Origin: Vairimorpha necatrix
Lineage: Eukaryota
Length of the DNA: 64,000 bases
Assembly (NCBI GenBank): GCA_036630325.1
Contig: CP142728.1
Span: forward strand, 558,001-622,000
Direction of reading: 5' to 3'
This document shows positions 1-64,000 of the stretch, in pieces (positions within the stretch are counted from its first letter, which is position 1; every line of letters starts with the position of its first letter). The position numbers and the translations under genes are program-made. The notes beneath the pieces were generated by a model. The model did no database searches and had not been told where the DNA came from. It was given only the letters and a program-made list of their open reading frames with translations.

Positions 1-72
1 TTTGTGTGCTGTGTCGCAACAAAGAAGATTTTATGCCTGTTTTTAAACGCATTTAGGCCAGAAATAATGTTG

Positions 73-723
73 GGTACATGACCGTTTGGAACCCGCTTTG
101 GAAATGAACCCGCAATGAAATTTTAAAAGACCCCCCTTAAAAAATGGCAAAATTGGCAAAAACAATGTTTGTTGAAGCAGATGAGGTTTTTAGTGATGAA
201 ATGTATTCATACATGGAATATAAAGAAAAGATTATTTTGGAAACATTTGATGCTGAATCGGCGTGCGCCTTGCTCGTTTCTGTAAGTAGTAGAAATACTG
301 CTTTTTCCTTGAGGTAATACAAGAAAATGTATAACCTGTTTCTATTATGATCTCTAATCAATGGATAGCATATGATGCCACATTAGCTAAGCAAAGGGAT
401 GGAGCACAGTACTAAGAATCACTCCATAAATGCTATAACCTCTAGCGATTCCGAGTCACAACACCATATAATTTAGTTGGTTTTGGCTCATTTTATAAGA
501 GTTATTCGATCTTAACAAAAACAAAGAAGAACACTATGAGTGCCTTTTACAGTTTCACTGAGCTTTCCAAATTCTTAAAAATCACCGGAAAAATTGTCTT
601 CTGTCATTATTTAAAATAAATCGTTAAGTCCCTTTTTTATAATTTTTTTTTATTTTTCCCTTTTTTCGAATTTTTTCAATGCGGGTTCATTTTCCAAAAG
701 CGGGTTCCAAACGTACATGTACC
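73..723. mobile_element. Non-autonomous TIR DNA transposon (GG..CC termini, 8-bp TSD; Merlin-like)
   Basis: ~45-50-bp imperfect TIRs (GGTACATGACCGTTTGGAACCCGC... / ...GCGGGTTCCAAACGTACATGTACC). TSD TAATGTTG at 65-72 and 724-731. Single-copy empty site in the right arm near 59855-59865. Confidence 0.88.
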
Positions 724-1780
724 TAATGTTGGCTTATTTGTTTTTTCAACGTAGGTAAAGTACTTAGAGGATCATAAAAATAATATTTCTCTACATTTTA
801 GAGCAAATCTTTCAGGTAATTTAAAGACTAGACGAAGTAGAGCTAAATGCTTGTGTATTTGAAATTTCTGGATTATAAGCACGTGGCTAAACTTGTAAAA
901 GACAAAAAAATTAACCATTGTCACAAAATGCAGGCTTGATGACGAGTAGAAGCAACGCCGCAAATGAGATAAAGTTGGACTTATAAAGAGATCGAGGATT
1001 TTTATTAGGTCTATTATTATATACGCATCAAGTCATTTTGTTCGTATAGATATAAAGATACTTATTATTATGTATCAAGTCAAATTAATACGAAATGGGT
1101 TGCTATTTTTACCATTTAAAAGGTAAAAAATTTGACATGACAGATCTCGCGTCTCAGGCCTGTTATTTTTTGAAAGGCTTCTACTGCATTTTAAGAGGTT
1201 TTGAGTAAATTGATACGATTTTAATACATCAATACAATGTCTACCTAGTTCTCTCATGTTTTCGTAAGTTTGCTTATTTTAGCATTATAAAATAAACATA
1301 AAAACATCGAATAAGTTACAATATTGAAGTATGTGTTTAATATCTATTTGTAATATTTTTGAATTTAAAAACATTATTCTTATTTTTTAAATTAAGCCAG
1401 ACACATTGTAATCTTACAGCATAGATATTATGCCGAGGTGTTTTTTATGCTTATTCAATTATTTGATTGTCTTTTAAAATCGTACAATTTAGAATAAATC
1501 TTATTTTATTAAAAAAATTACATCTGTTAAATTATTTTACTAAGACTTATACAGCTTTTCAAGCCATTCTATTTTTTAAATTTGTTCGCCTAATAACTAC
1601 CAGAAAAGTTTCTTTATTTTATTAAAATTAATTTTAAAATATTAAGATATTTACTAAAAATAGTAAATGTTTTTTATTATTTTTTATTTATTTTACTTTA
1701 TGCTTAAATCGTTTGACTTTGTTTGTAAACAAACAAAATGCCAAAATTTTCTATTTAAGTAATTTTTCTTGCCCATAAAA

Positions 1781-3106
1781 ATGAAATTCGCTTTCTTCAT
1801 ACTGACATGTTTATGTGAAAGATCTGTTGTCTTAAATGTCGAAGACAAAAGACAATTTGATAATCTTAAAGTCAATTATGATAGTAATATTGAAAATGGT
1901 AAAGGACAAGGAATACTTGAAGATCTAAAAATTGATCTTTCTAATGAGGAAGACATGAAAAAATTCCAAACTATTATTTCAATTCCTGATGTACCAGAAG
2001 GTATGGGAGAGGTTTCTAAAGTCATAGAGACTTTTGAAACTGATGAGATAGAAGAAATGAAAAAAGGAGAAAGATTTTTTATAATTTTCTTTGTAGACGA
2101 AAAGACCGCTTTATTGCCTGCTGATCATTTTGATCGAACAATGAAAGTCTTTATTTCTTCAGATAAGAATCTTGCCAAGGAGATGAACACCCCTTATCCT
2201 GGTATTTATGGTTTTAATCCTAGAGACAAAGTCTCTTATCAATTTCCTCTAAATGAAGAAACTATTAAAACTATTGGCCCGATTGTTAGCGTAGATCTTA
2301 TTGGGACTTTATCCTATCAGAATCTTGAGTTGTATAAAGCTACAGGTTTACACTCCATGTATGTATTTATAAAACCAGAAGAGATGCAATCATTTTATAA
2401 AAATTATAAATCTGAAGCTTCTAAAGTTAAACATTTAGCAAAATTCTGCTTAATTCCCTATAGAGGCGATAAAGATCAATTGAGCGCATTTGGATTAACA
2501 GAAGAAGATTTACCAGGGATATTATTTATAAATGACGGGTTGAAATATCCACTTAAAAAGTGTTTTGAAAATAATATTCAGTCATTTATCCAAGATGTTT
2601 TAGATAAAAAGATCGAGCCAAAATATGCTTCACAAGATGAACCAGTAAACAATGATGAGTTAAATCTTAAAATCTTTACTAGAAACAATATTCCGAAATT
2701 TAGATCTGACAAGACTAAAGATAAATTAATAGTTTTTAGCTCTCCGAGTTGTAATTTCTGTATTCAGTTGAGACCAGTACTTGAAGAATTGGCCACTATT
2801 TCTCGAACTCATTTTGATAATAAAATCGTCATTGGAACATGTGACATTACAATGAATGACATTGATAATTTCGACATTTCCTCTGTACCTAAAATTTATC
2901 TCGTTAAGGCAGAGACCGATGAAGTTTTTGCATTTGATTCAAAAACAAGATCTGCCGACTCTATCGCCAAGTTTATAAAAACAAATGGATCATTTAATAT
3001 TGACATGTCTACATATTTGACCCAAGTAAATAATGAGACTAATAAAGTAGGCGAAATTAAAGACGAAAAACCTAACGACTCAGATAAAACTAACAGAGAA
3101 CTTTAA
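1781..3106 (+). CDS. Protein disulfide isomerase-like protein (left copy)
   Basis: Hydrophobic signal peptide, thioredoxin-like C-terminal domain with CNFC, PDI-like 'SQDEP' linker, and C-terminal NREL (KDEL-like). ATG 1781 follows a CCC motif. Confidence 0.8.
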   Translation: MKFAFFILTCLCERSVVLNVEDKRQFDNLKVNYDSNIENGKGQGILEDLKIDLSNEEDMKKFQTIISIPDVPEGMGEVSKVIETFETDEIEEMKKGERFFIIFFVDEKTALLPADHFDRTMKVFISSDKNLAKEMNTPYPGIYGFNPRDKVSYQFPLNEETIKTIGPIVSVDLIGTLSYQNLELYKATGLHSMYVFIKPEEMQSFYKNYKSEASKVKHLAKFCLIPYRGDKDQLSAFGLTEEDLPGILFINDGLKYPLKKCFENNIQSFIQDVLDKKIEPKYASQDEPVNNDELNLKIFTRNNIPKFRSDKTKDKLIVFSSPSCNFCIQLRPVLEELATISRTHFDNKIVIGTCDITMNDIDNFDISSVPKIYLVKAETDEVFAFDSKTRSADSIAKFIKTNGSFNIDMSTYLTQVNNETNKVGEIKDEKPNDSDKTNREL

Positions 3107-3252
3107 TTAAAAAATATTTTATAAATTATTTTGCACAAATTAATGAACGTTAAATTTTTTTTATAAAAAATAAATTTTCGTTCTGGTCAGTTAAATATTT
3201 TGATACAACATCTATGACACGTCATCAACAATGAAACTTATAAACAAAATTC

Positions 3253-3672
3253 ATGAATCATAAAGTAGAGATGTTAAAATCAATTTTTTTACTATTTTTA
3301 TTACTATGGTTATTATTTATGATTGGATTGACAATAACTGCCCCATTTTATGGTAGAAAAAAAAATCTTATAGATCAGATAAGAGCAAATCGATCTAATG
3401 CTGACAATAAATCCAGTGACAAGAATAATAAAGAAGAAGACGAATCTTCTAATGATAAAAATAAACAAGCAGACGAATCTTCTAATGATAAAAATAAACA
3501 AGCAGACGAATCTTCTATTAAAAAAAATAAACAAGCAGACGAATCTTATAAAAATAAACAAGAAGACGAATCTTATAAAAATAAACAAGCAGAAGAATCA
3601 ATAAATGACAACACAGAAGAAGAACCTCCTTTAATTATTGCATCACCAGAGAGTAAAAAATTATTTGAATAA
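3253..3672 (+). CDS. Hypothetical protein with N-terminal transmembrane helix and DESS/NKQA tandem repeats (left copy)
   Basis: 139-aa ORF conserved in the other arm, with a hydrophobic stretch followed by charged repeats. Confidence 0.7.
   Translation: MNHKVEMLKSIFLLFLLLWLLFMIGLTITAPFYGRKKNLIDQIRANRSNADNKSSDKNNKEEDESSNDKNKQADESSNDKNKQADESSIKKNKQADESYKNKQEDESYKNKQAEESINDNTEEEPPLIIASPESKKLFE
3439..3600 (+). repeat. Coding minisatellite of 33-bp and 27-bp units
   Basis: Three GACGAATCTTCT...AATAAACAAGCA-type 33-bp units followed by two 27-bp units. The right-arm copy has one fewer 33-bp unit. Confidence 0.9.
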
Positions 3673-3708
3673 AAAAAAATTTAACTTGAAAATTTTTTAG
3701 TTTATTTT

Positions 3709-4095
3709 TTATATGTACCTTTGAAATCCGTTTTCGTCTTCAACAAGTCTCTTTTTTTGTTTCTTTTTTGCTCCGCCAGAATTTACATAAATTTCAGCAT
3801 ATTCGACAATCTCTTCTTCAATTTCTTTGGGATCAGAGAAAAAACTTGAACTGGTAACTTCGCATTCTTTTATTTCTATAAAATCTATAGCATCATTAAT
3901 ATTTTCAAATTCGAATACGTACACGTAAACATCTCCGCATTTCTGTATTGAAATACATTTGGAATTATTTATTTTTAAAATCATTTTATATTCTAAACTA
4001 AATGTGACTAGATTTTCTTTTCGTTCTATATTTGTTTTAACTTTCAAAGAAGTATTAAATTCATTAATAAGAAATGGGAAATTTATTTTTAACAT
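3709..4095 (-). CDS. Hypothetical protein, possibly RRP7-like (left copy)
   Basis: ORF conserved in both arms. The C-terminal basic tract plus EDENGF resembles the RRP7 DEDGW/F motif (weak). Confidence 0.55.
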   Translation of the reverse strand: MLKINFPFLINEFNTSLKVKTNIERKENLVTFSLEYKMILKINNSKCISIQKCGDVYVYVFEFENINDAIDFIEIKECEVTSSSFFSDPKEIEEEIVEYAEIYVNSGGAKKKQKKRLVEDENGFQRYI

Positions 4096-4118
4096 AAAGA
4101 GGATAAAAAAATTTAATT

Positions 4119-4592
4119 TTAAAAACAATTTTTCTCATCAAATATTTTTTGACAATAATCATGTGCTTCTTCTCTACGGACTAAAAATTCACAAAATTTA
4201 CATTTTTTGTAAATTCCATCGGCTTCTAAAATTTTATTTTTAAAAATTACCAGAGCTCGTTTACTTAAAATGTACTTATTTTTTTCATCAATACTTAACC
4301 AATCATTTTCAACTAGTGAACTTAATAAATTCCCTTGTACTTCTTTATCAAATATTATTTTTTCGAATATCTCTATTATTTCTTTATTTTCCTCTTCATT
4401 GTACCCGAGAATAAGCTCTTGATTACCTCCAGTGCTAACAAGAATATAACAAGATTTATCATACCATTCAACTACATCAAAATGTATTTTACGTAAAATT
4501 GAAACAACTTCATTTAGATTTTTTATATTACTTTTATACATTCCCGTAGAAAGTAATTCATAAATAATGTTTTGCAATTCCTCTTCTTTCAT
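4119..4592 (-). CDS. NSE1-like SMC5/6 subunit, reduced (left copy)
   Basis: LVENDWL...Y.LSKRAL winged-helix-like motif followed by a partial RING (CKFC...H.YC). Confidence 0.55.
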   Translation of the reverse strand: MKEEELQNIIYELLSTGMYKSNIKNLNEVVSILRKIHFDVVEWYDKSCYILVSTGGNQELILGYNEEENKEIIEIFEKIIFDKEVQGNLLSSLVENDWLSIDEKNKYILSKRALVIFKNKILEADGIYKKCKFCEFLVRREEAHDYCQKIFDEKNCF

Positions 4593-4643
4593 AAAGGGAA
4601 TAAGATGAAAATTTTTAAATCTAAAAAAAATAAAAATTTTTAT

Positions 4644-5855
4644 TTATTTTTCACATGTCTTTAACTTTTTATAAACTCTAGACATAATTTCATCAGTTTT
4701 TTCTATTTGTTTGTCATTATCAAATGATTTAATTTTTTTCTTAACCACCTTTTTAATAGCTACCCCGTACGCATTAGTCCTGTTTACCGAAAAACAATCT
4801 ATTTTTGCTAAAATAGAAATTTTTGAAGCAAGAAATCTACAAAATTTCGCTTTATTTTTCATTTGTGTTTTTGATACCAATTTGGAATAAAATATTATTC
4901 CGTATTTCGGAGTATCTGATTTTGATTTAAGAGCTTGAAAAAGACTTTTTTCTGCTCCTAATAATTGAATTGTAGATGCTGTGGCTTTTGCTAAATTACA
5001 CAATCCGCCACATAAAACAATTAATTTAGCAGACATCATGTCTCCTAATAATTCGGTAAGATTTGGAGATATCGTCAACATTTTCTCTTTTAAATATTTT
5101 TTTAGACTATTTTTTATATTAATTTTTTCATTGATAATATCACATAAATTTTTTATATTTATCATATCAACTTCGTTGATTTTAATTCCTATTGAATTAT
5201 CTTTTAATTTTATTAATTCGTCAATCTTTTCATTTTTGATATTTTCATTTTTATTTTCAGTTGTAAAAAAAATTACTGCTGCAATGTATTCATCAATACT
5301 GTCACAAGCACAATATAATTCAGGAAAACTCCAACCATATAACTCTTTAATTCTCATAGAATAACTATTAATATCTTTTTCTAGTTGTTCTAACATGTTA
5401 ACTGTGTGTATCAAAATATTATCTTCTTTTTTACTGTTGTATTCAACTTTATTTCTTGAAAAAGTGTGAGCTACTCCTAAAATGAATTGAAGATCAATTT
5501 CAGACTTGAGAAATCGATGCTCATTAAATTTTATTCCTCTATAAATATTTATACTATTTTTTTGTTTAATTTTTATTTCTTTAAGTGCTTGTTTAAAAGA
5601 CGAATCACAATGTAAAATTTTTACATTATTAAGTTCTAGAAAGTTTTCTAATTCTTTTGGTAATTTATTATTGCAAAGCATTTGGATATTTTGAGTGGCC
5701 ATTTGTACATCTGCAAATTCAAACTTAGCTGTTAAATTAACAACTTGTGTTAGTTTCATATATTCTTGATATGATCCTTGAGATAAGTCTTCGTATTCAT
5801 TCATTTCGAATAATAAATATCCTTTGGGATGTTCGTACAAAACATGTTGCTTCAT
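4644..5855 (-). CDS. NOP56: Box C/D snoRNP protein NOP56 (left copy)
   Basis: N-terminal VLYEHPKGY, LEKDINSYSMRIKELYGWSFPEL, and Nop domain ASTIQLLGAEKSLF...TPKYG. Confidence 0.9.
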   Translation of the reverse strand: MKQHVLYEHPKGYLLFEMNEYEDLSQGSYQEYMKLTQVVNLTAKFEFADVQMATQNIQMLCNNKLPKELENFLELNNVKILHCDSSFKQALKEIKIKQKNSINIYRGIKFNEHRFLKSEIDLQFILGVAHTFSRNKVEYNSKKEDNILIHTVNMLEQLEKDINSYSMRIKELYGWSFPELYCACDSIDEYIAAVIFFTTENKNENIKNEKIDELIKLKDNSIGIKINEVDMINIKNLCDIINEKINIKNSLKKYLKEKMLTISPNLTELLGDMMSAKLIVLCGGLCNLAKATASTIQLLGAEKSLFQALKSKSDTPKYGIIFYSKLVSKTQMKNKAKFCRFLASKISILAKIDCFSVNRTNAYGVAIKKVVKKKIKSFDNDKQIEKTDEIMSRVYKKLKTCEK

Positions 5856-5915
5856 TTAAAAGGGGAACTAAATGAAAAAAATAACGGTATTATTTTTAAG
5901 AAATATTTTAAACCC
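5856..5915. promoter_or_regulatory. 60-bp bidirectional promoter region between NOP56 and SUA5
   Basis: Divergent ATGs at 5855 (-) and 5916 (+). Each is preceded on its own strand by a CCC motif (GGGG 5862-5865; CCC 5913-5915), around an AT-rich core. Confidence 0.65.
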
Positions 5916-6905
5916 ATGAAAATTCTATCAATTGAAAATTTAGATATTAATAAAATACTTCATTATTTTGAAAAAGATGTAGTTGTTATACCAACAGAAA
6001 CCGTCTATGGATTAGCAGCCGCAATAAACAATGAAAATGCTTTAAAAAATATTTATAAATTAAAACGTCGTCCTTCGGATAATCCACTTATAGTGCATGT
6101 TTCTTCTATTGAGATGTTAAAAACAGTCATTGAGGGAGAAATACCTAAAGTCTATGAAAAAATAATAGAAAACTTTTGGCCTGGCCCAATATCATTGCTT
6201 TTTAAAGCCAATAAAAATGTTTCTCGTACAGTCACAGCTGGACTAGATACAATTTTAGTAAGAATGCCAGACAATAAAATTATTTTGGAAATTATCGAAA
6301 AACTCAACATTCCTTTAGCTGCACCTTCAGCAAATCTTAGTGGAAAACCAAGTCCTTCGTGCGTCCACCACACTATTGATGATTTTGGTGAAGAATGTCC
6401 TCTTTATTTAGATGGCGGGGAATGTAGAGTCGGCCTAGAGTCGACGGTTTTTACCTATTTAAATAGTCCTGCGATACTCAGACCGGGTGGAATTTGCATT
6501 GAAGTTTTAGAAAAACTAATAGGTGAAAAAATCAATATAAATTATTCCGTTAAAAAGATAGAAAATCAACAAATCTGCCCAGGTCAAAAATATAAACATT
6601 ATAGTCCAAATAATAAATTTGTTTTGATAATTAGTGATTCAGTTAATATTGAAGAATTAGTTAAAGAGTATAAAAAAGTAGGGATATTAACACACTACGA
6701 TTTTAAACCAAAAATGAAAAGAGAACAAGATTGTGAAATTATTTATTTAGGCAATAAACCATACGAAGTGGCTATGAATTTATTTAAGGGGTTACGAAAG
6801 CTAGACGAGACATGTGATATTATAATAACAAAAGGCGTTTCTATAGAAATGGAAGGAGAAGCGATTATGGACAGAGTGAAAAAGGCTGCACATATGATAA
6901 TATAA
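5916..6905 (+). CDS. SUA5: Threonylcarbamoyl-AMP synthase (left copy)
   Basis: PTETVYGLAA, KRRPSDNPLIVHV, FWPGP, AAPSANLSGKPSP, GLESTV, and PGQKYKHYSP plus a Sua5 C-terminal domain. CCC-ATG start at 5916. Confidence 0.95.
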   Translation: MKILSIENLDINKILHYFEKDVVVIPTETVYGLAAAINNENALKNIYKLKRRPSDNPLIVHVSSIEMLKTVIEGEIPKVYEKIIENFWPGPISLLFKANKNVSRTVTAGLDTILVRMPDNKIILEIIEKLNIPLAAPSANLSGKPSPSCVHHTIDDFGEECPLYLDGGECRVGLESTVFTYLNSPAILRPGGICIEVLEKLIGEKININYSVKKIENQQICPGQKYKHYSPNNKFVLIISDSVNIEELVKEYKKVGILTHYDFKPKMKREQDCEIIYLGNKPYEVAMNLFKGLRKLDETCDIIITKGVSIEMEGEAIMDRVKKAAHMII

Positions 6906-6967
6906 AAATAAAATTTTTACAATCTTTATTTATTTTGTTTTTGTTTGGACAAGAGACAAAATTTAAG

Positions 6968-7829
6968 GGCTAATTTTCACTTTATCCCCCCCTTACCAAT
7001 ATAAATACAGAATTTTTTATTTTTAGCCCTGTTTTTCAAAAGTCGAAGCGTCCAGAGCGGAAAGGAACAGAGAAAAATTTACATAAGTAAAAAAATGGTC
7101 TTATAAATATCTAATTTGAACATAATTTATAAAAAATATATTATTTAAACCAATTTAATAATGTTTTCTAATAAACTATGAGTTAAATAGAAGTCTAAAT
7201 TTGTAAAAATATGTTTTAACCTATTGCTTTCTTTTGTCATTACATTTAATTTTTGCCAAAGATAAACATGTTTATACACAGTTTATGTTGTTTAAAACAG
7301 ATTCTAGGTTAGGTTATTCTTAGTTTGGTAGTATATTTATTAGTCTTGTTTTTTAGGTTTTTATTGGTTTTTCTAGACAAACAAAGTAAAAATAATGTTA
7401 TATTTATGCTCTTTTAAGAATTATTGAATCGCATAGAATGTCAATTTAATAAGATATGTTATATTTTAGCTCCAAAAGTAAAACATTACATGTTTGGGAA
7501 ATTCTTTAATTCTTGAAAAATATTCATTTATAACAGCAAATGAACCTTATAAATATTATTTATATAGAGATTTCGTTGTTATACATTGCAATGTACAATA
7601 AAGATAAATCTTGATCAATAATTGGAAGAAGGAAACTTTTAAAAAATTGAAAAAAAAAAAACGAAAAAACAATTGTTTTATTTTTGGTAAATATGCTATT
7701 TTATTACAACTTTATTTTTTTGACTTTTGCTCCTTCACATTTTTTCCGCTTCGAATTTCGAAAAAAAGGGATATTTTTTAAAAATTCTCAATTTATATTG
7801 GTAAGGGGGGGATAAAGTGAAAATGCTCC
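6968..7829. mobile_element. Non-autonomous Merlin-family element inserted in the 3' end of RAD2
   Basis: TIRs GGCTAATTTTCACTTTATCCCCCCC... / ...GGGGGGGATAAAGTGAAAATGCTCC resemble the ends of the Merlin at 61993-63307. TSD AAATTTAAG at 6959-6967 and 7830-7838. Empty site at ~53651-53659. Confidence 0.9.
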
Positions 7830-9363
7830 AAATTTAAGTTCATCGATTTTCTCTTTATCTATCCCTTTGTTTACAAAAAATTGCACTATTTTTTCAAATT
7901 CTAATGTTTTAAATTTTGGTCTCCAGTCTTCCCTAATAGGACAATTCAAATAAATATTTCGATATGATTGTATATCTATATTTTTGAAATTTTCAGATTT
8001 AATATATTTTTCTGCATTTTTAATCCCTATACCTTTTATTCCAACTGTGTAATCTGAACCCAATACAAAACCCAAATCAATAATATCAAAAGTAGACAAT
8101 CCTTTGACTTCTTCTATTCTTTTCGGATCATAGCGTAAAATATTTTTATTTTTACGAAAAAAATTCTTATATACAACACCTCCGTGTAAAAGAATGTCAT
8201 TATCTTCTGTGATAACTCCGTCGATAACACCGGCTCTATAAAGAAATCCACATTCGGCGTCAGATTCAGAAGGAGAATCCAAATATGGCAAATTGAATGC
8301 ATTTATAATTTCTTTAATTATAGACAAAACATTTAAAAAATCCATTGGTTCATTTAAATTAGAATCGATTTTAGAAATTTTTATTGTTTTTCCTTGTGAA
8401 AAATCGTAATTTATTTCATTTGTCTCATTGTCTGCTTCGTAATTATTTTCTTCAGCAAAGAAACCTTCACTAAATTTTTCATTTTTAGTTTTACAAATGG
8501 CTACAATTTCATCTGAAAAATCATTTTTAATTTTTTTTATCGGGATTACATAATTATCATCTATATTTCGATGTGAAATTGTCTCATCTATTTCTAAAAA
8601 ATCATTAATATCCCCATCAGAACTATTTTCATTTCTCATTGGTATCGTTTTTTTGTTAGTTTTTAAAAAAAAACTTTTATTACAATCGGAATTGATTTTT
8701 TTTTTGTTTTTCTGTTTCTAGTTTTTAAATATAAAAACTCACTAAATTTCTGTTTTTAACATTTTTTATTTGCAACTTTGAAAAATCTGTCATTGATTTT
8801 TTATCAATATTAAATCGTTGTTTTCTACGTTCTCTCATTTTTACGAGCATTTTTAATTTCTGCGAATTTGAATATTTTTTTGAATCTAAAAATTTTAAAA
8901 TATTTTCCGTATTATAAAAATCAGAATCAGTTGATATTTTTTTAATTTCTTGCTTCTCCTCTTTAATATTTTTTCCCCATTCATGAAGTCCCTTTAAAGT
9001 GTCTTCTTCAAATTCGTCTTTGATCAATCCGCCGTGTATACACATTCTTATTTTAATCTTGCATTTTTTGCATATTTCGTTATTTATAATATCTTTAACC
9101 AATTTATCCAAGTTTTCCTTTTTTCTTTCTTCTATTACTTTACGTTTTAAAAGATTTGGTGCGCCGTCAAAAATAAATACTGGTCTTATTTCGTGATACA
9201 ACAATTTTATAATTTTTTTTGATACGTAGTAGATTACTTCAGTTTCTGGCATTCCTTTATATTGATGTATCCATATACTTGTATCTATAGCCAGAGTGGT
9301 GTTTTGGGGCGTATGTTTTTCAGCACAGTTACTTATAAGTTTCCATAGCCCTTTTACACCCAT
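7788..9363 (-). pseudogene. RAD2: RAD2/XPG nuclease, disrupted left copy
   Basis: Compared with the intact copy at 52127-53692: ATA AAA became ATT TAA (stop at 8725-8727), a +1 in the T run at 8696-8705 (T10 vs A9), and the C-terminus is replaced by TIR-encoded residues. Confidence 0.85.
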
Positions 9364-9612
9364 AGGGGGGTAGTATTATTTTTTATTTTTTAGCAAATTA
9401 ATTTTTTTTTGATTTATTGGTTTAATAAGAATGGATGGTTAAATTACAAAAATTTTAATACAATTGATATTTTTTTGATAAATTAATTTAATTTCTACCC
9501 AGAGTTAAATTTTTAAAATCAATACAAAAAAAAATGATCATACATATTACAAGTAAAAATAATATTTATTATATAATTGTTTGATAACATTTAAATACTA
9601 AAAAAAAATTGT

Positions 9613-11174
9613 TTAATGATTTGTTTTCGAACAAATATATCTTTGTATAGAGTCGTTTAATATAGTTTCAATATTTTCTAAGAAGGGAACGTCTAATTTT
9701 ATTATTAATTCCTGGATGAACGGAATAAACATTCCATCACAAATTAAGTTGTGGATTTTTGACTTGTTTTTTCTTGATTTCATCAGAATTCTGATAACTT
9801 CCATGGTCTGTGCAGTCAAGGACGTGCTATATTGAAAAAATATGAGATTTGATTCTTTCTTTATGGCAAAAATGAGTTTACTTATTCTAATCCAATATTC
9901 TAAGATATCTCTATTTTCAAAATCCAAAAAATATTCTAGACTAAACATAAAAACCATGTCAATTTCTGGAAGTTGTGGACGACTTACAATTTTAAATTTT
10001 GACTTCATTTCATTAAAATGAGACTCCAAATACGAGAGTGCATATATATATTCAAAGATTTTTATACGATTACTATAAAAATTACAAGAACTATCAAATT
10101 CAATAATTTTTTGCCTAAATATTTTTGATATATTGAATATAAATGTAAATTCATTTTCAAAGATAGCATTAAACTCTTTAGTTTTGATTTGTAACTCGCC
10201 TAATTTGAATCTAGTATAATTTTATCATCAAAAGACATCAAAGATTTTTTTATATAATCCGAAAAAATATATTTTTGGCTTTCTAGTTTGATAAGCGACT
10301 GTATTAAATCTTGTTGATTTTGTAACTCGTCAAACGAAGACATGTTCCAAATCGTAAAATATAATTGTCTTATACATAGACGATAAAAATCCATAATAGA
10401 ATCTATATTTTGTTCTATTATTTTAATTTTATATAGTTTTAGTTCATTTTTAGTTTTATAAAGGACAAGTCTTTCGGTTATAGTTTTAATTAACCCTTTT
10501 AATGTCACATAAGATGATTTAAGATTCTCGATATAACTTGAATGTTCTGAAATTAACATTTCTTTAAAAAAATCCTCTTCAAAAAAAAATAACCAATGTG
10601 GATTTTCATATTTGGTTTTCTGGGTATTATCTTTTTTCTCAAAATATTTAGAGTTTGAACACTCTATAGTGCTATTTTCTGTTTGATTCCCCGAAGTATC
10701 CGACATTTTTGTTTTTGAATCATGTTGATTGCTCTTTGTAGCTTTAACTTCAAGCTCGTTTTTAATCAAATTTTGATCTTTTTGTTTAGATTTTTTTTTC
10801 AATGAATTGTAGTCATACATTGGTATCCTTGATTTAATAGATGAATCAATAACATTTGTTTTATCATTATATTGATTTTTTACGAAGTAAAACTTATGAA
10901 AAGATTGGCTCATGGGAATTTTTGTACTTTTTTCGTTTTTTAATTCTAGGTTTTTCAAAATTTTACAACCTTGAACAGGAGATTTTTTAAGTGTTTCTGA
11001 TGGAACAAAAGGCTTAAAATCAAATTGAAAATCTTCGTTATTACTTAAAAATTCTTCAAAAATTGTATCCTTAACATTTTCAGATGAATCTTGCAAAAAT
11101 AGAGTCTTATCTTCCTTTTCTTTTTGTGTGTGTGATGCCTTTAATTGTAAGTAATTGAATAAAATGAGAAACAT
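9613..11174 (-). pseudogene. Frameshifted copy of the 520-aa hypothetical (signal-peptide-like N-terminus)
   Basis: 1-nt deletion near 10204 (TCAAATTAGG vs TCAAAATTAGG in the right arm) splits it into two ORFs. Could be a homopolymer sequencing error. Confidence 0.7.
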
Positions 11175-11887
11175 CTAACTTTGGGGTAACAATATATGTT
11201 TTTTTTTTAGTAATATTGAAAAATTCACTTTATATTTTGTAAAAATTAATATGTCAAATATGCCCCTTAACCTACTATTCTTTTTACTTTAGCTTTATTA
11301 ATTATGTACAATGTCAAAAGTCCAAGAAATAACAAAAAAATTACATTGCATGCGACACATGCAAATCAATGGCGATAACAATATCATTATAGAATAGAAA
11401 CCATTCGTAAACTTATTTCTCGTTTTTCTGTAACCTCAAATAATTTATTTAATATATTATTTAAAAAAAGCCATTAAGAAACAAGCATGTATATAAATTT
11501 AATAAATTTTAACTACTTAGATCAAGTCTCAAGCCTGATAATAACATTGCTTAATTTTCATAGAAGTCAATTATTTTTATATTTATAAATTTCAATATAT
11601 TCTTAAAGTATATTATTTAATTAGTACTAATCAACGAACCAATTTTTACATATTTTAAAAAATTTAGATATGTATGTATTTTATAAAATTAAACTCCTAT
11701 GTCTTGAGAAAATCATTGTTGCACTATATAGCGTTCTAATTTATGTAAAAAAACATTAATATTTATTTATTAGTTTGGTTTTCTACTAATATATGCTCAT
11801 TATAGTTTAAGAATCACAAAAGTTCGGAACAATAAAAAAAAACTTCATAAATAGCTGCAAGTGTTTTCAACTAACAATATAATTTAA

Positions 11888-14800
11888 TGTGATATATTTG
11901 TATAATTTCTATCCCCCATTATGATAAATAAAGACATGGGGGCGATACCGAATCGTCAGTTTACAAGTGTGGACTGTGGTCTAGAGGCCAAAAAGTTATT
12001 AAAAGAAGTTAGAAGAATAATGTATAGGTTGGAGATGGAGGAAATAGAAATCAGTTTGTGGAAGCAGAGAATATTTATGGAAGGAAGTGAAGAAATAAAA
12101 AATTTCATGGTAGAAAGAATTAGTAAAGAGGACGAATATTATAAAATAATTGAGAAATTAGAGGAGGAAATATGTAGAGAAGAAAGAACTAAAAAAGAAG
12201 AAGAAAATAAGAGAGAACTTATGGAGGTCATAGCTGAGAATGTTAGAGAAACTGTGAGAAAAGAAAATCAAGAGCAAGATTTAGTTTTAAGGAATACAGT
12301 ACAAGAAATAAGAAATAATAGGAATTGTTTTAATTGTGGTAAATTTGGCCATATGGCTAGGAACTGCTATGTAGGAAGGAACAATAATCAGGAAAATAAT
12401 AAAAAGTTTAATAAGTACTTAAATTTAGACGAAAACCAAAGTTGTAGTAGCAGTAATGATAATAAAGAATATAAACCAAGTGGAAAGACAAAACGAGTTA
12501 AGTTAAAGGAATGTAATAATAGTGAAAGAAGACATAAAGAAAGAATATATGCGAGCAATAAAGAGACGAAAAGAAGATTACTAAAGAGGGCATTTACGTT
12601 GGAAGATCTCAAAGCGGAATATGAAGAAGTTTTTAAACAAGGAGATGAGGTTATAAGTTATTGTACATTAGAGAAGTGTAAGATAGATACTCCAGAGGGT
12701 AAGAAGATAGTCAGAAAGGGACAGACGATCCCACAGGCTTTGATCAAACAGACTGAGGAATATATTAATGATTTAGAAAATAGAAAAATTATAAGAAGAT
12801 CGTCTTCGGAATGGCGAAACCCAATAAGAGCGATACTTAAACCAAGTGGTGAAGTAAGAGTAGTTAGTAATTTTATAGGGTTGAATGATTTAGTCGAGAA
12901 AGACCCGTATGAGCTAACGAATATGAGAGAAATAATAAGAGCTACGCAAGGGTCGATAATATTTACTGTTGTTGATTGCAAAGAAGCATTTTACCATTTT
13001 GAAATCGAAGAAAAAGATAAACATAAGACGGCGTTTGAATTTAATAAAAAAGTTTACGAATGGAATAGTATGGTGATGGGATACAAAAATTCCCCACAGA
13101 TACTACAGAGAACGATGAATATGATTTTTTAAGATTTGCGAGGAAATGGTGTTGAGGTATACATGGACGATATAGTAATACATGCCAACAATAAACGTAA
13201 ACACGATGAATTAGTAATAGAGGTTTTAGAAAGAATTAAGAGAAATAAAATGAAATTAAATATTGGGAAAATACAGTTTAGACAAGCGGAAGTAAAATTA
13301 TTAGGTGTGACGCTGAATGGAATAGACATGACGGCCGACGAAATAAAGAAAAATGAAGTCTTGGAGTATCCGGATCCAAAAACTTTGACGGAATTGAGGA
13401 GGTTTCTAGGATTGACTGGATGGTTCAGACCATTTATAAAAGATTATGCCGGGCTGACGTTGAAAATGACAGATAGTTTGAAGAAAAATGGCAATTCGTG
13501 GAAATTTACGGAAGAGATGAAAGAGGAATTTACTAAAATGAAAAATATGTTAAGAAATATGGGAAGACTAAGGTTACCGGACTATAATAAGGAGTTCATA
13601 CTAAGAACAGACGCTAGCAATTTGAGATTAGGTGCGGTGTTACTTCAGAAGAATGAGAATGGGGAATGGGTTGCTATACAATGGGCATCTAAAAAGCTAA
13701 CACCTACCGAAATAAGATATGGAATATCAGAAAAGGAAATGCTTGCGATATATTGGGGCATTGATAAATTTAAATACGAGTTAAGAGGTAGGAAATTCAA
13801 GATAGAAACGGATCACAAAGCACTGGTGGAGATAAGAAATAAACCGTTTTTTAATAATAACAGAATAAATCGCTTAATTGAGAAGATACAGGAATATGAT
13901 TTTATCGTGGAATATAAAAAACCTGATGAGATGGTGGTAGCAGATGCGTTGAGTCGAATAAATATGGAAGAGGATATTAAAGAAATGAAAAATAAAGAGC
14001 GAACAATCAAGCAAACAGAAGGTAAATGGAAAGCACATGTTTCTTCCGAGAATGAAAGGCAATATTGGCAATTTGACTCAGGACGTAAAGTTGAAATACC
14101 ACCTGAGAATATAAGGAGACAATTAATCCAAGAATATCATGAAAAAGTAGGCCACAGATGCATGACAAGTGTTTATTATGCAACGAGAGAAGAATACTAT
14201 TGGCCAGGAGTAAAGAAAGAAATAAACGAGGTTATAAAACAGTGTCAGAAATGTCAGATATATAACAGGAAAAATATGGGTGGTTGTGAATTTGTAGATA
14301 CGTCGAGATACTTAGAGAAGGTTGCATTAGATTTGATAGACTTTAGAAATGAGAAGAAATATGTTTTAGTTGCTATCGATTATTTTACACGTAGAGTATG
14401 GGGAGTAGTTATAAATAACAAGTCAAGTAATAATGTTGTTGGATTTTTGAAAAGATTATGTGAGCAAGGGAAGAAACCAGAAGAAATTATTACAGATAAC
14501 GGGAAAGAGTTTATTAACGTGGAATTTAGAAAATTTTGTAGAGATCTCGATATAATACACCGACAAGTAAGTATAGAAGCGCATAGAAGTAACGGAAGAG
14601 TAGAGCGTGTTATAGGAACTTTGAGAGAAAGTATTTTAAAGTCGGATGCGAAAACTTTTGAAGGTAAAGTGTATAAAAGTATCGATGTATATAATTAGAG
14701 CTATCATACGGGAATAAAATGTACACCATTAGAAGCGACTGAAGATAAAACTGGAGACGTAATGCTTGAAAATAGCCCTATAGGGAAATATTGTAATAGG

Positions 14801-15105
14801 TTTGGAAAAGGAAAGATCGAAAAATTTAGCAAAGGTCAATTGGTAAGAATAGCTAAACGAGAAAATTTGGCAGGTGTTAATAAGTATGAAAAAGGAAGAT
14901 TTTTGGATACAGGAAAAATTGTTGAAAAGTGTGGAAAGGATTCTTATATTGTAAAACTTAGTAATGGTAGGCTTGTGAAGAAGAGACATTATGATCTGAA
15001 GGGTATGCTTGGGGTAGATGTGAAAATTAGATGAGACTAACCGTCTTGAGGGGGGATGTGATATATTTGTATAATTTCTATCCCCCATTATGATAAATAA
15101 AGACA
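11888..15105 (+). mobile_element. Ty3/gypsy LTR retrotransposon 1 with identical 49-bp LTRs; Gag-Pol carries two in-frame stops
   Basis: Identical TG..CA LTRs at 11888-11936 and 15057-15105, TSD TTTAA, PBS TGGGGGC, PPT GAGGGGGGA. CCHC knuckle, RT YMDD, RNase H TDAS and integrase lie in one frame (11921-15034) with stops at 13130 and 14696. Empty site in the right arm near 49611-49615. Confidence 0.96.
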
Positions 15106-15303
15106 TTTAATATCAATATGGCTTATATTCGGATTAAATTTTTGGTCAGTTAAACGCCGCAGACCACTAATCGCCTCTTGAAATGTTTTTGTTTTGCATT
15201 GCCGCATAAAATTTTTTTTAAATCTTACAATTTTAGAAAATAAAACATACAAAAACTTAAAAATAATTTACATTGATTTTTGAGCTGATCTAAAGTTATT
15301 ATA

Positions 15304-15538
15304 TGTCAAGGGACAGCTCTCCAGTGGTCCTCAGATGGCCCTGGAGACTAGAGAATACTATTAAGTAGATATTCTCCTCCTTTGTATTATTCATGTTTTA
15401 GGCGGGAAAATGTACCAGATTTTCCCGCCCATAAACATAAAAGAAAATCATCCTCAGAAGGGTATGAAGATGAGAAAGATGAATAAACAATTTATTAGTA
15501 AACCTTCTTCACAGCCGTTGGATAAACAACAGTCCACA
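15304..15538. mobile_element. Solo LTR (235 bp) of an unrelated family
   Basis: TGT...ACA termini, 5-bp TSD TTATA (15299-15303, 15539-15543), and absent from the right arm (empty site ~49419-49423). Confidence 0.85.
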
Positions 15539-16041
15539 TTATATATCCAAGAAATAAAACATTAGTTGCAATTGTTATAAAAACTTACAACTCATACTAT
15601 GTAAGCCAATTGTGTCACACTTTAAAAATAAGAAACTTAACTAGTACCGCCTATTGGCAATGTTCTTAGTGTAATAAAACTAAGTGAATGTACTTAATGG
15701 TTACAGACCCATAATCGATTAATATATAATCTTCTTGTGCGCTTAATTTAATTTTTGTACAAATTAAAAAAAAACATTTAAATCTTTGTTTGTTGATTTT
15801 ATTTAACTGAAATATGTTATACTAGACAAAATATTTAAAGCTTTAATTCAATAAGGCAATTTATATATATTAAATTTATTATTTAAAAACAAACTTATAT
15901 AAATTTCTATGATCTATAAGAATTATTAATTGTAACATTTTTTACTCGTTTTTTTTGAATTTATATTTATTTTAACATATATAAATTTAACGTTTTTCAT
16001 TAATGTAAAAAATTATTTTTTATTTTATATTTTTACCCCTA

Positions 16042-16239
16042 ATGGTTTCAATCACAAAAGGTTATTTAGTAAAAACTGAGCCAAGTATTAAAGAAGTCAT
16101 TTGCTCAATTGGAGAAAATGAAAATTTTATTATTGAAAATATTAATGATTTTCTTGTATTTATTACTGAAGATGGAGCTGTTGGTCTTAAATCACGAGTT
16201 GAAGGAATTTTGAATCGTGCGTACAAAGAATTAAAATAA
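16042..16239 (+). CDS. TFB5: TFIIH subunit TFB5/p8 (left copy)
   Basis: 65 aa; KGYLVKTEPSIK...FIIENIND..VFI matches the Tfb5 pattern. CCCC precedes the ATG. Confidence 0.85.
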   Translation: MVSITKGYLVKTEPSIKEVICSIGENENFIIENINDFLVFITEDGAVGLKSRVEGILNRAYKELK

Positions 16240-16269
16240 AATGTTATGTTTTTTTTTATCCCATAAAAA

Positions 16270-17495
16270 ATGAAAGAAAATTTCTATAATAAAAAAAATT
16301 TAAAGTACTTGAATATGATTAGAGGAGATAAACCAATAAGAAATTCAAGAGCTGAAATTATAAAACCAGCAGAATTTCAAAAATCTAAAGCAAAGACTGG
16401 TAGAATTCATCCAGATAGAAAATGGTTTAGAGCCAGTAAAACAGTTTCTCAATTAGATCTTGAAAAATTTAGAGAGGCGTCAAAAATTGAAACACCATAC
16501 AATGTGCTTCTTAAGACTGGTAATGTTCCATATTCACTTCTTGCAGAAAATAAAAAGAAAAAAAATACAGTTGAATATGACAGCATTTTTGGAAAGAAAG
16601 CAATAAGAAAAAAACCAAAGTTGTTAGTAACAAGCTTAGAAGAAATGGCTAAAAGCAAAAATGAAGTAATAGCCGAAAAAAAAGAAATTAAAAAAGATGC
16701 TGTCAAAGGACAAAGTACTGAATTTGGAAAGAGCTATATAAAGTTTTAGATAGCAGTGATGTTATTATTCATGTTTTAGATGCGAGAGATCCACTTGGTA
16801 CAATGTGTGAGAAGATTTCAACATATATAAAAGAAGAAGCCCCACATAAACATTTAATTTACCTACTAAATAAAGTAGATTTGGTTCCGACAGGAGTGAC
16901 TGCCAAATGGCTAAAATATTTTTCCAATAAACACACCACTTTGGCTTATCACGCACAGTCTTTGGAAAATAATTTTGGTAAGACAAATTTAATAAATATT
17001 TTGAGACAGCTTGATAACTTGTATAATAAAAAACATACAAGCGTAGGGTTTGTAGGGTATCCAAATAGTGGGAAAAGTAGTATAATTAATTCACTTAGAA
17101 ATAAACATGTATGTAATGTGGCACCTGTACCTGGCGAGACAAAAGTTTGGCAATACATTACTTTGACCCGTAGCATTTATTTGATAGACTGCCCGGGAGT
17201 CGTCCCAATTCCTGATTTTGAACAGGCTGTTTTTAGGGGGGCTATTCGTATAGAAAATCTTGAGAATCCAGAATATTACGTAGAATTATTAGCAAATAAA
17301 TATAAAACAGAAATATCTAAATTATACAGAATTGAATTTAGAGACATAGAAGATTTATTTCAAAAATTTTCAGTGAAATATGGTAAGATTACAAAAGGTA
17401 ATAGACCTTATGTTGATTTAATTAGTAAGACGATTTTACATGATTGGAATAGAGGAAAAATTTCATATTTTAATTTACCTCCAACTGAAGAATAA
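16270..17495 (+). pseudogene. NOG2: Nucleolar GTPase NOG2, frameshifted left copy
   Basis: 1-nt deletion at ~16720 (AGTACTGAA vs AGTACTAGAA in the right arm), not in a homopolymer. NGP1NT-like N-terminus, NKVD, GYPNSGKS and DCPG motifs are present. Confidence 0.85.
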
Positions 17496-17589
17496 AAAAT
17501 AAATTAAAAACGATATTAATTATTTTTAAATGAATTTTTTTATTTGAGAATGTTTACATTGTTATTATAAATTATTGTTTTTTATACCC

Positions 17590-18144
17590 ATGGGCAACAG
17601 ATCGAGCACTTTAAAAAACTTCGACTTAGACGACTCAAAAAAATTTTCTCATTTTCCTTCAAAAGATGTACAAGAATGGTCAAATGAATTTAGGACAAGA
17701 TTTCCAAATGGAAAAATGACATTGCAAGATTTAGAAATGATGTTTAGAAGATTTTTTCCTTTTGGATCTCCCAAGAAATTTGTATTAAGATTATTCAATA
17801 CAATTAATATAAGTCAATCAGATAATATTGACTTTCATGAACTTTTAATTGCTTTCAGTATTTTAATGAAAGGCAGCAATTTCGAAAAATTGAGATGGAT
17901 TTTCCGGTTTTATGACGAGGATAGTGACGGGGTCATTTCCAAAAACGAGATAGTTAATATTGCACAATCAATGATGGACATGGTTAGTAACACTCTTGAC
18001 GCACATATTGACATAGAAAAGGCTATTGATGAGCTTTTTGAATGTTGTGATAATAAAAGTGGATTTTTTACATTTGAAGATTTTAAAGAATTGGCCGCAA
18101 GAAAAAAAGAAGCTTTTCAGATGCTTACACTTTTTATTGATTAG
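17590..18144 (+). CDS. FRQ1: Frequenin/NCS-1-like EF-hand calcium sensor (left copy)
   Basis: MGNRSS myristoylation motif after CCC-ATG, FFPFGSPKKF, and KLRWIFRFYDEDSDGVISKNE EF-hand. Confidence 0.85.
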   Translation: MGNRSSTLKNFDLDDSKKFSHFPSKDVQEWSNEFRTRFPNGKMTLQDLEMMFRRFFPFGSPKKFVLRLFNTINISQSDNIDFHELLIAFSILMKGSNFEKLRWIFRFYDEDSDGVISKNEIVNIAQSMMDMVSNTLDAHIDIEKAIDELFECCDNKSGFFTFEDFKELAARKKEAFQMLTLFID

Positions 18145-18311
18145 ATTGTAATACAATACAAATTTTTAAAAACCTAACTGTAATTAATAAACAATTTATC
18201 AAATTTTACTAATAATTGTAGTTTAAAAAAATATAAAACATTTCATTTATCAAATATTAAAAAATTGCTTTGTTTTTGTAGACTATAAAAAAATCAAAAT
18301 TGTTATTGTTT

Positions 18312-19283
18312 ATGTCAACAATAGAGAATAATGATATACGCGAAGTTTCGGATTTTATATTTCCCGAATTTAAAGTTCATGATGAAGGAGTAGTAACTCA
18401 ACACTGGCAACTTAAAGATATGCTAAAGATCCATAATGGAAATTTAATATTTCCACAATCAAATAAGGTGTATTCTTATGATCCTAAAACAAGAACAAAA
18501 CTCCTTTTATCGGAAGATTTATCGTTTCCCCCAGCTTCTTTGTGTGTTGAAGAAGATTTTCTTGCAATAGGCGGAGGAAAAGGACAGTTATACGTCAAAA
18601 ATTTAATTAATAACGAAACGAAATATTATTTTTTAAGTGATAATATCAATAACCATATATCAATTCACGACAAAAAAATTTATGCGTCGAATAATGATCG
18701 AAAATTAAGAATTCTATCTGTAGAAAATGATTCAGTACAAACTATTGATTTTATTAGCCAAATAAATCATACAAGTGTGAGTCCTGATGGAAAATATCTT
18801 ATAATGGTAGGAGATTCGAATGATGTATTTTTATACGTAATCGAAAATTCAAATTATAGATTCTTAAAGAAACTGAAGACCATTAATGACAGTGGCTTTA
18901 GTGTTGCTTGGAATAATTTCTCAAATAAGTTTGCTGTTGCGTCGCAAGATGGATTTGTTAGTGTTTGGGATTTGAGATCGGACGAAAAGTCATATATTTT
19001 AAGAAGTAAACAACAAGGAACTCATAAAGGAGCAGTTCGAAATGTCTTCTTCAGTATTAAAAAGTCATTAGATTTGATATTTTTCACTGAACAATCTTCT
19101 TACCTATCAATATTTGATGCTAGAAGTTTCGAAAAACGTCAATTAGTAAATCTAGGAGATGATGTGCAAATAACAGGAGCAACAATCTCAGAAGAAGACT
19201 TTAAAATATTTGTATCTTCTGAACATAAAATTTATGAATATGATATAAACACAATATCAAGAAGAATATTTGATACAAAATAA
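18312..19283 (+). CDS. WD40-repeat protein (DUF2415-type) (left copy)
   Basis: HWQLKD N-terminal motif, SPDGKY, FSVAWN...FAVASQDGFVSVWD, GAVRNVFFS and FFTEQ. Confidence 0.8.
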   Translation: MSTIENNDIREVSDFIFPEFKVHDEGVVTQHWQLKDMLKIHNGNLIFPQSNKVYSYDPKTRTKLLLSEDLSFPPASLCVEEDFLAIGGGKGQLYVKNLINNETKYYFLSDNINNHISIHDKKIYASNNDRKLRILSVENDSVQTIDFISQINHTSVSPDGKYLIMVGDSNDVFLYVIENSNYRFLKKLKTINDSGFSVAWNNFSNKFAVASQDGFVSVWDLRSDEKSYILRSKQQGTHKGAVRNVFFSIKKSLDLIFFTEQSSYLSIFDARSFEKRQLVNLGDDVQITGATISEEDFKIFVSSEHKIYEYDINTISRRIFDTK

Positions 19284-19938
19284 AAAATCGATAAATATTA
19301 TGCCTTTTTAATAAAAACTATACAATTAGTTCGTTAACAAACTCAAAATCTGAAGATGTATTTTTTCTAATAAATTTATAATTTTTGACGACAAATTAAG
19401 TCATCGAATTTTTAATATATGTTAAACACAACTCTTAAATACATGAAAAGCGAATTTGACTAATTTAATTTAACCTTAAAATTTCATAATATTTTTTATA
19501 CGATTAAATCAAGCTCGGGGTTTTTTCAATATTGATAGTCGACAACTATAATACTAAAATCTTACATATGACACATTTTTATCATTGAGAACATATCAAT
19601 TTAAAAATATGACCAACATTCTCACATACAAATGAATAAACTAATTTATATGCGATTTTTTGATATAAATGCTATCTACATTGATTTAATCTGCTTATTT
19701 TTGAAAATAAAATATTTTTATAAATTTTTTACAATTTTAAAACAGATAAGTTTGGGGATTTCACTTTTAAATTGATTATTTACAGGTAAAATATTTTTCA
19801 TATTATTTATTGGTAAAAGGCCTAAATATATTAGTATATGTAAATATATACGATTAAAAAACATCGAAATTTTATACTTCAAGAATATTGTACATATGTA
19901 AAAATGTTTAGTAAAAAAAATTATATAAAATAATTTGA

Positions 19939-20664
19939 TTATTTATTTTTAATTAACCAACAGAAACTCGTTCCACAAGGTCGTTTTCCTATCGATTCGG
20001 GAGTAACTTGTTCTTGAACAGATGGTTTAATTGTCTTAGTATGACTTAGGGAAATATTTGACAGATCGAGTAAATAATGATCATCAGTGTATAAGTTATT
20101 CAATAAAATTAAAAGCTTTTTATATCCCTCGGGATTAAATAATTGGACAATTGTCTTTTCGCAATCTTTATCCAGTTTTACATCTAAACTTTTAATTATT
20201 TGATCATTGATGATATTAATGTTCTTTTTATATATATTGAAAGTTTCTACATTGGATAATTTGAATATCAAATTATAACTATGATAAGCCAAGGATTCCA
20301 AGAAAGATAATGGATGCGAGCATTTGGCATCATATGACTTCCCTGAGCTAAACTCGTTTAAATATTGCTTAAAAACAACAATTAAAAGTCTTAATATCCC
20401 ACTTTTATTAGACTTATCTTTGTTAGATACCAAACTATCGGTCCTTTTCCTTATTTCTAAATTTCCTCTTAAAATCAAGAAAAAATCCTTCACTATCTTA
20501 TGATAATGATCTAGATAAAGTTCTTGGCATACTTTCTCTGGTATATCATCAAAATTTAATTTTTGAATTAAACTAGACGAATAGTAAATTTTTTCATTGG
20601 TCCTGGGTTTTCTGATATTAAAATCAGAACATACGTGTAATATTAAATATAATAAGAAATACAT
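19939..20664 (-). CDS. Putative secreted protein, local family member A (left copy)
   Basis: Signal-peptide-like N-terminus. Shared DHY.K, FKQYL, ESLAYHSY and C...IVQLFN motifs. Confidence 0.75.
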   Translation of the reverse strand: MYFLLYLILHVCSDFNIRKPRTNEKIYYSSSLIQKLNFDDIPEKVCQELYLDHYHKIVKDFFLILRGNLEIRKRTDSLVSNKDKSNKSGILRLLIVVFKQYLNEFSSGKSYDAKCSHPLSFLESLAYHSYNLIFKLSNVETFNIYKKNINIINDQIIKSLDVKLDKDCEKTIVQLFNPEGYKKLLILLNNLYTDDHYLLDLSNISLSHTKTIKPSVQEQVTPESIGKRPCGTSFCWLIKNK

Positions 20665-21020
20665 AAGGGTAAGATCAATTTAAATTAAATAACGATTTTT
20701 ATTTAGTATGACATAGTTTAAACAAAGAGTTTTTAAAACAAAACATGAATCCCGTTATTACAACCATATTTTTTTAAACAAATTAGTAGTATTAAGAAGC
20801 AAATAAAGCTTTAGTAACGATTTTATGTATAATATATCTTTTTATTCAAATTCTTAACTATTATACTAAATCAATCTTTTGTTATGAAATGTTTTAGAAA
20901 TGACTAGTAATTTTTTGATTATATATTTTAAATTAAATTGATTATAAACAAATTATGAGAATTATAATCTAAAGTAAAACTTATAATATTACATATATAA
21001 TTTTTGAACATAAATATTTA

Positions 21021-21740
21021 TTAAACTCCTAATTTTCTAAAACGATGATGTCTTTGGGGAGGAAGAGTAGAAGGTCCTATGTATTCTACTTTAACATAAT
21101 CAAACACAAATGGTTTTTTCGTTGTAGTATGCCGCGGTAAAGCATATCTTATTCCTCTTGATATTTGATTGTTAGCATTAATTTCATTCAAAATTGCAAA
21201 AATTTTCTGATATTCCACAGTGTTAAATAATACTTCAATTATATTATCACAGTCCATAGCATATTTTATGTCTATGCTTTTAATTATATGTTTTATAATA
21301 TTGTCTCTGTGTTTTTTATATTTATTAATATTTTTTAAATCTGATAATCTTAATATTGTTTTGTAACTATGGTATGCCAAAGATTCAAAAAAAGTATACG
21401 TAAATGAACATATTGGATCATATTTTTTACCTAGTATAAAATCTTGTAATTCTTGTTTAAAATGTATTAATAAAACTACCAGAGAAACACTTTTAGAAAT
21501 ATTTCCATTTTTAGATATTAAATCATCAATTCTTCTTTTTATTTCAGGATGTTCGCTTATAGCTGAAAAGTAATCACCAACTACTTTATTATAATGTTTA
21601 ATGTTTTTATATTGAAACAAATTCAGAGGTAAATCGTCGAAGTTATTTTTAACATTCAATGTTGGATTTTGAATCGAAATATTTGCGTTAATATGTGTAA
21701 TAGTGCAAGCATAAAAAATAAAATGTACCAAAATAAACAT
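21021..21740 (-). CDS. Putative secreted protein, local family member B (left copy)
   Basis: CCC-proximal ATG at 21740 (MFILVHF...) and the same family motifs. Confidence 0.75.
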   Translation of the reverse strand: MFILVHFIFYACTITHINANISIQNPTLNVKNNFDDLPLNLFQYKNIKHYNKVVGDYFSAISEHPEIKRRIDDLISKNGNISKSVSLVVLLIHFKQELQDFILGKKYDPICSFTYTFFESLAYHSYKTILRLSDLKNINKYKKHRDNIIKHIIKSIDIKYAMDCDNIIEVLFNTVEYQKIFAILNEINANNQISRGIRYALPRHTTTKKPFVFDYVKVEYIGPSTLPPQRHHRFRKLGV

Positions 21741-23601
21741 AAAGGGCAAATAATGATTCAATGTTTTTTTGTATGTAAACATAGCTATTAATGATTCCTT
21801 AATTGAAATTTTTTTGTAATTTTTAACTATAGAATTTTTTAATATTTTGATTTGTCTACTGGCAACAGTTTGATATTTTATGTAGTGTCTGGCTTTAAAG
21901 CTTTAATTAAACAAAATATCCAAGTAATCTGTCATTTAACTTAGATAAAATGAATATTTAGAATATGTACCTAGATTTTATAATATTTCATTAATGTTTT
22001 GATAATGTCTTCAACATATTTTATTCATAGTAGATAAGCCGTATGGTTTGTGTTAGTTTTTTATTTTGAATGATCAATGTAGATGTAAAAAACTTATACA
22101 GCCTCTGTGTATTAAGACAAGTCAAGATAATTTTGTACAAAGTGCCGTGGGATGATGTGTTACAATTATCTCATTATTATACAACAAACTAAAGCTAAAT
22201 AGTTGAAACGAAAACAACATAAAGCTCAAAAAATTGATTTTTTTGTAAGTCTTATCTTATAAATTTGCGAAAGGTAGACACGGAAGTAGATGCATAAATA
22301 GAGCTAAATGTTGGAACAAGTTTTTCATAATTGTGAGAAGTAGCTCATAATCTTCATTGATCCATGTATTAACATAATACAGAAACACTTATAGTCAATA
22401 AAATTATTTTGTATGATATTACATAGTCAATTATATAGATAATATTAATATTAATTGTAAAAATTTAAATCTAAATATATTACTTCTCTACGGCTTCAAG
22501 AAGTATCAAAAATTATGTACAATTATGATAAAAAACGAGTAATAATAGATAATTCGTACATTTCATTGTAAGATATTCAGTAAGGATTGGCTAGTAATAA
22601 TATTACATCTTTTGTGGTGTATACTTTTTTAGTTATTTATGTTTAAACCGATTATGAGCTAAAAAACACTAGGATATCAATATAAGACACATATTCTAAC
22701 AATCTGAAAAAAGTTAATAGGAAAAAGAACCCAGAATTAATATTTTAAGATTATTTATCAATAAATAAAAATTTGCCCTTTTTAGAAATCAAATCTTCCT
22801 TCTTCCAATAATCGGCATTATCATGTAAAATATTTACATATATATCCTTAAAACTTCTATCGTAAAAAAATAATATTTACCCTTAAAAATTTATATACTA
22901 AATAAGTCAATATATTATTTTTATCGTATATGAACGAATTTTGATCAATATTAATTTTAAACAAAAGTTTTCATAATGATGCGATTTGAAAAAAAGATCA
23001 TAACTAATAATATATTTTCGTATTTATGAAAACTAAATAAAATTATTATACTTATTTAATATTAACATTTCTTGATAACATAAACATATTTATAAGTTAA
23101 TATAAAAAAGCGGAAAACTTCTTGTGACTAACAATGAATACTACTTGTATAAAAACCAAAAAAAAATTAATATAATTTCGAGACGTAAATGACAATATTT
23201 ATCTAAAACATTAAAACGAGCAAAAGATACAACCGATAAGCATATGCAATGATATTCATAATTCACACTGTTTAGAATATAATAAAAAAATTTAACTCTT
23301 AACTTACAATTATCTTTAACACACGCCTTACAATCCATATTATGAATTTTGATTATGTGTGGAAAGCAAAAATACAAAGAAAAATAACACAAAAAAACAT
23401 TTCAAAAGTAGAATAGAAATAACCATTAGTAGATTTACAATTAAAATTTTTTTTGTGTTCATATATATAACAGTGACTTGAATTGTAATAATTGATCGTA
23501 TGAATCCGATTAAAAAAAAATTATGATTGTTTTAAAAATTTTATGTGCATTGCGTACAATTACGAATAGATTTATATTAAATAATCTTCTACTATATCCT
23601 C

Positions 23602-24400
23602 ATGATTTGCGCTTTATATATTGTCTTTAATAAATGTTATCTAGTATATGATGATCATTTTAAGACCTATGAAGAACACGTTCGTTTGAATGATACTTCT
23701 GATAGTTATCAAAAATTTAATTATGATAATATTTATCAAAAAAAATATCAGGATGTGAATCTAGATCATTTTAATAAAATATCAAGAGATATCTTCTATA
23801 GTATCAATGAACACCCCGTGTTGTGGTCAGAATAATTACAGGAAAACATGAGTTTAATTATTTACTATATTTAAAGATCAATGTTATTTATCAATCACTG
23901 ATTAAGTGATTAATCTTTGATATGTCGTGCTTACAACACCCCGATAAAAAAAATAAAAATGATGATTTACTGGCTAAGAACAACAGAATTAACTCTAATA
24001 TTTTATTCAGTTCTTTTAAACATTACTTAGATGAGTTTATTTCAGGTAAAACATATGATTTAATATGCTTGTATGCTTTGTAATTTATAGAATCTTTGGC
24101 TTATAACAGTTTAAGATAAATTTTGCAACTAGCCAGTACGAAAAAAATTTGACGAATATATAGAAAACAGAGAAAATATAAAAATCCGAGATTTTTAAGT
24201 GTGAAATTATAGACTAAATATTGTGAAAACGAAATTATTCAACCTTTTAATGCAGAAAAATTAACAGGATTTATATATTGTTAAGCGATGTAAATCTTAG
24301 TGAAAAAACTTAATGATAGAAGATACGCGCCCATCCGTACGACAACAACAGCCAAGCCGTTTGTACTAAATGATTTTAAATAGTTTCATTGGAAAGAACA
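23602..24400 (+). pseudogene. Degenerate paralog of the secreted family, interrupted by a solo LTR
   Basis: NLDHFNKISRDIFYSINEHP before the insertion. After it come FKHYLDEFISGKTYD, ESLAYNS and RRYAPIRTTTTAKPFV, with stops and frameshifts. Confidence 0.8.
23819..23938. mobile_element. Solo LTR (120 bp)
   Basis: TGTTGT...ACAACA inverted termini and 5-bp TSD CCCCG (23814-23818, 23939-23943). Confidence 0.85.
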
Positions 24401-24929
24401 GTTGAGGTGATTTGTAGATTAAGTAGTGCATGATACAACAAAATGTTTGCTTATAAAATAGTTTGTTTTTTAGGTTTTATATAAAAGTGTTAATTTTTTA
24501 TCGAAGATGTATTTATGTGAAATAAAATGCGAATATAAATTTAGTGCTTCGTAGTATACGAATTATCGTAAAATACTACTCCAACAGCCTTATGCATTTA
24601 TTTTCCTCATCTGTTTCTATAGGACTTTTTATAATATGTTTACTATCATAGAGAAAATATATATAATTTTTTTTCGACATTATTTTTTGAATGGCCATAT
24701 TTTTCAGAACCTCATTGATAACTTCAACAGACTAAATGAATCATTGCGTCAAAAACAGTACAGAAACTATTTTAATCTATAACGTTTATTCTAATTTGAC
24801 TAAAATTAATATTGCTTTCTCATCTTACTCTTTTGTTTAAAATCTCATTGAAAAAAAGAATTATAAAAAGGAGACCAAAACTAGGACAAAAAATTTTATT
24901 CGTGCAACTCTATCATTATGTAAAATATA

Positions 24930-27900
24930 TGTATTTATTTTCCATAATGGGGTTCAAAAATATAAGAATATATAACATCACCCCTAAGACGGTTAGTCTC
25001 CTACGTCATCATCAACCCTAAGCAGATCTTTTAAGTCATAGTGTCTCTTCTTAACTAATCGTCCATTCATAATTTAACTACATAAGAATCCCCTGGACAC
25101 ACAATCCTAATCATCCCAATATCCAAAAACCTACCTTTTTCATACTTATTAGACCCCTTTAAATTTTTACTCTTAGCAACTTGCACTCTCTGTCCTTCGA
25201 CGAACTTGTCTCTATATCTCTTTTTAAATCGACTACTATAATCTCCTTCTGGTCCATTTCTTAGCATTACATTGCCGTATTATCTTTAACTGCCTCAAAC
25301 GGTGTGCATCTTAGACCTTCATGGTAACTATTATTATAAATCTCAAAGGCCTTCATAACTCTTTCTTCAAAGCTATTTTTGGGATTCATTTTTAAAACAG
25401 ATTCTCTCAACGTACCAATAACTCTTTCAACTTCCCTATTGCTTTTATGTGATTCAATACTGGTCTTTCTGTGAGTTATATCCAACTTTCTGCATAACTC
25501 TCGAAATTCCTCATTTTCAAATTCTTTCCCATTGTCCATATGATTTCTTCTGGTCTTTTACCATTCTACAAAAATTTTCTATAAATCCAGTTATCGAGGT
25601 AGCTTGCTTATCTTTCAACACTCAACCTCATGCGACTCTCGTATAGTAATCAATAACCACTAAAACGAATTTCCTGAAATCTCCATAATCGATTAAATCT
25701 ATTGCCTCCTTTTCTAGGTATCTACTTGTCGCAATAAAATCGCATCCTCCTGATTTTTTCCTATTGTATTTTTGGCATTTTCACATATTTTTATCATCAT
25801 CTTTATATCTTCTTTAATTCCTGGCCAATAATACTCAAACTTTATAGCATAATAGACACTTCCTAGTCCTCTGTGGGCCTGTTCTTCATGGTACCTTTTC
25901 ATTAACTCTAACCTATCACCTACTGCAGGTATTTCTGCTCTACGGCCCGAATCAAAAATCCAGTACTCCTTGTCCCCGACTTTCTCAATGTGCTTATACC
26001 ATTTTCCCGTCATCTGTTTCACTGTTCTTTGTCTAATTATTTCTCTCTTAGGTTCATTTTCCTCATGAATTCTGCTCAATGCATCAGCAACAACCATCTG
26101 ATCGGGTTGCCTGTACTCAATTTCAAAATCAAACTCTTGGATCATCTCTATCCACCTGTTAATCCTATTATTATTAAAACATGGCTTTCTTCGTATTTCT
26201 GCTAAAGCCTTATGATCAGTTTCAACCTTAAACTTTCTTCCTCTTAATTAATACTCAAACTTCTTTATGCCCCAATATACGGCATACATCTCTTTCTCGC
26301 TAATTCCGTATCTAGTTTCCGTCGGAGTAAATTTCTTTGATGCCCATTGTACCGGCACCCATTCCTCTTTTTCATTTTTCTGCATAAGTACAGCTCCCAT
26401 ACCAATATTACTCGCATCCGTTCTTAATAAAAATTCTTTTTCGTAATTAACAATCCTCAATTTCCCTAAATTCTTAAGCACTTTTTTCATATTCTCAAAT
26501 TCAATATCCAACTCCTCAGTCCAATTCCAACTTTTGTTTTTCCCTCTTAAGCAATCTGTCATGTGTATCGTTTTCTCTGCGTAGTTCTTTATAAATTCTC
26601 TAAACCAACCACTTAATCCTAAAAATCTTCTTACGTCGGTTACATTTTGCTGCTTTGGAAATTCTAATGCTTCTTTTTTTATCTCGGATGGCATCATATC
26701 CTGCCATTCAATACTACTCCTAATAATTTAACTTCTGATTGACGATACTGTATCTTCTTCGAGTTTAATCTCAGGTTATTCTCTTCTAACAGTCTCATTG
26801 CCTCTAAAAACAATTTGTCGTGTTCTTCTCTAGTCTTGGCATGTATCACAATATCATCCATGTAAACTTCTATTCCTCTTCCCAAATACTTCTCAAAAAT
26901 CTTATTCATAATCCTTTGCATGATCTGTGGCGAATTTTTAAACCCCATGACCATGCTGTTAAACTCGTATACTTTCTTATCAAACTCAAACGCGGTCTTA
27001 TGCTTATCCGCTTCTTCTATCTCAACCTTATAAAAGGCTTCTTTAAGGTCAATAACACTCATAATCTTCGAGCCTTGCGTGAACCTAATAATATCCCTGA
27101 TGTTACACAACTCATATGGATCCTTCTCTACTAAATCGTTCAGGGCCATAATATTACTGACCAAACGTATGATCCCATCCGACTTAACTATAGCCTTTAT
27201 CGGATTCCGCCATTCAGAGGTTGGTCTTTTAATTACATTTATTTTCTCTAAATCCTCTAAGTGCTTCATTAATTCGTTTTTATGCGCTTAAGGAATCATC
27301 TGTCCCTTCCTAACGACTTTTTTCCCTGCTTCTGTCTGAATTTACATTTCTCTATTTTACAATACTTAATTTTTCCCTTATTTTCATCAATCACGTTTTT
27401 AAATTTCTTCTTAACATCTTCTAAGTCGGCCTCTTGAATGTTGTCGTCTCATAACTTCCCTTCTTAATATCTTTTATTTCCCCAGTTCGTTTCCATAGTG
27501 AAACGGGCCTAACTTCTATCTGTTTCTTTTGCCTTTTACCAGCCCACGTATTCCTGTAATATTTTCCATCGCTGCTGCTACTGTCCTCTCGATATATCTT
27601 CTCGCATTCTTGTTTATTTCTCTCCTCTCTGTATCTATTATAACATCTATTACCTTTATGTCCTAACCTTTCACAATAAAAACATCCCATTGTTCTCAAA
27701 TAACGTTTCCTACGCTCTATCTCCTCTGTATATGTTTCTTTTGTCAACTTCTTTGTGACCTCTTCAATCATTCTAAATCTCTCTTTTACATCTTCATAAT
27801 CTTTAACAATCTCTTTTAATCGTATTCCTATCATGTCATGGTGATCCTCTAAACTTATTCTCATAACCATAAAAATTTTTCAGCTCCAAACTTCCTTTTT

Positions 27901-28091
27901 CAAAAATAATTTTCTTCAAATCTTCATCGCTTCTACACTCAATAACTTTGATCTCATACATAATAATCTTATATTCTTGCAATAGTTTTCTGGCCTCTTG
28001 ACCACAGCCAACACTTGTTAACTCACGATTTGGTATCGCCCCATGTATTTATTCTCCATAATGGGGTTCAAAAATATAAGAATATATAACA
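24930..28091 (-). mobile_element. Ty3/gypsy LTR retrotransposon 2 (degenerate) with 48-bp LTRs
   Basis: LTRs at 28044-28091 and 24930-24977 with one mismatch. Imperfect TSD ATATA/AGATA. Fragmented Gag (CFYCERLGHKGNRC), RT (YMDD), RNase H and integrase ORFs. Confidence 0.93.
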
Positions 28092-29110
28092 AGATATTAT
28101 GATAGTGATAATCCAATTTTAACTTCAACCAAGCTTTCTGTTTTAAATTATAAGCATTTATTATGCCTATAAGATTTGTACCTTATTTCATAAGTTTGAC
28201 TATTTTAGAGCTAATATAATTAAATTTATACGATAAAACAAACAAAACTTATCAAATATTGGGGCTATGAGGGAAATTACACTCCAAAGCGTTTCAACCT
28301 CCCCCCCCCCCACTTCTTTAAAATTACAAAACGCACGAATTTTTACTTTTTATATATTTTTTTTTCTAGGGGGGGGCGATTTCCCAAGCTATGGTCCCTT
28401 CCCCTTTTCTTTCCCATTTTTCTTACCCTTCATGCTAGCAAGGATATTAAAATAGGTGGGTGAACTTAGTCTTTAAAATCCCTTGTTCCAAGATAACGAT
28501 CTCGCAATTACGCTTTTGGTAGAATTAGATGTTGTGGTGTTACCACCAGGGAGGAGGCCTGTTTGTAGGTAGCATTCGATGATGCTCCTTCCTGCAATAG
28601 ATATAGTATATTTTTATTTAAATTGTGTTTATTGTATTTCCCCGATGGGCTAGTTTAGTTCCTCGTGTGAGGAGGTAAGGTATGAGAGACCTTCCCGACG
28701 TCACTGTATCTGTCTTTGTTTCCAGTTCTTCTCATCTTCCAAAAATAGGGGTAAAGTAAAAAGAAAATATTTATAGCAAAATATTTTCTAGAAAATTCAT
28801 TTGAGGGAAATAAATAAAAATAAAATAATGTGGTAAATAATACCACAGATGTAAAAAAATTCTACCATTTCACGTGTCTCAAAGTCATGCCTAGGAAACA
28901 TGTCTATTGCTAGAGTTTCTTTCTTTATTGATGGGAAAGGGTATAGATGTACCGTAAACGATTGCACAAGCAAACGTAATTTGAAAAAGCACAAAAATTT
29001 TAAAATGATTATCGAATTAAAAAGATCCCGAGGTGTTAATATTGGTGGGCCTTATCTTACTCTAATTTTCAAGCTCTCAATTTTTGCAAAATAGCCGAGT
29101 CCACATTTTA

Positions 29111-32100
29111 TGTTATATATCCTTATTATTTTTACCCCTCATTATGGAAAATAAACACATGGGGGCGATACCAGAAAATGGGTCTACAAAGGAGGACCGT
29201 GGCCAAGAGGCTAGAATATTATTAAAAGAGGTTAAAAGGATTGTTTATGAGTTGTTTTTAGAGGAAATTGATGAGTGTGGATTTAAATTAGAAATTTTTA
29301 GGAGAGGTTCTATTTTATTGAGAAATTTTATTGTTGAGAGGATCTCGCAAGAGGGTAGTTGGAAGGAAATTGAGGAAAAATTAGAGTTGCTAGCTATTCA
29401 GGAGGAAAAGGAACAAGTGAGAAAAAAAGAATTTGAAGAGTTGTCCCTAGCGTTATGGGCTAAATTTGAGGAGAAGAATAAGTTGTCTCGTGAGGAAAAT
29501 AAAAAGAATATGCGTTGCTACAATTGTGGGAAGTTAGGCCATAGTGTTAGATTTTGTAGGGGAATGAGGCGAGATTCTGAAGACAGAAGAAATAAAAGTA
29601 GTTTTAATTATGTTGGTAAATGTAAAGTGCAATTAGACTTAGAGGGTAAATGTGATGACGATTCCAATTCGGACAAATGTGATTATTATAATGTTGATGG
29701 TGGGAAACGTAAGAAGAAAAATTTAGGGGATATACAAGATTATAGCAAAAGGGACAATAATAAGAGAGTTCTGTTGAGAAGGGATGTAAGAGGCATCGCG
29801 TATTTAGAGGAGATTATTTCACGGGTAGGAGGAAGAGAGGATGAAGATATTAGTTTTTGTAAGGTTGAAAAATGTATTATCAAGACTCAAGAAGGCAAGA
29901 AAGTTGTTAAAAAAGGGCAGGCTATAGCTCAGGCTTTGTTGAAGAAGACGGAAGATTATATTAATAGTTTGGAAAGAAGAAAGATAATTAGAAGGTCGAC
30001 ATCTGACTGGAGAAATCCCATTAGAGCGATTGAGAAACCGAATGGTGATATAAGATTAGTAAGTAATTTAATTGCTCTTAATGACATTGTAGAGAAGGAT
30101 CCTTATGAGTTAACTAGGATAAGAGATGTTATTAGAAGTACACAGGGATCTGAATTTTTTACCGTGATAGATCTAAAGGAGGGTTTTTATAGTATTGAGA
30201 TTGAAGAGAAGGATAGGTTTAAGACGGCTTTTGAGTTTAATAAAAAGGTATACGAGTGGAATTCGATGGTCATGGGGTTTAAAAACTCACCGCAGATATT
30301 ACAAAGAATAATGAATGGGATTTTTGAAAAATTTATTGGTAAGGGAATCGAAATTTATATGGATGATATTGTGATTCATAGTAAGACAAGAGAGGGTCAC
30401 GACAAATTGTTGAAAGAGGCTGTGGATATATTAGAGGAGAATAGTATGAAAATTAATTTGGCTAAGGTTCAATTATGTAAACGAGAGGTGATGTTGTTAG
30501 GAGTAACAGTTAATGGCAAGGAGATACTGCCATCTGAAATAAAGCAAAATGAAGCGTTAGAATTTACCAAACCGGAGTGTGTATCAGATGTTAGGAAGTT
30601 TCTTGGGCTGGCTGGATGGTTTAGAAATCATATTGATAATTATGCAAAACGTACATTGGCGTTGACGGATTCTCTTAAAGGACGAGGAAGTAATTGGAAA
30701 TGGACAGAAGAAATGGAAAAAGAATATATTAGTTTAAGGGAAGTGATTAGGGATTTAAAAGGTTTAGCAATTGTTAATTATAATAAGGAATTTTTGTTAC
30801 GCACGGATGCGAGTAATGTTGGAATGGGTGCTGTTTTAATGCAGGAAGATGATCAAGGTAATTGGGTACCAGTACAGTGGGCATCAAAAAAGTTTACGCC
30901 TACGGAAACGAGATATGGAATCAGTGAGAAGGAGATGTATGCAGTCTTTTGGGGAATTAAAAAGTTTGAATATGAACTACGCGGAAGAAGATTTAGGGTA
31001 GAAACTGATCATAAGGCATTGATCGAGATTAGAAATAAACCAGCATTTAACAATAATAGAATTAACAGGTGGATTAAAAAGATTCAAGAGTTCGACTTTA
31101 GCATTGAATATAGAGAGCCTAGTACCATGGTTGTAGCAGATGCACTGAGTAGGGTACATGAAAATGAGAAAACGCTAATGAATAAGGAGAGAAGTATTAA
31201 ACAGGCACAGGGTAAATGGGACAAGCATGTTAAAGTTGTTGATGGGAAGGAAATTTGGGTATTTGACTCTGGTAGAGAAGCGGAGATTCCAAAGAAAGAA
31301 TTGCGTGAAGGTTTAATTGTCAATGCTCATGAAAATTTGGGACATAGAAGTTTAGGATCAGTGTACTATGCAATGAAGTTTGAATTTTATTGGCCGGGTA
31401 TGAAGAAGGATATCGAGGATGTTTTAAAGAAGTGTGAAGTTTGCCAAATATATAATAGGAAAAAGAGTGGTGGTTGTGATTTTGTTAGTTCAAGATTTTA
31501 TTTGGAAAAGGTTGCTTTGGATTTGATTGAGTTTAGAGATTTAGGGAAATATGTGTTGGTCGTGATTGATTATTATACTAGGATCGTTTGGGGAAAAGTA
31601 ATAGAGGACAAACGCGGAAGCTCGGTTGTAGGATTTTTAAAACAGTTGTGTGGATCAGGAATGAAACCGGTAGAAATAATTACTGACAACGGTAAAGAAT
31701 TTAGTAATGAATATATGAGGAATTGGTGTTCAGAGGAAAATGTATTACATAGGAAAGTAAGCGTAGAAAGTCATAGAAGTAATGGAAGAGTGGAAAGGGC
31801 AATAGGAACCATAAGAGAAGGAATATTGAAAGATGATGCTGTGGATTTTGAAGCCAAGGTTAATAGATGTATATGGCGTTATAATAACAGCTATCATGAA
31901 GGGTTGAGATGTACACCGTTTGAGGCCTCAAGAGACGAAACGGGCCATGTTATGATCGAGAATGGACCTGAAGGATTTTATAGTAGGAGGTTTGTGGCTC
32001 GCAAAAGAGAGAAATTCTATAAAGGTCAGAGAGTTAGGGCAGCGAAGAAAGAGAACTTATCGGGTTGTAGTAAGTATGAGAAAGGAAGGTTTTTAGGATA

Positions 32101-32294
32101 TGGTGTTATCAAGGAAGTTTGCGGAGGTGACTCGTACTTAGTTAGTTTGGAAAATGGTAGGATCGTGAAAAAGCGGCATTATGATTTAAAAGGTCTGCTT
32201 GGGATTAATGAGTTCTAGTATGAGACTACCGTCTTGGAGGGGGGATGTTATATATCCTTATTATTTTTACCCCTCATTATGGAAAATAAACACA
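29111..32294 (+). mobile_element. Ty3/gypsy LTR retrotransposon 3, apparently intact, with identical 49-bp LTRs
   Basis: Identical LTRs at 29111-29159 and 32246-32294, TSD TTTTA, PBS TGGGGGCGATACC, and a purine tract immediately before the 3' LTR. Confidence 0.97.
29144..32218 (+). CDS. Single-ORF Gag-Pol (mini-Gag with CCHC, RT, RNase H, integrase; no evident protease)
   Basis: Uninterrupted 1024-codon frame from the LTR-internal ATG: CYNCGKLGHSVRFC, IDLKEGF, YMDD, TDAS...SEKE...TDHKAL, H-x4-H...CEVC, and LDL...TDNGKEF...NGRVER. Confidence 0.93.
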   Translation: MENKHMGAIPENGSTKEDRGQEARILLKEVKRIVYELFLEEIDECGFKLEIFRRGSILLRNFIVERISQEGSWKEIEEKLELLAIQEEKEQVRKKEFEELSLALWAKFEEKNKLSREENKKNMRCYNCGKLGHSVRFCRGMRRDSEDRRNKSSFNYVGKCKVQLDLEGKCDDDSNSDKCDYYNVDGGKRKKKNLGDIQDYSKRDNNKRVLLRRDVRGIAYLEEIISRVGGREDEDISFCKVEKCIIKTQEGKKVVKKGQAIAQALLKKTEDYINSLERRKIIRRSTSDWRNPIRAIEKPNGDIRLVSNLIALNDIVEKDPYELTRIRDVIRSTQGSEFFTVIDLKEGFYSIEIEEKDRFKTAFEFNKKVYEWNSMVMGFKNSPQILQRIMNGIFEKFIGKGIEIYMDDIVIHSKTREGHDKLLKEAVDILEENSMKINLAKVQLCKREVMLLGVTVNGKEILPSEIKQNEALEFTKPECVSDVRKFLGLAGWFRNHIDNYAKRTLALTDSLKGRGSNWKWTEEMEKEYISLREVIRDLKGLAIVNYNKEFLLRTDASNVGMGAVLMQEDDQGNWVPVQWASKKFTPTETRYGISEKEMYAVFWGIKKFEYELRGRRFRVETDHKALIEIRNKPAFNNNRINRWIKKIQEFDFSIEYREPSTMVVADALSRVHENEKTLMNKERSIKQAQGKWDKHVKVVDGKEIWVFDSGREAEIPKKELREGLIVNAHENLGHRSLGSVYYAMKFEFYWPGMKKDIEDVLKKCEVCQIYNRKKSGGCDFVSSRFYLEKVALDLIEFRDLGKYVLVVIDYYTRIVWGKVIEDKRGSSVVGFLKQLCGSGMKPVEIITDNGKEFSNEYMRNWCSEENVLHRKVSVESHRSNGRVERAIGTIREGILKDDAVDFEAKVNRCIWRYNNSYHEGLRCTPFEASRDETGHVMIENGPEGFYSRRFVARKREKFYKGQRVRAAKKENLSGCSKYEKGRFLGYGVIKEVCGGDSYLVSLENGRIVKKRHYDLKGLLGINEF

Positions 32295-32729
32295 TTTTAT
32301 GAATTAAAAATATTTTAATGGATATTATAAGCGAGACTCCTTTGGGAATAAAAAAGTTAGAGGTAGAGAAATGCAAGGATACAATTCGATAAACTGCCAT
32401 ATGCAATGGCTTAGTGATTGATATTCCATCATCTTTACACGACGATACTTCTAATGTACAATGGACATTTGGAGGAGTTGTAGAAAGTGATGAGACGAAT
32501 TTTTTGTTTCATCAATTCCTAACAGAAAACATGAAACTTTATTAGAATAATTTAAAAAACATTCACTTCCTGAACTGTTATTATTACTGATGGATACTTA
32601 TCATAACCCCAAAGCCGTGGCTAATTTTGGATCTGAGCATGAGATAGTCAACCATAGCAAAGGATTTGTTAACAGCAAGTGTAAATATACAAATAAGATT
32701 GAAAATTTATGGTTCTACTTAAAACACAT

Positions 32730-34022
32730 GGCGTTACTTAAAAATCCGCCCCCTTCCTAAAAAAAATTACATTGACCAATTAAATTTATAAAAAAAAAAT
32801 ATTTTTAACCCTTAAAATTATATTTAAAACAATATTTTTATGAAAATATGAATCTACAAAAGTTAAAATATTTAAGAAAACAGTTATAACATATTATTTA
32901 GTTCAAAAATTTAATTACTTTAACATAGAAAAAATACAATTATTTTTACGAAGGCTAATTTGATTGTAAATGATTTTGAATATTCTATATTTTCTTTTTT
33001 CCATTTAAACTCATCTATTAACATTTAATTCTTATTTTATTCATTCCTCCACGCTTTCTATAATCATGCTTAAGATGCGACCACATATTTTCTACATAAT
33101 TTGTATTTTGTCCTTCTTCATTAAAATCCCATAGAGTGATTTACCACACTATGGTGAGAACCAAATTCACTTATAGCACGTGGATAGGATGGATAACCAT
33201 CAGTTACTATATCCGTGCCTACTTTTACATATTTTTTTAATACTAGTAAAATCGTTTCCCATTTTCTATTGGGTATTAGTTCCACAAAAAACTCTCTACA
33301 ATTTCCTTCGAATACACCTCCTATTATCCACCGAATTCCAGGTTTAGAATCCAATCGACTAGGCGGATTCGATACTATAATTCCATTACAAATAGCTGTT
33401 TCGTCTATTTGTATCCTCCGACCAACTCCACCTATCGTTGTAACAACAGTAGAAGACTTGGAAATTGTTTCCATTATTATTTCTTTTACAGAAATATATG
33501 TTGGTTCAGAAGTTTCACACATGTTGATAGCCTGAAAATATGTATATGACAAACACCAACAATAAATGCAACGAAGAATTTTTTAAATTCAATATCTAAA
33601 GATTCAAATTTAGAACCTTTATCTAATGAACATCTTCGTTTAAAATTTTTTAGCTACATTTGTACCCCTTTCCTTGAGAAAACAAAGATATGTTTTGAAT
33701 GAACATAATTCCTTTGCACTGATCATTAGTGCAGGGAATACAAGGATATAACAAGTTGTTCTTCAATCCGCAGTCGATTGCCCTGTCATTATCAGTGAAA
33801 ATAGGATTGAATGGATTGAATTGAAGCATTTCGTCCATCATCCTGTTCATTATAAGGGAAAGATAAAATAAAAAAAAATTTCACGTTCAAAATACCATTA
33901 CTTAAAAATTCGCACCCCCTGGAAAAGAGGCCCTTTAAAATTTGATTTTATCTCATTTTATACCAAATAATTTTTTTTCAGCGAACGTATTTTTTAGGGG
34001 GGGCGAATTTTTAACTAGCGCC
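32730..34022 (-). mobile_element. Merlin/IS1595-like transposon with disrupted transposase
   Basis: TIRs GGCGTTACTTAAAAATCCGCCCCC / GGGGGGGCGAATTTTTAACTAGCGCC, 8-bp TSD AAACACAT, and IQIDET, WIIGG, TDGYPSY, HSVVNHS motifs in split ORFs. Confidence 0.92.
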
Positions 34023-45671: not shown

Positions 45672-46643
45672 TTATTTTGTATCAAATATTCTTCTTGATA
45701 TTGTGTTTATATCATATTCATAAATTTTATGTTCAGAAGATACAAATATTTTAAAGTCTTCTTCTGAGATTGTTGCTCCTGTTATTTGCACATCATCTCC
45801 TAGATTTACTAATTGACGTTTTTCGAAACTTCTAGCATCAAATATTGATAGGTAAGAAGATTGTTCAGTGAAAAATATCAAATCTAATGACTTTTTAATA
45901 CTGAAGAAGACATTTCGAACTGCTCCTTTATGAGTTCCTTGTTGTTTACTTCTTAAAATATATGACTTTTCGTCCGATCTCAAATCCCAAACACTAACAA
46001 ATCCATCTTGCGACGCAACAGCAAACTTATTTGAGAAATTATTCCAAGCAACACTAAAGCCACTGTCATTAATGGTCTTCAGTTTCTTTAAGAATCTATA
46101 ATTTGAATTTTCGATTACGTATAAAAATACATCATTCGAATCTCCTACCATTATAAGATATTTTCCATCAGGACTCACACTTGTATGATTTATTTGGCTA
46201 ATAAAATCAATAGTTTGTACTGAATCATTTTCTACAGATAGAATTCTTAATTTTCGATCATTATTCGACGCATAAATTTTTTTGTCGTGAATTGATATAT
46301 GGTTATTGATATTATCACTTAAAAAATAATATTTCGTTTCGTTATTAATTAAATTTTTGACGTATAACTGTCCTTTTCCTCCGCCTATTGCAAGAAAATC
46401 TTCTTCAACACACAAAGAAGCTGGGGGAAACGATAAATCTTCCGATAAAAGGAGTTTTGTTCTTGTTTTAGGATCATAAGAATACACCTTATTTGATTGT
46501 GGAAATATTAAATTTCCATTATGGATCTTTAGCATATCTTTAAGTTGCCAGTGTTGAGTTACTACTCCTTCATCATGAACTTTAAATTCGGGAAATATAA
46601 AATCCGAAACTTCGCGTATATCATTATTCTCTATTGTTGACAT
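45672..46643 (-). CDS. WD40-repeat protein (right copy)
   Basis: Protein identical to the left copy. Confidence 0.8.
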   Translation of the reverse strand: MSTIENNDIREVSDFIFPEFKVHDEGVVTQHWQLKDMLKIHNGNLIFPQSNKVYSYDPKTRTKLLLSEDLSFPPASLCVEEDFLAIGGGKGQLYVKNLINNETKYYFLSDNINNHISIHDKKIYASNNDRKLRILSVENDSVQTIDFISQINHTSVSPDGKYLIMVGDSNDVFLYVIENSNYRFLKKLKTINDSGFSVAWNNFSNKFAVASQDGFVSVWDLRSDEKSYILRSKQQGTHKGAVRNVFFSIKKSLDLIFFTEQSSYLSIFDARSFEKRQLVNLGDDVQITGATISEEDFKIFVSSEHKIYEYDINTISRRIFDTK

Positions 46644-46809
46644 AAACAATAACAATTTTGATTTTTTTATAGTCTACAAAAACAAAGCAATTTTTTAATA
46701 TTTGATAAATGAAATGTTTTATATTTTTTAAACTACAATTATTAGTAAAATTTGATAAATTGTTTATTAATTACAGTTAGGTTTTTAAAAATTTGTATTG
46801 TATTACAAT

Positions 46810-47364
46810 CTAATCAATAAAAAGTGTAAGCATCTGAAAAGCTTCTTTTTTTCTTGCGGCCAATTCTTTAAAATCTTCAAATGTAAAAAATCCACTTTTA
46901 TTATCACAACATTCAAAAAGCTCATCAATAGCCTTTTCTATGTCAATATGTGCGTCAAGAGTGTTACTAACCATGTCCATCATTGATTGTGCAATATTAA
47001 CTATCTCGTTTTTGGAAATGACCCCGTCACTATCCTCGTCATAAAACCGAAAAATCCATCTCAATTTTTCGAAATTGCTGCCTTTCATTAAAATACTGAA
47101 AGCAATTAAAAGTTCATGAAAGTCAATATAATCTGATTGACTTATATTAATTGTATTGAATAATCTTAATACAAATTTCTTGGGAGATCCAAAAGGAAAA
47201 AATCTTCTAAACATCATTTCTAAATCTTGTAATGTCATTTTTCCATTTGGAAATCTTGTCCTAAATTCATTTGACCATTCTTGTACATCTTTTGAGGGAA
47301 AATGAGAAAATTTTTTTGAGTCGTCTAAGTCGAAGTTTTTTAAAGTGCTCGATCTGTTGCCCAT
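46810..47364 (-). CDS. FRQ1: Frequenin/NCS-1-like protein (right copy)
   Basis: As the left copy, with one N/Y difference. Confidence 0.85.
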   Translation of the reverse strand: MGNRSSTLKNFDLDDSKKFSHFPSKDVQEWSNEFRTRFPNGKMTLQDLEMMFRRFFPFGSPKKFVLRLFNTINISQSDYIDFHELLIAFSILMKGSNFEKLRWIFRFYDEDSDGVISKNEIVNIAQSMMDMVSNTLDAHIDIEKAIDELFECCDNKSGFFTFEDFKELAARKKEAFQMLTLFID

Positions 47365-47458
47365 GGGTATAAAAAACAATAATTTATAATAACAATGTAA
47401 ACATTCTCAAATAAAAAAATTCATTTAAAAATAATTAATATCGTTTTTAATTTATTTT

Positions 47459-48685
47459 TTATTCTTCAGTTGGAGGTAAATTAAAATATGAAATTTTTCC
47501 TCTATTCCAATCATGTAAAATCGTCTTACTAATTAAATCAACATAAGGTCTATTACCTTTTGTAATCTTACCATATTTCACTGAAAATTTTTGAAATAAA
47601 TCTTCTATGTCTCTAAATTCAATTCTGTATAATTTAGATATTTCTGTTTTATATTTATTTGCTAATAATTCTACGTAATATTCTGGATTCTCAAGATTTT
47701 CTATACGAATAGCCCCCCTAAAAACAGCCTGTTCAAAATCAGGAATTGGGACGACTCCCGGGCAGTCTATCAAATAAATGCTACGGGTCAAAGTAATGTA
47801 TTGCCAAACTTTTGTCTCGCCAGGCACAGGTGCCACATTACATACATGTTTATTTCTAAGTGAATTAATTATACTACTTTTCCCACTATTTGGATACCCT
47901 ACAAATCCTACGCTTGTATGTTTTTTATTATACAAGTTATCAAGCTGTCTCAAAATATTTATTAAATTTGTCTTACCAAAATTATTTTCCAAAGACTGTG
48001 CGTGATAAGCCAAAGTGGTGTGTTTATTGGAAAAATATTTTAGCCATTTGGCAGTCACTCCTGTCGGAACCAAATCTACTTTATTTAGTAGGTAAATTAA
48101 ATGTTTATGTGGGGCTTCTTCTTTTATATATGTTGAAATCTTCTCACACATTGTACCAAGTGGATCTCTCGCATCTAAAACATGAATAATAACATCGCTG
48201 CTATCTAAAACTTTATATAGCTCTTTCCAAATTCTAGTACTTTGTCCTTTGACTGCATCTTTTTTAATTTCTTTTTTTTCGGCTATTACTTCATTTTTGC
48301 TTTTAGCCATTTCTTCTAAGCTTGTTACTAACAACTTTGGTTTTTTTCTTATTGCTTTCTTTCCGAAAATGCTGTCATATTCAACTGTATTTTTTTTCTT
48401 TTTATTTTCTGTAAGAAGTGAATATGGAACATTACCAGTCTTAAGAAGCACATTGTATGGTGTTTCAATTTTTGACGCCTCTCTAAATTTTTCAAGATCT
48501 AATTGAGAAACTGTTTTACTGGCTCTAAACCATTTTCTATCTGGATGAATTCTACCAGTCTTTGCTTTAGATTTTTGAAATTCTGCTGGTTTTATAATTT
48601 CAGCTCTTGAATTTCTTATTGGTTTATCACCTCTAATCATATTCAAGTACTTTATATTTTTTTTATTATAGAAATTTTCTTTCAT
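47459..48685 (-). CDS. NOG2: Nucleolar GTP-binding protein 2 (intact)
   Basis: 408 aa with RIHPDRKWF, KGQSTRIWKELYKVLDSSDV, DARDP, NKVD, GYPNSGKS and DCPG. Confidence 0.95.
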   Translation of the reverse strand: MKENFYNKKNIKYLNMIRGDKPIRNSRAEIIKPAEFQKSKAKTGRIHPDRKWFRASKTVSQLDLEKFREASKIETPYNVLLKTGNVPYSLLTENKKKKNTVEYDSIFGKKAIRKKPKLLVTSLEEMAKSKNEVIAEKKEIKKDAVKGQSTRIWKELYKVLDSSDVIIHVLDARDPLGTMCEKISTYIKEEAPHKHLIYLLNKVDLVPTGVTAKWLKYFSNKHTTLAYHAQSLENNFGKTNLINILRQLDNLYNKKHTSVGFVGYPNSGKSSIINSLRNKHVCNVAPVPGETKVWQYITLTRSIYLIDCPGVVPIPDFEQAVFRGAIRIENLENPEYYVELLANKYKTEISKLYRIEFRDIEDLFQKFSVKYGKITKGNRPYVDLISKTILHDWNRGKISYFNLPPTEE

Positions 48686-48715
48686 TTTTTATGGGATAAA
48701 AAAAAACATAACATT

Positions 48716-48913
48716 TTATTTTAATTCTTTGTACGCACGATTCAAAATTCCTTCAACTCGTGATTTAAGACCAACAGCTCCATCTTCAGTAATAAATACA
48801 AGAAAATCATTAATATTTTCAATAATAAAATTTTCATTTTCTCCAATAGAGCAAATGACTTCTTTAATACTTGGCTCAGTTTTTACTAAATAACCTTTTG
48901 TGATTGAAACCAT
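48716..48913 (-). CDS. TFB5: TFIIH subunit TFB5 (right copy)
   Basis: Protein identical to 16042-16239. Confidence 0.85.
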   Translation of the reverse strand: MVSITKGYLVKTEPSIKEVICSIGENENFIIENINDFLVFITEDGAVGLKSRVEGILNRAYKELK

Positions 48914-50320
48914 TAGGGGTAAAAATATAAAATAAAAAATAATTTTTTACATTAATGAAAAACGGTAAATTTAATATATGTTAAAATAAATATAAATTCA
49001 AAAAAATTAAACGGGTAAAATATGTTACAATTAATACTTCTTATAGATCATAGGAATTTATATAAATTTGTTTATATTCAATAAATTTAATACATATAAA
49101 CTGCCTTATTGAATTTAAGCTTTAAATATTTTGTCTAGTATAACATATTTCAAATAAATTAAATCAACAATTAAAGATTTAAATATTTATTTTTAATTTG
49201 TACAAAAAAATTAACTTAAGCGCACAAGAAGATTATATATTAATCGATTATGGGTCTGTAACCATTAAGTACATTCACTTAGTTTTATTACACTAAGAAC
49301 ATTGCCAATAGGCGGTACTAGTTAAGTTTCTTATTTTTAAAGTGTGACACAATTGGCTTACATAGTATGAGTTGTAAGTTTTTATAACAATTGCAACTAA
49401 TGTTTTATTTCTTGGATATATAATAACTTTAGATCAGCTCAAAAATCAATGTAAATTATTTTTAAGTTTTTGTATGTTTTATTTTCTAAAATTGTAAGAT
49501 TTAAAAAATTTTTTATGCGGCAATGCAAAACAAAAACATTTCAAGAGGCGATTAGTAGTCTGCGGCGTTTAACTGACCAAAAATTTAATCCGAATATAAG
49601 CATTTTTGAATTAAATTATATTGTTAGTTGAAAACACTTGCAGCTATTTATGAAGTTTTTTTTTATTGTTTCGAACTTTTGTGATTCTTAAACTATAATG
49701 AGCATATATTAGTAGAAAACCAAACTAATAAATAAATATTAATGTTTTTTTACATAAATTAGAACGCTATATAGTGCAACAATGATTTTCTCAAGACATA
49801 GGAGTTTAATTTTATAAAATACATACATATCTAAATTTTTTAAAATATGTAAAAATTGGTTCGTTGATTAGTACTAATCAAATAATATACTTTAAGAATA
49901 TATTGAAATTTATAAATATAAAATTAATTGACTTCTATGAAATTAAAACAATGCAATTAACAGGCTTGAGACTTGATCTAAGTAGTTAAAATTTATTGAA
50001 TTTATATACATGCTTGTTTCTTAATGGCTTTTTTTAAATAATATATTAAATAAATTATTTGAGGTTACAGAAAAACGAGAAATAAGTTTACGAATGGTTT
50101 CTATCCTATAATGATACTGTTATCGCCATTGATTTGCATGTGTCGCATGCAATGTAATTTTTTTGTTTTTTCTTGGACTTTGGACATTGTACATAATTAA
50201 TAAAGCTAGAGTAAAAAGAATAGTAGGTTAAAAGGCATATTTGACATATTAATTTTTACAAAATATAAAGTAAATTTTTCAAAATTACTAAAAAAACATA
50301 TATTGTTACCCCAAAGTTAG

Positions 50321-51883
50321 ATGTTTCTCATTTTATTCAATTACTTACATTTAAAGGCATCACACACACAAAAAGAAAAAGAAGATAAGACTCTATTTTT
50401 GCAAGATTCATCTGAAAATGTTAAGGATACAATTTTTGAAGAATTTTTAAGTAATAACGAAGATTTTCAATTTGATTTTAAGCCTTTTGTTCCATCAGAA
50501 ACACTTAAAAAATCTCCTGTTCAAGGTTGTAAAATTTTGAAAAACCTAGAATTAAAAAACGAAAAAAGTACAAAAATTCCCATGAGCCAATCTTTTTATA
50601 AGTTTTATTCCGTAAAAAATCAATATAATGATAAAACAAATGTTATTGATTTATCTATTAAATCAAGGATACCAATGTATGACTACAATTCATTGAAAAA
50701 TAAATCTAAACAAAAAGATCAAAATTTGATTAAAAACGAGCTTGAAGTTAAAGCTACAAAGAACAATCAACATGATTCAAAAACAAAAATGTCGGATACT
50801 TCGGGGAATCAAACAGAAAATAGCACTATAGAGTGTTTAATCTCGAAATATTTTGAGAAAAAAGATAATACCCAGAAAAACAAATATGAAAATCCATATT
50901 GGTTATTTTTTTTTGAAGAGGATTTTTTTAAAGAAATGTTAATTTCAGAACATTCAAGTTATATCGAGAATCTTAAATCATCTTATGTGACATTAAAAGG
51001 TTTAATTAAAACTATAACCGAAAGACTTGTCCTTTATAAAACTAAAAATGAACTAAAACTATATAAAATTAAAATAATAGATCAAAATTTAAATTCTATT
51101 ATGGATTTTTATCGTAAATGTATAAGACAATTATATTTTACGATTTGGAACATGTCTTTGTTTGACGAGTTACAAAATCAACAAGATTTAATACAGTCGC
51201 TTATCAAACTAGAAAGCCAAAAATATATTTTTTCGGATTATATAAAAAAATCTTTGATGTCTTTTGATGATAAAATTATACTAGATTCAAAATTAGGCGA
51301 GTTACAAATCAAAACTAAAGAGTTTAATGCTATCTTTGAAAATGAATTTACATTTATATTCAATATATCAAAAATATTTAGGCAAAAAATTATTGAATTT
51401 GATAGTTCTTGTAATTTTTATAGTAATCGTATAAAAATCTTTGAATATATATATGCACTCTCGTATTTGGAGTCTCATTTTAATGAAATGAAGTCAAAAT
51501 TTAAAATTGTAAGTCGTCCACAACTTCCAGAAATTGACATGGTTTTTATGTTTAGTCTAGAATATTTTTTGGATTTTGAAAATAGAGATATCTTAGAATA
51601 TTGGATTAGAATAAGTAAACTCATTTTCGCCATAAAGAAAGAATCAAATCTCATATTTTTTCAATATAGCACGTCCTTGACTGCACAGACCATGGAAGTT
51701 ATCAGAATTCTGATGAAATCAAGAAAAAACAAGTCAAAAATCCACAACTTAATTTGTGATGGAATGTTTATTCCGTTCATCCAGGAATTAATAATAAAAT
51801 TAGACGTTCCCTTCTTAGATGATATTGAAACTATATTAAACGACTCTATACAAAGATATATTTGTTCGAAAACAAATCATTAA
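50321..51883 (+). CDS. Hypothetical 520-aa protein, possibly secreted (intact)
   Basis: Long ORF with a CCCC motif upstream and a short hydrophobic N-terminus. No recognised domain. Confidence 0.75.
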   Translation: MFLILFNYLHLKASHTQKEKEDKTLFLQDSSENVKDTIFEEFLSNNEDFQFDFKPFVPSETLKKSPVQGCKILKNLELKNEKSTKIPMSQSFYKFYSVKNQYNDKTNVIDLSIKSRIPMYDYNSLKNKSKQKDQNLIKNELEVKATKNNQHDSKTKMSDTSGNQTENSTIECLISKYFEKKDNTQKNKYENPYWLFFFEEDFFKEMLISEHSSYIENLKSSYVTLKGLIKTITERLVLYKTKNELKLYKIKIIDQNLNSIMDFYRKCIRQLYFTIWNMSLFDELQNQQDLIQSLIKLESQKYIFSDYIKKSLMSFDDKIILDSKLGELQIKTKEFNAIFENEFTFIFNISKIFRQKIIEFDSSCNFYSNRIKIFEYIYALSYLESHFNEMKSKFKIVSRPQLPEIDMVFMFSLEYFLDFENRDILEYWIRISKLIFAIKKESNLIFFQYSTSLTAQTMEVIRILMKSRKNKSKIHNLICDGMFIPFIQELIIKLDVPFLDDIETILNDSIQRYICSKTNH

Positions 51884-52126
51884 ACAATTTTTTTTAGTAT
51901 TTAAATGTTATCAAACAATTATATAATAAATATTATTTTTACTTGTAATATGTATGATCATTTTTTTTTGTATTGATTTTAAAAATTTAACTCTGGTTAG
52001 AAATTAAATTAATCAATCAAAAAATATCAATTACACTAAAATTTGTAATTTAACCATACATTCTTATTAAACCAATAAATCAAAAAAAATTAATTTGCTA
52101 AAAAAAAAAAAATAATACTACCCCCT

Positions 52127-53692
52127 ATGGGTGTAAAAGGGCTATGGAAACTTATAAGTAACTGTGCTGAAGAACATACGCCTCACAACACCACTCTGGC
52201 TCTTGATACAAGTATATGGATACATCAATATAAAGGAATGCCAGAAACTGAAGTAATCTACTACGTATCAAAAAAAATTATAAAATTGTTGTATCACGAA
52301 ATAAGACCAGTATTTATTTTTGACGGCGCACCAAATCCTTTAAAACGTAAAGTAATAGAAGAAAGAAAAAAGGAAAACTTGGATAAATTAGTTAAAGATA
52401 TTATAAATAACGAAATATGCAAAAAATGCAAGATTAAAATAAGAATGTGTATACATGGCGGATTGATCAAAGACGAATTTGAAGAAGGCACTTTAAAGGG
52501 ACTTCATGAATGGGGAAAAAATATTAAAGAGGAGAAGCAAGAAAATAAAAAAATATCAACTGATTCTGATTTTTATAATACGGAAAATATCTTAAAATTT
52601 TTAGATTTAAAAAAATATTCAAATTCGCAGAAATTAAAAATGCTCGTAAAAATGAGAGAACGTAGAAAACAACGATTTAATATTGATAAAAAATCAATGA
52701 CAGATTTTTCAAAGTTGCAAATAAAAAATGTTAAAAACAGAAATTTAGTGAGTTTTTATATAAAAAAACTAGAAACAGAAAAACAAAAAAAAATCAATTC
52801 CGATTGTAATAAAAGTTTTTTTTTAAAAACTAATAAAAAAACGATACCAATGAGAAATGAAAATAGTTCTGATGGGGATATTAATGATTTTTTAGAAATA
52901 GATGAGACAAATTCACATCGAAATATAGATGATAATTATGTAATCCCGATAAAAAAAATTAAAAACGATTTTTCAGATGAAATTGTAGCCATTTGTAAAA
53001 CTAAAAATGAAAAATTTAGTGAAGGTTTCTTTGCTGAAGAAAATAATTACGAAGCAGACAATGAGACAAATGAAATAAATTACGATTTTTCACAAGGAAA
53101 AACAATAAAAATTTCTAAAATCGATTCTAATTTAAATGAACCAATGGATTTTTTAAATGTTTTGTCTATAATAAAAGAAATTATAAATGCATTCAATTTG
53201 CCATATTTGGATTCTCCTTCTGAATCTGACGCTGAATGTGGGTTTCTTTATAGAGCTGGTGTTATCGACGGAGTTATCACAGAAGATAATGACATTCTTT
53301 TACACGGAGGTGTTGTATATAAGAATTTTTTTCGTAAAAATAAAAATATTTTACGCTATGATCCGAAAAGAATAGAAGAAGTCAAAGGATTGTCTACTTT
53401 TGATCTTATTGATTTGGGATTTGTATTGGGTTCAGATTACACAGTTGGAATAAAAGGTATAGGAATTAAAAATGCAGAAAAATATATTAAATCTGAAAAT
53501 TTCAAAAATATAGATATACAATCATATCGAAATATTTATTTGAATTGTCCTATTAGGGAAGACTGGAGACCAAAATTTAAAACATTAGAATTTGAAAAAA
53601 TAGTGCAATTTTTTGTAAACAAAGGAATAGATAAAGAGAAAATCGATGAGCTTAAATTTTATCTCTTATCCAAACAAAAACAAAATGTTTAA
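52127..53692 (+). CDS. RAD2: RAD2/XPG-family structure-specific endonuclease (intact)
   Basis: XPG-N (MGVKGLW, LDTSIW, PVFIFDG), a spacer, and XPG-I/H3TH (ESDAECG, TEDNDILLHG, GSDYTVGIKGIG). Confidence 0.9.
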   Translation: MGVKGLWKLISNCAEEHTPHNTTLALDTSIWIHQYKGMPETEVIYYVSKKIIKLLYHEIRPVFIFDGAPNPLKRKVIEERKKENLDKLVKDIINNEICKKCKIKIRMCIHGGLIKDEFEEGTLKGLHEWGKNIKEEKQENKKISTDSDFYNTENILKFLDLKKYSNSQKLKMLVKMRERRKQRFNIDKKSMTDFSKLQIKNVKNRNLVSFYIKKLETEKQKKINSDCNKSFFLKTNKKTIPMRNENSSDGDINDFLEIDETNSHRNIDDNYVIPIKKIKNDFSDEIVAICKTKNEKFSEGFFAEENNYEADNETNEINYDFSQGKTIKISKIDSNLNEPMDFLNVLSIIKEIINAFNLPYLDSPSESDAECGFLYRAGVIDGVITEDNDILLHGGVVYKNFFRKNKNILRYDPKRIEEVKGLSTFDLIDLGFVLGSDYTVGIKGIGIKNAEKYIKSENFKNIDIQSYRNIYLNCPIREDWRPKFKTLEFEKIVQFFVNKGIDKEKIDELKFYLLSKQKQNV

Positions 53693-53712
53693 AGATTGTA
53701 AAAATTTTATTT

Positions 53713-54702
53713 TTATATTATCATATGTGCAGCCTTTTTCACTCTGTCCATAATCGCTTCTCCTTCCATTTCTATAGAAACTCCTTTTGTTATTATAATA
53801 TCACATGTCTCGTCTAGCTTTCGTAACCCCTTAAATAAATTCATAGCTACCTCGTATGGTTTATTGCCTAAATAAATAGTTTCACAATCTTGTTCTCTTT
53901 TTATTTTTGGTTTAAAATCGTAGTGTGTTAATATCCCTACTTTTTTATACTCTTTAACTAATTCTTCAATATTAACTGAATCACTAATTATCAAAACAAA
54001 TTTATTATTTGGACTATAATGTTTATATTTTTGACCTGGGCAGATTTGTTGATTTCCTATCTTTTTAACGGAATAATTTATATTGATTTTTTCACCTATT
54101 AGTTTTTCTAAAACTTCAATGCAAATTCCACCCGGTCTGAGTATCGCAGGACTATCTAAATAGGTAAAAACCGTCGACTCTAGACCGACTCTACATTCGC
54201 CGCCATCTAAATAAAGAGGACATTCTTCACCAAAATCATCAATAGTGTGTTGGACGCACGAAGGACTTGGTTTTCCACTGAGATTTGCTGAAGGTGCAGC
54301 TAAAGGAATGTTGAGTTTTTCAATAATTTCCAAAATAACTTTATTGTCTGGCATTCTTACTAAAATTGTATCTAGTCCAGCTGTGACTGTACGAGAAACA
54401 TTTTTATTGGCTTTAAAAAGCAGTGATATTGGGCCAGGCCAAAAGTTTTCTATTATTTTTTCATAGACTTTAGGTATTTCTCCCTCAATGACTGTTTTTA
54501 ACATCTCAATAGAAGAAACATGCACTATAAGTGGATTATCCGAAGGACGACGTTTTAATTTATAAATATTTTTTAAAGCATTTTCATTGTTTATTGCGGC
54601 TGCTAATCCATAGACGGTTTCTGTTGGTATAACAACTACGTCCTTTTCAAAATAATGAAGTATTTTATTAATATCTAAATTTTCAATTGATAGAATTTTC
54701 AT
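53713..54702 (-). CDS. SUA5: Threonylcarbamoyl-AMP synthase (right copy)
   Basis: As the left copy. Confidence 0.95.
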   Translation of the reverse strand: MKILSIENLDINKILHYFEKDVVVIPTETVYGLAAAINNENALKNIYKLKRRPSDNPLIVHVSSIEMLKTVIEGEIPKVYEKIIENFWPGPISLLFKANKNVSRTVTAGLDTILVRMPDNKVILEIIEKLNIPLAAPSANLSGKPSPSCVQHTIDDFGEECPLYLDGGECRVGLESTVFTYLDSPAILRPGGICIEVLEKLIGEKININYSVKKIGNQQICPGQKYKHYSPNNKFVLIISDSVNIEELVKEYKKVGILTHYDFKPKIKREQDCETIYLGNKPYEVAMNLFKGLRKLDETCDIIITKGVSIEMEGEAIMDRVKKAAHMII

Positions 54703-54762
54703 GGGTTTAAAATATTTCTTAAAAATAATACCGTTATTTTTTTCATTTAGTTCCCCTCTTAA

Positions 54763-55974
54763 ATGAAGCAACATTTTTTGTACGAACATCCCAAAGGATA
54801 TTTATTATTCGAAATGAATGAATACGAAGACTTATCTCAAGGATCATATCAAGAATATATGAAACTAACACAAGTTGTGAATTTAACAGCTAAGTTTGAA
54901 TTTGCAGATGTACAAATGGCCACTCAAAATATCCAAATTCTTTGCAATAATAAATTACCAAAAGAATTAGAAAACTTTCTAGAACTTAATAATGTAAAAA
55001 TTTTACATTGTGATTCGTCTTTAAAACAAGCACTTAAAGAAATAAAAATTAAACAAAAAAATAGTATAAATATTTATAGAGGAATAAAATATAATGAGCA
55101 TCGATTTCATAAGTCTGAAATTGATCTTCAATTCATTTTAGGAGTAGCTCACACTTTTTCAAGAAATAAAGTCGAATACAACAGTAAAAAAGAAGATAAT
55201 ATTTTGATACACACAGTTAACATGTTAGAACAACTAGAAAAAGATATTAATAGTTATTCTATGAGAATTAAAGAGTTATTTGGTTGGAGTTTTCCTGAAT
55301 TATATTGTGCTTGTGACAGTATTGATGAATACATTGCAGCAGTAATTTTTTTTACAACTGAAAATAAAAATGAAAATATTAAAAATGAAAAGATTGACGA
55401 ATTAATAAAATTAAAAGATAATTCAATAGGAATTAAAATCAACGAAGTTGATATGATAAATATAAAAAATTTATGTGATATTATCAATGAAAAAATTAAT
55501 ATAAAAAATAGTCTAAAAAAATATTTAAAAGAGAAAATGTTGACGATATCTCCAAATCTTACTGAATTATTAGGAGACATGATGTCTGCTAAATTAATTG
55601 TTTTATGTGGCGGATTGTGTAATTTAGCAAAAGCCACAGCATCTACAATTCAATTATTAGGAGCAGAAAAAAGTCTTTTTCAAGCTCTTAAATCAAAATC
55701 AGATACTCCGAAATACGGAATAATCTTTTATTCTAAATTGGTATCAAAAACACAAATGAAAAATAAAGCGAAATTTTGTAGATTTCTTGCTTCAAAAATT
55801 TCTATTTTAGCAAAAATTGATTGTTTCTCGGTAAACAGGACTAATGCGTACGGAGTAGCTATAAAAAAGGTGGTTAAGAAAAAAATTAAATCATTTGATA
55901 ATGACAAACAAATAGAAAAAACTGATGAAATCATGTCGAGAGTTTATAAAAAGTTAAAGACATGTGAAAAATAA
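54763..55974 (+). CDS. NOP56: NOP56 (right copy)
   Basis: As the left copy. Confidence 0.9.
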   Translation: MKQHFLYEHPKGYLLFEMNEYEDLSQGSYQEYMKLTQVVNLTAKFEFADVQMATQNIQILCNNKLPKELENFLELNNVKILHCDSSLKQALKEIKIKQKNSINIYRGIKYNEHRFHKSEIDLQFILGVAHTFSRNKVEYNSKKEDNILIHTVNMLEQLEKDINSYSMRIKELFGWSFPELYCACDSIDEYIAAVIFFTTENKNENIKNEKIDELIKLKDNSIGIKINEVDMINIKNLCDIINEKINIKNSLKKYLKEKMLTISPNLTELLGDMMSAKLIVLCGGLCNLAKATASTIQLLGAEKSLFQALKSKSDTPKYGIIFYSKLVSKTQMKNKAKFCRFLASKISILAKIDCFSVNRTNAYGVAIKKVVKKKIKSFDNDKQIEKTDEIMSRVYKKLKTCEK

Positions 55975-56024
55975 ATAAAAAATTTTATTTTTTTAGATTT
56001 AAAAATTTTCATCTTATTCCCTTT

Positions 56025-56504
56025 ATGAAAGAAGAGGAATTGCAAAACATTATTTATGAGTTACTTTCTACGGGAATGTATAAAAGTAATATAAAAAATC
56101 TAAATGAAGTTGTTTCAATTTTACGTAAAATACATTTTGATGTAGTTGAATGGTATGATAAATCTTGTTATATTCTTGTTAGCACTGGAGGTAATCAAGA
56201 GCTTATTCTCGGGTACAATGAAGAGGAAAATAAAGAAATAATAGAGATATTCGAAAAAATAATATTTGATAAAGAAGTACAAGGGAATTTATTAAGTTTA
56301 CTAGTTGAAAATGATTGGTTAAGTATTGATGAAAATAATAAGTACATTTTGGGTAAACGGGCTTTAGTAATTTTTAAAAATAAAATTTTAGAAGCCGATG
56401 GAATTTACAAAAAATGTAAATTTTGTGAATTTTTAGTCCGTAGAGAAGAAGCACATGATTATTGTCAAAAAATATTTGATGAGAAAAATTGTCTTTTAAA
56501 TTAA
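56025..56504 (+). CDS. NSE1-like protein (right copy)
   Basis: As the left copy, but ends NCLLN rather than NCF. Confidence 0.55.
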   Translation: MKEEELQNIIYELLSTGMYKSNIKNLNEVVSILRKIHFDVVEWYDKSCYILVSTGGNQELILGYNEEENKEIIEIFEKIIFDKEVQGNLLSLLVENDWLSIDENNKYILGKRALVIFKNKILEADGIYKKCKFCEFLVRREEAHDYCQKIFDEKNCLLN

Positions 56505-56521
56505 ATTTTTTTATCCTCTTT

Positions 56522-56908
56522 ATGTTAAAAATAAATTTCCCATTTCTTATTAATGAATTTAATACTTCTTTGAAAGTTAAAACAAATTTAGAACGAAAAG
56601 AAAATCTAGTCACATTTAGTTTAGAATATAAAATGATTATAAAAATAAATAATTCCAAATGTATTTCAATACAGAAATGCGGAGATGTTTACGTGTACGT
56701 ATTCGAATTTGAAAAAATTAATGATGCTATAGATTTTATAGAAATAAAAGAATGCGAAGTTACCAGTTCAAGTTTTTTCTCTGATCCCAAAGAAATTGAA
56801 CAAGAGAATGTCGAATATGCTGAAATTTATGTAAATTCTGGTGGAGCAAAAAAGAAACAAAAAAAGAGACTTGTTGAAGACGAAAACGGATTTCAAAGGT
56901 ACATATAA
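56522..56908 (+). CDS. Hypothetical protein, possibly RRP7-like (right copy)
   Basis: As the left copy. Confidence 0.55.
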   Translation: MLKINFPFLINEFNTSLKVKTNLERKENLVTFSLEYKMIIKINNSKCISIQKCGDVYVYVFEFEKINDAIDFIEIKECEVTSSSFFSDPKEIEQENVEYAEIYVNSGGAKKKQKKRLVEDENGFQRYI

Positions 56909-56943
56909 AAAACAAACTAAAAAATTTTCAAGTTAAATTTTTT

Positions 56944-57333
56944 TTATTCAAATAATTTTTTACTCTCTGGTGATGCAATAATTAAAGGAGGTTCTTCTTC
57001 TGTGTTGTCATTTTTTGATTCTTCTGCTTGTTTATTTTTATAAGATTCGTCTGCTTGTTTATTTTTATTAGATTCGTCTTCTTGTTTATTTTTTTTACTA
57101 GAAGATTCGTCTGCTTGTTTATTTTTATCATTAAAAGATTCGTCTTCTTCTTCTTTATTATTCTTGTCACTGGATTTATTGTCAGCATTAGATCGATTTG
57201 CTCTTATCTGATCTATAAGATTTTTTTTTCTACCATAAAATGGGACAGTTATTGTCAATCCAATCATAAATAATAACCATAGTAATAAAAATAGTAAAAA
57301 AATCGATTTTAACATCTCCACTTTATGATTCAT
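56944..57333 (-). CDS. Membrane-anchored repeat protein (right copy, 129 aa)
   Basis: As the left copy, with a different repeat number. Confidence 0.7.
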   Translation of the reverse strand: MNHKVEMLKSIFLLFLLLWLLFMIGLTITVPFYGRKKNLIDQIRANRSNADNKSSDKNNKEEEDESFNDKNKQADESSSKKNKQEDESNKNKQADESYKNKQAEESKNDNTEEEPPLIIASPESKKLFE

Positions 57334-57479
57334 AAATTTTGTTTATAAGTTTCATTGTTGATGACGTGTCATAGATGTTGTATCAAAATATTTAACTGAC
57401 CAGAACGAAAATTTATTTTTTATAAAAAAAATTTAACGTTCATTAATTTGTGCAAAATAATTTTTAAAATATTTTTTAA

Positions 57480-58805
57480 TTAAAGTTCTCTGTTTGTTTT
57501 ATCTGAGTCGGAAGGTTTTTCGTCTTTAATTTCGCCTACTTTATTAGTCTCATTATTTACTTGGGTCAAATATGTAGACATGTCAATATTAAATGATCCA
57601 TTTATTTTTATAAACTCGGCGATAGAATCGGCAGATCTTGTTTTTGAATCAAATGCAAAAACTTCATCGGTCTCTGCCTTAACGAGATAGATTTTAGGTA
57701 CAGAGGAAATGTCGAAATTATCAATGTCATTCATTGTAATGTCACATGTTCCAATGACGATTTTATTATCAAAATGAGTTCGAGAAATAGTGGCCAATTC
57801 TTCAAGTACTGGTCTCAACTGAATACAAAAATTACAACTCGGAGAGCTAAAAACTATTAATTTATCTTTAGTCTTGTCAGCTCTAAATTTCGGAATATTG
57901 TTTCTAGTAAAGATTTTAAGATTTAACTCATCATTGTTTACTGGTTCATCTTGTGAAGCATATTTTGGCTCGATCTTTTTATCTAAAACATCTTGAATAA
58001 ATGACTGAATATTATTTTCAAAACACTTTTTAAGTGGATATTTCAACCCGTCATTTATAAATAATATTCCTGGTAAATCTTCTTCTGTTAATCCAAATGC
58101 GCTCAATTGATCTTTATCGCCCCTATAGGAAATTAAGCAGAATTTTGCTAAATGTTTAACTTTAGAAGCTTCAGATTTATAATTTTTATCAAATGATTGC
58201 ATCTCTTCTGGTTTTATAAATACATAAATGGAGTGTAACCCTGTAGCTTTATACAACTCAAGATTCTGATAGGATAAAGTCCCAATAAGATCTACGCCAA
58301 CAATTGGGACGATAGTTTTAATAGTTTCTTCATTTAGAGGAAATTGATAAGAGACTTTGTCTCTAGGATTAAAACCATAAATACCAGGATAAGGGGTGTT
58401 CATCTCCTTGGCAAGATTCTTATCTGAAGAAATAAAGACTTTCATTGTTCGATCAAAATGATCAGCAGGCAATAAAGCAGTCTTTTCGTCTACAAAGAAA
58501 ATTATAAAAAATCTTTCTCCTTTTTTCATTTCTTCTATCTCATCAGTTTCAAAAGTCTCTATGACTTTAGAAACCTCTCCCATACCTTCTGGTACATCAG
58601 GAATTGAAATAATAGTTTGGAATTTTTTCATGTCTTCCTCATTAGAAAGATCAATTTTTAGATCTTCTAGTATTCCTTGTCCTTTACCATTTTCAATATT
58701 ACTATCATAATTGACTTTAAGATTATCAAATTGTCTTTTGTCTTCGACATTTAAGACAACTGATCTCTCACATAAACATGTCAGTATGAAGAAAACAAAA
58801 TTCAT
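57480..58805 (-). CDS. PDI-like protein (right copy)
   Basis: As the left copy, with about a dozen substitutions. Confidence 0.8.
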   Translation of the reverse strand: MNFVFFILTCLCERSVVLNVEDKRQFDNLKVNYDSNIENGKGQGILEDLKIDLSNEEDMKKFQTIISIPDVPEGMGEVSKVIETFETDEIEEMKKGERFFIIFFVDEKTALLPADHFDRTMKVFISSDKNLAKEMNTPYPGIYGFNPRDKVSYQFPLNEETIKTIVPIVGVDLIGTLSYQNLELYKATGLHSIYVFIKPEEMQSFDKNYKSEASKVKHLAKFCLISYRGDKDQLSAFGLTEEDLPGILFINDGLKYPLKKCFENNIQSFIQDVLDKKIEPKYASQDEPVNNDELNLKIFTRNNIPKFRADKTKDKLIVFSSPSCNFCIQLRPVLEELATISRTHFDNKIVIGTCDITMNDIDNFDISSVPKIYLVKAETDEVFAFDSKTRSADSIAEFIKINGSFNIDMSTYLTQVNNETNKVGEIKDEKPSDSDKTNREL

Positions 58806-60129
58806 TTTTATGGGCAAGAAAAATTACTTAAATAGAAAATTTTAACATTTTGTTTGTTTACAAACAAAGTCAAACGATTTAAGCATAAAGTAAAATAAAA
58901 AAAAACAAAAAAAAACATTTACTATTTTAGGTAAATATCTTAATATTTTAAAATTAATTTTAATAAAATAAAGAAACTTTTCTGGTAGTTATTGGGCGAA
59001 CAAATTTAAAAAATAGAGACGCTTTTAATAAGCTGTATAAGTCTTAGTAAAGTAATTTAACAGATGTAATTTTTTTAATAAAATAAGATTTATTCTAAAT
59101 TGTACGATTTTTAAAAAACAATCTTATAATTGAATAAGCATAAAAAACACCTCGGCATAATATCTATGCTGTAAGATTACAAATGTGTCTGGCTTAATTT
59201 AATAAATAAGAATAATGTTTTTAAATTCAAAAATATTACAAATAGATATTAAACACATACTTCAATATTGTAACTTATTCGATGTTTTTATGTTTATTTT
59301 ATAATGCTAAAATAAGCAAACTTACGAAATCATGAGAGAGTTAGGTAGACATTGTATTGATATACTAAAATCGTATCAATTTGCTTAAAACCTCCGGCTA
59401 AAGTAAGCATTAGCTACAAAAAATAACAGGCTTGAGACGCGAGATCTGCCTCGTCAAATTTTTTACCATTTAAATGGTAAAAATAGCAACCCATTTCGTA
59501 TTAATTTGACTTGATACATAATAATAAGTATCTTTATATCTATACGAACAAAATGACTTGATGCGTATATAATAATAGACCTAATAAAAATTCTCGATCA
59601 ACCTATAAGTCCAACTTTATCTCCTTTGCGGCGTTGCTCCTACTCGTCATCAAGCCTGCATTTTGTGACAATCGTTAATTTTTTTGTCTTTTACAAGTTA
59701 GCCACGTGCTTATAATCCAGAAATTTCAAATACACAAGCATTTAGCTCTACTTCGTCTAGTCTCTTAATTACCTGAAAGATTTGCTCTAAAATGTAGAGA
59801 AATATTTTTTTTATGATCCTCTAAGTACTTTACCTACGATGAAAAAATAAATAAGCCAACATTATTTCTGGCCTAAAATGCGTAAAAAACGGGCTTAAAA
59901 TCTTCTTTGTTGCGACACAGCACACAAATTTGATGAGTTAACTAAAAAAATATGTTTAAAGATTTCAAAATTTTCGAATAATTAAAATTATAACCCAAAT
60001 AATAATATATAGTATTTCTTCGGAATCTAACTCGGTTCTTTATGTATCAACACAAAGCTTTCGACCACTAAGCTACATTTTCATATAATTTTACAATGTT
60101 TTAGAATATTTTGGAATTTTATCCCTTAG

Positions 60130-61884
60130 ATGTCCACAGATTTGGAAGAAATCGAGAACTTTCTAACTTCATATTTCAATCATAGAGTAGATTTAGTACT
60201 TTACAAAATCTACGAAATATCTAGAAAACATTCGAAATCTATAAAATTTTATAGATTTTTAAAGTATAAAATGAAAAAATTGCTTATCCCCCGTGTAAAC
60301 AAAATCGATACGAAAAATATCTATGACAAACATGTTTGGTTTACAAAAATGATTGATTTGTTCAACAAAATCTTCAGAGATACCAAAAAGATGCACAAAA
60401 TTGAAAAATATTTAAAATTTTTAGTTAAGAAAAAACTTGAAACATTAAAAAATGAATTCATTTTTAAAACAGCTACAGAATTTTTAATGGATAATTATGA
60501 AAAAACTAATAAAAAGTTAGAAGCGAACGAAGAAATAAAAAATAATATAGAAGCGAATAAAGAAATCGAAAAATTTTATATGGTAAATGAATTCTATAAC
60601 TTAAATTTTGTGGAAGATTTGAAAAAAATAATAATAAATAGATTTGTAAATAAAATAATAGAATGCGATATAAATAAGATTAAAATATTTTTAGAAAACA
60701 TTAATGACGATTTATTAAATATTAAAAACAGGATTTTTAATGAAGTTGCAAAAGAAATAAATAAAATTAAAATTTTAAAATGTTTAGAAAACAAAGAATA
60801 TCTTGAATTTAATGCAAGTTTGTTTGAAAACGCAAAAGATAAATATAAAGAATACATTATTTTTTATTTAAATAATAAATTTAATGATAACAAGATGGAT
60901 AAAGAATATGTTAATAATATTTTAAAAATATATCTGGAATATAAAAAATTTGACGATTTTGTAAAATCTGTGATATTTAATTGGTTGAAAAATTTAAATA
61001 TAAATTTTGATAAATTTGTAAATGTTTTGAATTCTGGAGAAGGAAAATCTACCGAATTATTTGAATTTTTGGGTATTTTATACAATTTTATTACAGAAAA
61101 AGAAGCATATGAAAAATCTTTAAGGACAAAATTATGTTACAGATTAATAAACAATTTAAGTACAATTGAAGAAGAGGAATATTTTATAAGTATTTATAAA
61201 ACATTTACAAAAGACATTTATGTTTATAAAATGGTAGATTGTATTGAAGATTTTAAAAATAGAATTTTTTTTTATAATTGCGAAATTATGATGATGAGGA
61301 AATTTCAATGGGCAGAATTTAAAAATGTGGAAATTTTCAATTCCGACCTTTCAAAATTAAAAAATAAATATGAAAATCAAATTGCGAAATTTGAAAGAAA
61401 AAAAATATGTTGGATGGATTCTTTGAGTACAGTAGAAGTAGAAATTTATGGGAAAGAAGCTGTCTTAAATTTGGTACAATATGATATTTTATTAAATATT
61501 AATAATCTTGATCTTATAAAAATTTTAAATGAAAATAAAGATCAAGAAAAAATTTTAAATATCAAAATATTACAAGATAACGGATTATTAAAAATTGAGA
61601 ATGAAAAATTTTTTATAAATAAGGATTTTGAATGTAAAAATTTTAATATTAAAGAAAGGGAATTATTAGAAATTAACTTATCTTATGAGACAAGTAAAAA
61701 TAAAAAACATCAATCGGAAGTGTTGGACAGTAAAATAATGTCAAGATTAAAAAAATATAAAAAATTGGAAATTATCGATTTATTGGATATTTCAAATAAA
61801 TCTGAAATAATACAGAGATTGGAAATACTAGAGAAAAAGGGATATTGTCATGTTAAAAATGAAGAAGTACTCTACAAACCATAA
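60130..61884 (+). CDS. Divergent cullin-family protein
   Basis: Cullin-homology-like EKEAYEKSLRTKLCYRLI and WMDSLSTVEVE...LNLVQYDILL. C-terminal LDSKIMSRLKKYKKL...LEILEKKGY resembles the neddylation winged helix. Confidence 0.7.
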   Translation: MSTDLEEIENFLTSYFNHRVDLVLYKIYEISRKHSKSIKFYRFLKYKMKKLLIPRVNKIDTKNIYDKHVWFTKMIDLFNKIFRDTKKMHKIEKYLKFLVKKKLETLKNEFIFKTATEFLMDNYEKTNKKLEANEEIKNNIEANKEIEKFYMVNEFYNLNFVEDLKKIIINRFVNKIIECDINKIKIFLENINDDLLNIKNRIFNEVAKEINKIKILKCLENKEYLEFNASLFENAKDKYKEYIIFYLNNKFNDNKMDKEYVNNILKIYLEYKKFDDFVKSVIFNWLKNLNINFDKFVNVLNSGEGKSTELFEFLGILYNFITEKEAYEKSLRTKLCYRLINNLSTIEEEEYFISIYKTFTKDIYVYKMVDCIEDFKNRIFFYNCEIMMMRKFQWAEFKNVEIFNSDLSKLKNKYENQIAKFERKKICWMDSLSTVEVEIYGKEAVLNLVQYDILLNINNLDLIKILNENKDQEKILNIKILQDNGLLKIENEKFFINKDFECKNFNIKERELLEINLSYETSKNKKHQSEVLDSKIMSRLKKYKKLEIIDLLDISNKSEIIQRLEILEKKGYCHVKNEEVLYKP

Positions 61885-61992
61885 AAATAAATTAATTTTG
61901 TGTTTTTATCTCATATAAAAAATATATACATTTTTAAAAAAATCATAAAATTTGCTAAAAAATATCTAATTTTTAATTTGAATGAAAAAATT

Positions 61993-63307
61993 GGCCAATT
62001 TTCACTTTATGCCCCCCCCTACATATATAAATACAAATTTTTAAAAAATATCCCTTTTTTTAGAAAATCAAAATGGAAAAAAAAAGGAGGAGAAATACTT
62101 AAAATAATAAATTTATTAAAACATCAAAATAATTGTCTTTAAAGTTTCTAAGCAACATAAATCTTAACAAATAAAGATATATTAAACAAGTAGTTCTACA
62201 TCTTATCGGCGTTTGGCGTTTTATAGCTGACCAATTCCCTTCTATGGTGTTAGTGTGCACACCTGTAATGGGATCTTTAAACCATTTGCTATGGTTAACA
62301 GTTATGTGGCTTGCCATTATCTGGTTCATTTTTGAATATCCTTTCCACATATCAGAATAAACAGTAGATTGATTATTAATAAATGTAGCAATAAGATTTA
62401 ATAGGATATTTTTAGTTCTATTAGGTACAGGAATTAACAAAATTTTTCTTTCTTTAGTCCGTTCGACCATCCCCAAAACCCACACACCGTCTACTTTGTG
62501 TCCAACGTTGTATTTACGTTTTCCAAATTTGCTTTCGTCTACTTCTACGATTGTATCCTTACCGCCCAGTGTCTCTCTTGCACTTTCCATGTATTTATGG
62601 TAAGCCTCGTCCAAACAAAACTGTTTTAGGCACCTCGATACAACACATGGGGAAATATATAACAACTTGGCGATTAGTAGAGGAGGGATTTTTGTGAGCC
62701 AGAGGTTCAGGATCTTTAACATAAGTATATGATCCAAATGGGTTTTTGCAAATATGGTATTTGCAAAAAGGCTCCTCTCTTTTTTGCACTTTTTACCAAT
62801 GCATCTGACATTGTAACCCCTTTGCTTTCTCCTCCTAACTTCTTTCCCGCATTTGAAACATTTTACTTGAAGAAGTTTATAAATAATTTCTTCGTATGTT
62901 TTATTTATTTCTTCGTTAGTAAGCATAAAAATGGGGCACTAAAATTAAATTTTTTAAAATTGCTACAAAGAAAACTACATCGTCATTTTAATTTATATAT
63001 CGTTGTAATAAGTTCAAATAAATGAATTTATTGTATGGTTTCATTACTTATTATTATTTATGATAATTAAAATAGTAAGTAAAAAATTTGGACCGTATGA
63101 TGACATATAGAGTTAAATTTATATTTGTATAATAAAATTGATATGATTCGTCTATTTATTTTTGTATATTAGATTATTTTTATGTACTTTTTTTAATTTT
63201 TTTTTTCTCCTCCTTTTTTTTTCCATTTTGATTTTCTAAAAAAAGGGATATTTTTTAAAAATTTGTATTTATATATGTAGGGGGGGGGCATAAAGTGAAA
63301 AAGCTCC
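61993..63307 (-). mobile_element. Merlin/IS1595-like DNA transposon, apparently autonomous
   Basis: ~100-bp near-perfect TIRs (61993-~62095; ~63204-63307) with GG/CC termini around an intact transposase. No TSD. Confidence 0.93.
62099..62926 (-). CDS. Merlin DDE transposase
   Basis: CFKC...C...C zinc ribbon, VEVDESKFGKRKYN.G...GVWVLG, YSDMWKGY, HITVNHS..F.DP.TGVHTNTIEGNW. Confidence 0.93.
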   Translation of the reverse strand: MLTNEEINKTYEEIIYKLLQVKCFKCGKEVRRRKQRGYNVRCIGKKCKKERSLFANTIFAKTHLDHILMLKILNLWLTKIPPLLIAKLLYISPCVVSRCLKQFCLDEAYHKYMESARETLGGKDTIVEVDESKFGKRKYNVGHKVDGVWVLGMVERTKERKILLIPVPNRTKNILLNLIATFINNQSTVYSDMWKGYSKMNQIMASHITVNHSKWFKDPITGVHTNTIEGNWSAIKRQTPIRCRTTCLIYLYLLRFMLLRNFKDNYFDVLINLLF

Positions 63308-64000
63308 ATTTCTAACAATTGTCATATAGCCTATAACAATCAAAATAGTAAAGTCAAAATATAAAACTTGTCATAATAAATATCATAAAGCAATAATTTA
63401 GACAGTTATATCGTAAGCATTATTACAGTCAACCAAGACAAAGAAATACTAGTTGGTACGACGAAGAATATGTATGAGATTTTTAAAACTTCTTCTGTAG
63501 ATGATTCAATAATGTACATTTTTGTTGCATTAAACATTTCAAACAAACAATTTAGTGTGTCGCTGATGTAATTTAATTATTTCATATAAAAAGTTAAAAA
63601 TAAATCATACGATAATTTCAAAACTAGAATAGATATAAAAGGAAGAAAAATTCGTGTTAATCGAAATCTAGAATGCGCAAAAATATATGATCTAATAAAT
63701 CTGAGCTATAAAATTAATAATATGCATTAATTGTACCAATACGATATGTTTAAAAATTTTTGAGTTAAAAATGTAAAAATATTTTTATCAGTAAAGCTAA
63801 TTAAAGATTGGCTCTTTGTGTCATCAAATGATCGAAGAACATTATGGACCTATTTAAGTATCTTGTGGCTGTTGATCTGCTCAAGGACGGGAATAAGTGT
63901 GGCATTTTGCAATCTTGTTCAAATACAGTTCTAAAAACCAAGTGGACAGTGTGACACCTGAAAAATATCGTTGTTTGATGAGTCTAAATCATTGGATTTA

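Follow-up and report, generated by a model that had tools for sequence, protein, structure and literature searches.

A probable large, gene-bearing palindrome in the interior of chromosome 3 of the microsporidian Vairimorpha necatrix

Chromosome 3 of the microsporidian Vairimorpha necatrix probably carries, near its middle, a large palindrome: a real, interstitial inverted segmental duplication, to which we assign a probability of about 0.8. Microsporidia have reduced genomes, yet this chromosome holds a second copy of about 19 genes, and the duplicated, normally single-copy essentials include cysteinyl-tRNA synthetase (CysRS), NOP56, NOG2, SUA5 and TFB5. V. necatrix is an insect parasite reported to be diplokaryotic and tetraploid (genome paper), which bears out the guess of a polyploid or diplokaryotic microsporidian made in a preliminary description of this DNA. 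According to the same paper, the assembly was generated with hifiasm from 28 Gb of PacBio HiFi data (N50 13.7 kb), contigs extend from telomere to telomere, and the four pseudo-haplotypes are 96% identical (4% apart). Because a tetraploid was assembled in diploid mode and its contigs are termed pseudo-haplotypes, haplotype switches are possible. The contig carrying the palindrome measures 1,467,808 bp (1.47 Mb), and V. necatrix proteins are assigned to the same contig. A full-text literature search returned no description of this duplication; the text of the genome paper mentions duplication three times, none of them concerning the palindrome locus.

Results

Two inverted arms around a unique spacer

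We analyzed a window of 64,000 nucleotides from this contig. A repeat search found 26 inverted pairs in it; with few exceptions, the long ones line up as a single co-linear inverted repeat with the following layout:

1..22062, plus strand: left arm, truncated by the window start and continuing upstream; contains 14 genes plus four private insertions of transposons
22063..42891, no strand: spacer, unique, 20,829 bp, mostly transposon sequence, not itself palindromic
42892..59928, minus strand: right arm, 17,037 bp, repeating the left arm in inverted orientation throughout the part visible in the window

Comparison of the window with itself (blastn) resolved these inverted arm blocks:

1-73 with 59928-59856: 93.2% identity
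724-6986 with 59864-53630: 96.9%
7830-11888 with 53659-49610: 97.9%
15105-15310 with 49616-49411: 95.7%
15538-22078 with 49424-42876: 99.2%

The arms are thus long, co-linear and 93-99.2% identical, and the sequence between them (22063-42891) is unduplicated, as is characteristic of a palindrome. Over 17,123 aligned bases the arms differ by 272 substitutions and 27 small indels, which means that the inverted repeat is neither a chance match nor a perfect read fold-back. The left arm (22,062 bp) exceeds the right (17,037 bp) owing to about 4.96 kb of private insertions. These measurements agree with the preliminary description, in which a block of about 17 kb occurred twice in inverted orientation, about 21 kb apart, with copies differing by substitutions and private insertions. 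Its figure of about 60 kb for the whole palindrome was too small, as homology reaches base 1 of the window and the published gene table extends it outward. Toward the spacer, arm homology stops abruptly at 22062/22063 and 42891/42892. The two inner junctions differ and open into non-homologous spacer ends, each at a plain T-run. No microhomology or short inverted repeat stands out at them as a signature of formation, and no inverted repeat links the two spacer ends, the sole matches between them being AT-rich, 30-40 nt long and 70-77% identical.

Gene pairs in the arms

The window contains 14 gene pairs, i.e., 13 pairs of open reading frames (ORFs) of at least 100 aa plus TFB5. For each pair, the left copy is given before the right:

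1781..3106 (+) and 57480..58805 (-): protein disulfide isomerase (PDI), 441 aa each
3253..3672 (+), 139 aa, and 56944-57333 (-), 129 aa: repeat-rich small membrane protein; a 30-nt repeat unit at 3441 distinguishes the two copies
3709..4095 (-), 128 aa, and 56522-56908 (+): DUF5093 protein
4119..4592 (-), 157 aa, and 56025-56504 (+), 159 aa: NSE1-like protein
4644..5855 (-) and 54763..55974 (+): NOP56, 403 aa each
5829..6905 (+), 358 aa, and 53713-54789 (-): SUA5 (threonylcarbamoyl-AMP synthase)
7788..9363 (-), split, and 52127..53692 (+), intact, 521 aa: RAD2/XPG; an extra T in a T-run at 8696 leaves ORFs of 212 and 283 aa on the left
9613..11174 (-), split, and 50321..51883 (+), intact, 520 aa: hypothetical protein (VNE69_03174-like); a missing T at 10204 leaves ORFs of 324 and 131 aa on the left
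16042..16239 (+), 65 aa, and 48716-48913 (-): TFB5, protein identical in both arms
16270..17495 (+), split, and 47459..48685 (-), intact, 408 aa: NOG2; a missing A at 16720 leaves ORFs of 159 and 230 aa on the left
17590..18144 (+), 184 aa, and 46810-47364 (-): EF-hand calcium sensor (NCS1-like)
18312..19283 (+), 323 aa, and 45672-46643 (-): WD40 protein, coding sequence identical
19939..20664 (-), 241 aa, and 44290-45015 (+): lineage-specific family member A
21021..21782 (-), 253 aa, and 43172-43933 (+): lineage-specific family member B

The earlier count of 14 genes duplicated head-to-head around a transposon-filled spacer (20.8 kb, mostly transposons) therefore stands, as do the names NOP56, NOG2, SUA5, TFB5 and RAD2, with TFB5 identified by its match to Pfam Tfb5 (E = 2.4e-14). 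Three of the 14 left-arm copies are broken and none of the 14 on the right; the gene models of the frameshifted copies bridge the breaks with artificial gaps. The genome paper reports spore RNA counts above zero for each copy of PDI, NOP56, SUA5, RAD2, NOG2, NCS1 and a cullin gene discussed below, while the WD40 pair appears in its table with a blank and a count of 10.

Private insertions and arm forms in further sequencing runs

Each of the four large insertions in the left arm is a transposon with a target-site duplication, and the right arm shows the corresponding empty site:

74..723, no strand: MITE, 650 bp, bearing terminal inverted repeats; its 9-bp target-site duplication is TAATGTTGG
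6968..7829, no strand: MITE, 862 bp, with a 9-bp target-site duplication, AAATTTAAG; its ends resemble an IS1595-like element at 61999-63308
11889..15104, plus strand: Ty3/gypsy-like element whose terminal direct repeats (51 nt) are identical and whose ORF is broken into 403 and 511 aa; the target-site duplication measures about 7 bp
15311..15537, no strand: 227-bp insertion with the target-site duplication ATTATAT

Two further sequencing runs, X1 and X2, were consulted as Logan contigs, which are unable to phase variants or give copy number. Empty-site joints occur in these contigs at 6958->7830 (X2, X1), 11881->15105 (X1) and 15297->15538 (X2, X1). At 11 of the 18 arm positions listed, the contigs carry the right-arm letter, and at the other 7 the letter of neither arm, so further alleles exist. 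Left and right forms are found together at 3671 (X2), 8696 (X1) and 16719 (X1). The frameshifted left form of NOG2 is present in both X1 and X2 and that of RAD2 in X1; the left form at 10204, i.e., the VNE69_03174-like frameshift, is absent from the X1 and X2 contigs. Since the latter is unseen there and 8696 lies within a run of nine Ts, part of the apparent decay could be consensus error.

Spacer contents

The spacer contains the following elements:

23695..24380, plus strand: pseudogene D, a degenerate member of the A/B/C family
24929..28091, minus strand: degraded Ty3/gypsy-like element with several short ORFs; 49-nt terminal repeats 98% alike
29110..32295, plus strand: intact Ty3/gypsy-like element with a 1024-aa ORF (29144-32218); 51-nt terminal repeats 100% alike
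33121..33522, minus strand: IS1595/ISXO2-like DDE transposase fragment
37914..38558, minus strand: MULE transposase remnant (sub-cut-off Pfam match; VNE69_03180, MULE domain protein, in the published table), with possible terminal inverted repeats at 37031-37061 and 40484-40514
41861..42574, plus strand: family member C, 237 aa, single-copy, just inside the right junction

The only inverted matches inside the spacer are between the two Ty3 copies, which are 70-77% alike. On the right side, C, B' and A' form a series in the same orientation, and pseudogene D is oriented likewise.

Outward extension and flanks

Homology presumably continues past 59928, with its partner before base 1. A cullin gene of 584 aa lies at 60130..61884 (plus strand), and the preliminary description had pointed to the contig upstream of base 1 as the place to look for a second copy. 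Such a copy is present: WUR02951.1, on the same contig just upstream of base 1, shares 561 of 584 residues (96%), and the cullin cluster comprises these two members on one contig. As the partner adjoins base 1, the cullin at 60130..61884 belongs to the continuation of the right arm. In the published gene table, VNE69_03161-03179 mirrors 03201-03182, which adds about six gene pairs outward per side and brings the total to about 19; CysRS, for instance, occurs twice (03162 and 03200). Past the pair 03161/03201, the annotation table lists PCH2-like, EME1, PSB2 and La on the left and NUF2, YIF1 and VID27 on the right; EME1, PCH2-like, NUF2 and VID27 have one entry each in the annotation sheet, on opposite sides. 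By this table, unduplicated sequence bounds the outer ends, whose junctions lie outside the window. Both the extension past the cullin and the single-copy flanks are read from annotation names and similar pLDDT values in the table, and its row numbers suggest an interstitial position, roughly the 180th of some 380 loci on chromosome 3.

Divergence falls toward the spacer

Overall, the arms diverge by 1.6%; in the outer genes, divergence at synonymous sites is about 5%. Across eight intact pairs, pS is 0.032 and pN 0.006 (ratio 0.20); pS reaches 0.045-0.058 in PDI, NOP56 and SUA5, and the intergenic stretch 501-1500 diverges by 4.6%. By left-arm position, divergence amounts to 2.31% (1-16000), 0.65% (16001-18000) and 0.10% (18001-22062). 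The last interval contains 4 differences against 93.6 expected at the outer rate (Poisson P = 7e-35).

Discussion

Duplication or assembly artefact

The preliminary description had left open whether the structure is an inverted segmental duplication or two haplotypes joined by the assembler. Bounded arms, a unique spacer, two different, sharp junctions and a second cullin on the same contig favor the former. The target-site duplications of the four private insertions, set against empty sites in the right arm, mark the large arm differences as biologically real, and both arm forms occur in the further runs. For the arms to be alleles of different haplotypes, a pseudo-haplotype switch or mis-join would have to have put them on one contig, for example with the block left of the spacer in one haplotype and inverted right of the spacer in another; we consider this very improbable. 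It draws on the fact that a tetraploid was assembled in diploid mode into pseudo-haplotypes 96% identical, with the arms differing by a similar order, and on private transposon insertions and frameshifts, which occur between haplotypes too. Assembler fold-backs and haplotig mis-joins likewise yield an inverted near-duplicate on one contig of a polyploid at roughly haplotype-level divergence, and since arm divergence is comparable to the 4% that separates pseudo-haplotypes, divergence alone cannot separate paralogues from alleles. However, a haplotype fold-back would mirror to the contig end or have arms that meet without unique sequence, whereas here the arms stop, different single-copy genes follow, and a unique, non-palindromic spacer sits mid-contig in a telomere-to-telomere contig. 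With non-homologous spacer ends, allelic continuation is missing over more than 10 kb to either side, and an inversion polymorphism of the simple kind would use the same junction again instead of making two. Arm-specific variants also occur about 4-6 kb from each junction, well within the read N50 of 13.7 kb. What is left of the artefact reading needs two haplotypes in which a block of some 40 kb is placed reciprocally, an arrangement itself implying a palindromic ancestor. From the bounded arms with different single-copy flanks, we infer that a single DNA molecule carries both arms. Users of the V. necatrix reference should then treat the gene pairs of the arms as paralogues on one chromosome rather than leftover haplotigs, and should expect ambiguous read mapping across the identical inner 4 kb.

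Formation and subsequent history

As the most likely route of formation, at roughly even odds, we propose a two-switch event during replication or repair, of fold-back or template-switch type. A single inverted-duplication event would have copied about 40 kb head-to-head, probably around a shorter spacer than today's. The arms would then have diverged to about 5% at synonymous sites, with both copies transcribed and under purifying selection (pN/pS 0.2), while transposons filled the spacer and inserted four times in the left arm. Two or three left-arm genes (RAD2, NOG2 and perhaps the 03174-like gene) would have gained frameshifts, as expected of a redundant copy, and the 4-6 kb adjoining the spacer would recently have been made alike again. 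Read this way, the palindrome is a clean, dated case in which transposon bombardment, decay of one arm and local re-homogenization came after a duplication.

A real palindrome could also be young and of hybrid origin, its second arm copied from another haplotype by inter-homologue repair, in which case the arms would already have been several percent apart at formation. The neutral divergence of the outer arms matches the 4% between haplotypes, a pN/pS of 0.2 is as expected from divergence built up in functional alleles, and the accessible portion of a 2025 preprint proposes four-genome recombination for tetraploid microsporidia (bioRxiv 10.1101/2025.05.12.652816). The arm differences are unpolarized, however, and are equally compatible with an old duplication within the chromosome in which selection acted on both copies; we regard a hybrid origin as unlikely.

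For the near-identity next to the spacer, we lean slightly toward arm-to-arm gene conversion. The repeat may instead have grown stepwise, its boundary moving into the spacer and recently copying WD40, A and B across, a process likened to the ebb and flow of the boundaries of plastid inverted repeats; this seems possible but somewhat doubtful. Divergence drops in steps and is lowest right up to the junction, and the orientation of C, B', A' and D would be consistent with an ancestral tandem array, D..C-B-A, from which B and A alone were copied across. Yet conversion tracts ending at the repeat boundary yield the same picture, so that the drop, seen in the two arms of one haplotype, fits both processes equally well. 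Boundary migration would also require a second expansion event for the middle step (0.65%, 16-18 kb), and near 16 or 18 kb there is no visible trace of an older junction.

Comparison with known systems

The palindrome belongs to a known kind of structure. In the available parts of the literature on mammalian sex-chromosome palindromes (human Y P1-P8; X), these likewise comprise two long inverted arms with expressed genes around a unique spacer, and their arms are kept alike by gene conversion, which is only proposed for the 99.9% identity over the inner 4 kb in V. necatrix (PMC8600007, PMC3723533, PMC8981503). As described there, mammalian arms exceed 99% identity along their whole length and carry testis gene families, whereas those of V. 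necatrix are about 97.7% identical over most of the arm, carry housekeeping genes and lie on an ordinary chromosome of a tetraploid parasite, with one arm visibly decaying.

Closer relatives provide multi-gene blocks duplicated within a chromosome, as in Nosema bombycis of the Nosema/Vairimorpha group (PMC3614468, in part), and the accessible portion of 'Forty new genomes' calls segmental duplications common and well tolerated, especially in polyploid genomes (bioRxiv 10.1101/2025.05.12.652816). In the sections of these two sources available to us, microsporidian duplications prefer contig or chromosome ends, in contrast to the interstitial palindrome described here, and neither inverted, spacer-separated palindromes nor an identity gradient are described.

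Fold-backs at double-strand breaks in yeast and cancer likewise duplicate blocks head-to-head and offer a plausible formation route (PMC10622511, in part). In classical fold-backs, a small inverted repeat dictates a very short spacer, and the chromosome part distal to the break is lost or replaced, whereas the V. necatrix spacer is 20.8 kb, transposon-inflated, and both original flanks are kept. A fold-back would typically show a short inverted repeat or microhomology at the turning point, a spacer ranging from bases to a few kb, and distal loss or replacement; the V. necatrix locus presents none of these, and different single-copy genes continue on both sides of it. A fold-back mechanism may still apply despite the 20.8-kb spacer if the latter was short before the transposon insertions.

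The sexual cycle and recombination of the diplokaryotic, tetraploid V. necatrix are under debate, and the palindrome could be used to measure recombination in this parasite. We tentatively suggest that it actively homogenizes itself, with conversion beginning at the spacer boundary and moving outward, and the spacer might flip between two orientations. If self-homogenization holds true, the eight arms per cell would constitute a built-in read-out of intrachromosomal versus inter-haplotype recombination.

Inverted arms and their extent along chromosome 3

A repeat search returned 26 inverted repeat pairs in the window; almost all long pairs line up as one co-linear relation between its left and right thirds. 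We defined the arm blocks by blastn of the window against itself. The preliminary description had reported a gene block of about 17 kb occurring twice, in inverted orientation and about 21 kb apart, and this is borne out by self-blocks of 93.2–99.2% identity around a spacer of 20,829 bp.

Arm blocks from blastn of the window against itself (left arm; right arm; identity)
1-73; 59928-59856; 93.2%
724-6986; 59864-53630; 96.9%
7830-11888; 53659-49610; 97.9%
15105-15310; 49616-49411; 95.7%
15538-22078; 49424-42876; 99.2%

When the two inner ends are aligned directly, homology breaks off abruptly behind a T-run, between 22062 and 22063 on the left and between 42891 and 42892 on the right. As had also been proposed, the copies are no perfect fold-back: 272 substitutions and 27 small indels separate the arms over 17,123 aligned bases. 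Because homology reaches window base 1, the left arm is cut by the window start. The cullin gene at 60130-61884 has a cluster mate on the same contig, WUR02951.1, with 561 of 584 residues identical. This second cullin, which the preliminary description had suggested looking for upstream of base 1, is VNE69_03166 in the published gene table, directly before the PDI gene VNE69_03167; the window cullin is VNE69_03195. The table is mirrored from 03161-03179 to 03201-03182, with a single unmatched hypothetical entry on the right side (03197).

Gene pairs outside the window in the published gene table
uncharacterised protein; pLDDT 79.9 and 79.7
cysteinyl-tRNA synthetase (CysRS); 03162 and 03200
membrane transporter-like protein
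hypothetical protein
uncharacterised protein, second such pair

Apart from the cullin, this extension past the window is drawn from table names and scores rather than from sequence comparison. Past the mirrored genes, the left flank lists transposon genes, a PCH2-like protein, EME1, PSB2 and La, and the right flank lists NUF2, YIF1, VID27 and others. EME1, the PCH2-like protein, NUF2 and VID27 each have one entry in the annotation sheet, and CysRS has two. Exact matches in the protein collection were obtained for 7 of 10 window proteins, and these belong to a single contig of 1,467,808 bp; the exact sequences of the other three are absent.

Assuming unbroken locus numbering, chromosome 3 carries about 380 loci, with the centre of the palindrome near locus 180 (03166 is row 873 and 04125 row 1212). 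A subtelomeric duplication was rejected on the basis of this mid-chromosome position in locus-tag order. That the palindrome might be a centromere-like inverted-repeat structure is speculation.

Duplicated genes

Under the standard code, the arms share 13 pairs of ORFs with 100 aa or more. Together with a short TFB5 pair they make up the 14 duplicated genes counted in the preliminary description.

Gene pairs shared by the arms
PDI
repeat-rich small membrane protein
DUF5093 protein
NSE1-like protein
NOP56 (best named relative in V. ceranae, 72% identity)
SUA5
RAD2/XPG
hypothetical protein, 520 aa
NOG2
EF-hand calcium sensor
WD40 protein
lineage-specific family members A and B (two pairs)
16042-16239 (+) and 48716-48913 (-), TFB5, 65 aa, identical between arms (Pfam Tfb5, E = 2.4e-14)

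TFB5 has no entry in the published table, in which VNE69_03174 is followed by NOG2 (VNE69_03175) with nothing between; it looks like a small gene missed by the published annotation. Scans of the window for tRNAs and Rfam families gave 0 matches each.

One-sided insertions and decay

The left arm holds all four large private insertions. Each of them is flanked by a target-site duplication and has its empty counterpart site in the right arm.

Private insertions of the left arm
74-723, MITE with terminal inverted repeats, 650 bp, 9-bp target-site duplication
6968-7829, MITE, 862 bp, 9-bp target-site duplication
11889-15104, Ty3/gypsy-like element, 3.2 kb, target-site duplication of about 7 bp
15311-15537, insertion of unknown kind, 227 bp, 7-bp target-site duplication

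The terminal repeats of the Ty3-like element are 51 nt long and identical. At its ends, the 862-bp MITE resembles an IS1595/ISXO2-like DNA transposon at 61999-63308, of which it is a non-autonomous relative. Inverted ends of about 110 nt bound this transposon, and its 275-aa DDE ORF lies at 62099-62926 (-); the exact protein of this ORF is absent from the protein collection.

Contigs assembled from two sequencing runs, coded X1 and X2, were placed on window positions 2600-22599, a range that includes the left inner junction. In X1, depth is very uneven and loose ends carry poly-A, as in RNA data; X2 resembles low-depth DNA. The empty-site joints 6958 to 7830 and 15297 to 15538 occur in both runs, and the joint 11881 to 15105 in X1 alone. 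From 40 of the 253 variant positions, 22 in private insertions were set aside; at the 18 in arm sequence, the runs carry exactly the right-arm letter in 11 cases and a letter of neither arm in 7, and therefore further alleles exist. The arm-to-arm differences are biological. In the last bin (21943-22599), X2 depth is lower and X1 gives no cover, both being word depths and not copy numbers. In X1, a contig of depth 49.7 connects 15300 with 19856 on opposite strands, and a second contig connects 19730 with 4729 over 34 intervening letters; the two could be chimeras of RNA origin or could reflect a further rearranged allele.

Reading frames are broken in 3 of 14 left copies versus 0 of 14 right copies.

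Frame breaks in the left arm, with depth of the right form over total depth (per-contig word depths summed over the contigs placed, not copy numbers)
8696, RAD2, extra T in a 9-T run; X1 829.7/5401.3; X2 no cover
16720, NOG2, missing A; X1 8944.4/25785.3; X2 0/4.67
10204, 03174-like gene, missing T; X1 139.4/139.4; X2 6.73/6.73

Since the right form of RAD2 accounts for only 829.7 of 5401.3 in X1, the left form is also present there. The RAD2 and NOG2 frameshifts are supported by these further sequencing data. For the 03174-like gene the right form alone was seen in both runs, and the break at 10204 could reflect a rare allele or an error in the consensus. The published left RAD2 model (514 aa; window 7788-9363) has a 10-residue gap at the frameshift compared with the intact 521-aa right copy, and the left NOG2 gene (16270-17495) is represented by models of 396 aa and 271 aa beside an intact 408 aa. 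These left models look like artificial introns or splits across pseudogene-like breaks, and the published models thus conceal the left-arm frame breaks.

Spacer and the family at the inner arm ends

Much of the spacer consists of later insertions, and the original spacer was probably shorter.

Features of the spacer
23695-24380, pseudogene D
24929-28091, degraded Ty3-like element
29110-32295, intact Ty3-like element, 1024-aa ORF, 51-nt terminal repeats 100% alike
IS1595-like fragment
MULE remnant, possible terminal inverted repeats 37031-37061 and 40484-40514
gene C

The Ty3/gypsy-like elements at 11889-15104, 24929-28091 and 29110-32295 are very compact (3.2 kb), with terminal direct repeats of only 49-51 nt and the ORF start codon inside the repeat. 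Pfam assigns reverse transcriptase, RNase H and integrase to the intact 1024-aa ORF and gave no protease match there; a zinc knuckle was matched only in the related left-arm element.

Genes A and B, their right-arm copies B' and A', gene C and pseudogene D form a lineage-specific family (19939-20664, 21021-21782, 41861-42574, 43172-43933, 44290-45015 and 23695-24380) with 34-40% mutual identity, located exactly at the inner ends of the palindrome. A signal peptide is predicted in 4 of 5 annotated family entries in the published table. A word-based search with member B found no relatives outside its own cluster.

Identity step toward the spacer

Substitution divergence between the arms falls from 2.31% (1-16000) through 0.65% (16001-18000) to 0.10% (18001-22062). 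In the innermost interval, 4 differences were seen versus 93.6 expected at the outer rate (Poisson P = 7e-35), and the homogeneous stretch terminates exactly at the spacer. Either arm-to-arm gene conversion with tracts ending at the repeat boundary or a stepwise migration of that boundary into the spacer fits this step. The first process is well known from the large, gene-bearing palindromes of mammalian sex chromosomes. The right side has the order C, B', A' in one orientation, shared by the degenerate D in the left part of the spacer. An old array D..C-B-A from which B and A alone were copied across would fit, a small hint for boundary migration.

Real duplication or assembly artefact

According to the available part of the genome paper, V. 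necatrix is diplokaryotic and tetraploid, and was assembled from 28 Gb of PacBio HiFi reads (N50 13.7 kb), with hifiasm assemblies sorted into four pseudo-haplotypes of 12 chromosomes that are 96% identical to each other and telomere-to-telomere contigs polished with Flye (PMC10759460). The concern that two haplotypes were joined by the assembler is well founded in principle, because the organism is tetraploid and has four pseudo-haplotypes at 96% identity. We nevertheless consider the palindrome a real inverted segmental duplication, as read from the contig, with a probability of about 80%. A haplotype fold-back join would continue to mirror outward; instead, the symmetry ends, with different single-copy genes on each side. 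Each arm end leads into its own, unlike spacer sequence, and no inverted homology links the two ends of the spacer, in which inverted matches are confined to two Ty3 copies that are 70-77% alike. Arm-specific variants lie within about 4-6 kb of each junction, a distance that reads of the reported length cover well. The artefact that is left would be a pseudo-haplotype switch inside the spacer, linking two haplotypes with the block on opposite sides; the simplest origin of such an arrangement would again be a palindrome. We regard an artefact as very improbable.

A simple heterozygous inversion misread as a palindrome was rejected: it would use the same arm-spacer junction again, yet two distinct junctions are present. 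The supplementary figures of the genome paper contain no haplotype dot plot and do not mention duplication.

Formation and age

A fold-back or template-switch type of replication or repair event would be the most economical explanation for the inverted copy, and we give it an even chance. Two switches would be needed, because both flanks were kept while the inverted copy was inserted. At the inner junctions we found the T-run only, with no short inverted repeat, telling microhomology or priming inverted repeat.

At about 5%, outer neutral divergence between the arms is as large as the 4% between haplotypes or larger, and consequently either the duplication predates haplotype coalescence, in which case all four haplotypes should carry the palindrome, or the second arm was copied from another haplotype. 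We judge such a hybrid origin unlikely. Scanning metagenomes with NOG2 retrieved 80 loci, the best 56% identical, and none of them gave a close microsporidian contig for the ancestral single-copy order. V. ceranae NOG2 falls within the same 90% cluster as the window NOG2.

Segmental duplications are described as abundant in Nosema bombycis (PMC3614468) and, in microsporidia, as common, well tolerated and mostly near chromosome ends (bioRxiv 10.1101/2025.05.12.652816), in the portions available of these sources. Full-text searches gave no description of the V. necatrix palindrome, and the three mentions of duplication in the accessible text of the genome paper all concern other matters. The palindrome is of practical importance for users of the V. 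necatrix reference and of moderate general interest.

Selection and expression

For the eight gene pairs that are intact on both sides, pS was 0.032 and pN 0.006 (ratio 0.20). By gene, pS amounts to 0.045-0.058 for PDI, NOP56 and SUA5, which lie in the outer part, 0.031 for NCS1 and 0-0.007 for WD40, A and B. Spore RNA counts in the available genome paper data (PMC10759460) are non-zero for both copies of the seven genes listed.

Spore RNA counts (left copy; right copy)
PDI; 37401; 17561
NOP56; 222494; 32390
SUA5; 2598; 1562
RAD2; 197408; 62931
NOG2; 12885; 43383
NCS1; 144; 320
cullin; 1930; 1990

The copies differ by up to about 7-fold and in varying direction, NOP56 being higher on the left and NOG2 on the right. 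In the identical WD40 pair, one copy has a blank entry and the other a count of 10, which is what discarding multi-mapping reads would produce.

What the first reader, a model, noticed from the sequence alone, without database searches (positions are those of the whole stretch)
11888..32294. Minimal Ty3/gypsy family with 48-49-bp LTRs containing promoter-like motif, start codon and polyA signal
Three divergent elements (11888-15105, 24930-28091, 29111-32294) all have TG..CA LTRs of only 48-49 bp, delimited by 5-bp TSDs, a PBS and a PPT. Element 1 is further confirmed by an empty site. Each LTR has the same layout: TGT-ATATAT AT-rich tract, CCCC motif (as seen before host start codons here), ATT-ATG in frame with Gag, AATAAA, then ACA. 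LTRs are normally hundreds of bp, so default LTR finders with a ~100-bp minimum would miss these. Identical LTR pairs and one intact ORF suggest a recently active lineage that uses the host's ultra-compact promoter grammar. I cannot verify whether it has been described.
Basis: partly seen in the sequence, partly recalled or inferred. Interest (0 to 1): 0.88.

Follow-up and report, generated by a model that had tools for sequence, protein, structure and literature searches.

The report
Tiny gypsy retrotransposons with 49-base LTRs
Three copies of a very small (3.2 kb) jumping gene of a microsporidian parasite really do have end repeats of only 48-49 bases that look like one of the host's own mini-promoters and already hold the start of the protein; this extreme design is real, but one such element was already listed, without comment, in a 2014 catalogue.

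Summary
Three diverged copies (73-74% alike) of one Ty3/gypsy-type family lie at the stated coordinates. Each has 48-49-bp TG..CA direct repeats, a TGG-starting primer site directly after the 5' repeat and a G-rich polypurine tract directly before the 3' repeat. Target duplications are 5 bp: exact in E1 and E3, 4 of 5 in E2. E1 has an empty site in the window's other, inverted arm. Contigs from four public runs leave the E3 sequence at or within 4 bases of its repeat ends into other flanks. E3 has an intact 1024-aa frame starting inside the repeat; E1 has two premature stops; E2 is badly decayed.

The polyprotein has a short Gag-like part with a zinc knuckle, then RT, RNase H and integrase. 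No protease was found by Pfam, alignment or fold.

The repeat copies the host gene layout seen in this window: AT-rich tract, CCC(C), ATG within a few bases, AATAAA. Promoter use is inferred; no run on record as RNA was listed.

It is not wholly new. Parisot et al. 2014 (Supplementary Table S1) list Anncaliia algerae 'retro L' with a 50-bp LTR, ORF from base 32 and 3127 bp, without comment. This scan has also noted the family several times elsewhere in this genome.

The parts
11888..15105 (+). Element E1, 3218 bp, complete ends, frame closed by two premature stops
   Evidence: frame 11921-15034 with stops at 13130-13132 and 14696-14698, no frameshift; Pfam RVT_1, RNase H, Integrase_H2C2, rve, zf-CCHC
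11888..11936 (+). E1 5' LTR, 49 bp
   Evidence: identical to 15057-15105
15057..15105 (+). E1 3' LTR, 49 bp
11883..11887 (+). E1 target-site duplication TTTAA (second copy 15106-15110)
11937..11949 (+). E1 primer-binding site TGGGGGCGATACC, inside the reading frame
15048..15056 (+). E1 polypurine tract GAGGGGGGA
49611..49615 (-). Empty site of E1 in the other arm of the inverted duplication: single TTTAA
24930..28091 (-). Element E2, 3162 bp, decayed copy
   Evidence: many stops and frame changes; longest ATG-to-stop ORF 191 aa
28044..28091 (-). E2 5' LTR, 48 bp
   Evidence: 1 difference from 24930-24977
24930..24977 (-). E2 3' LTR, 48 bp
28032..28043 (-). E2 primer-binding site TGGGGCGATACC (one G fewer than in E1 and E3)
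29111..32294 (+). Element E3, 3184 bp, intact
29111..29159 (+). E3 5' LTR, 49 bp: TATATAT 29114-29120, CCCC 29135-29138, ATG 29144-29146, AATAAA 29150-29155
32246..32294 (+). E3 3' LTR, 49 bp
   Evidence: identical to the 5' LTR; contigs of runs X15, X16 and X17 leave the stretch at 32294-32298 into other flanks
29106..29110 (+). E3 target-site duplication TTTTA (second copy 32295-32299)
29160..29172 (+). E3 primer-binding site TGGGGGCGATACC, inside the reading frame
29144..32218 (+). E3 polyprotein ORF, 1024 aa: helical Gag-like part plus CCHC (to about residue 140), disordered linker, RT 296-456, RNase H 520-650, integrase 717-870; no protease
32236..32245 (+). E3 polypurine tract GGAGGGGGGA, preceded by the conserved block GAGACTACCGTCTT

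Best explanation
These are three copies of a microsporidian Ty3/gypsy-lineage LTR retrotransposon shrunk to about 3.2 kb. One is intact, one is nearly so and one is dead.

Shown:
- The LTR really is 48-49 bp.
- The single reading frame starts at LTR base 34, runs through the LTR/PBS junction and the PBS, and ends 27 bases before the 3' LTR.
- The protein has a short helical Gag-like part with one CCHC knuckle, then RT, RNase H and integrase.
- It has no aspartic protease.

Inferred working:
- The first ~30 bases of the LTR act as U3. They hold a TATA-like tract and, about 20 bases further on, a CCC(C) motif, which is the host's own core-promoter layout.
- Transcription would start within a few bases of the ATG, as in microsporidian genes with 5' UTRs under 7 nt.
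- The last ~17-20 bases (ATT-ATG...AATAAA..ACA) would act as R.
- AATAAA lies only 4-5 bases from the LTR end. Cleavage would therefore fall at or just beyond the end, leaving practically no U5.
- A host tRNA, not identified, would prime on the TGG-starting 13-nt PBS.
- The short minus-strand stop DNA would jump by the ~20-nt R.
- The G-rich PPT would prime the plus strand.
- The outer bases of the same 49 bp also serve as integrase ends.
- How the polyprotein works without its own protease is open. It may act unprocessed, or be cut by a host or another element's protease.
For: Ends and mobility:
- Exact repeat limits, TSDs, PBS and PPT are in place.
- E1 has an empty site.
- In four runs of four studies, contigs leave the E3 sequence at the 5' LTR start (X1, about 29107-29110) or the 3' LTR end (X15, X16, X17, 32294-32298) into unrelated flanks.
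- Two runs give contigs of exactly 3165 nt. That equals the 3135-nt LTR-to-LTR period plus 30, as expected (my inference) when a 31-letter-word assembly graph closes a loop over a repeat longer than its word.

Protein:
- Pfam finds RVT_1, RT_RNaseH, Integrase_H2C2 and rve in gypsy order.
- The best solved relative by sequence is Ty3 Gag-Pol, 7q5b, E 1.3e-54.
- Among the 120 listed hits, 0 of the 43 closest relatives carry a precomputed protease family.
- In 23 aligned members the CCHC-to-RT linker is 57-134 aa and has D[ST]G in 1 of 23.
- In the fold model, residues 141-215 are disordered (pLDDT under 50), residues 182-190 form only two 3-residue strands, and a single helix (207-226) follows. 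There is no beta domain.

Family-wide design:
- 20 of 23 members have Met-Ala or Met-Gly at the aligned column that in E1 and E3 is the LTR-A|TG-G junction. 14 of these also have an earlier Met 2-6 residues upstream.
- 6 of 23 read on through the PPT as ..GGDV...
- A. algerae retro L has a 50-bp LTR and ORF from base 32.

Host grammar:
- 9 of 15 distinct host ORFs of at least 200 aa in the window have CCC within about 15 bases before the ATG.
- Several have an AATAAA-like word at or within a few bases after the stop.
- PMC2803860 reports 5' UTRs under 7 nt, a CCC-like motif just upstream of starts, and AAUAAA near stops in E. cuniculi (passages read).
Against: - No transcript ends were seen. 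No listed run is on record as RNA, and all runs were contigs, so the U3/R split is inference.
- The primer tRNA was not found. There is no tRNA gene in the window by ARAGORN and no Rfam match at all. No genome is held. A search of two contaminated MAGs gave only the element itself.
- AATAAA after the ATG is not family-wide. A. algerae retro L has it before the CCC, and many relatives' N-termini cannot encode it.
- Only one of the three copies is intact.
- The R lengths known to work in retroviruses (about 15-20 nt) are recalled, not checked here.
- Absence of a protease fold rests on a model in which that stretch is simply unstructured.
Confidence: 0.8

Rival explanations
1. The short repeats are remnants or a mis-delimited part of ordinary LTRs of hundreds of bp. 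The copies would then be deletion derivatives.
For: Most A. algerae gypsy consensus elements have LTRs of 100-270 bp.
Against: - Similarity between the two ends stops exactly at 48-49 bp, with the PBS and PPT abutting.
- TSDs flank these limits, and the empty site closes on them.
- Three copies only 73-74% alike share the same limits.
- Contigs from other runs leave the E3 sequence at or within 4 bases of its LTR ends.
- A. algerae retro L has 50 bp.
- The LTR-to-LTR period minus the ORF leaves only 60 nt in E3.
Confidence: 0.03
2. The element primes itself, as Tf1 of fission yeast does. The C-run of the LTR (the 5' end of the RNA) would fold back on the G-run of the PBS, with no tRNA involved.
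For: CCCCCA / TGGGGG in E1, CCCCA / TGGGG in E2 and CCCCTCA / TGGGGG in E3: the run lengths go together in three copies. Other LTR families of this genome were noted by the scan to lack a tRNA-type PBS (unchecked here).
Against: - Pairing is only 5-6 bp and does not extend into the rest of the conserved 13-nt PBS.
- The C-run is explained by the host promoter motif.
- E2 is a decayed copy, so its shorter G-run may be a slip.
- The relatives L008 and A. algerae retro L have TGG-starting PBS with no complement in their LTR.
- All PBS start with TGG right after CA, the mark of a tRNA CCA end.
Confidence: 0.07
3. The family is not autonomous. Lacking a protease and most of Gag, it would depend on larger gypsy elements of the same genome for capsid and processing.
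For: - No protease was found.
- Gag is only about 140 aa.
- The same phylum holds 3.6-4.3-kb gypsy elements.
- A relic of another integrase lies in the window.
Against: - The protease-less design keeps long open frames of about 1000 aa in 23 aligned members. These are only 41-60% identical to E3, apart from one 98% copy. Named sources span at least three genera.
- This speaks for selection on the whole protein, including the Gag-like part with its invariant CCHC.
- RT, RNase H and integrase are complete.
Confidence: 0.15

Closest known systems
Anncaliia algerae 'Aalg retro L' (Parisot et al. [quoted passage not shown]
   Same: LTR of 50 bp, ORF from base 32 (inside the LTR) and total length 3127 bp. 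The LTR begins TGTTATATAT, has CCC directly before ATG, ends ACA, and is followed by TGG.
   Different: Its PBS has another sequence (TGGCG...). Its AATAAA-like word lies before the CCC, not after the ATG. Its relation at protein level was not computed here, because the sequence is from a paper and was not handed to tools. The passages returned for my search terms in the paper's main text do not discuss the short LTR or a missing protease.
Microsporidia-specific Ty3/gypsy groups with one polyprotein ORF (Parisot et al. 2014, main-text passages). The Nbr elements of Nosema bombycis (Xu et al. 2006) are recalled only; that paper was not seen.
   Same: A single gag-pol frame in microsporidian hosts. 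Named relatives come from Nosema granulosis (80% identity), Vairimorpha necatrix (57%) and Enteropsectra breve (48%).
   Different: Most catalogued members are 3.6-4.3 kb with LTRs of 100-270 bp.
Ty3 of Saccharomyces cerevisiae (Metaviridae; PDB 7q5b, 4ol8)
   Same: RT-RNase H is the best solved sequence match (E 1.3e-54). The order RT-RNase H-integrase, the 5-bp TSD and the TG..CA LTRs agree. Ty3's TSD length is recalled.
   Different: Ty3 Gag-Pol has 1547 aa, with 615 residues before the aligned RT stretch against 272 here. From recall: Ty3 has a protease, two frames and LTRs of about 340 bp.
Tf1 / Tf2 of Schizosaccharomyces pombe (self-priming; recalled)
   Same: A single gag-pol frame. The public annotation of one relative reads 'Transposon Tf2-9 polyprotein'.
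   Different: Tf1 has a protease and primes itself with its first 11 bases. Here the complement is only a 5-6-bp C/G run.

Membership tests
Ty3/gypsy (Metaviridae) LTR retrotransposons | Direct terminal repeats TG..CA flanked by a short target duplication | tested here: met
   48-49-bp pairs; TSD exact in E1 and E3, 4 of 5 in E2; empty site
Ty3/gypsy (Metaviridae) LTR retrotransposons | pol order RT - RNase H - integrase, with RT nearest to gypsy-type RTs | tested here: met
   Pfam positions 296-456, 520-650 and 717-870; best solved match Ty3
Ty3/gypsy (Metaviridae) LTR retrotransposons | PBS next to the 5' LTR and PPT next to the 3' LTR | tested here: met
   TGG-starting 12-13-nt block conserved in 3 of 3 copies; G-rich tract before each 3' LTR. 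The primer tRNA itself was not found.
Ty3/gypsy (Metaviridae) LTR retrotransposons | Aspartic protease (D[ST]G) between Gag and RT. This is usual in the group, but the group is defined by RT kinship and domain order rather than by it. | tested here: not met
   No Pfam protease in E3 or in the 43 closest relatives. D[ST]G in the linker of 1 of 23. The linker is disordered in the model.
Ty3/gypsy (Metaviridae) LTR retrotransposons | Gag with a capsid fold and a CCHC knuckle | tested here: inconclusive
   CCHC is invariant in 23 of 23. Its Pfam score is above the cut-off in E1 (24.0) and below it in E3 (17.8). The N-terminal model (pLDDT 87) best matches the Arc C-lobe at Z 6.2. Arc CTD scores 5.6 and 5.4, and RSV CA-CTD 5.4 and 5.3. 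All are under 8, among many unrelated helical hits.
'Aalg retro L' type (about 50-bp LTR, ORF starting in the LTR, about 3.1 kb) | LTR of about 50 bp with the ATG near base 32 and a total of about 3.1 kb | tested here: met
   49 bp, ATG at base 34, 3184 bp, against 50 bp, base 32 and 3127 bp
'Aalg retro L' type (about 50-bp LTR, ORF starting in the LTR, about 3.1 kb) | Protein-level kinship with retro L | not tested
   The consensus is only in a paper's supplement and was compared by eye over its first bases.
Tf1-type self-priming elements | The first bases of the transcript are complementary to the whole PBS (about 11 nt) | tested here: not met
   Only a 5-6-bp C-run/G-run pairing. None in L008 or retro L.
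Non-autonomous LTR elements (TRIM / LARD) | No coding capacity for RT and integrase | tested here: not met
   E3 has an intact 1024-aa frame with RT, RNase H and integrase.

The most novel reading that the evidence does not exclude
This is a whole lineage of autonomous LTR retrotransposons, spread across microsporidia. It has compressed promoter, transcription start, start codon, poly(A) signal, R and both integrase ends into 38-50 bp, and it has dispensed with its own protease. That would make it the smallest self-sufficient LTR retroelement design. It would be possible only because microsporidian genes need about 30 bp of promoter and almost no 5' UTR. Finders with a 100-bp floor would miss it, so LTR-element content of microsporidian genomes would be underestimated.
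Probability: 0.45. Interest if true: 0.7.

Novelty: new variant of a known kind. Interest (0 to 1): 0.55.

Why it matters
It shows how little sequence an LTR retrotransposon may need. About 49 bp do the work that normally takes hundreds, and the polyprotein has no protease.

If the inferred U3/R split is right, strand transfer would work with an R of about 20 nt. The element would borrow the host's miniature promoter grammar wholesale. Each LTR, including the 3' one and any solo copy, would then be a portable promoter-plus-ATG unit that could drive or disturb neighbouring genes.

Practically, LTR finders with a 100-bp minimum (a default I recall and did not check here) would not report such elements. 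Public annotations name relatives merely 'endonuclease' or 'reverse transcriptase'. Pieces of them also sit in bacterial MAGs as contamination.

The weight is limited in two ways. One member is already tabulated in print, and this scan has met the family repeatedly in the same genome.

Tried and rejected
- Whole genome: none is held. No genome-wide copy count, solo-LTR census or tRNA search was possible.
- tRNA primer: ARAGORN found 0 tRNA genes in the window and Rfam gave 0 matches of any kind. I searched two contaminated MAGs for the complement of the PBS of relative L008. The two exact hits were one copy of the element and one stretch that reads like a bacterial coding region, and 4 of the 8 returned loci scanned with ARAGORN held no tRNA. 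The primer stays unidentified.
- RNA evidence: no RNA holder was listed. Three runs guessed as RNA were laid, but all are contigs. Their ends (29141 in X17, 29163 in X15) do not coincide, and X17 runs on past the 3' LTR into a flank. Nothing can be said on transcript ends.
- Public DNA of relatives: metagenome, genome and viral scans gave only 2, 3 and 0 family loci, each cut at one end. No relative could be checked for both LTRs. The candidate LTRs of 38 nt (L006) and 47 nt (L008) are guesses from one end.
- Cycle reading for relatives: for eight relatives (for example P0029: 1001 aa on 3035 nt) I subtracted 30 and the ORF length from the contig length. This leaves -1 to 70 nt, as in E3.
- Solo LTRs: blastn-short of the three LTRs found no seventh LTR in the window; the best other hit was 15-16 nt.
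- Self-priming: rejected as the main reading (see rivals).
- Literature: searches for 'short LTR' with microsporidia, 'LTRs as short as', the Nbr elements, Nosema with PBS, 'shortest LTR' and short-LTR phrases found no paper that describes this design. Xu et al. 2006 is not in the library, and Repbase could not be consulted.
- LTR-finder default: I looked for the minimum LTR length in PMC6913007 and did not find it.
- N-terminal fold: capsid-type matches are all under Z 8, so this is a hint only.
Full report
**What is there**

| Element | Coordinates | Length | LTR | LTR differences | TSD |
|---|---|---|---|---|---|
| E1 | 11888-15105 (+) | 3218 bp | 49 bp | 0 | TTTAA / TTTAA |
| E2 | 24930-28091 (-) | 3162 bp | 48 bp | 1 | TATCT / TATAT (4 of 5) |
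| E3 | 29111-32294 (+) | 3184 bp | 49 bp | 0 | TTTTA / TTTTA |

All LTRs begin TGT and end ACA. The repeat finder reports the same pairs and nothing longer.

In alignments of the two ends, similarity stops exactly at the LTR limits:
- On the inner side of the 5' LTR stands TGGGGGCGATACC (TGGGGCGATACC in E2).
- On the inner side of the 3' LTR stands a G-rich tract (GAGGGGGGA, AGGGGTGA, GGAGGGGGGA).
- That tract is preceded by a conserved block, GAGACTA(A)CCGTCTT.

The three copies are only 73-74% identical overall, yet 35 of the 49 LTR positions are invariant. The short LTR is therefore a stable property of the family and not an accident of one copy.

**Independent checks of the ends**

The window is a large inverted duplication. 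Positions 724-22078 match 59864-42876 at 96.9-99.2% identity.

E1 sits in one arm only. In the other arm the two flanks are joined, with a single TTTAA at 49611-49615. About ten bases right after it differ between the arms.

For E3, contigs of four public runs from four studies were laid on the stretch:
- They leave the sequence at about 29107-29110 (X1) or at 32294-32298 (X15, X16, X17), and then go on into flanks unlike the window. The same element therefore sits at other places elsewhere.
- X1 and X16 each give a contig of exactly 3165 nt.
- The LTR-to-LTR period is 3135 nt. My inference is that 3135 + 30 is what a 31-letter-word assembly graph prints when a repeat longer than its word closes a loop.
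- This does not by itself show circular DNA.
- In all, 20 listed runs from 13 studies hold part of the stretch, and 3 hold half of its words or more.

**The protein**

E3 has an open frame of 1024 aa, 29144-32218.

Pfam finds RVT_1 (296-456), two RNase H models (520-650), Integrase_H2C2 (717-772) and rve (792-870). It also finds a zinc knuckle below cut-off. The knuckle scores above cut-off in E1, and its C-C-H-C is invariant in 23 of 23 aligned relatives.

The best solved relative by sequence is Ty3 Gag-Pol (7q5b, E 1.3e-54). Residues 273-671 here match 616-1009 there. This protein therefore has 272 residues where Ty3 has 615.

No protease was found:
- No Pfam hit in E3.
- No precomputed protease family in the 43 closest relatives (P0002-P0044), whereas some of the more distant hits in the same list carry such families.
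- The stretch between the knuckle and the first conserved RT-side block is 57-134 aa long, poorly aligned, and has D[ST]G in 1 of 23 sequences.
- In the AlphaFold model made with this alignment (mean pLDDT 77), residues 141-215 are disordered (pLDDT under 50). Residues 182-190 form only two 3-residue strands, and a single helix (207-226) follows before RT.

The first 140 residues were modelled alone (pLDDT 87). They form three short helices, one 50-residue helix and the knuckle. A fold search placed the Arc C-lobe first (Z 6.2, rmsd 2.6, 64 aligned). Two more Arc CTD entries and two RSV capsid CTD entries were among the top 30. All values are under 8 and lie among many unrelated helical proteins. 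This is a hint at a single capsid-type lobe, no more.

State of the other copies:
- E1 keeps the whole frame but has premature stops at 13130 and 14696.
- E2 is split into at least eight tblastn pieces.

**The LTR as a gene start and gene end**

In E3 the LTR reads:
- TGT, then TATATAT at bases 4-10
- CCCC at bases 25-28
- ATT-ATG at bases 31-36
- AATAAA at bases 40-45
- ACA at bases 47-49

The ATG is in frame with Gag in E1 and E3. In E2 a G-run shorter by one base breaks the frame.

A second ATG is formed by the last A of the LTR and the TG of the PBS, so the PBS itself is translated (M-G-A-I-P).

Host ORFs of at least 200 aa in the same window show the same grammar. CCC lies within about 15 bases before the ATG in 9 of 15 distinct ORFs. 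Several have AATAAA-like words at or within a few bases after the stop.

Peyretaillade et al. 2009 (PMC2803860; abstract and passages read) report for Encephalitozoon cuniculi:
- 5' UTRs under 7 nt
- a CCC-like motif directly upstream of the start
- AAUAAA near stop codons
- poly(A) sites 16-17 nt after the stop for two genes

From this I infer the following. None of it is shown.
- Transcription starts between the CCCC and the ATG.
- R is therefore the last 17-20 bases of the LTR.
- Cleavage falls at or a few bases beyond the LTR end, so there is hardly any U5.

An R of this size is within what I recall for retroviruses (about 15-20 nt in the shortest).

**Family-wide design**

The database search found 43 close relatives at 36-98% identity. 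Named ones come from Nosema granulosis, Vairimorpha necatrix and Enteropsectra breve.

Among 23 aligned members of about 1000 aa:
- 20 have Met-Ala or Met-Gly at the column of the LTR/PBS junction.
- 14 of these have an earlier Met 2-6 residues upstream.
- Two more have Met-Val.
- One has none.
- Six end in ..GGDV.., the reading of the PPT and the first LTR bases.

This fits a frame that begins in the 5' LTR and ends at or in the 3' LTR across the family.

Many relatives lie on assembly contigs of 3.0-3.2 kb. I could not fetch that DNA, so the reading of these contigs as loops is untested.

Public DNA gave only one-ended relatives:
- L006 has the conserved block, a PPT, and then a candidate LTR of 38 nt.
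- L008 has a candidate 47-nt LTR followed by TGGCAACACC....

**What is known**

Parisot et al. 2014 (PMC4202319) list in Supplementary Table S1 'Aalg retro L' with LTR 50 bp, ORF 32-3049 and total 3127 bp. They also list 'retro S' with a 45-bp LTR. Most of their elements have 100-270 bp.

The first lines of the retro L consensus show TGTTATATAT..., CCC-ATG...ACA and then TGGCG. This is the same layout, with another PBS and with the AATAAA-like word before the CCC.

The main-text passages I read note the single polyprotein but say nothing on LTR length or protease. My searches found no paper that describes the design. Xu et al. 2006 and Repbase were out of reach.

This scan has noted the same family at least seven times on other pieces of this genome. 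One note already cites retro L. I reached retro L and the missing protease independently, before reading those notes.

**Verdict**

The structural interpretation is supported, and the functional map of the LTR is a coherent inference that still needs RNA ends.

The three copies are new members of a design that exists in a catalogue but has not been described. I rate it a new variant of a known kind, of moderate interest.

Noticed in passing
window 724-22078 versus 59864-42876: The window is a large inverted duplication: three blocks at 96.9%, 97.9% and 99.2% identity around a unique centre of about 22-43 kb that holds E2 and E3. It could be a real palindromic chromosome region, or two diverged copies joined head to head in assembly.
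   Followed up: partly
window 37917-38738 (-): A 274-aa open frame matches the Pfam MULE transposase domain (E 1.3e-08). It looks like a relic of a Mutator-like DNA transposon. A 68-nt direct repeat (37587-37654 and 39386-39453, 96% identity) lies around it.
   Followed up: partly
window 39562-39744 (-): Weak tblastn match to the integrase part of the E3 protein (31% over 61 aa, E 2e-04). Probably a fragment of another LTR element.
   Followed up: no
window 15030-15056, 24978-25005 (-), 32222-32245; L006 about 2697-2724: A block GAGACTA(A)CC(C)GTCT directly before the PPT is conserved between copies that are otherwise about 74% alike, and in a 50%-identical relative. AGAC and GTCT can pair around a loop whose length varies. 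Some distant relatives translate it as ..GETPS...
   Followed up: partly
window 3391-3609 and 56992-57161: Tandem 27- and 33-nt repeats (six copies in each arm) inside a host reading frame, mirrored in the two arms of the duplication.
   Followed up: no
L006, L007, L008 (contigs in MAGs labelled Clostridium sp. and Turicibacter sp.): Contigs of 3.0-6.0 kb in bacterial MAGs encode 40-50%-identical relatives of this microsporidian retrotransposon. They are most likely eukaryotic contamination of the bins.
   Followed up: partly
window 15111-15121 versus 49600-49610: The ten or so bases right after E1's target duplication differ between the filled and the empty arm, although the arms are about 96-98% alike around them.
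   Followed up: no

Follow-up and report, generated by a model that had tools for sequence, protein, structure and literature searches.

How can an LTR retrotransposon replicate when its polyprotein contains no protease? In LTR retrotransposons and retroviruses, the gene of the aspartic protease is regarded as universal and indispensable. Proteolytic processing governs particle maturation and activates the reverse transcriptase (RT) and the integrase (IN). The question is raised by positions 29144-29900 (+) of the 64-kb window, that is, the whole stretch of DNA analysed here. They encode residues 1-252 of a 1024-aa ORF, for which an earlier note had proposed a Gag of about 120 aa joined to a Pol without an aspartic protease.

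The ORF belongs to a complete unit of 3184 bp (29111-32294, +), hereafter element 3. It is bounded by two 49-bp LTRs (29111-29159 and 32246-32294, both +), which form an exact direct repeat, are 100% identical, have TG...CA termini and are far below the usual LTR length; searching the window with an LTR pattern gave four matches against zero expected. The 5-bp target site duplication (TSD) TTTTA can be read in the sequence on both sides (29106-29110 and 32295-32299, +). Within the 5′ LTR lie a C-run at LTR positions 25-28, the ATG of the ORF at 34-36 and an AATAAA at 40-45. Adjoining this LTR is a putative primer-binding site (PBS; 29160-29172, +; TGGGGGCGATACC), which starts with TGG and is located inside the ORF, where it forms codons 6-10 (MGAIP). 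These 13 nt are identical in a related copy within the window, element 1, although the two proteins are only 48% identical. A polypurine tract (PPT; 32236-32245, +; GGAGGGGGGA) abuts the 3′ LTR, and element 1 carries GAGGGGGGA at the equivalent position. In all three elements of the window, the C-run of the LTR can pair over 6-7 bp with the G-run at the start of the PBS, and the run lengths co-vary (C5/G5, C4/G4), but the pairing is short and its folding energy is not better than that of shuffled sequences (z −0.8 to −1.4). Scans of the 64-kb window for tRNA genes and Rfam families returned zero genes and zero matches, respectively.

Two further copies of the same family and layout are present. 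The ORF of element 1 (11888-15105, +) is interrupted by stop codons; its 49-bp LTRs (11888-11936 and 15057-15105) are identical and, as in element 3, flanked by a 5-bp TSD (TTTAA, 11883-11887 and 15106-15110). The other arm of the inverted duplication found in the window contains the paralogous empty site, with matching flanks and a single TTTAA (49611-49615, −); element 1 was inserted after this segmental duplication, the copies of which are 94-100% identical. Element 2 (24930-28091, −) is heavily decayed, with 48-bp LTRs (28091-28044 and 24977-24930) that differ by one mismatch and flanks that read TATCT and TATAT. The broken state of elements 1 and 2 could be taken to mean that all copies are defunct and that the missing protease just marks an extinct lineage. 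We consider this highly improbable, given that element 3 combines an intact ORF, identical LTRs and a perfect TSD, that the insertion of element 1 postdates the duplication, that near-identical copies occur in contigs of other sequencing runs between different flanks, which start at the LTR ends, and that dozens of diverged family members keep ORFs of ~1000 aa. From its identical LTRs, TSDs and intact ORF, and from the different flanks elsewhere, element 3 looks recently mobile.

The single intact ORF (29144-32218, +) takes up almost the whole of element 3, in which there is no further ORF of at least 100 aa, and encodes a protein of ~118 kDa consisting of a Gag-like part, a CCHC knuckle, a linker, RT, RNase H and integrase. 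Pfam places the CCHC knuckle at residues 124-138, RVT_1 at 296-456, RT_RNaseH_2 at 520-619, RT_RNaseH at 546-650, Integrase_H2C2 at 717-772 and rve at 792-870, so that the order of Pol is RT, RNase H, integrase, with the integrase last. RT and RNase H (29789-31093, +) extend from an L..Y..VF N-terminal motif at residue ~216 to residue 650, with conservation from C239 onwards, and the integrase (31292-32215, +) comprises an HHCC zinc domain (717-772), a DDE core (792-870 and beyond) and a C-terminal domain. No chromodomain family was detected by Pfam at E ≤ 1, which sets the protein apart from chromoviruses. Invariant columns of a 23-member alignment include D407 and D408 of the YMDD motif, D555 of RNase H, H729, H734, C764 and C767 of the HHCC domain, and D793, D848 and E884. 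A partial list of 30 differences between element 3 and a variant copy speaks for coding constraint, with 21 synonymous and 9 non-synonymous changes, of which 13 and 4, respectively, fall in the part preceding RT.

As to the N-terminal region, the estimate of about 120 aa ahead of the knuckle proved accurate (124 aa counted). Most of this stretch is a predicted Gag-like helical module (residues 16-122; 29189-29509, +) with short helices at residues 16-39, 44-54 and 57-66 and a 50-residue helix at 73-122, modelled by AlphaFold2 from a 19-sequence alignment with pLDDT of ~94-97. The compact bundle measures ~75 aa, to which the long helix is added, whereas a two-lobed Gag capsid is usual for Ty3/gypsy elements. 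Its fold matches include single capsid lobes, namely Arc and the RSV CA-CTD, at Z scores of 5.2-6.1, which are weak and within noise for helical models; in a wide structure alignment, the best Z was 6.4, all rows were tied within noise and capsid lobes made up 5 of the 50 rows. The profile match to Gag of protease-bearing relatives is likewise weak (probability 39-51%), and the Pfam families listed for 19 members (25 of 46) include none for Gag. In the zinc knuckle, of the nucleocapsid (NC) type (residues 125-138; 29516-29557, +), C125, C128, H133 and C138 are invariant in 23/23 members, zf-CCHC of Pfam matches 15/19 members, and Foldseek yields short matches to the knuckle of HIV-1 NC.

The first conserved block of RT (residue 236) follows the knuckle after 97 aa, in agreement with the ~100 hydrophilic residues reported earlier, of which ~77 (residues 139-215) form the hydrophilic linker proper, with 57/77 polar or charged. 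Residues 148-215 (29585-29788, +) are predicted to be disordered (pLDDT ~40, without secondary structure) and carry the patch DDDSNSD..YY..GKRKKK. The earlier note was right that elements 1 and 2 share this layout and the Ser/Asp-Tyr-basic patches; its statement that the linker keeps such a patch holds for the closest subclade, that is, the window elements and P0004, P0005 and P0006, but not for more distant family members, in which the patch is missing. As the note suggested, the patch may be an NLS, a phospho-site or a host-protease site. Over the family, the linker is hypervariable in sequence and in length (~25 to ~190 aa).

Such a linker might be cut by a protease of the host, that is, of the parasite itself, for example a Ddi1-type retropepsin, a subtilisin or the proteasome, perhaps with a second cut between RT-RNase H and IN. 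The predicted exposure and disorder of the linker would suit this, as would an NK..NY motif after the knuckle, which is partly conserved (~13/23 members), and an excess of synonymous changes at residues 173-227 (7 synonymous versus 2 non-synonymous, small numbers from the same partial list); both the motif and the excess could reflect a conserved cleavage or binding site. Against it stand the variability of the linker and the restriction of its patch to one subclade, and the 64-kb window contains no candidate protease gene. We therefore regard cleavage by the host as rather unlikely, although it is the most serious competitor to an uncut polyprotein.

Does the polyprotein nevertheless contain a protease of its own, strongly diverged or relocated? 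Simple annotation is insensitive here, because precomputed Pfam lists miss genuine proteases of sister elements, and this lends the idea some initial appeal. Every sensitive test was negative while its positive control passed. Pfam found no aspartic-protease family at E ≤ 1 in the polyprotein of element 3 and none upstream of RT in any of the 12 protease-less proteins scanned (0/12), whereas it did so in all six compact relatives with a protease (6/6; E 1.4e-8 to 0.047). The [hydrophobic]2-D-[ST]-G-[AS] motif is absent upstream of RT from element 3, as the earlier note had observed for its intact ORF, and from all 44 family proteins. A custom HMM built from 31 outgroup proteases matched 60/121 proteins but 0/44 family proteins, and its best match among 459 six-frame pieces of the window reached only E 0.29. 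Profile-profile alignment by hhalign of the family N-terminus with the protease profile gave a probability of 0.1%, compared with 99.7% for one set of proteases against another (set A versus set B). The AlphaFold2 model of residues 1-240 consists of helices, the knuckle and the disordered stretch 148-215, with no beta domain, and the pre-RT model had no Foldseek match in the PDB at E ≤ 0.001; the same procedure applied to the sister element P0269 recovered a beta domain at residues 201-299 and 17 matches at E ≤ 0.001, all of them retropepsins. Retropepsins (clan AA, family A2) are defined by this active-site motif, a C-terminal [IL][IL]G motif and a beta-rich fold of ~100 aa; by active-site motif, profile and fold, the family does not belong to them.

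There is also little room for such a domain. The distance from knuckle to RT is 49-187 aa in 38 family proteins (median 70) and 115-210 aa in eight compact protease-bearing relatives; in 35/38 members it is below 115 aa, shorter than in any of these relatives, and hence space for a protease is lacking. In protease-bearing relatives, RT, RNase H and IN align collinearly with the other 789 residues, and sub-threshold matches to Peptidase_A17 (P0011, E 0.047; P0145, E 0.0023) lie inside RT-RNase H rather than upstream of RT. A hidden protease is thus hardly credible: the retropepsin is truly missing from the polyprotein of element 3, as a domain and as a fold, and the check for a retropepsin fold that the earlier note had called for turned out in favour of its claim.

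The absence extends well beyond this locus. All 44 close relatives (44/44) lack the protease; those with names come from Nosema, Vairimorpha and Enteropsectra, and a more distant one from Nematocida. Several copies of the family are filed in public databases under the names of bacterial metagenome-assembled genomes (MAGs). A metagenome scan with the family profile yielded five loci, the close ones among which, L001 and L002, begin in the RNase H region and have no direct repeats of at least 25 nt. Representative relatives were collected by a profile search, the best 150 matches of which were mostly long multi-copy gene models, with compact relatives among them; a search with the N-terminal 420 aa of a sister element gave three matches. 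In a first tree, 28/28 protease-less rows fall on one side of a single branch (SH-aLRT 89). In a second tree, this branch received UFBoot 95 and SH-aLRT 64, and one change suffices in 94% of 200 bootstrap trees. The 28 rows are nested in a compact clade of 41 rows (branch value 100), and the sister trio is protease-bearing (99). At least some of the compact protease-bearing elements around the protease-less clade are microsporidian. This nesting fits a single ancient loss of the protease, which would be older than the split of distant microsporidian genera. The earlier view of a family trait rather than a deletion is thus correct in that the trait is common to all close relatives and tree rows and no private deletion is involved, but it is still a deletion, an ancient one, of a clade nested among protease-bearing relatives. 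Close protease-containing master copies, which would have spoken against the note, were not encountered among the relatives collected; the nearest protease-bearing elements form a separate, deeper clade.

The compact protease-bearing relatives (P0200, P0250, P0212, P0269, P0146, P0209 and P0233 of Nematocida) indicate what the loss involved. Like element 3, they encode polyproteins of ~975-1160 aa on contigs of ~3.3-3.7 kb with the same RT-RNase H-IN arrangement, some with an equally short Gag and CCHC knuckle, and their MAP.. N-termini suggest that the PBS may be embedded in the ORF there too. Unlike element 3, they carry a retropepsin of ~100 aa (DTG or DSG; DPG in P0146) that follows Gag/CCHC and precedes the N-terminal motif of RT, and thereby occupies exactly the site of the disordered linker. 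Since P0200 and P0250, which bear a protease, also have only ~100-115 aa ahead of the knuckle, the short Gag is independent of the loss; the reduction of Gag described in the earlier note is real but not specific to protease-less elements.

A compact protease-bearing Ty3/gypsy element of the same genome might supply the enzyme in trans. Such elements do occur in microsporidia: besides P0233 of Nematocida, they include P0286 of Dictyocoela and P0331 of Pseudoloma, both left out of the tree. Nonetheless, the window contains three family copies and no protease-like sequence, and none of the 120 relatives listed for the protease-bearing profile bears the name Nosema or Vairimorpha, a weak point given that most rows carry no species name. 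Given its age, its diversity and its intact ORFs, the protease-less clade would depend on a persistent helper with matching cleavage sites. We judge a helper improbable, more so than cleavage by the host.

Among known systems, the closest are the microsporidia-specific, single-polyprotein groups of Ty3/gypsy elements (Metaviridae) described by Parisot et al. 2014 (PMC4202319), in the main text of which the word "protease" does not occur. Element 3 has in common with these groups the TG..CA LTRs, the 5-bp TSD, PBS, PPT, the RT-RNase H-IN order, the CCHC knuckle and the single polyprotein ORF, and differs from them in lacking a retropepsin, in its 49-bp LTRs and total length of 3.18 kb, and in having the ATG in the LTR and the PBS in the ORF. 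Polyproteins of Nosema bombycis have been reported with a protease domain (PMC2474625, citing Xu 2006); these elements may belong to another group. Literature searches on LTR retrotransposons without protease and on those of microsporidia yielded no printed description of this element type; element structures in the supplements of PMC4202319 may bear on novelty. Element 3 resembles Tf1/sushi-type elements in its single ORF, and the 6-7 bp C-run/PBS pairing, not better than in shuffles, recalls the self-priming of Tf1, where the primer is the 5′ end of the transcript, complementary to the PBS. In these fungal elements, Gag and Pol are encoded in one ORF without a frameshift, and Tf1 has a protease of its own on which it depends. 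The polymerases of hepadnaviruses and DIRS-type elements work without a self-encoded aspartic protease; these systems have no DDE integrase and no LTR/TSD-type integration, and hepadnaviruses encode their core protein in a gene apart. Element 3, in contrast, has a DDE integrase and LTRs with TSDs, and shows no sequence relationship to them beyond RT and RNase H.

Our best explanation, held at about even probability, places element 3, intact and recently mobile, in an ultra-compact microsporidian clade of Ty3/gypsy type that lost its retropepsin once, long ago; its protein most likely remains one uncut chain. Reasoning from the absence of a protease, we favour an unprocessed polyprotein over cleavage by host or helper. 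Such a chain would work without self-processing. The reduced Gag module, with its capsid-lobe-like bundle, long helix and CCHC knuckle, would bind and chaperone its own RNA and the primer, and the flexible linker would tether it to RT-RNase H and integrase. RT-RNase H would copy the RNA, the integrase would insert the DNA with a 5-bp duplication, and the basic patch GKRKKK of the linker may act in nuclear import; formation of a closed, matured capsid would not be expected. An active uncut chain would be unusual, because RT and IN of canonical Ty3 and retroviruses are matured by cleavage, which is also needed in Tf1-like single-ORF elements with protease. A bolder form of the proposal, to which we give somewhat less than an even chance, is an autonomous LTR retrotransposon lineage without protease, maturation or closed capsid, in which an uncut chain of ~118 kDa, made up of a capsid lobe, a coiled helix, the NC knuckle, a flexible tether and RT-RNase H-IN, would be a one-protein "retrotransposase" working in cis on the mRNA that encodes it, and in which promoter, start codon, poly(A) signal and R region would all fit into the 49-bp LTR of a 3.2-kb element.

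Programs that find or classify LTR elements will overlook or misfile such copies if they demand LTRs of at least 100 bp or a protease domain. With 3.2 kb, 49-bp LTRs and hardly any untranslated sequence, element 3 shows to what size an integrase-type retroelement can be reduced, and a diverse, still-mobile clade without protease amounts to a natural experiment on the need for maturation. If the bolder form of the proposal is right, element 3 would be the minimal DDE-integrase retroelement known so far, and maturation by capsid and protease would be dispensable.

The intact Ty3/gypsy-type element of the window (element 3; 29111-32294, + strand; unit length 3184 bp) is flanked on each side by TTTTA, a 5-bp target-site duplication, and is bounded by perfectly matching 49-bp LTRs on the + strand, at 29111-29159 (TGTTATAT...AAACACA) and 32246-32294. 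A primer-binding site (PBS), TGGGGGCGATACC, immediately follows the 5′ LTR, and a polypurine tract, GGAGGGGGGA, immediately precedes the 3′ LTR; we take the PBS start, TGGGGGC, to resemble tRNA-Pro-type sites. One intact ORF of 1024 aa spans 29144-32218 (+), and no second ORF of at least 100 aa is present inside the element on either strand. The ATG lies within the 5′ LTR (LTR positions 34-36), with a C-run 6 nt upstream of it and AATAAA 4 nt from the LTR end, and the PBS is itself translated, as MGAIP. Pfam delineates a CCHC knuckle (residues 124-138), RVT_1 (296-456), RNase H (520-650), an integrase zinc domain (717-772) and the integrase core (792-870); RT, RNase H and integrase are intact, with invariant catalytic residues. 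In its LTRs, target-site duplication, PBS/polypurine tract and domain order the element is like other Ty3/gypsy elements, but it is far smaller than is usual for them and lacks one of their defining features, a self-encoded retropepsin.

Among 5.8 billion proteins, we found 43 close relatives of the polyprotein (E 0 to 7.5e-105, 41-98% identity across aligned parts), and then, after a steep fall in significance, E 3e-79 for the first of the generic Ty3/gypsy proteins. Most are ~1000 aa long and encoded on contigs of 3.0-3.3 kb; those with names come from Nosema granulosis, Vairimorpha necatrix and Enteropsectra breve. In this family of 44 proteins the retropepsin is absent, as established by five independent tests, each with a positive control. 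The earlier note had reported no aspartic protease at 29144-29900, which corresponds to residues 1-252, the entire pre-RT part. Pfam detected no aspartic-protease family at E ≤ 1 in the 1024-aa ORF and none upstream of RT in 12 protease-less proteins (P0001, P0034, P0022, P0011, P0014, P0036, P0009, P0013, P0008, P0127, P0145 and P0138), the same scan finding one in 6 of 6 compact protease-bearing relatives. Sub-threshold Peptidase_A17 matches in P0011 and P0145 fall within the RT-RNase H region rather than upstream of RT. A custom HMM built on 31 outgroup proteases matched 60 of 121 proteins and none of the 44 family members, and gave a best E value of 0.29 when the whole window was scanned as 459 six-frame pieces. 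Profile-profile comparison of family residues 1-240 with the protease profile gave a probability of 0.1%, against 99.7% (E 2e-26) for the two halves of the protease set. The spacing from the last knuckle Cys to the first conserved RT block, measurable in 38 of the 44 proteins, is 49-187 aa (median 70; below 115 in 35 of 38), compared with 115-210 aa in the eight compact relatives that have a protease and both marks; the three long linkers in the family, those of P0011, P0022 and P0034, consist of low-complexity sequence and yielded no protease match. Finally, an AlphaFold2 model of the pre-RT part, run on a 19-sequence alignment, contains confident helices (16-39, 44-54, 57-66, 73-122) followed by the knuckle and a short helix, and has no Foldseek match at E ≤ 0.001. 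The corresponding model of the protease-bearing sister P0269, from only five sequences, contains a beta domain (residues 201-299) and has 17 PDB matches at E ≤ 0.001, all retropepsins (EIAV, HIV-1, Ddi1). The reported absence is thus confirmed on every line, neither Pfam nor structure prediction of the pre-RT part having detected a retropepsin fold, and a protease hidden in the polyprotein is highly unlikely.

An exhaustive representative search also recovered compact polyproteins that carry a retropepsin. They are 975-1294 aa long, and contigs with nothing but the element measure 3.3-4.2 kb. One of these, P0233, comes from Nematocida, as does P0138, a more distant protease-less member (Nematocida sp.), and a profile of such polyproteins has named relatives in Dictyocoela and Pseudoloma, outside the tree. 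A helper element might supply the cleaving protease in trans, a scenario that we consider improbable. In two trees built from RT-RNase H-IN (57 rows, 786 columns; midpoint root only), all 28 protease-less rows fall on one side of a single branch, supported by SH-aLRT 89 in the quick tree and UFBoot 95/SH-aLRT 64 in the careful one, where a single change suffices in 94% of 200 bootstrap trees. A trio with the protease forms their sister group (support 99), and both are nested in a 41-row compact clade (support 100) apart from generic Ty3/gypsy elements. Because every group outside the clade carries a protease, one loss is the economical reading of this midpoint-rooted tree. The earlier view of a family trait stands insofar as all 28 rows group together, its single origin being suggested by economy. 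The protease of the sisters extends exactly up to the L..Y..VF motif at the start of RT, where the family has a variable linker.

In the sister clade, P0146 (residues 237-352) has D-P-G in the retropepsin active-site loop instead of the D-[ST]-G motif, its neighbours P0153 and P0269 retaining DTG; its protease may already be degenerating, beside the clade that lost it. Three proteins of the microsporidian-type clades (P0020, P0280, P0282) carry the names of bacterial MAGs (Clostridium sp., Aeromonas sp.) in their source records, probably reflecting eukaryotic contamination of metagenome bins. Two metagenome contigs (L001, 1-3271; L002, 1040-4143) begin in the RNase H region of the 47%-identity relative that they encode, with the remainder following, an order that may arise if a short-LTR element was assembled in circularly permuted or tandem form.

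The ~120 aa noted upstream of the knuckle prove to be 124 residues, modelled by AlphaFold2 as a small three-helix bundle plus one 50-residue helix. Among the 50 matches listed in a wide structural search, five align a single capsid lobe with model residues 15-89: the Arc C-lobe 4x3x (Z 6.1, rmsd 2.6, 64 aligned), Arc CTD 7r24 and 7r1z, RSV CA-CTD 3g26 (Z 5.4) and the RSV particle 5a9e; all matches listed lie within Z 5.2-6.4, the noise level for helical models. Over the 'S..L..F....W' helices, the family Gag profile matches the Gag of protease-bearing relatives with 39-51% probability (E 1.5e-4 to 3e-4), and a comparison between two sets of the relatives' own Gags scores no higher (44%). We read the Gag part as a putative reduced capsid, probably of one lobe. 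A short Gag is also present in the protease-bearing P0200 and P0250 and is therefore not a consequence of protease loss.

Downstream of the knuckle, 57 of 77 residues (74%) at 139-215 are polar or charged, and residues 148-215 have pLDDT ~40 without secondary structure. The Ser/Asp patch, Tyr and basic cluster described earlier recur in the three window elements and P0004-P0006 but not in more distant members; ~13 of 23 members have a less strict motif, NK..NY, after the knuckle. Among 30 listed differences of one variant-copy contig (of its 86; 40 of 134 listed overall), 21 are synonymous and nine non-synonymous, with 13 versus four in the pre-RT part; on this partial list, the synonymous excess makes the N-terminus and linker look constrained as protein. 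A protease of the parasite might cut the polyprotein in this exposed linker, which we hold to be possible if rather doubtful.

The two broken copies belong to this family. Element 1 (11888-15105) is built in the same way, between identical 49-bp LTRs and with TTTAA as its target-site duplication; in element 2 (24930-28091, - strand) the LTRs are 48 bp long and differ at one position, and the flanks are TATCT/TATAT. The AT-rich window (G+C 20-36%) contains ordinary eukaryotic genes (XPG nuclease, Nop56/58-type protein, PDI-like thioredoxin protein, WD40 protein) and forms a large inverted duplication (arms ~1671-22062 and 42892-58915, 94-100% complementary). The second arm holds the empty site of element 1, with matching flanks and a single TTTAA at 49611-49615, which fixes the borders of that element and places its insertion after the duplication. 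Contigs from four public runs were mapped to element 3; two runs contain a 3165-nt contig, i.e. one repeat period (3135) plus 30 nt, and several distinct flanks start exactly at the LTR ends, indicating that near-identical copies occupy other sites elsewhere. That the lineage is dead we judge extremely unlikely.

The duplication comprises 12 collinear arm pairs, differing by the element 1 insertion, and may be a genuine segmental palindrome or an assembly artefact. The unique stretch between the arms contains elements 2 and 3 in head-to-head orientation, together with DNA transposase remnants with ISXO2/IS1595-like (Merlin-type) and MULE domain matches (33121-33522 and 37914-38558, - strand). 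Short repeats built around a G-run with CGA behind it (TTTCTAGGGGGGGGCGATTT or variants of it; 28363-28382, 33990-34009, 34202-34221, and also 28296-28312), with a long C-run close by, resemble the family PBS/polypurine region and may be the remains of further copies.

At the LTR/PBS junction of each of the three elements (29135-29166, 11912-11943 and, on the - strand, 28068-28038), AUGGGG(G) can form 6-7 bp with the LTR C-run plus AU, and the C-run and G-run vary together in length (element 1, C5/G5; element 2, C4/G4). The pairing recalls Tf1 and could represent Tf1-like self-priming or a start-codon hairpin, the folds being no better than shuffles in energy in the three elements. M-A-P at or near the ORF start of the protease-bearing sisters P0269, P0276, P0277, P0146 and P0209, and M-A/G in the family, suggest that the ORF-embedded PBS is a trait of the entire compact clade.

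Microsporidia-specific Ty3/gypsy groups with a single polyprotein are already known (Parisot et al. 2014, PMC4202319), the main text of that paper not using the word 'protease'; a 2026 genome paper (PMC13174016) repeats only the single-polyprotein point and does not use the word either. Polyproteins of Nosema bombycis are reported to include a protease domain in a secondary source (PMC2474625) that cites Xu 2006; those elements may belong to another group. Our literature search, with thin coverage of subscription journals, returned no description of a protease-less LTR retrotransposon lineage or of microsporidian retrotransposon proteases.

The cis signals are complete, insertions have been recent, and the polyprotein joins a nucleocapsid-type knuckle to intact RT, RNase H and integrase. 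Since it lacks a protease, fixes Gag and Pol at a 1:1 ratio and retains only a capsid fragment, it is unlikely to form a closed, matured particle. We favour, at about even odds, a reading in which the uncut polyprotein would bind its own RNA through the CCHC knuckle, and the same chain would reverse-transcribe that RNA and integrate the product, the basic patch of the linker possibly acting as a nuclear import signal.
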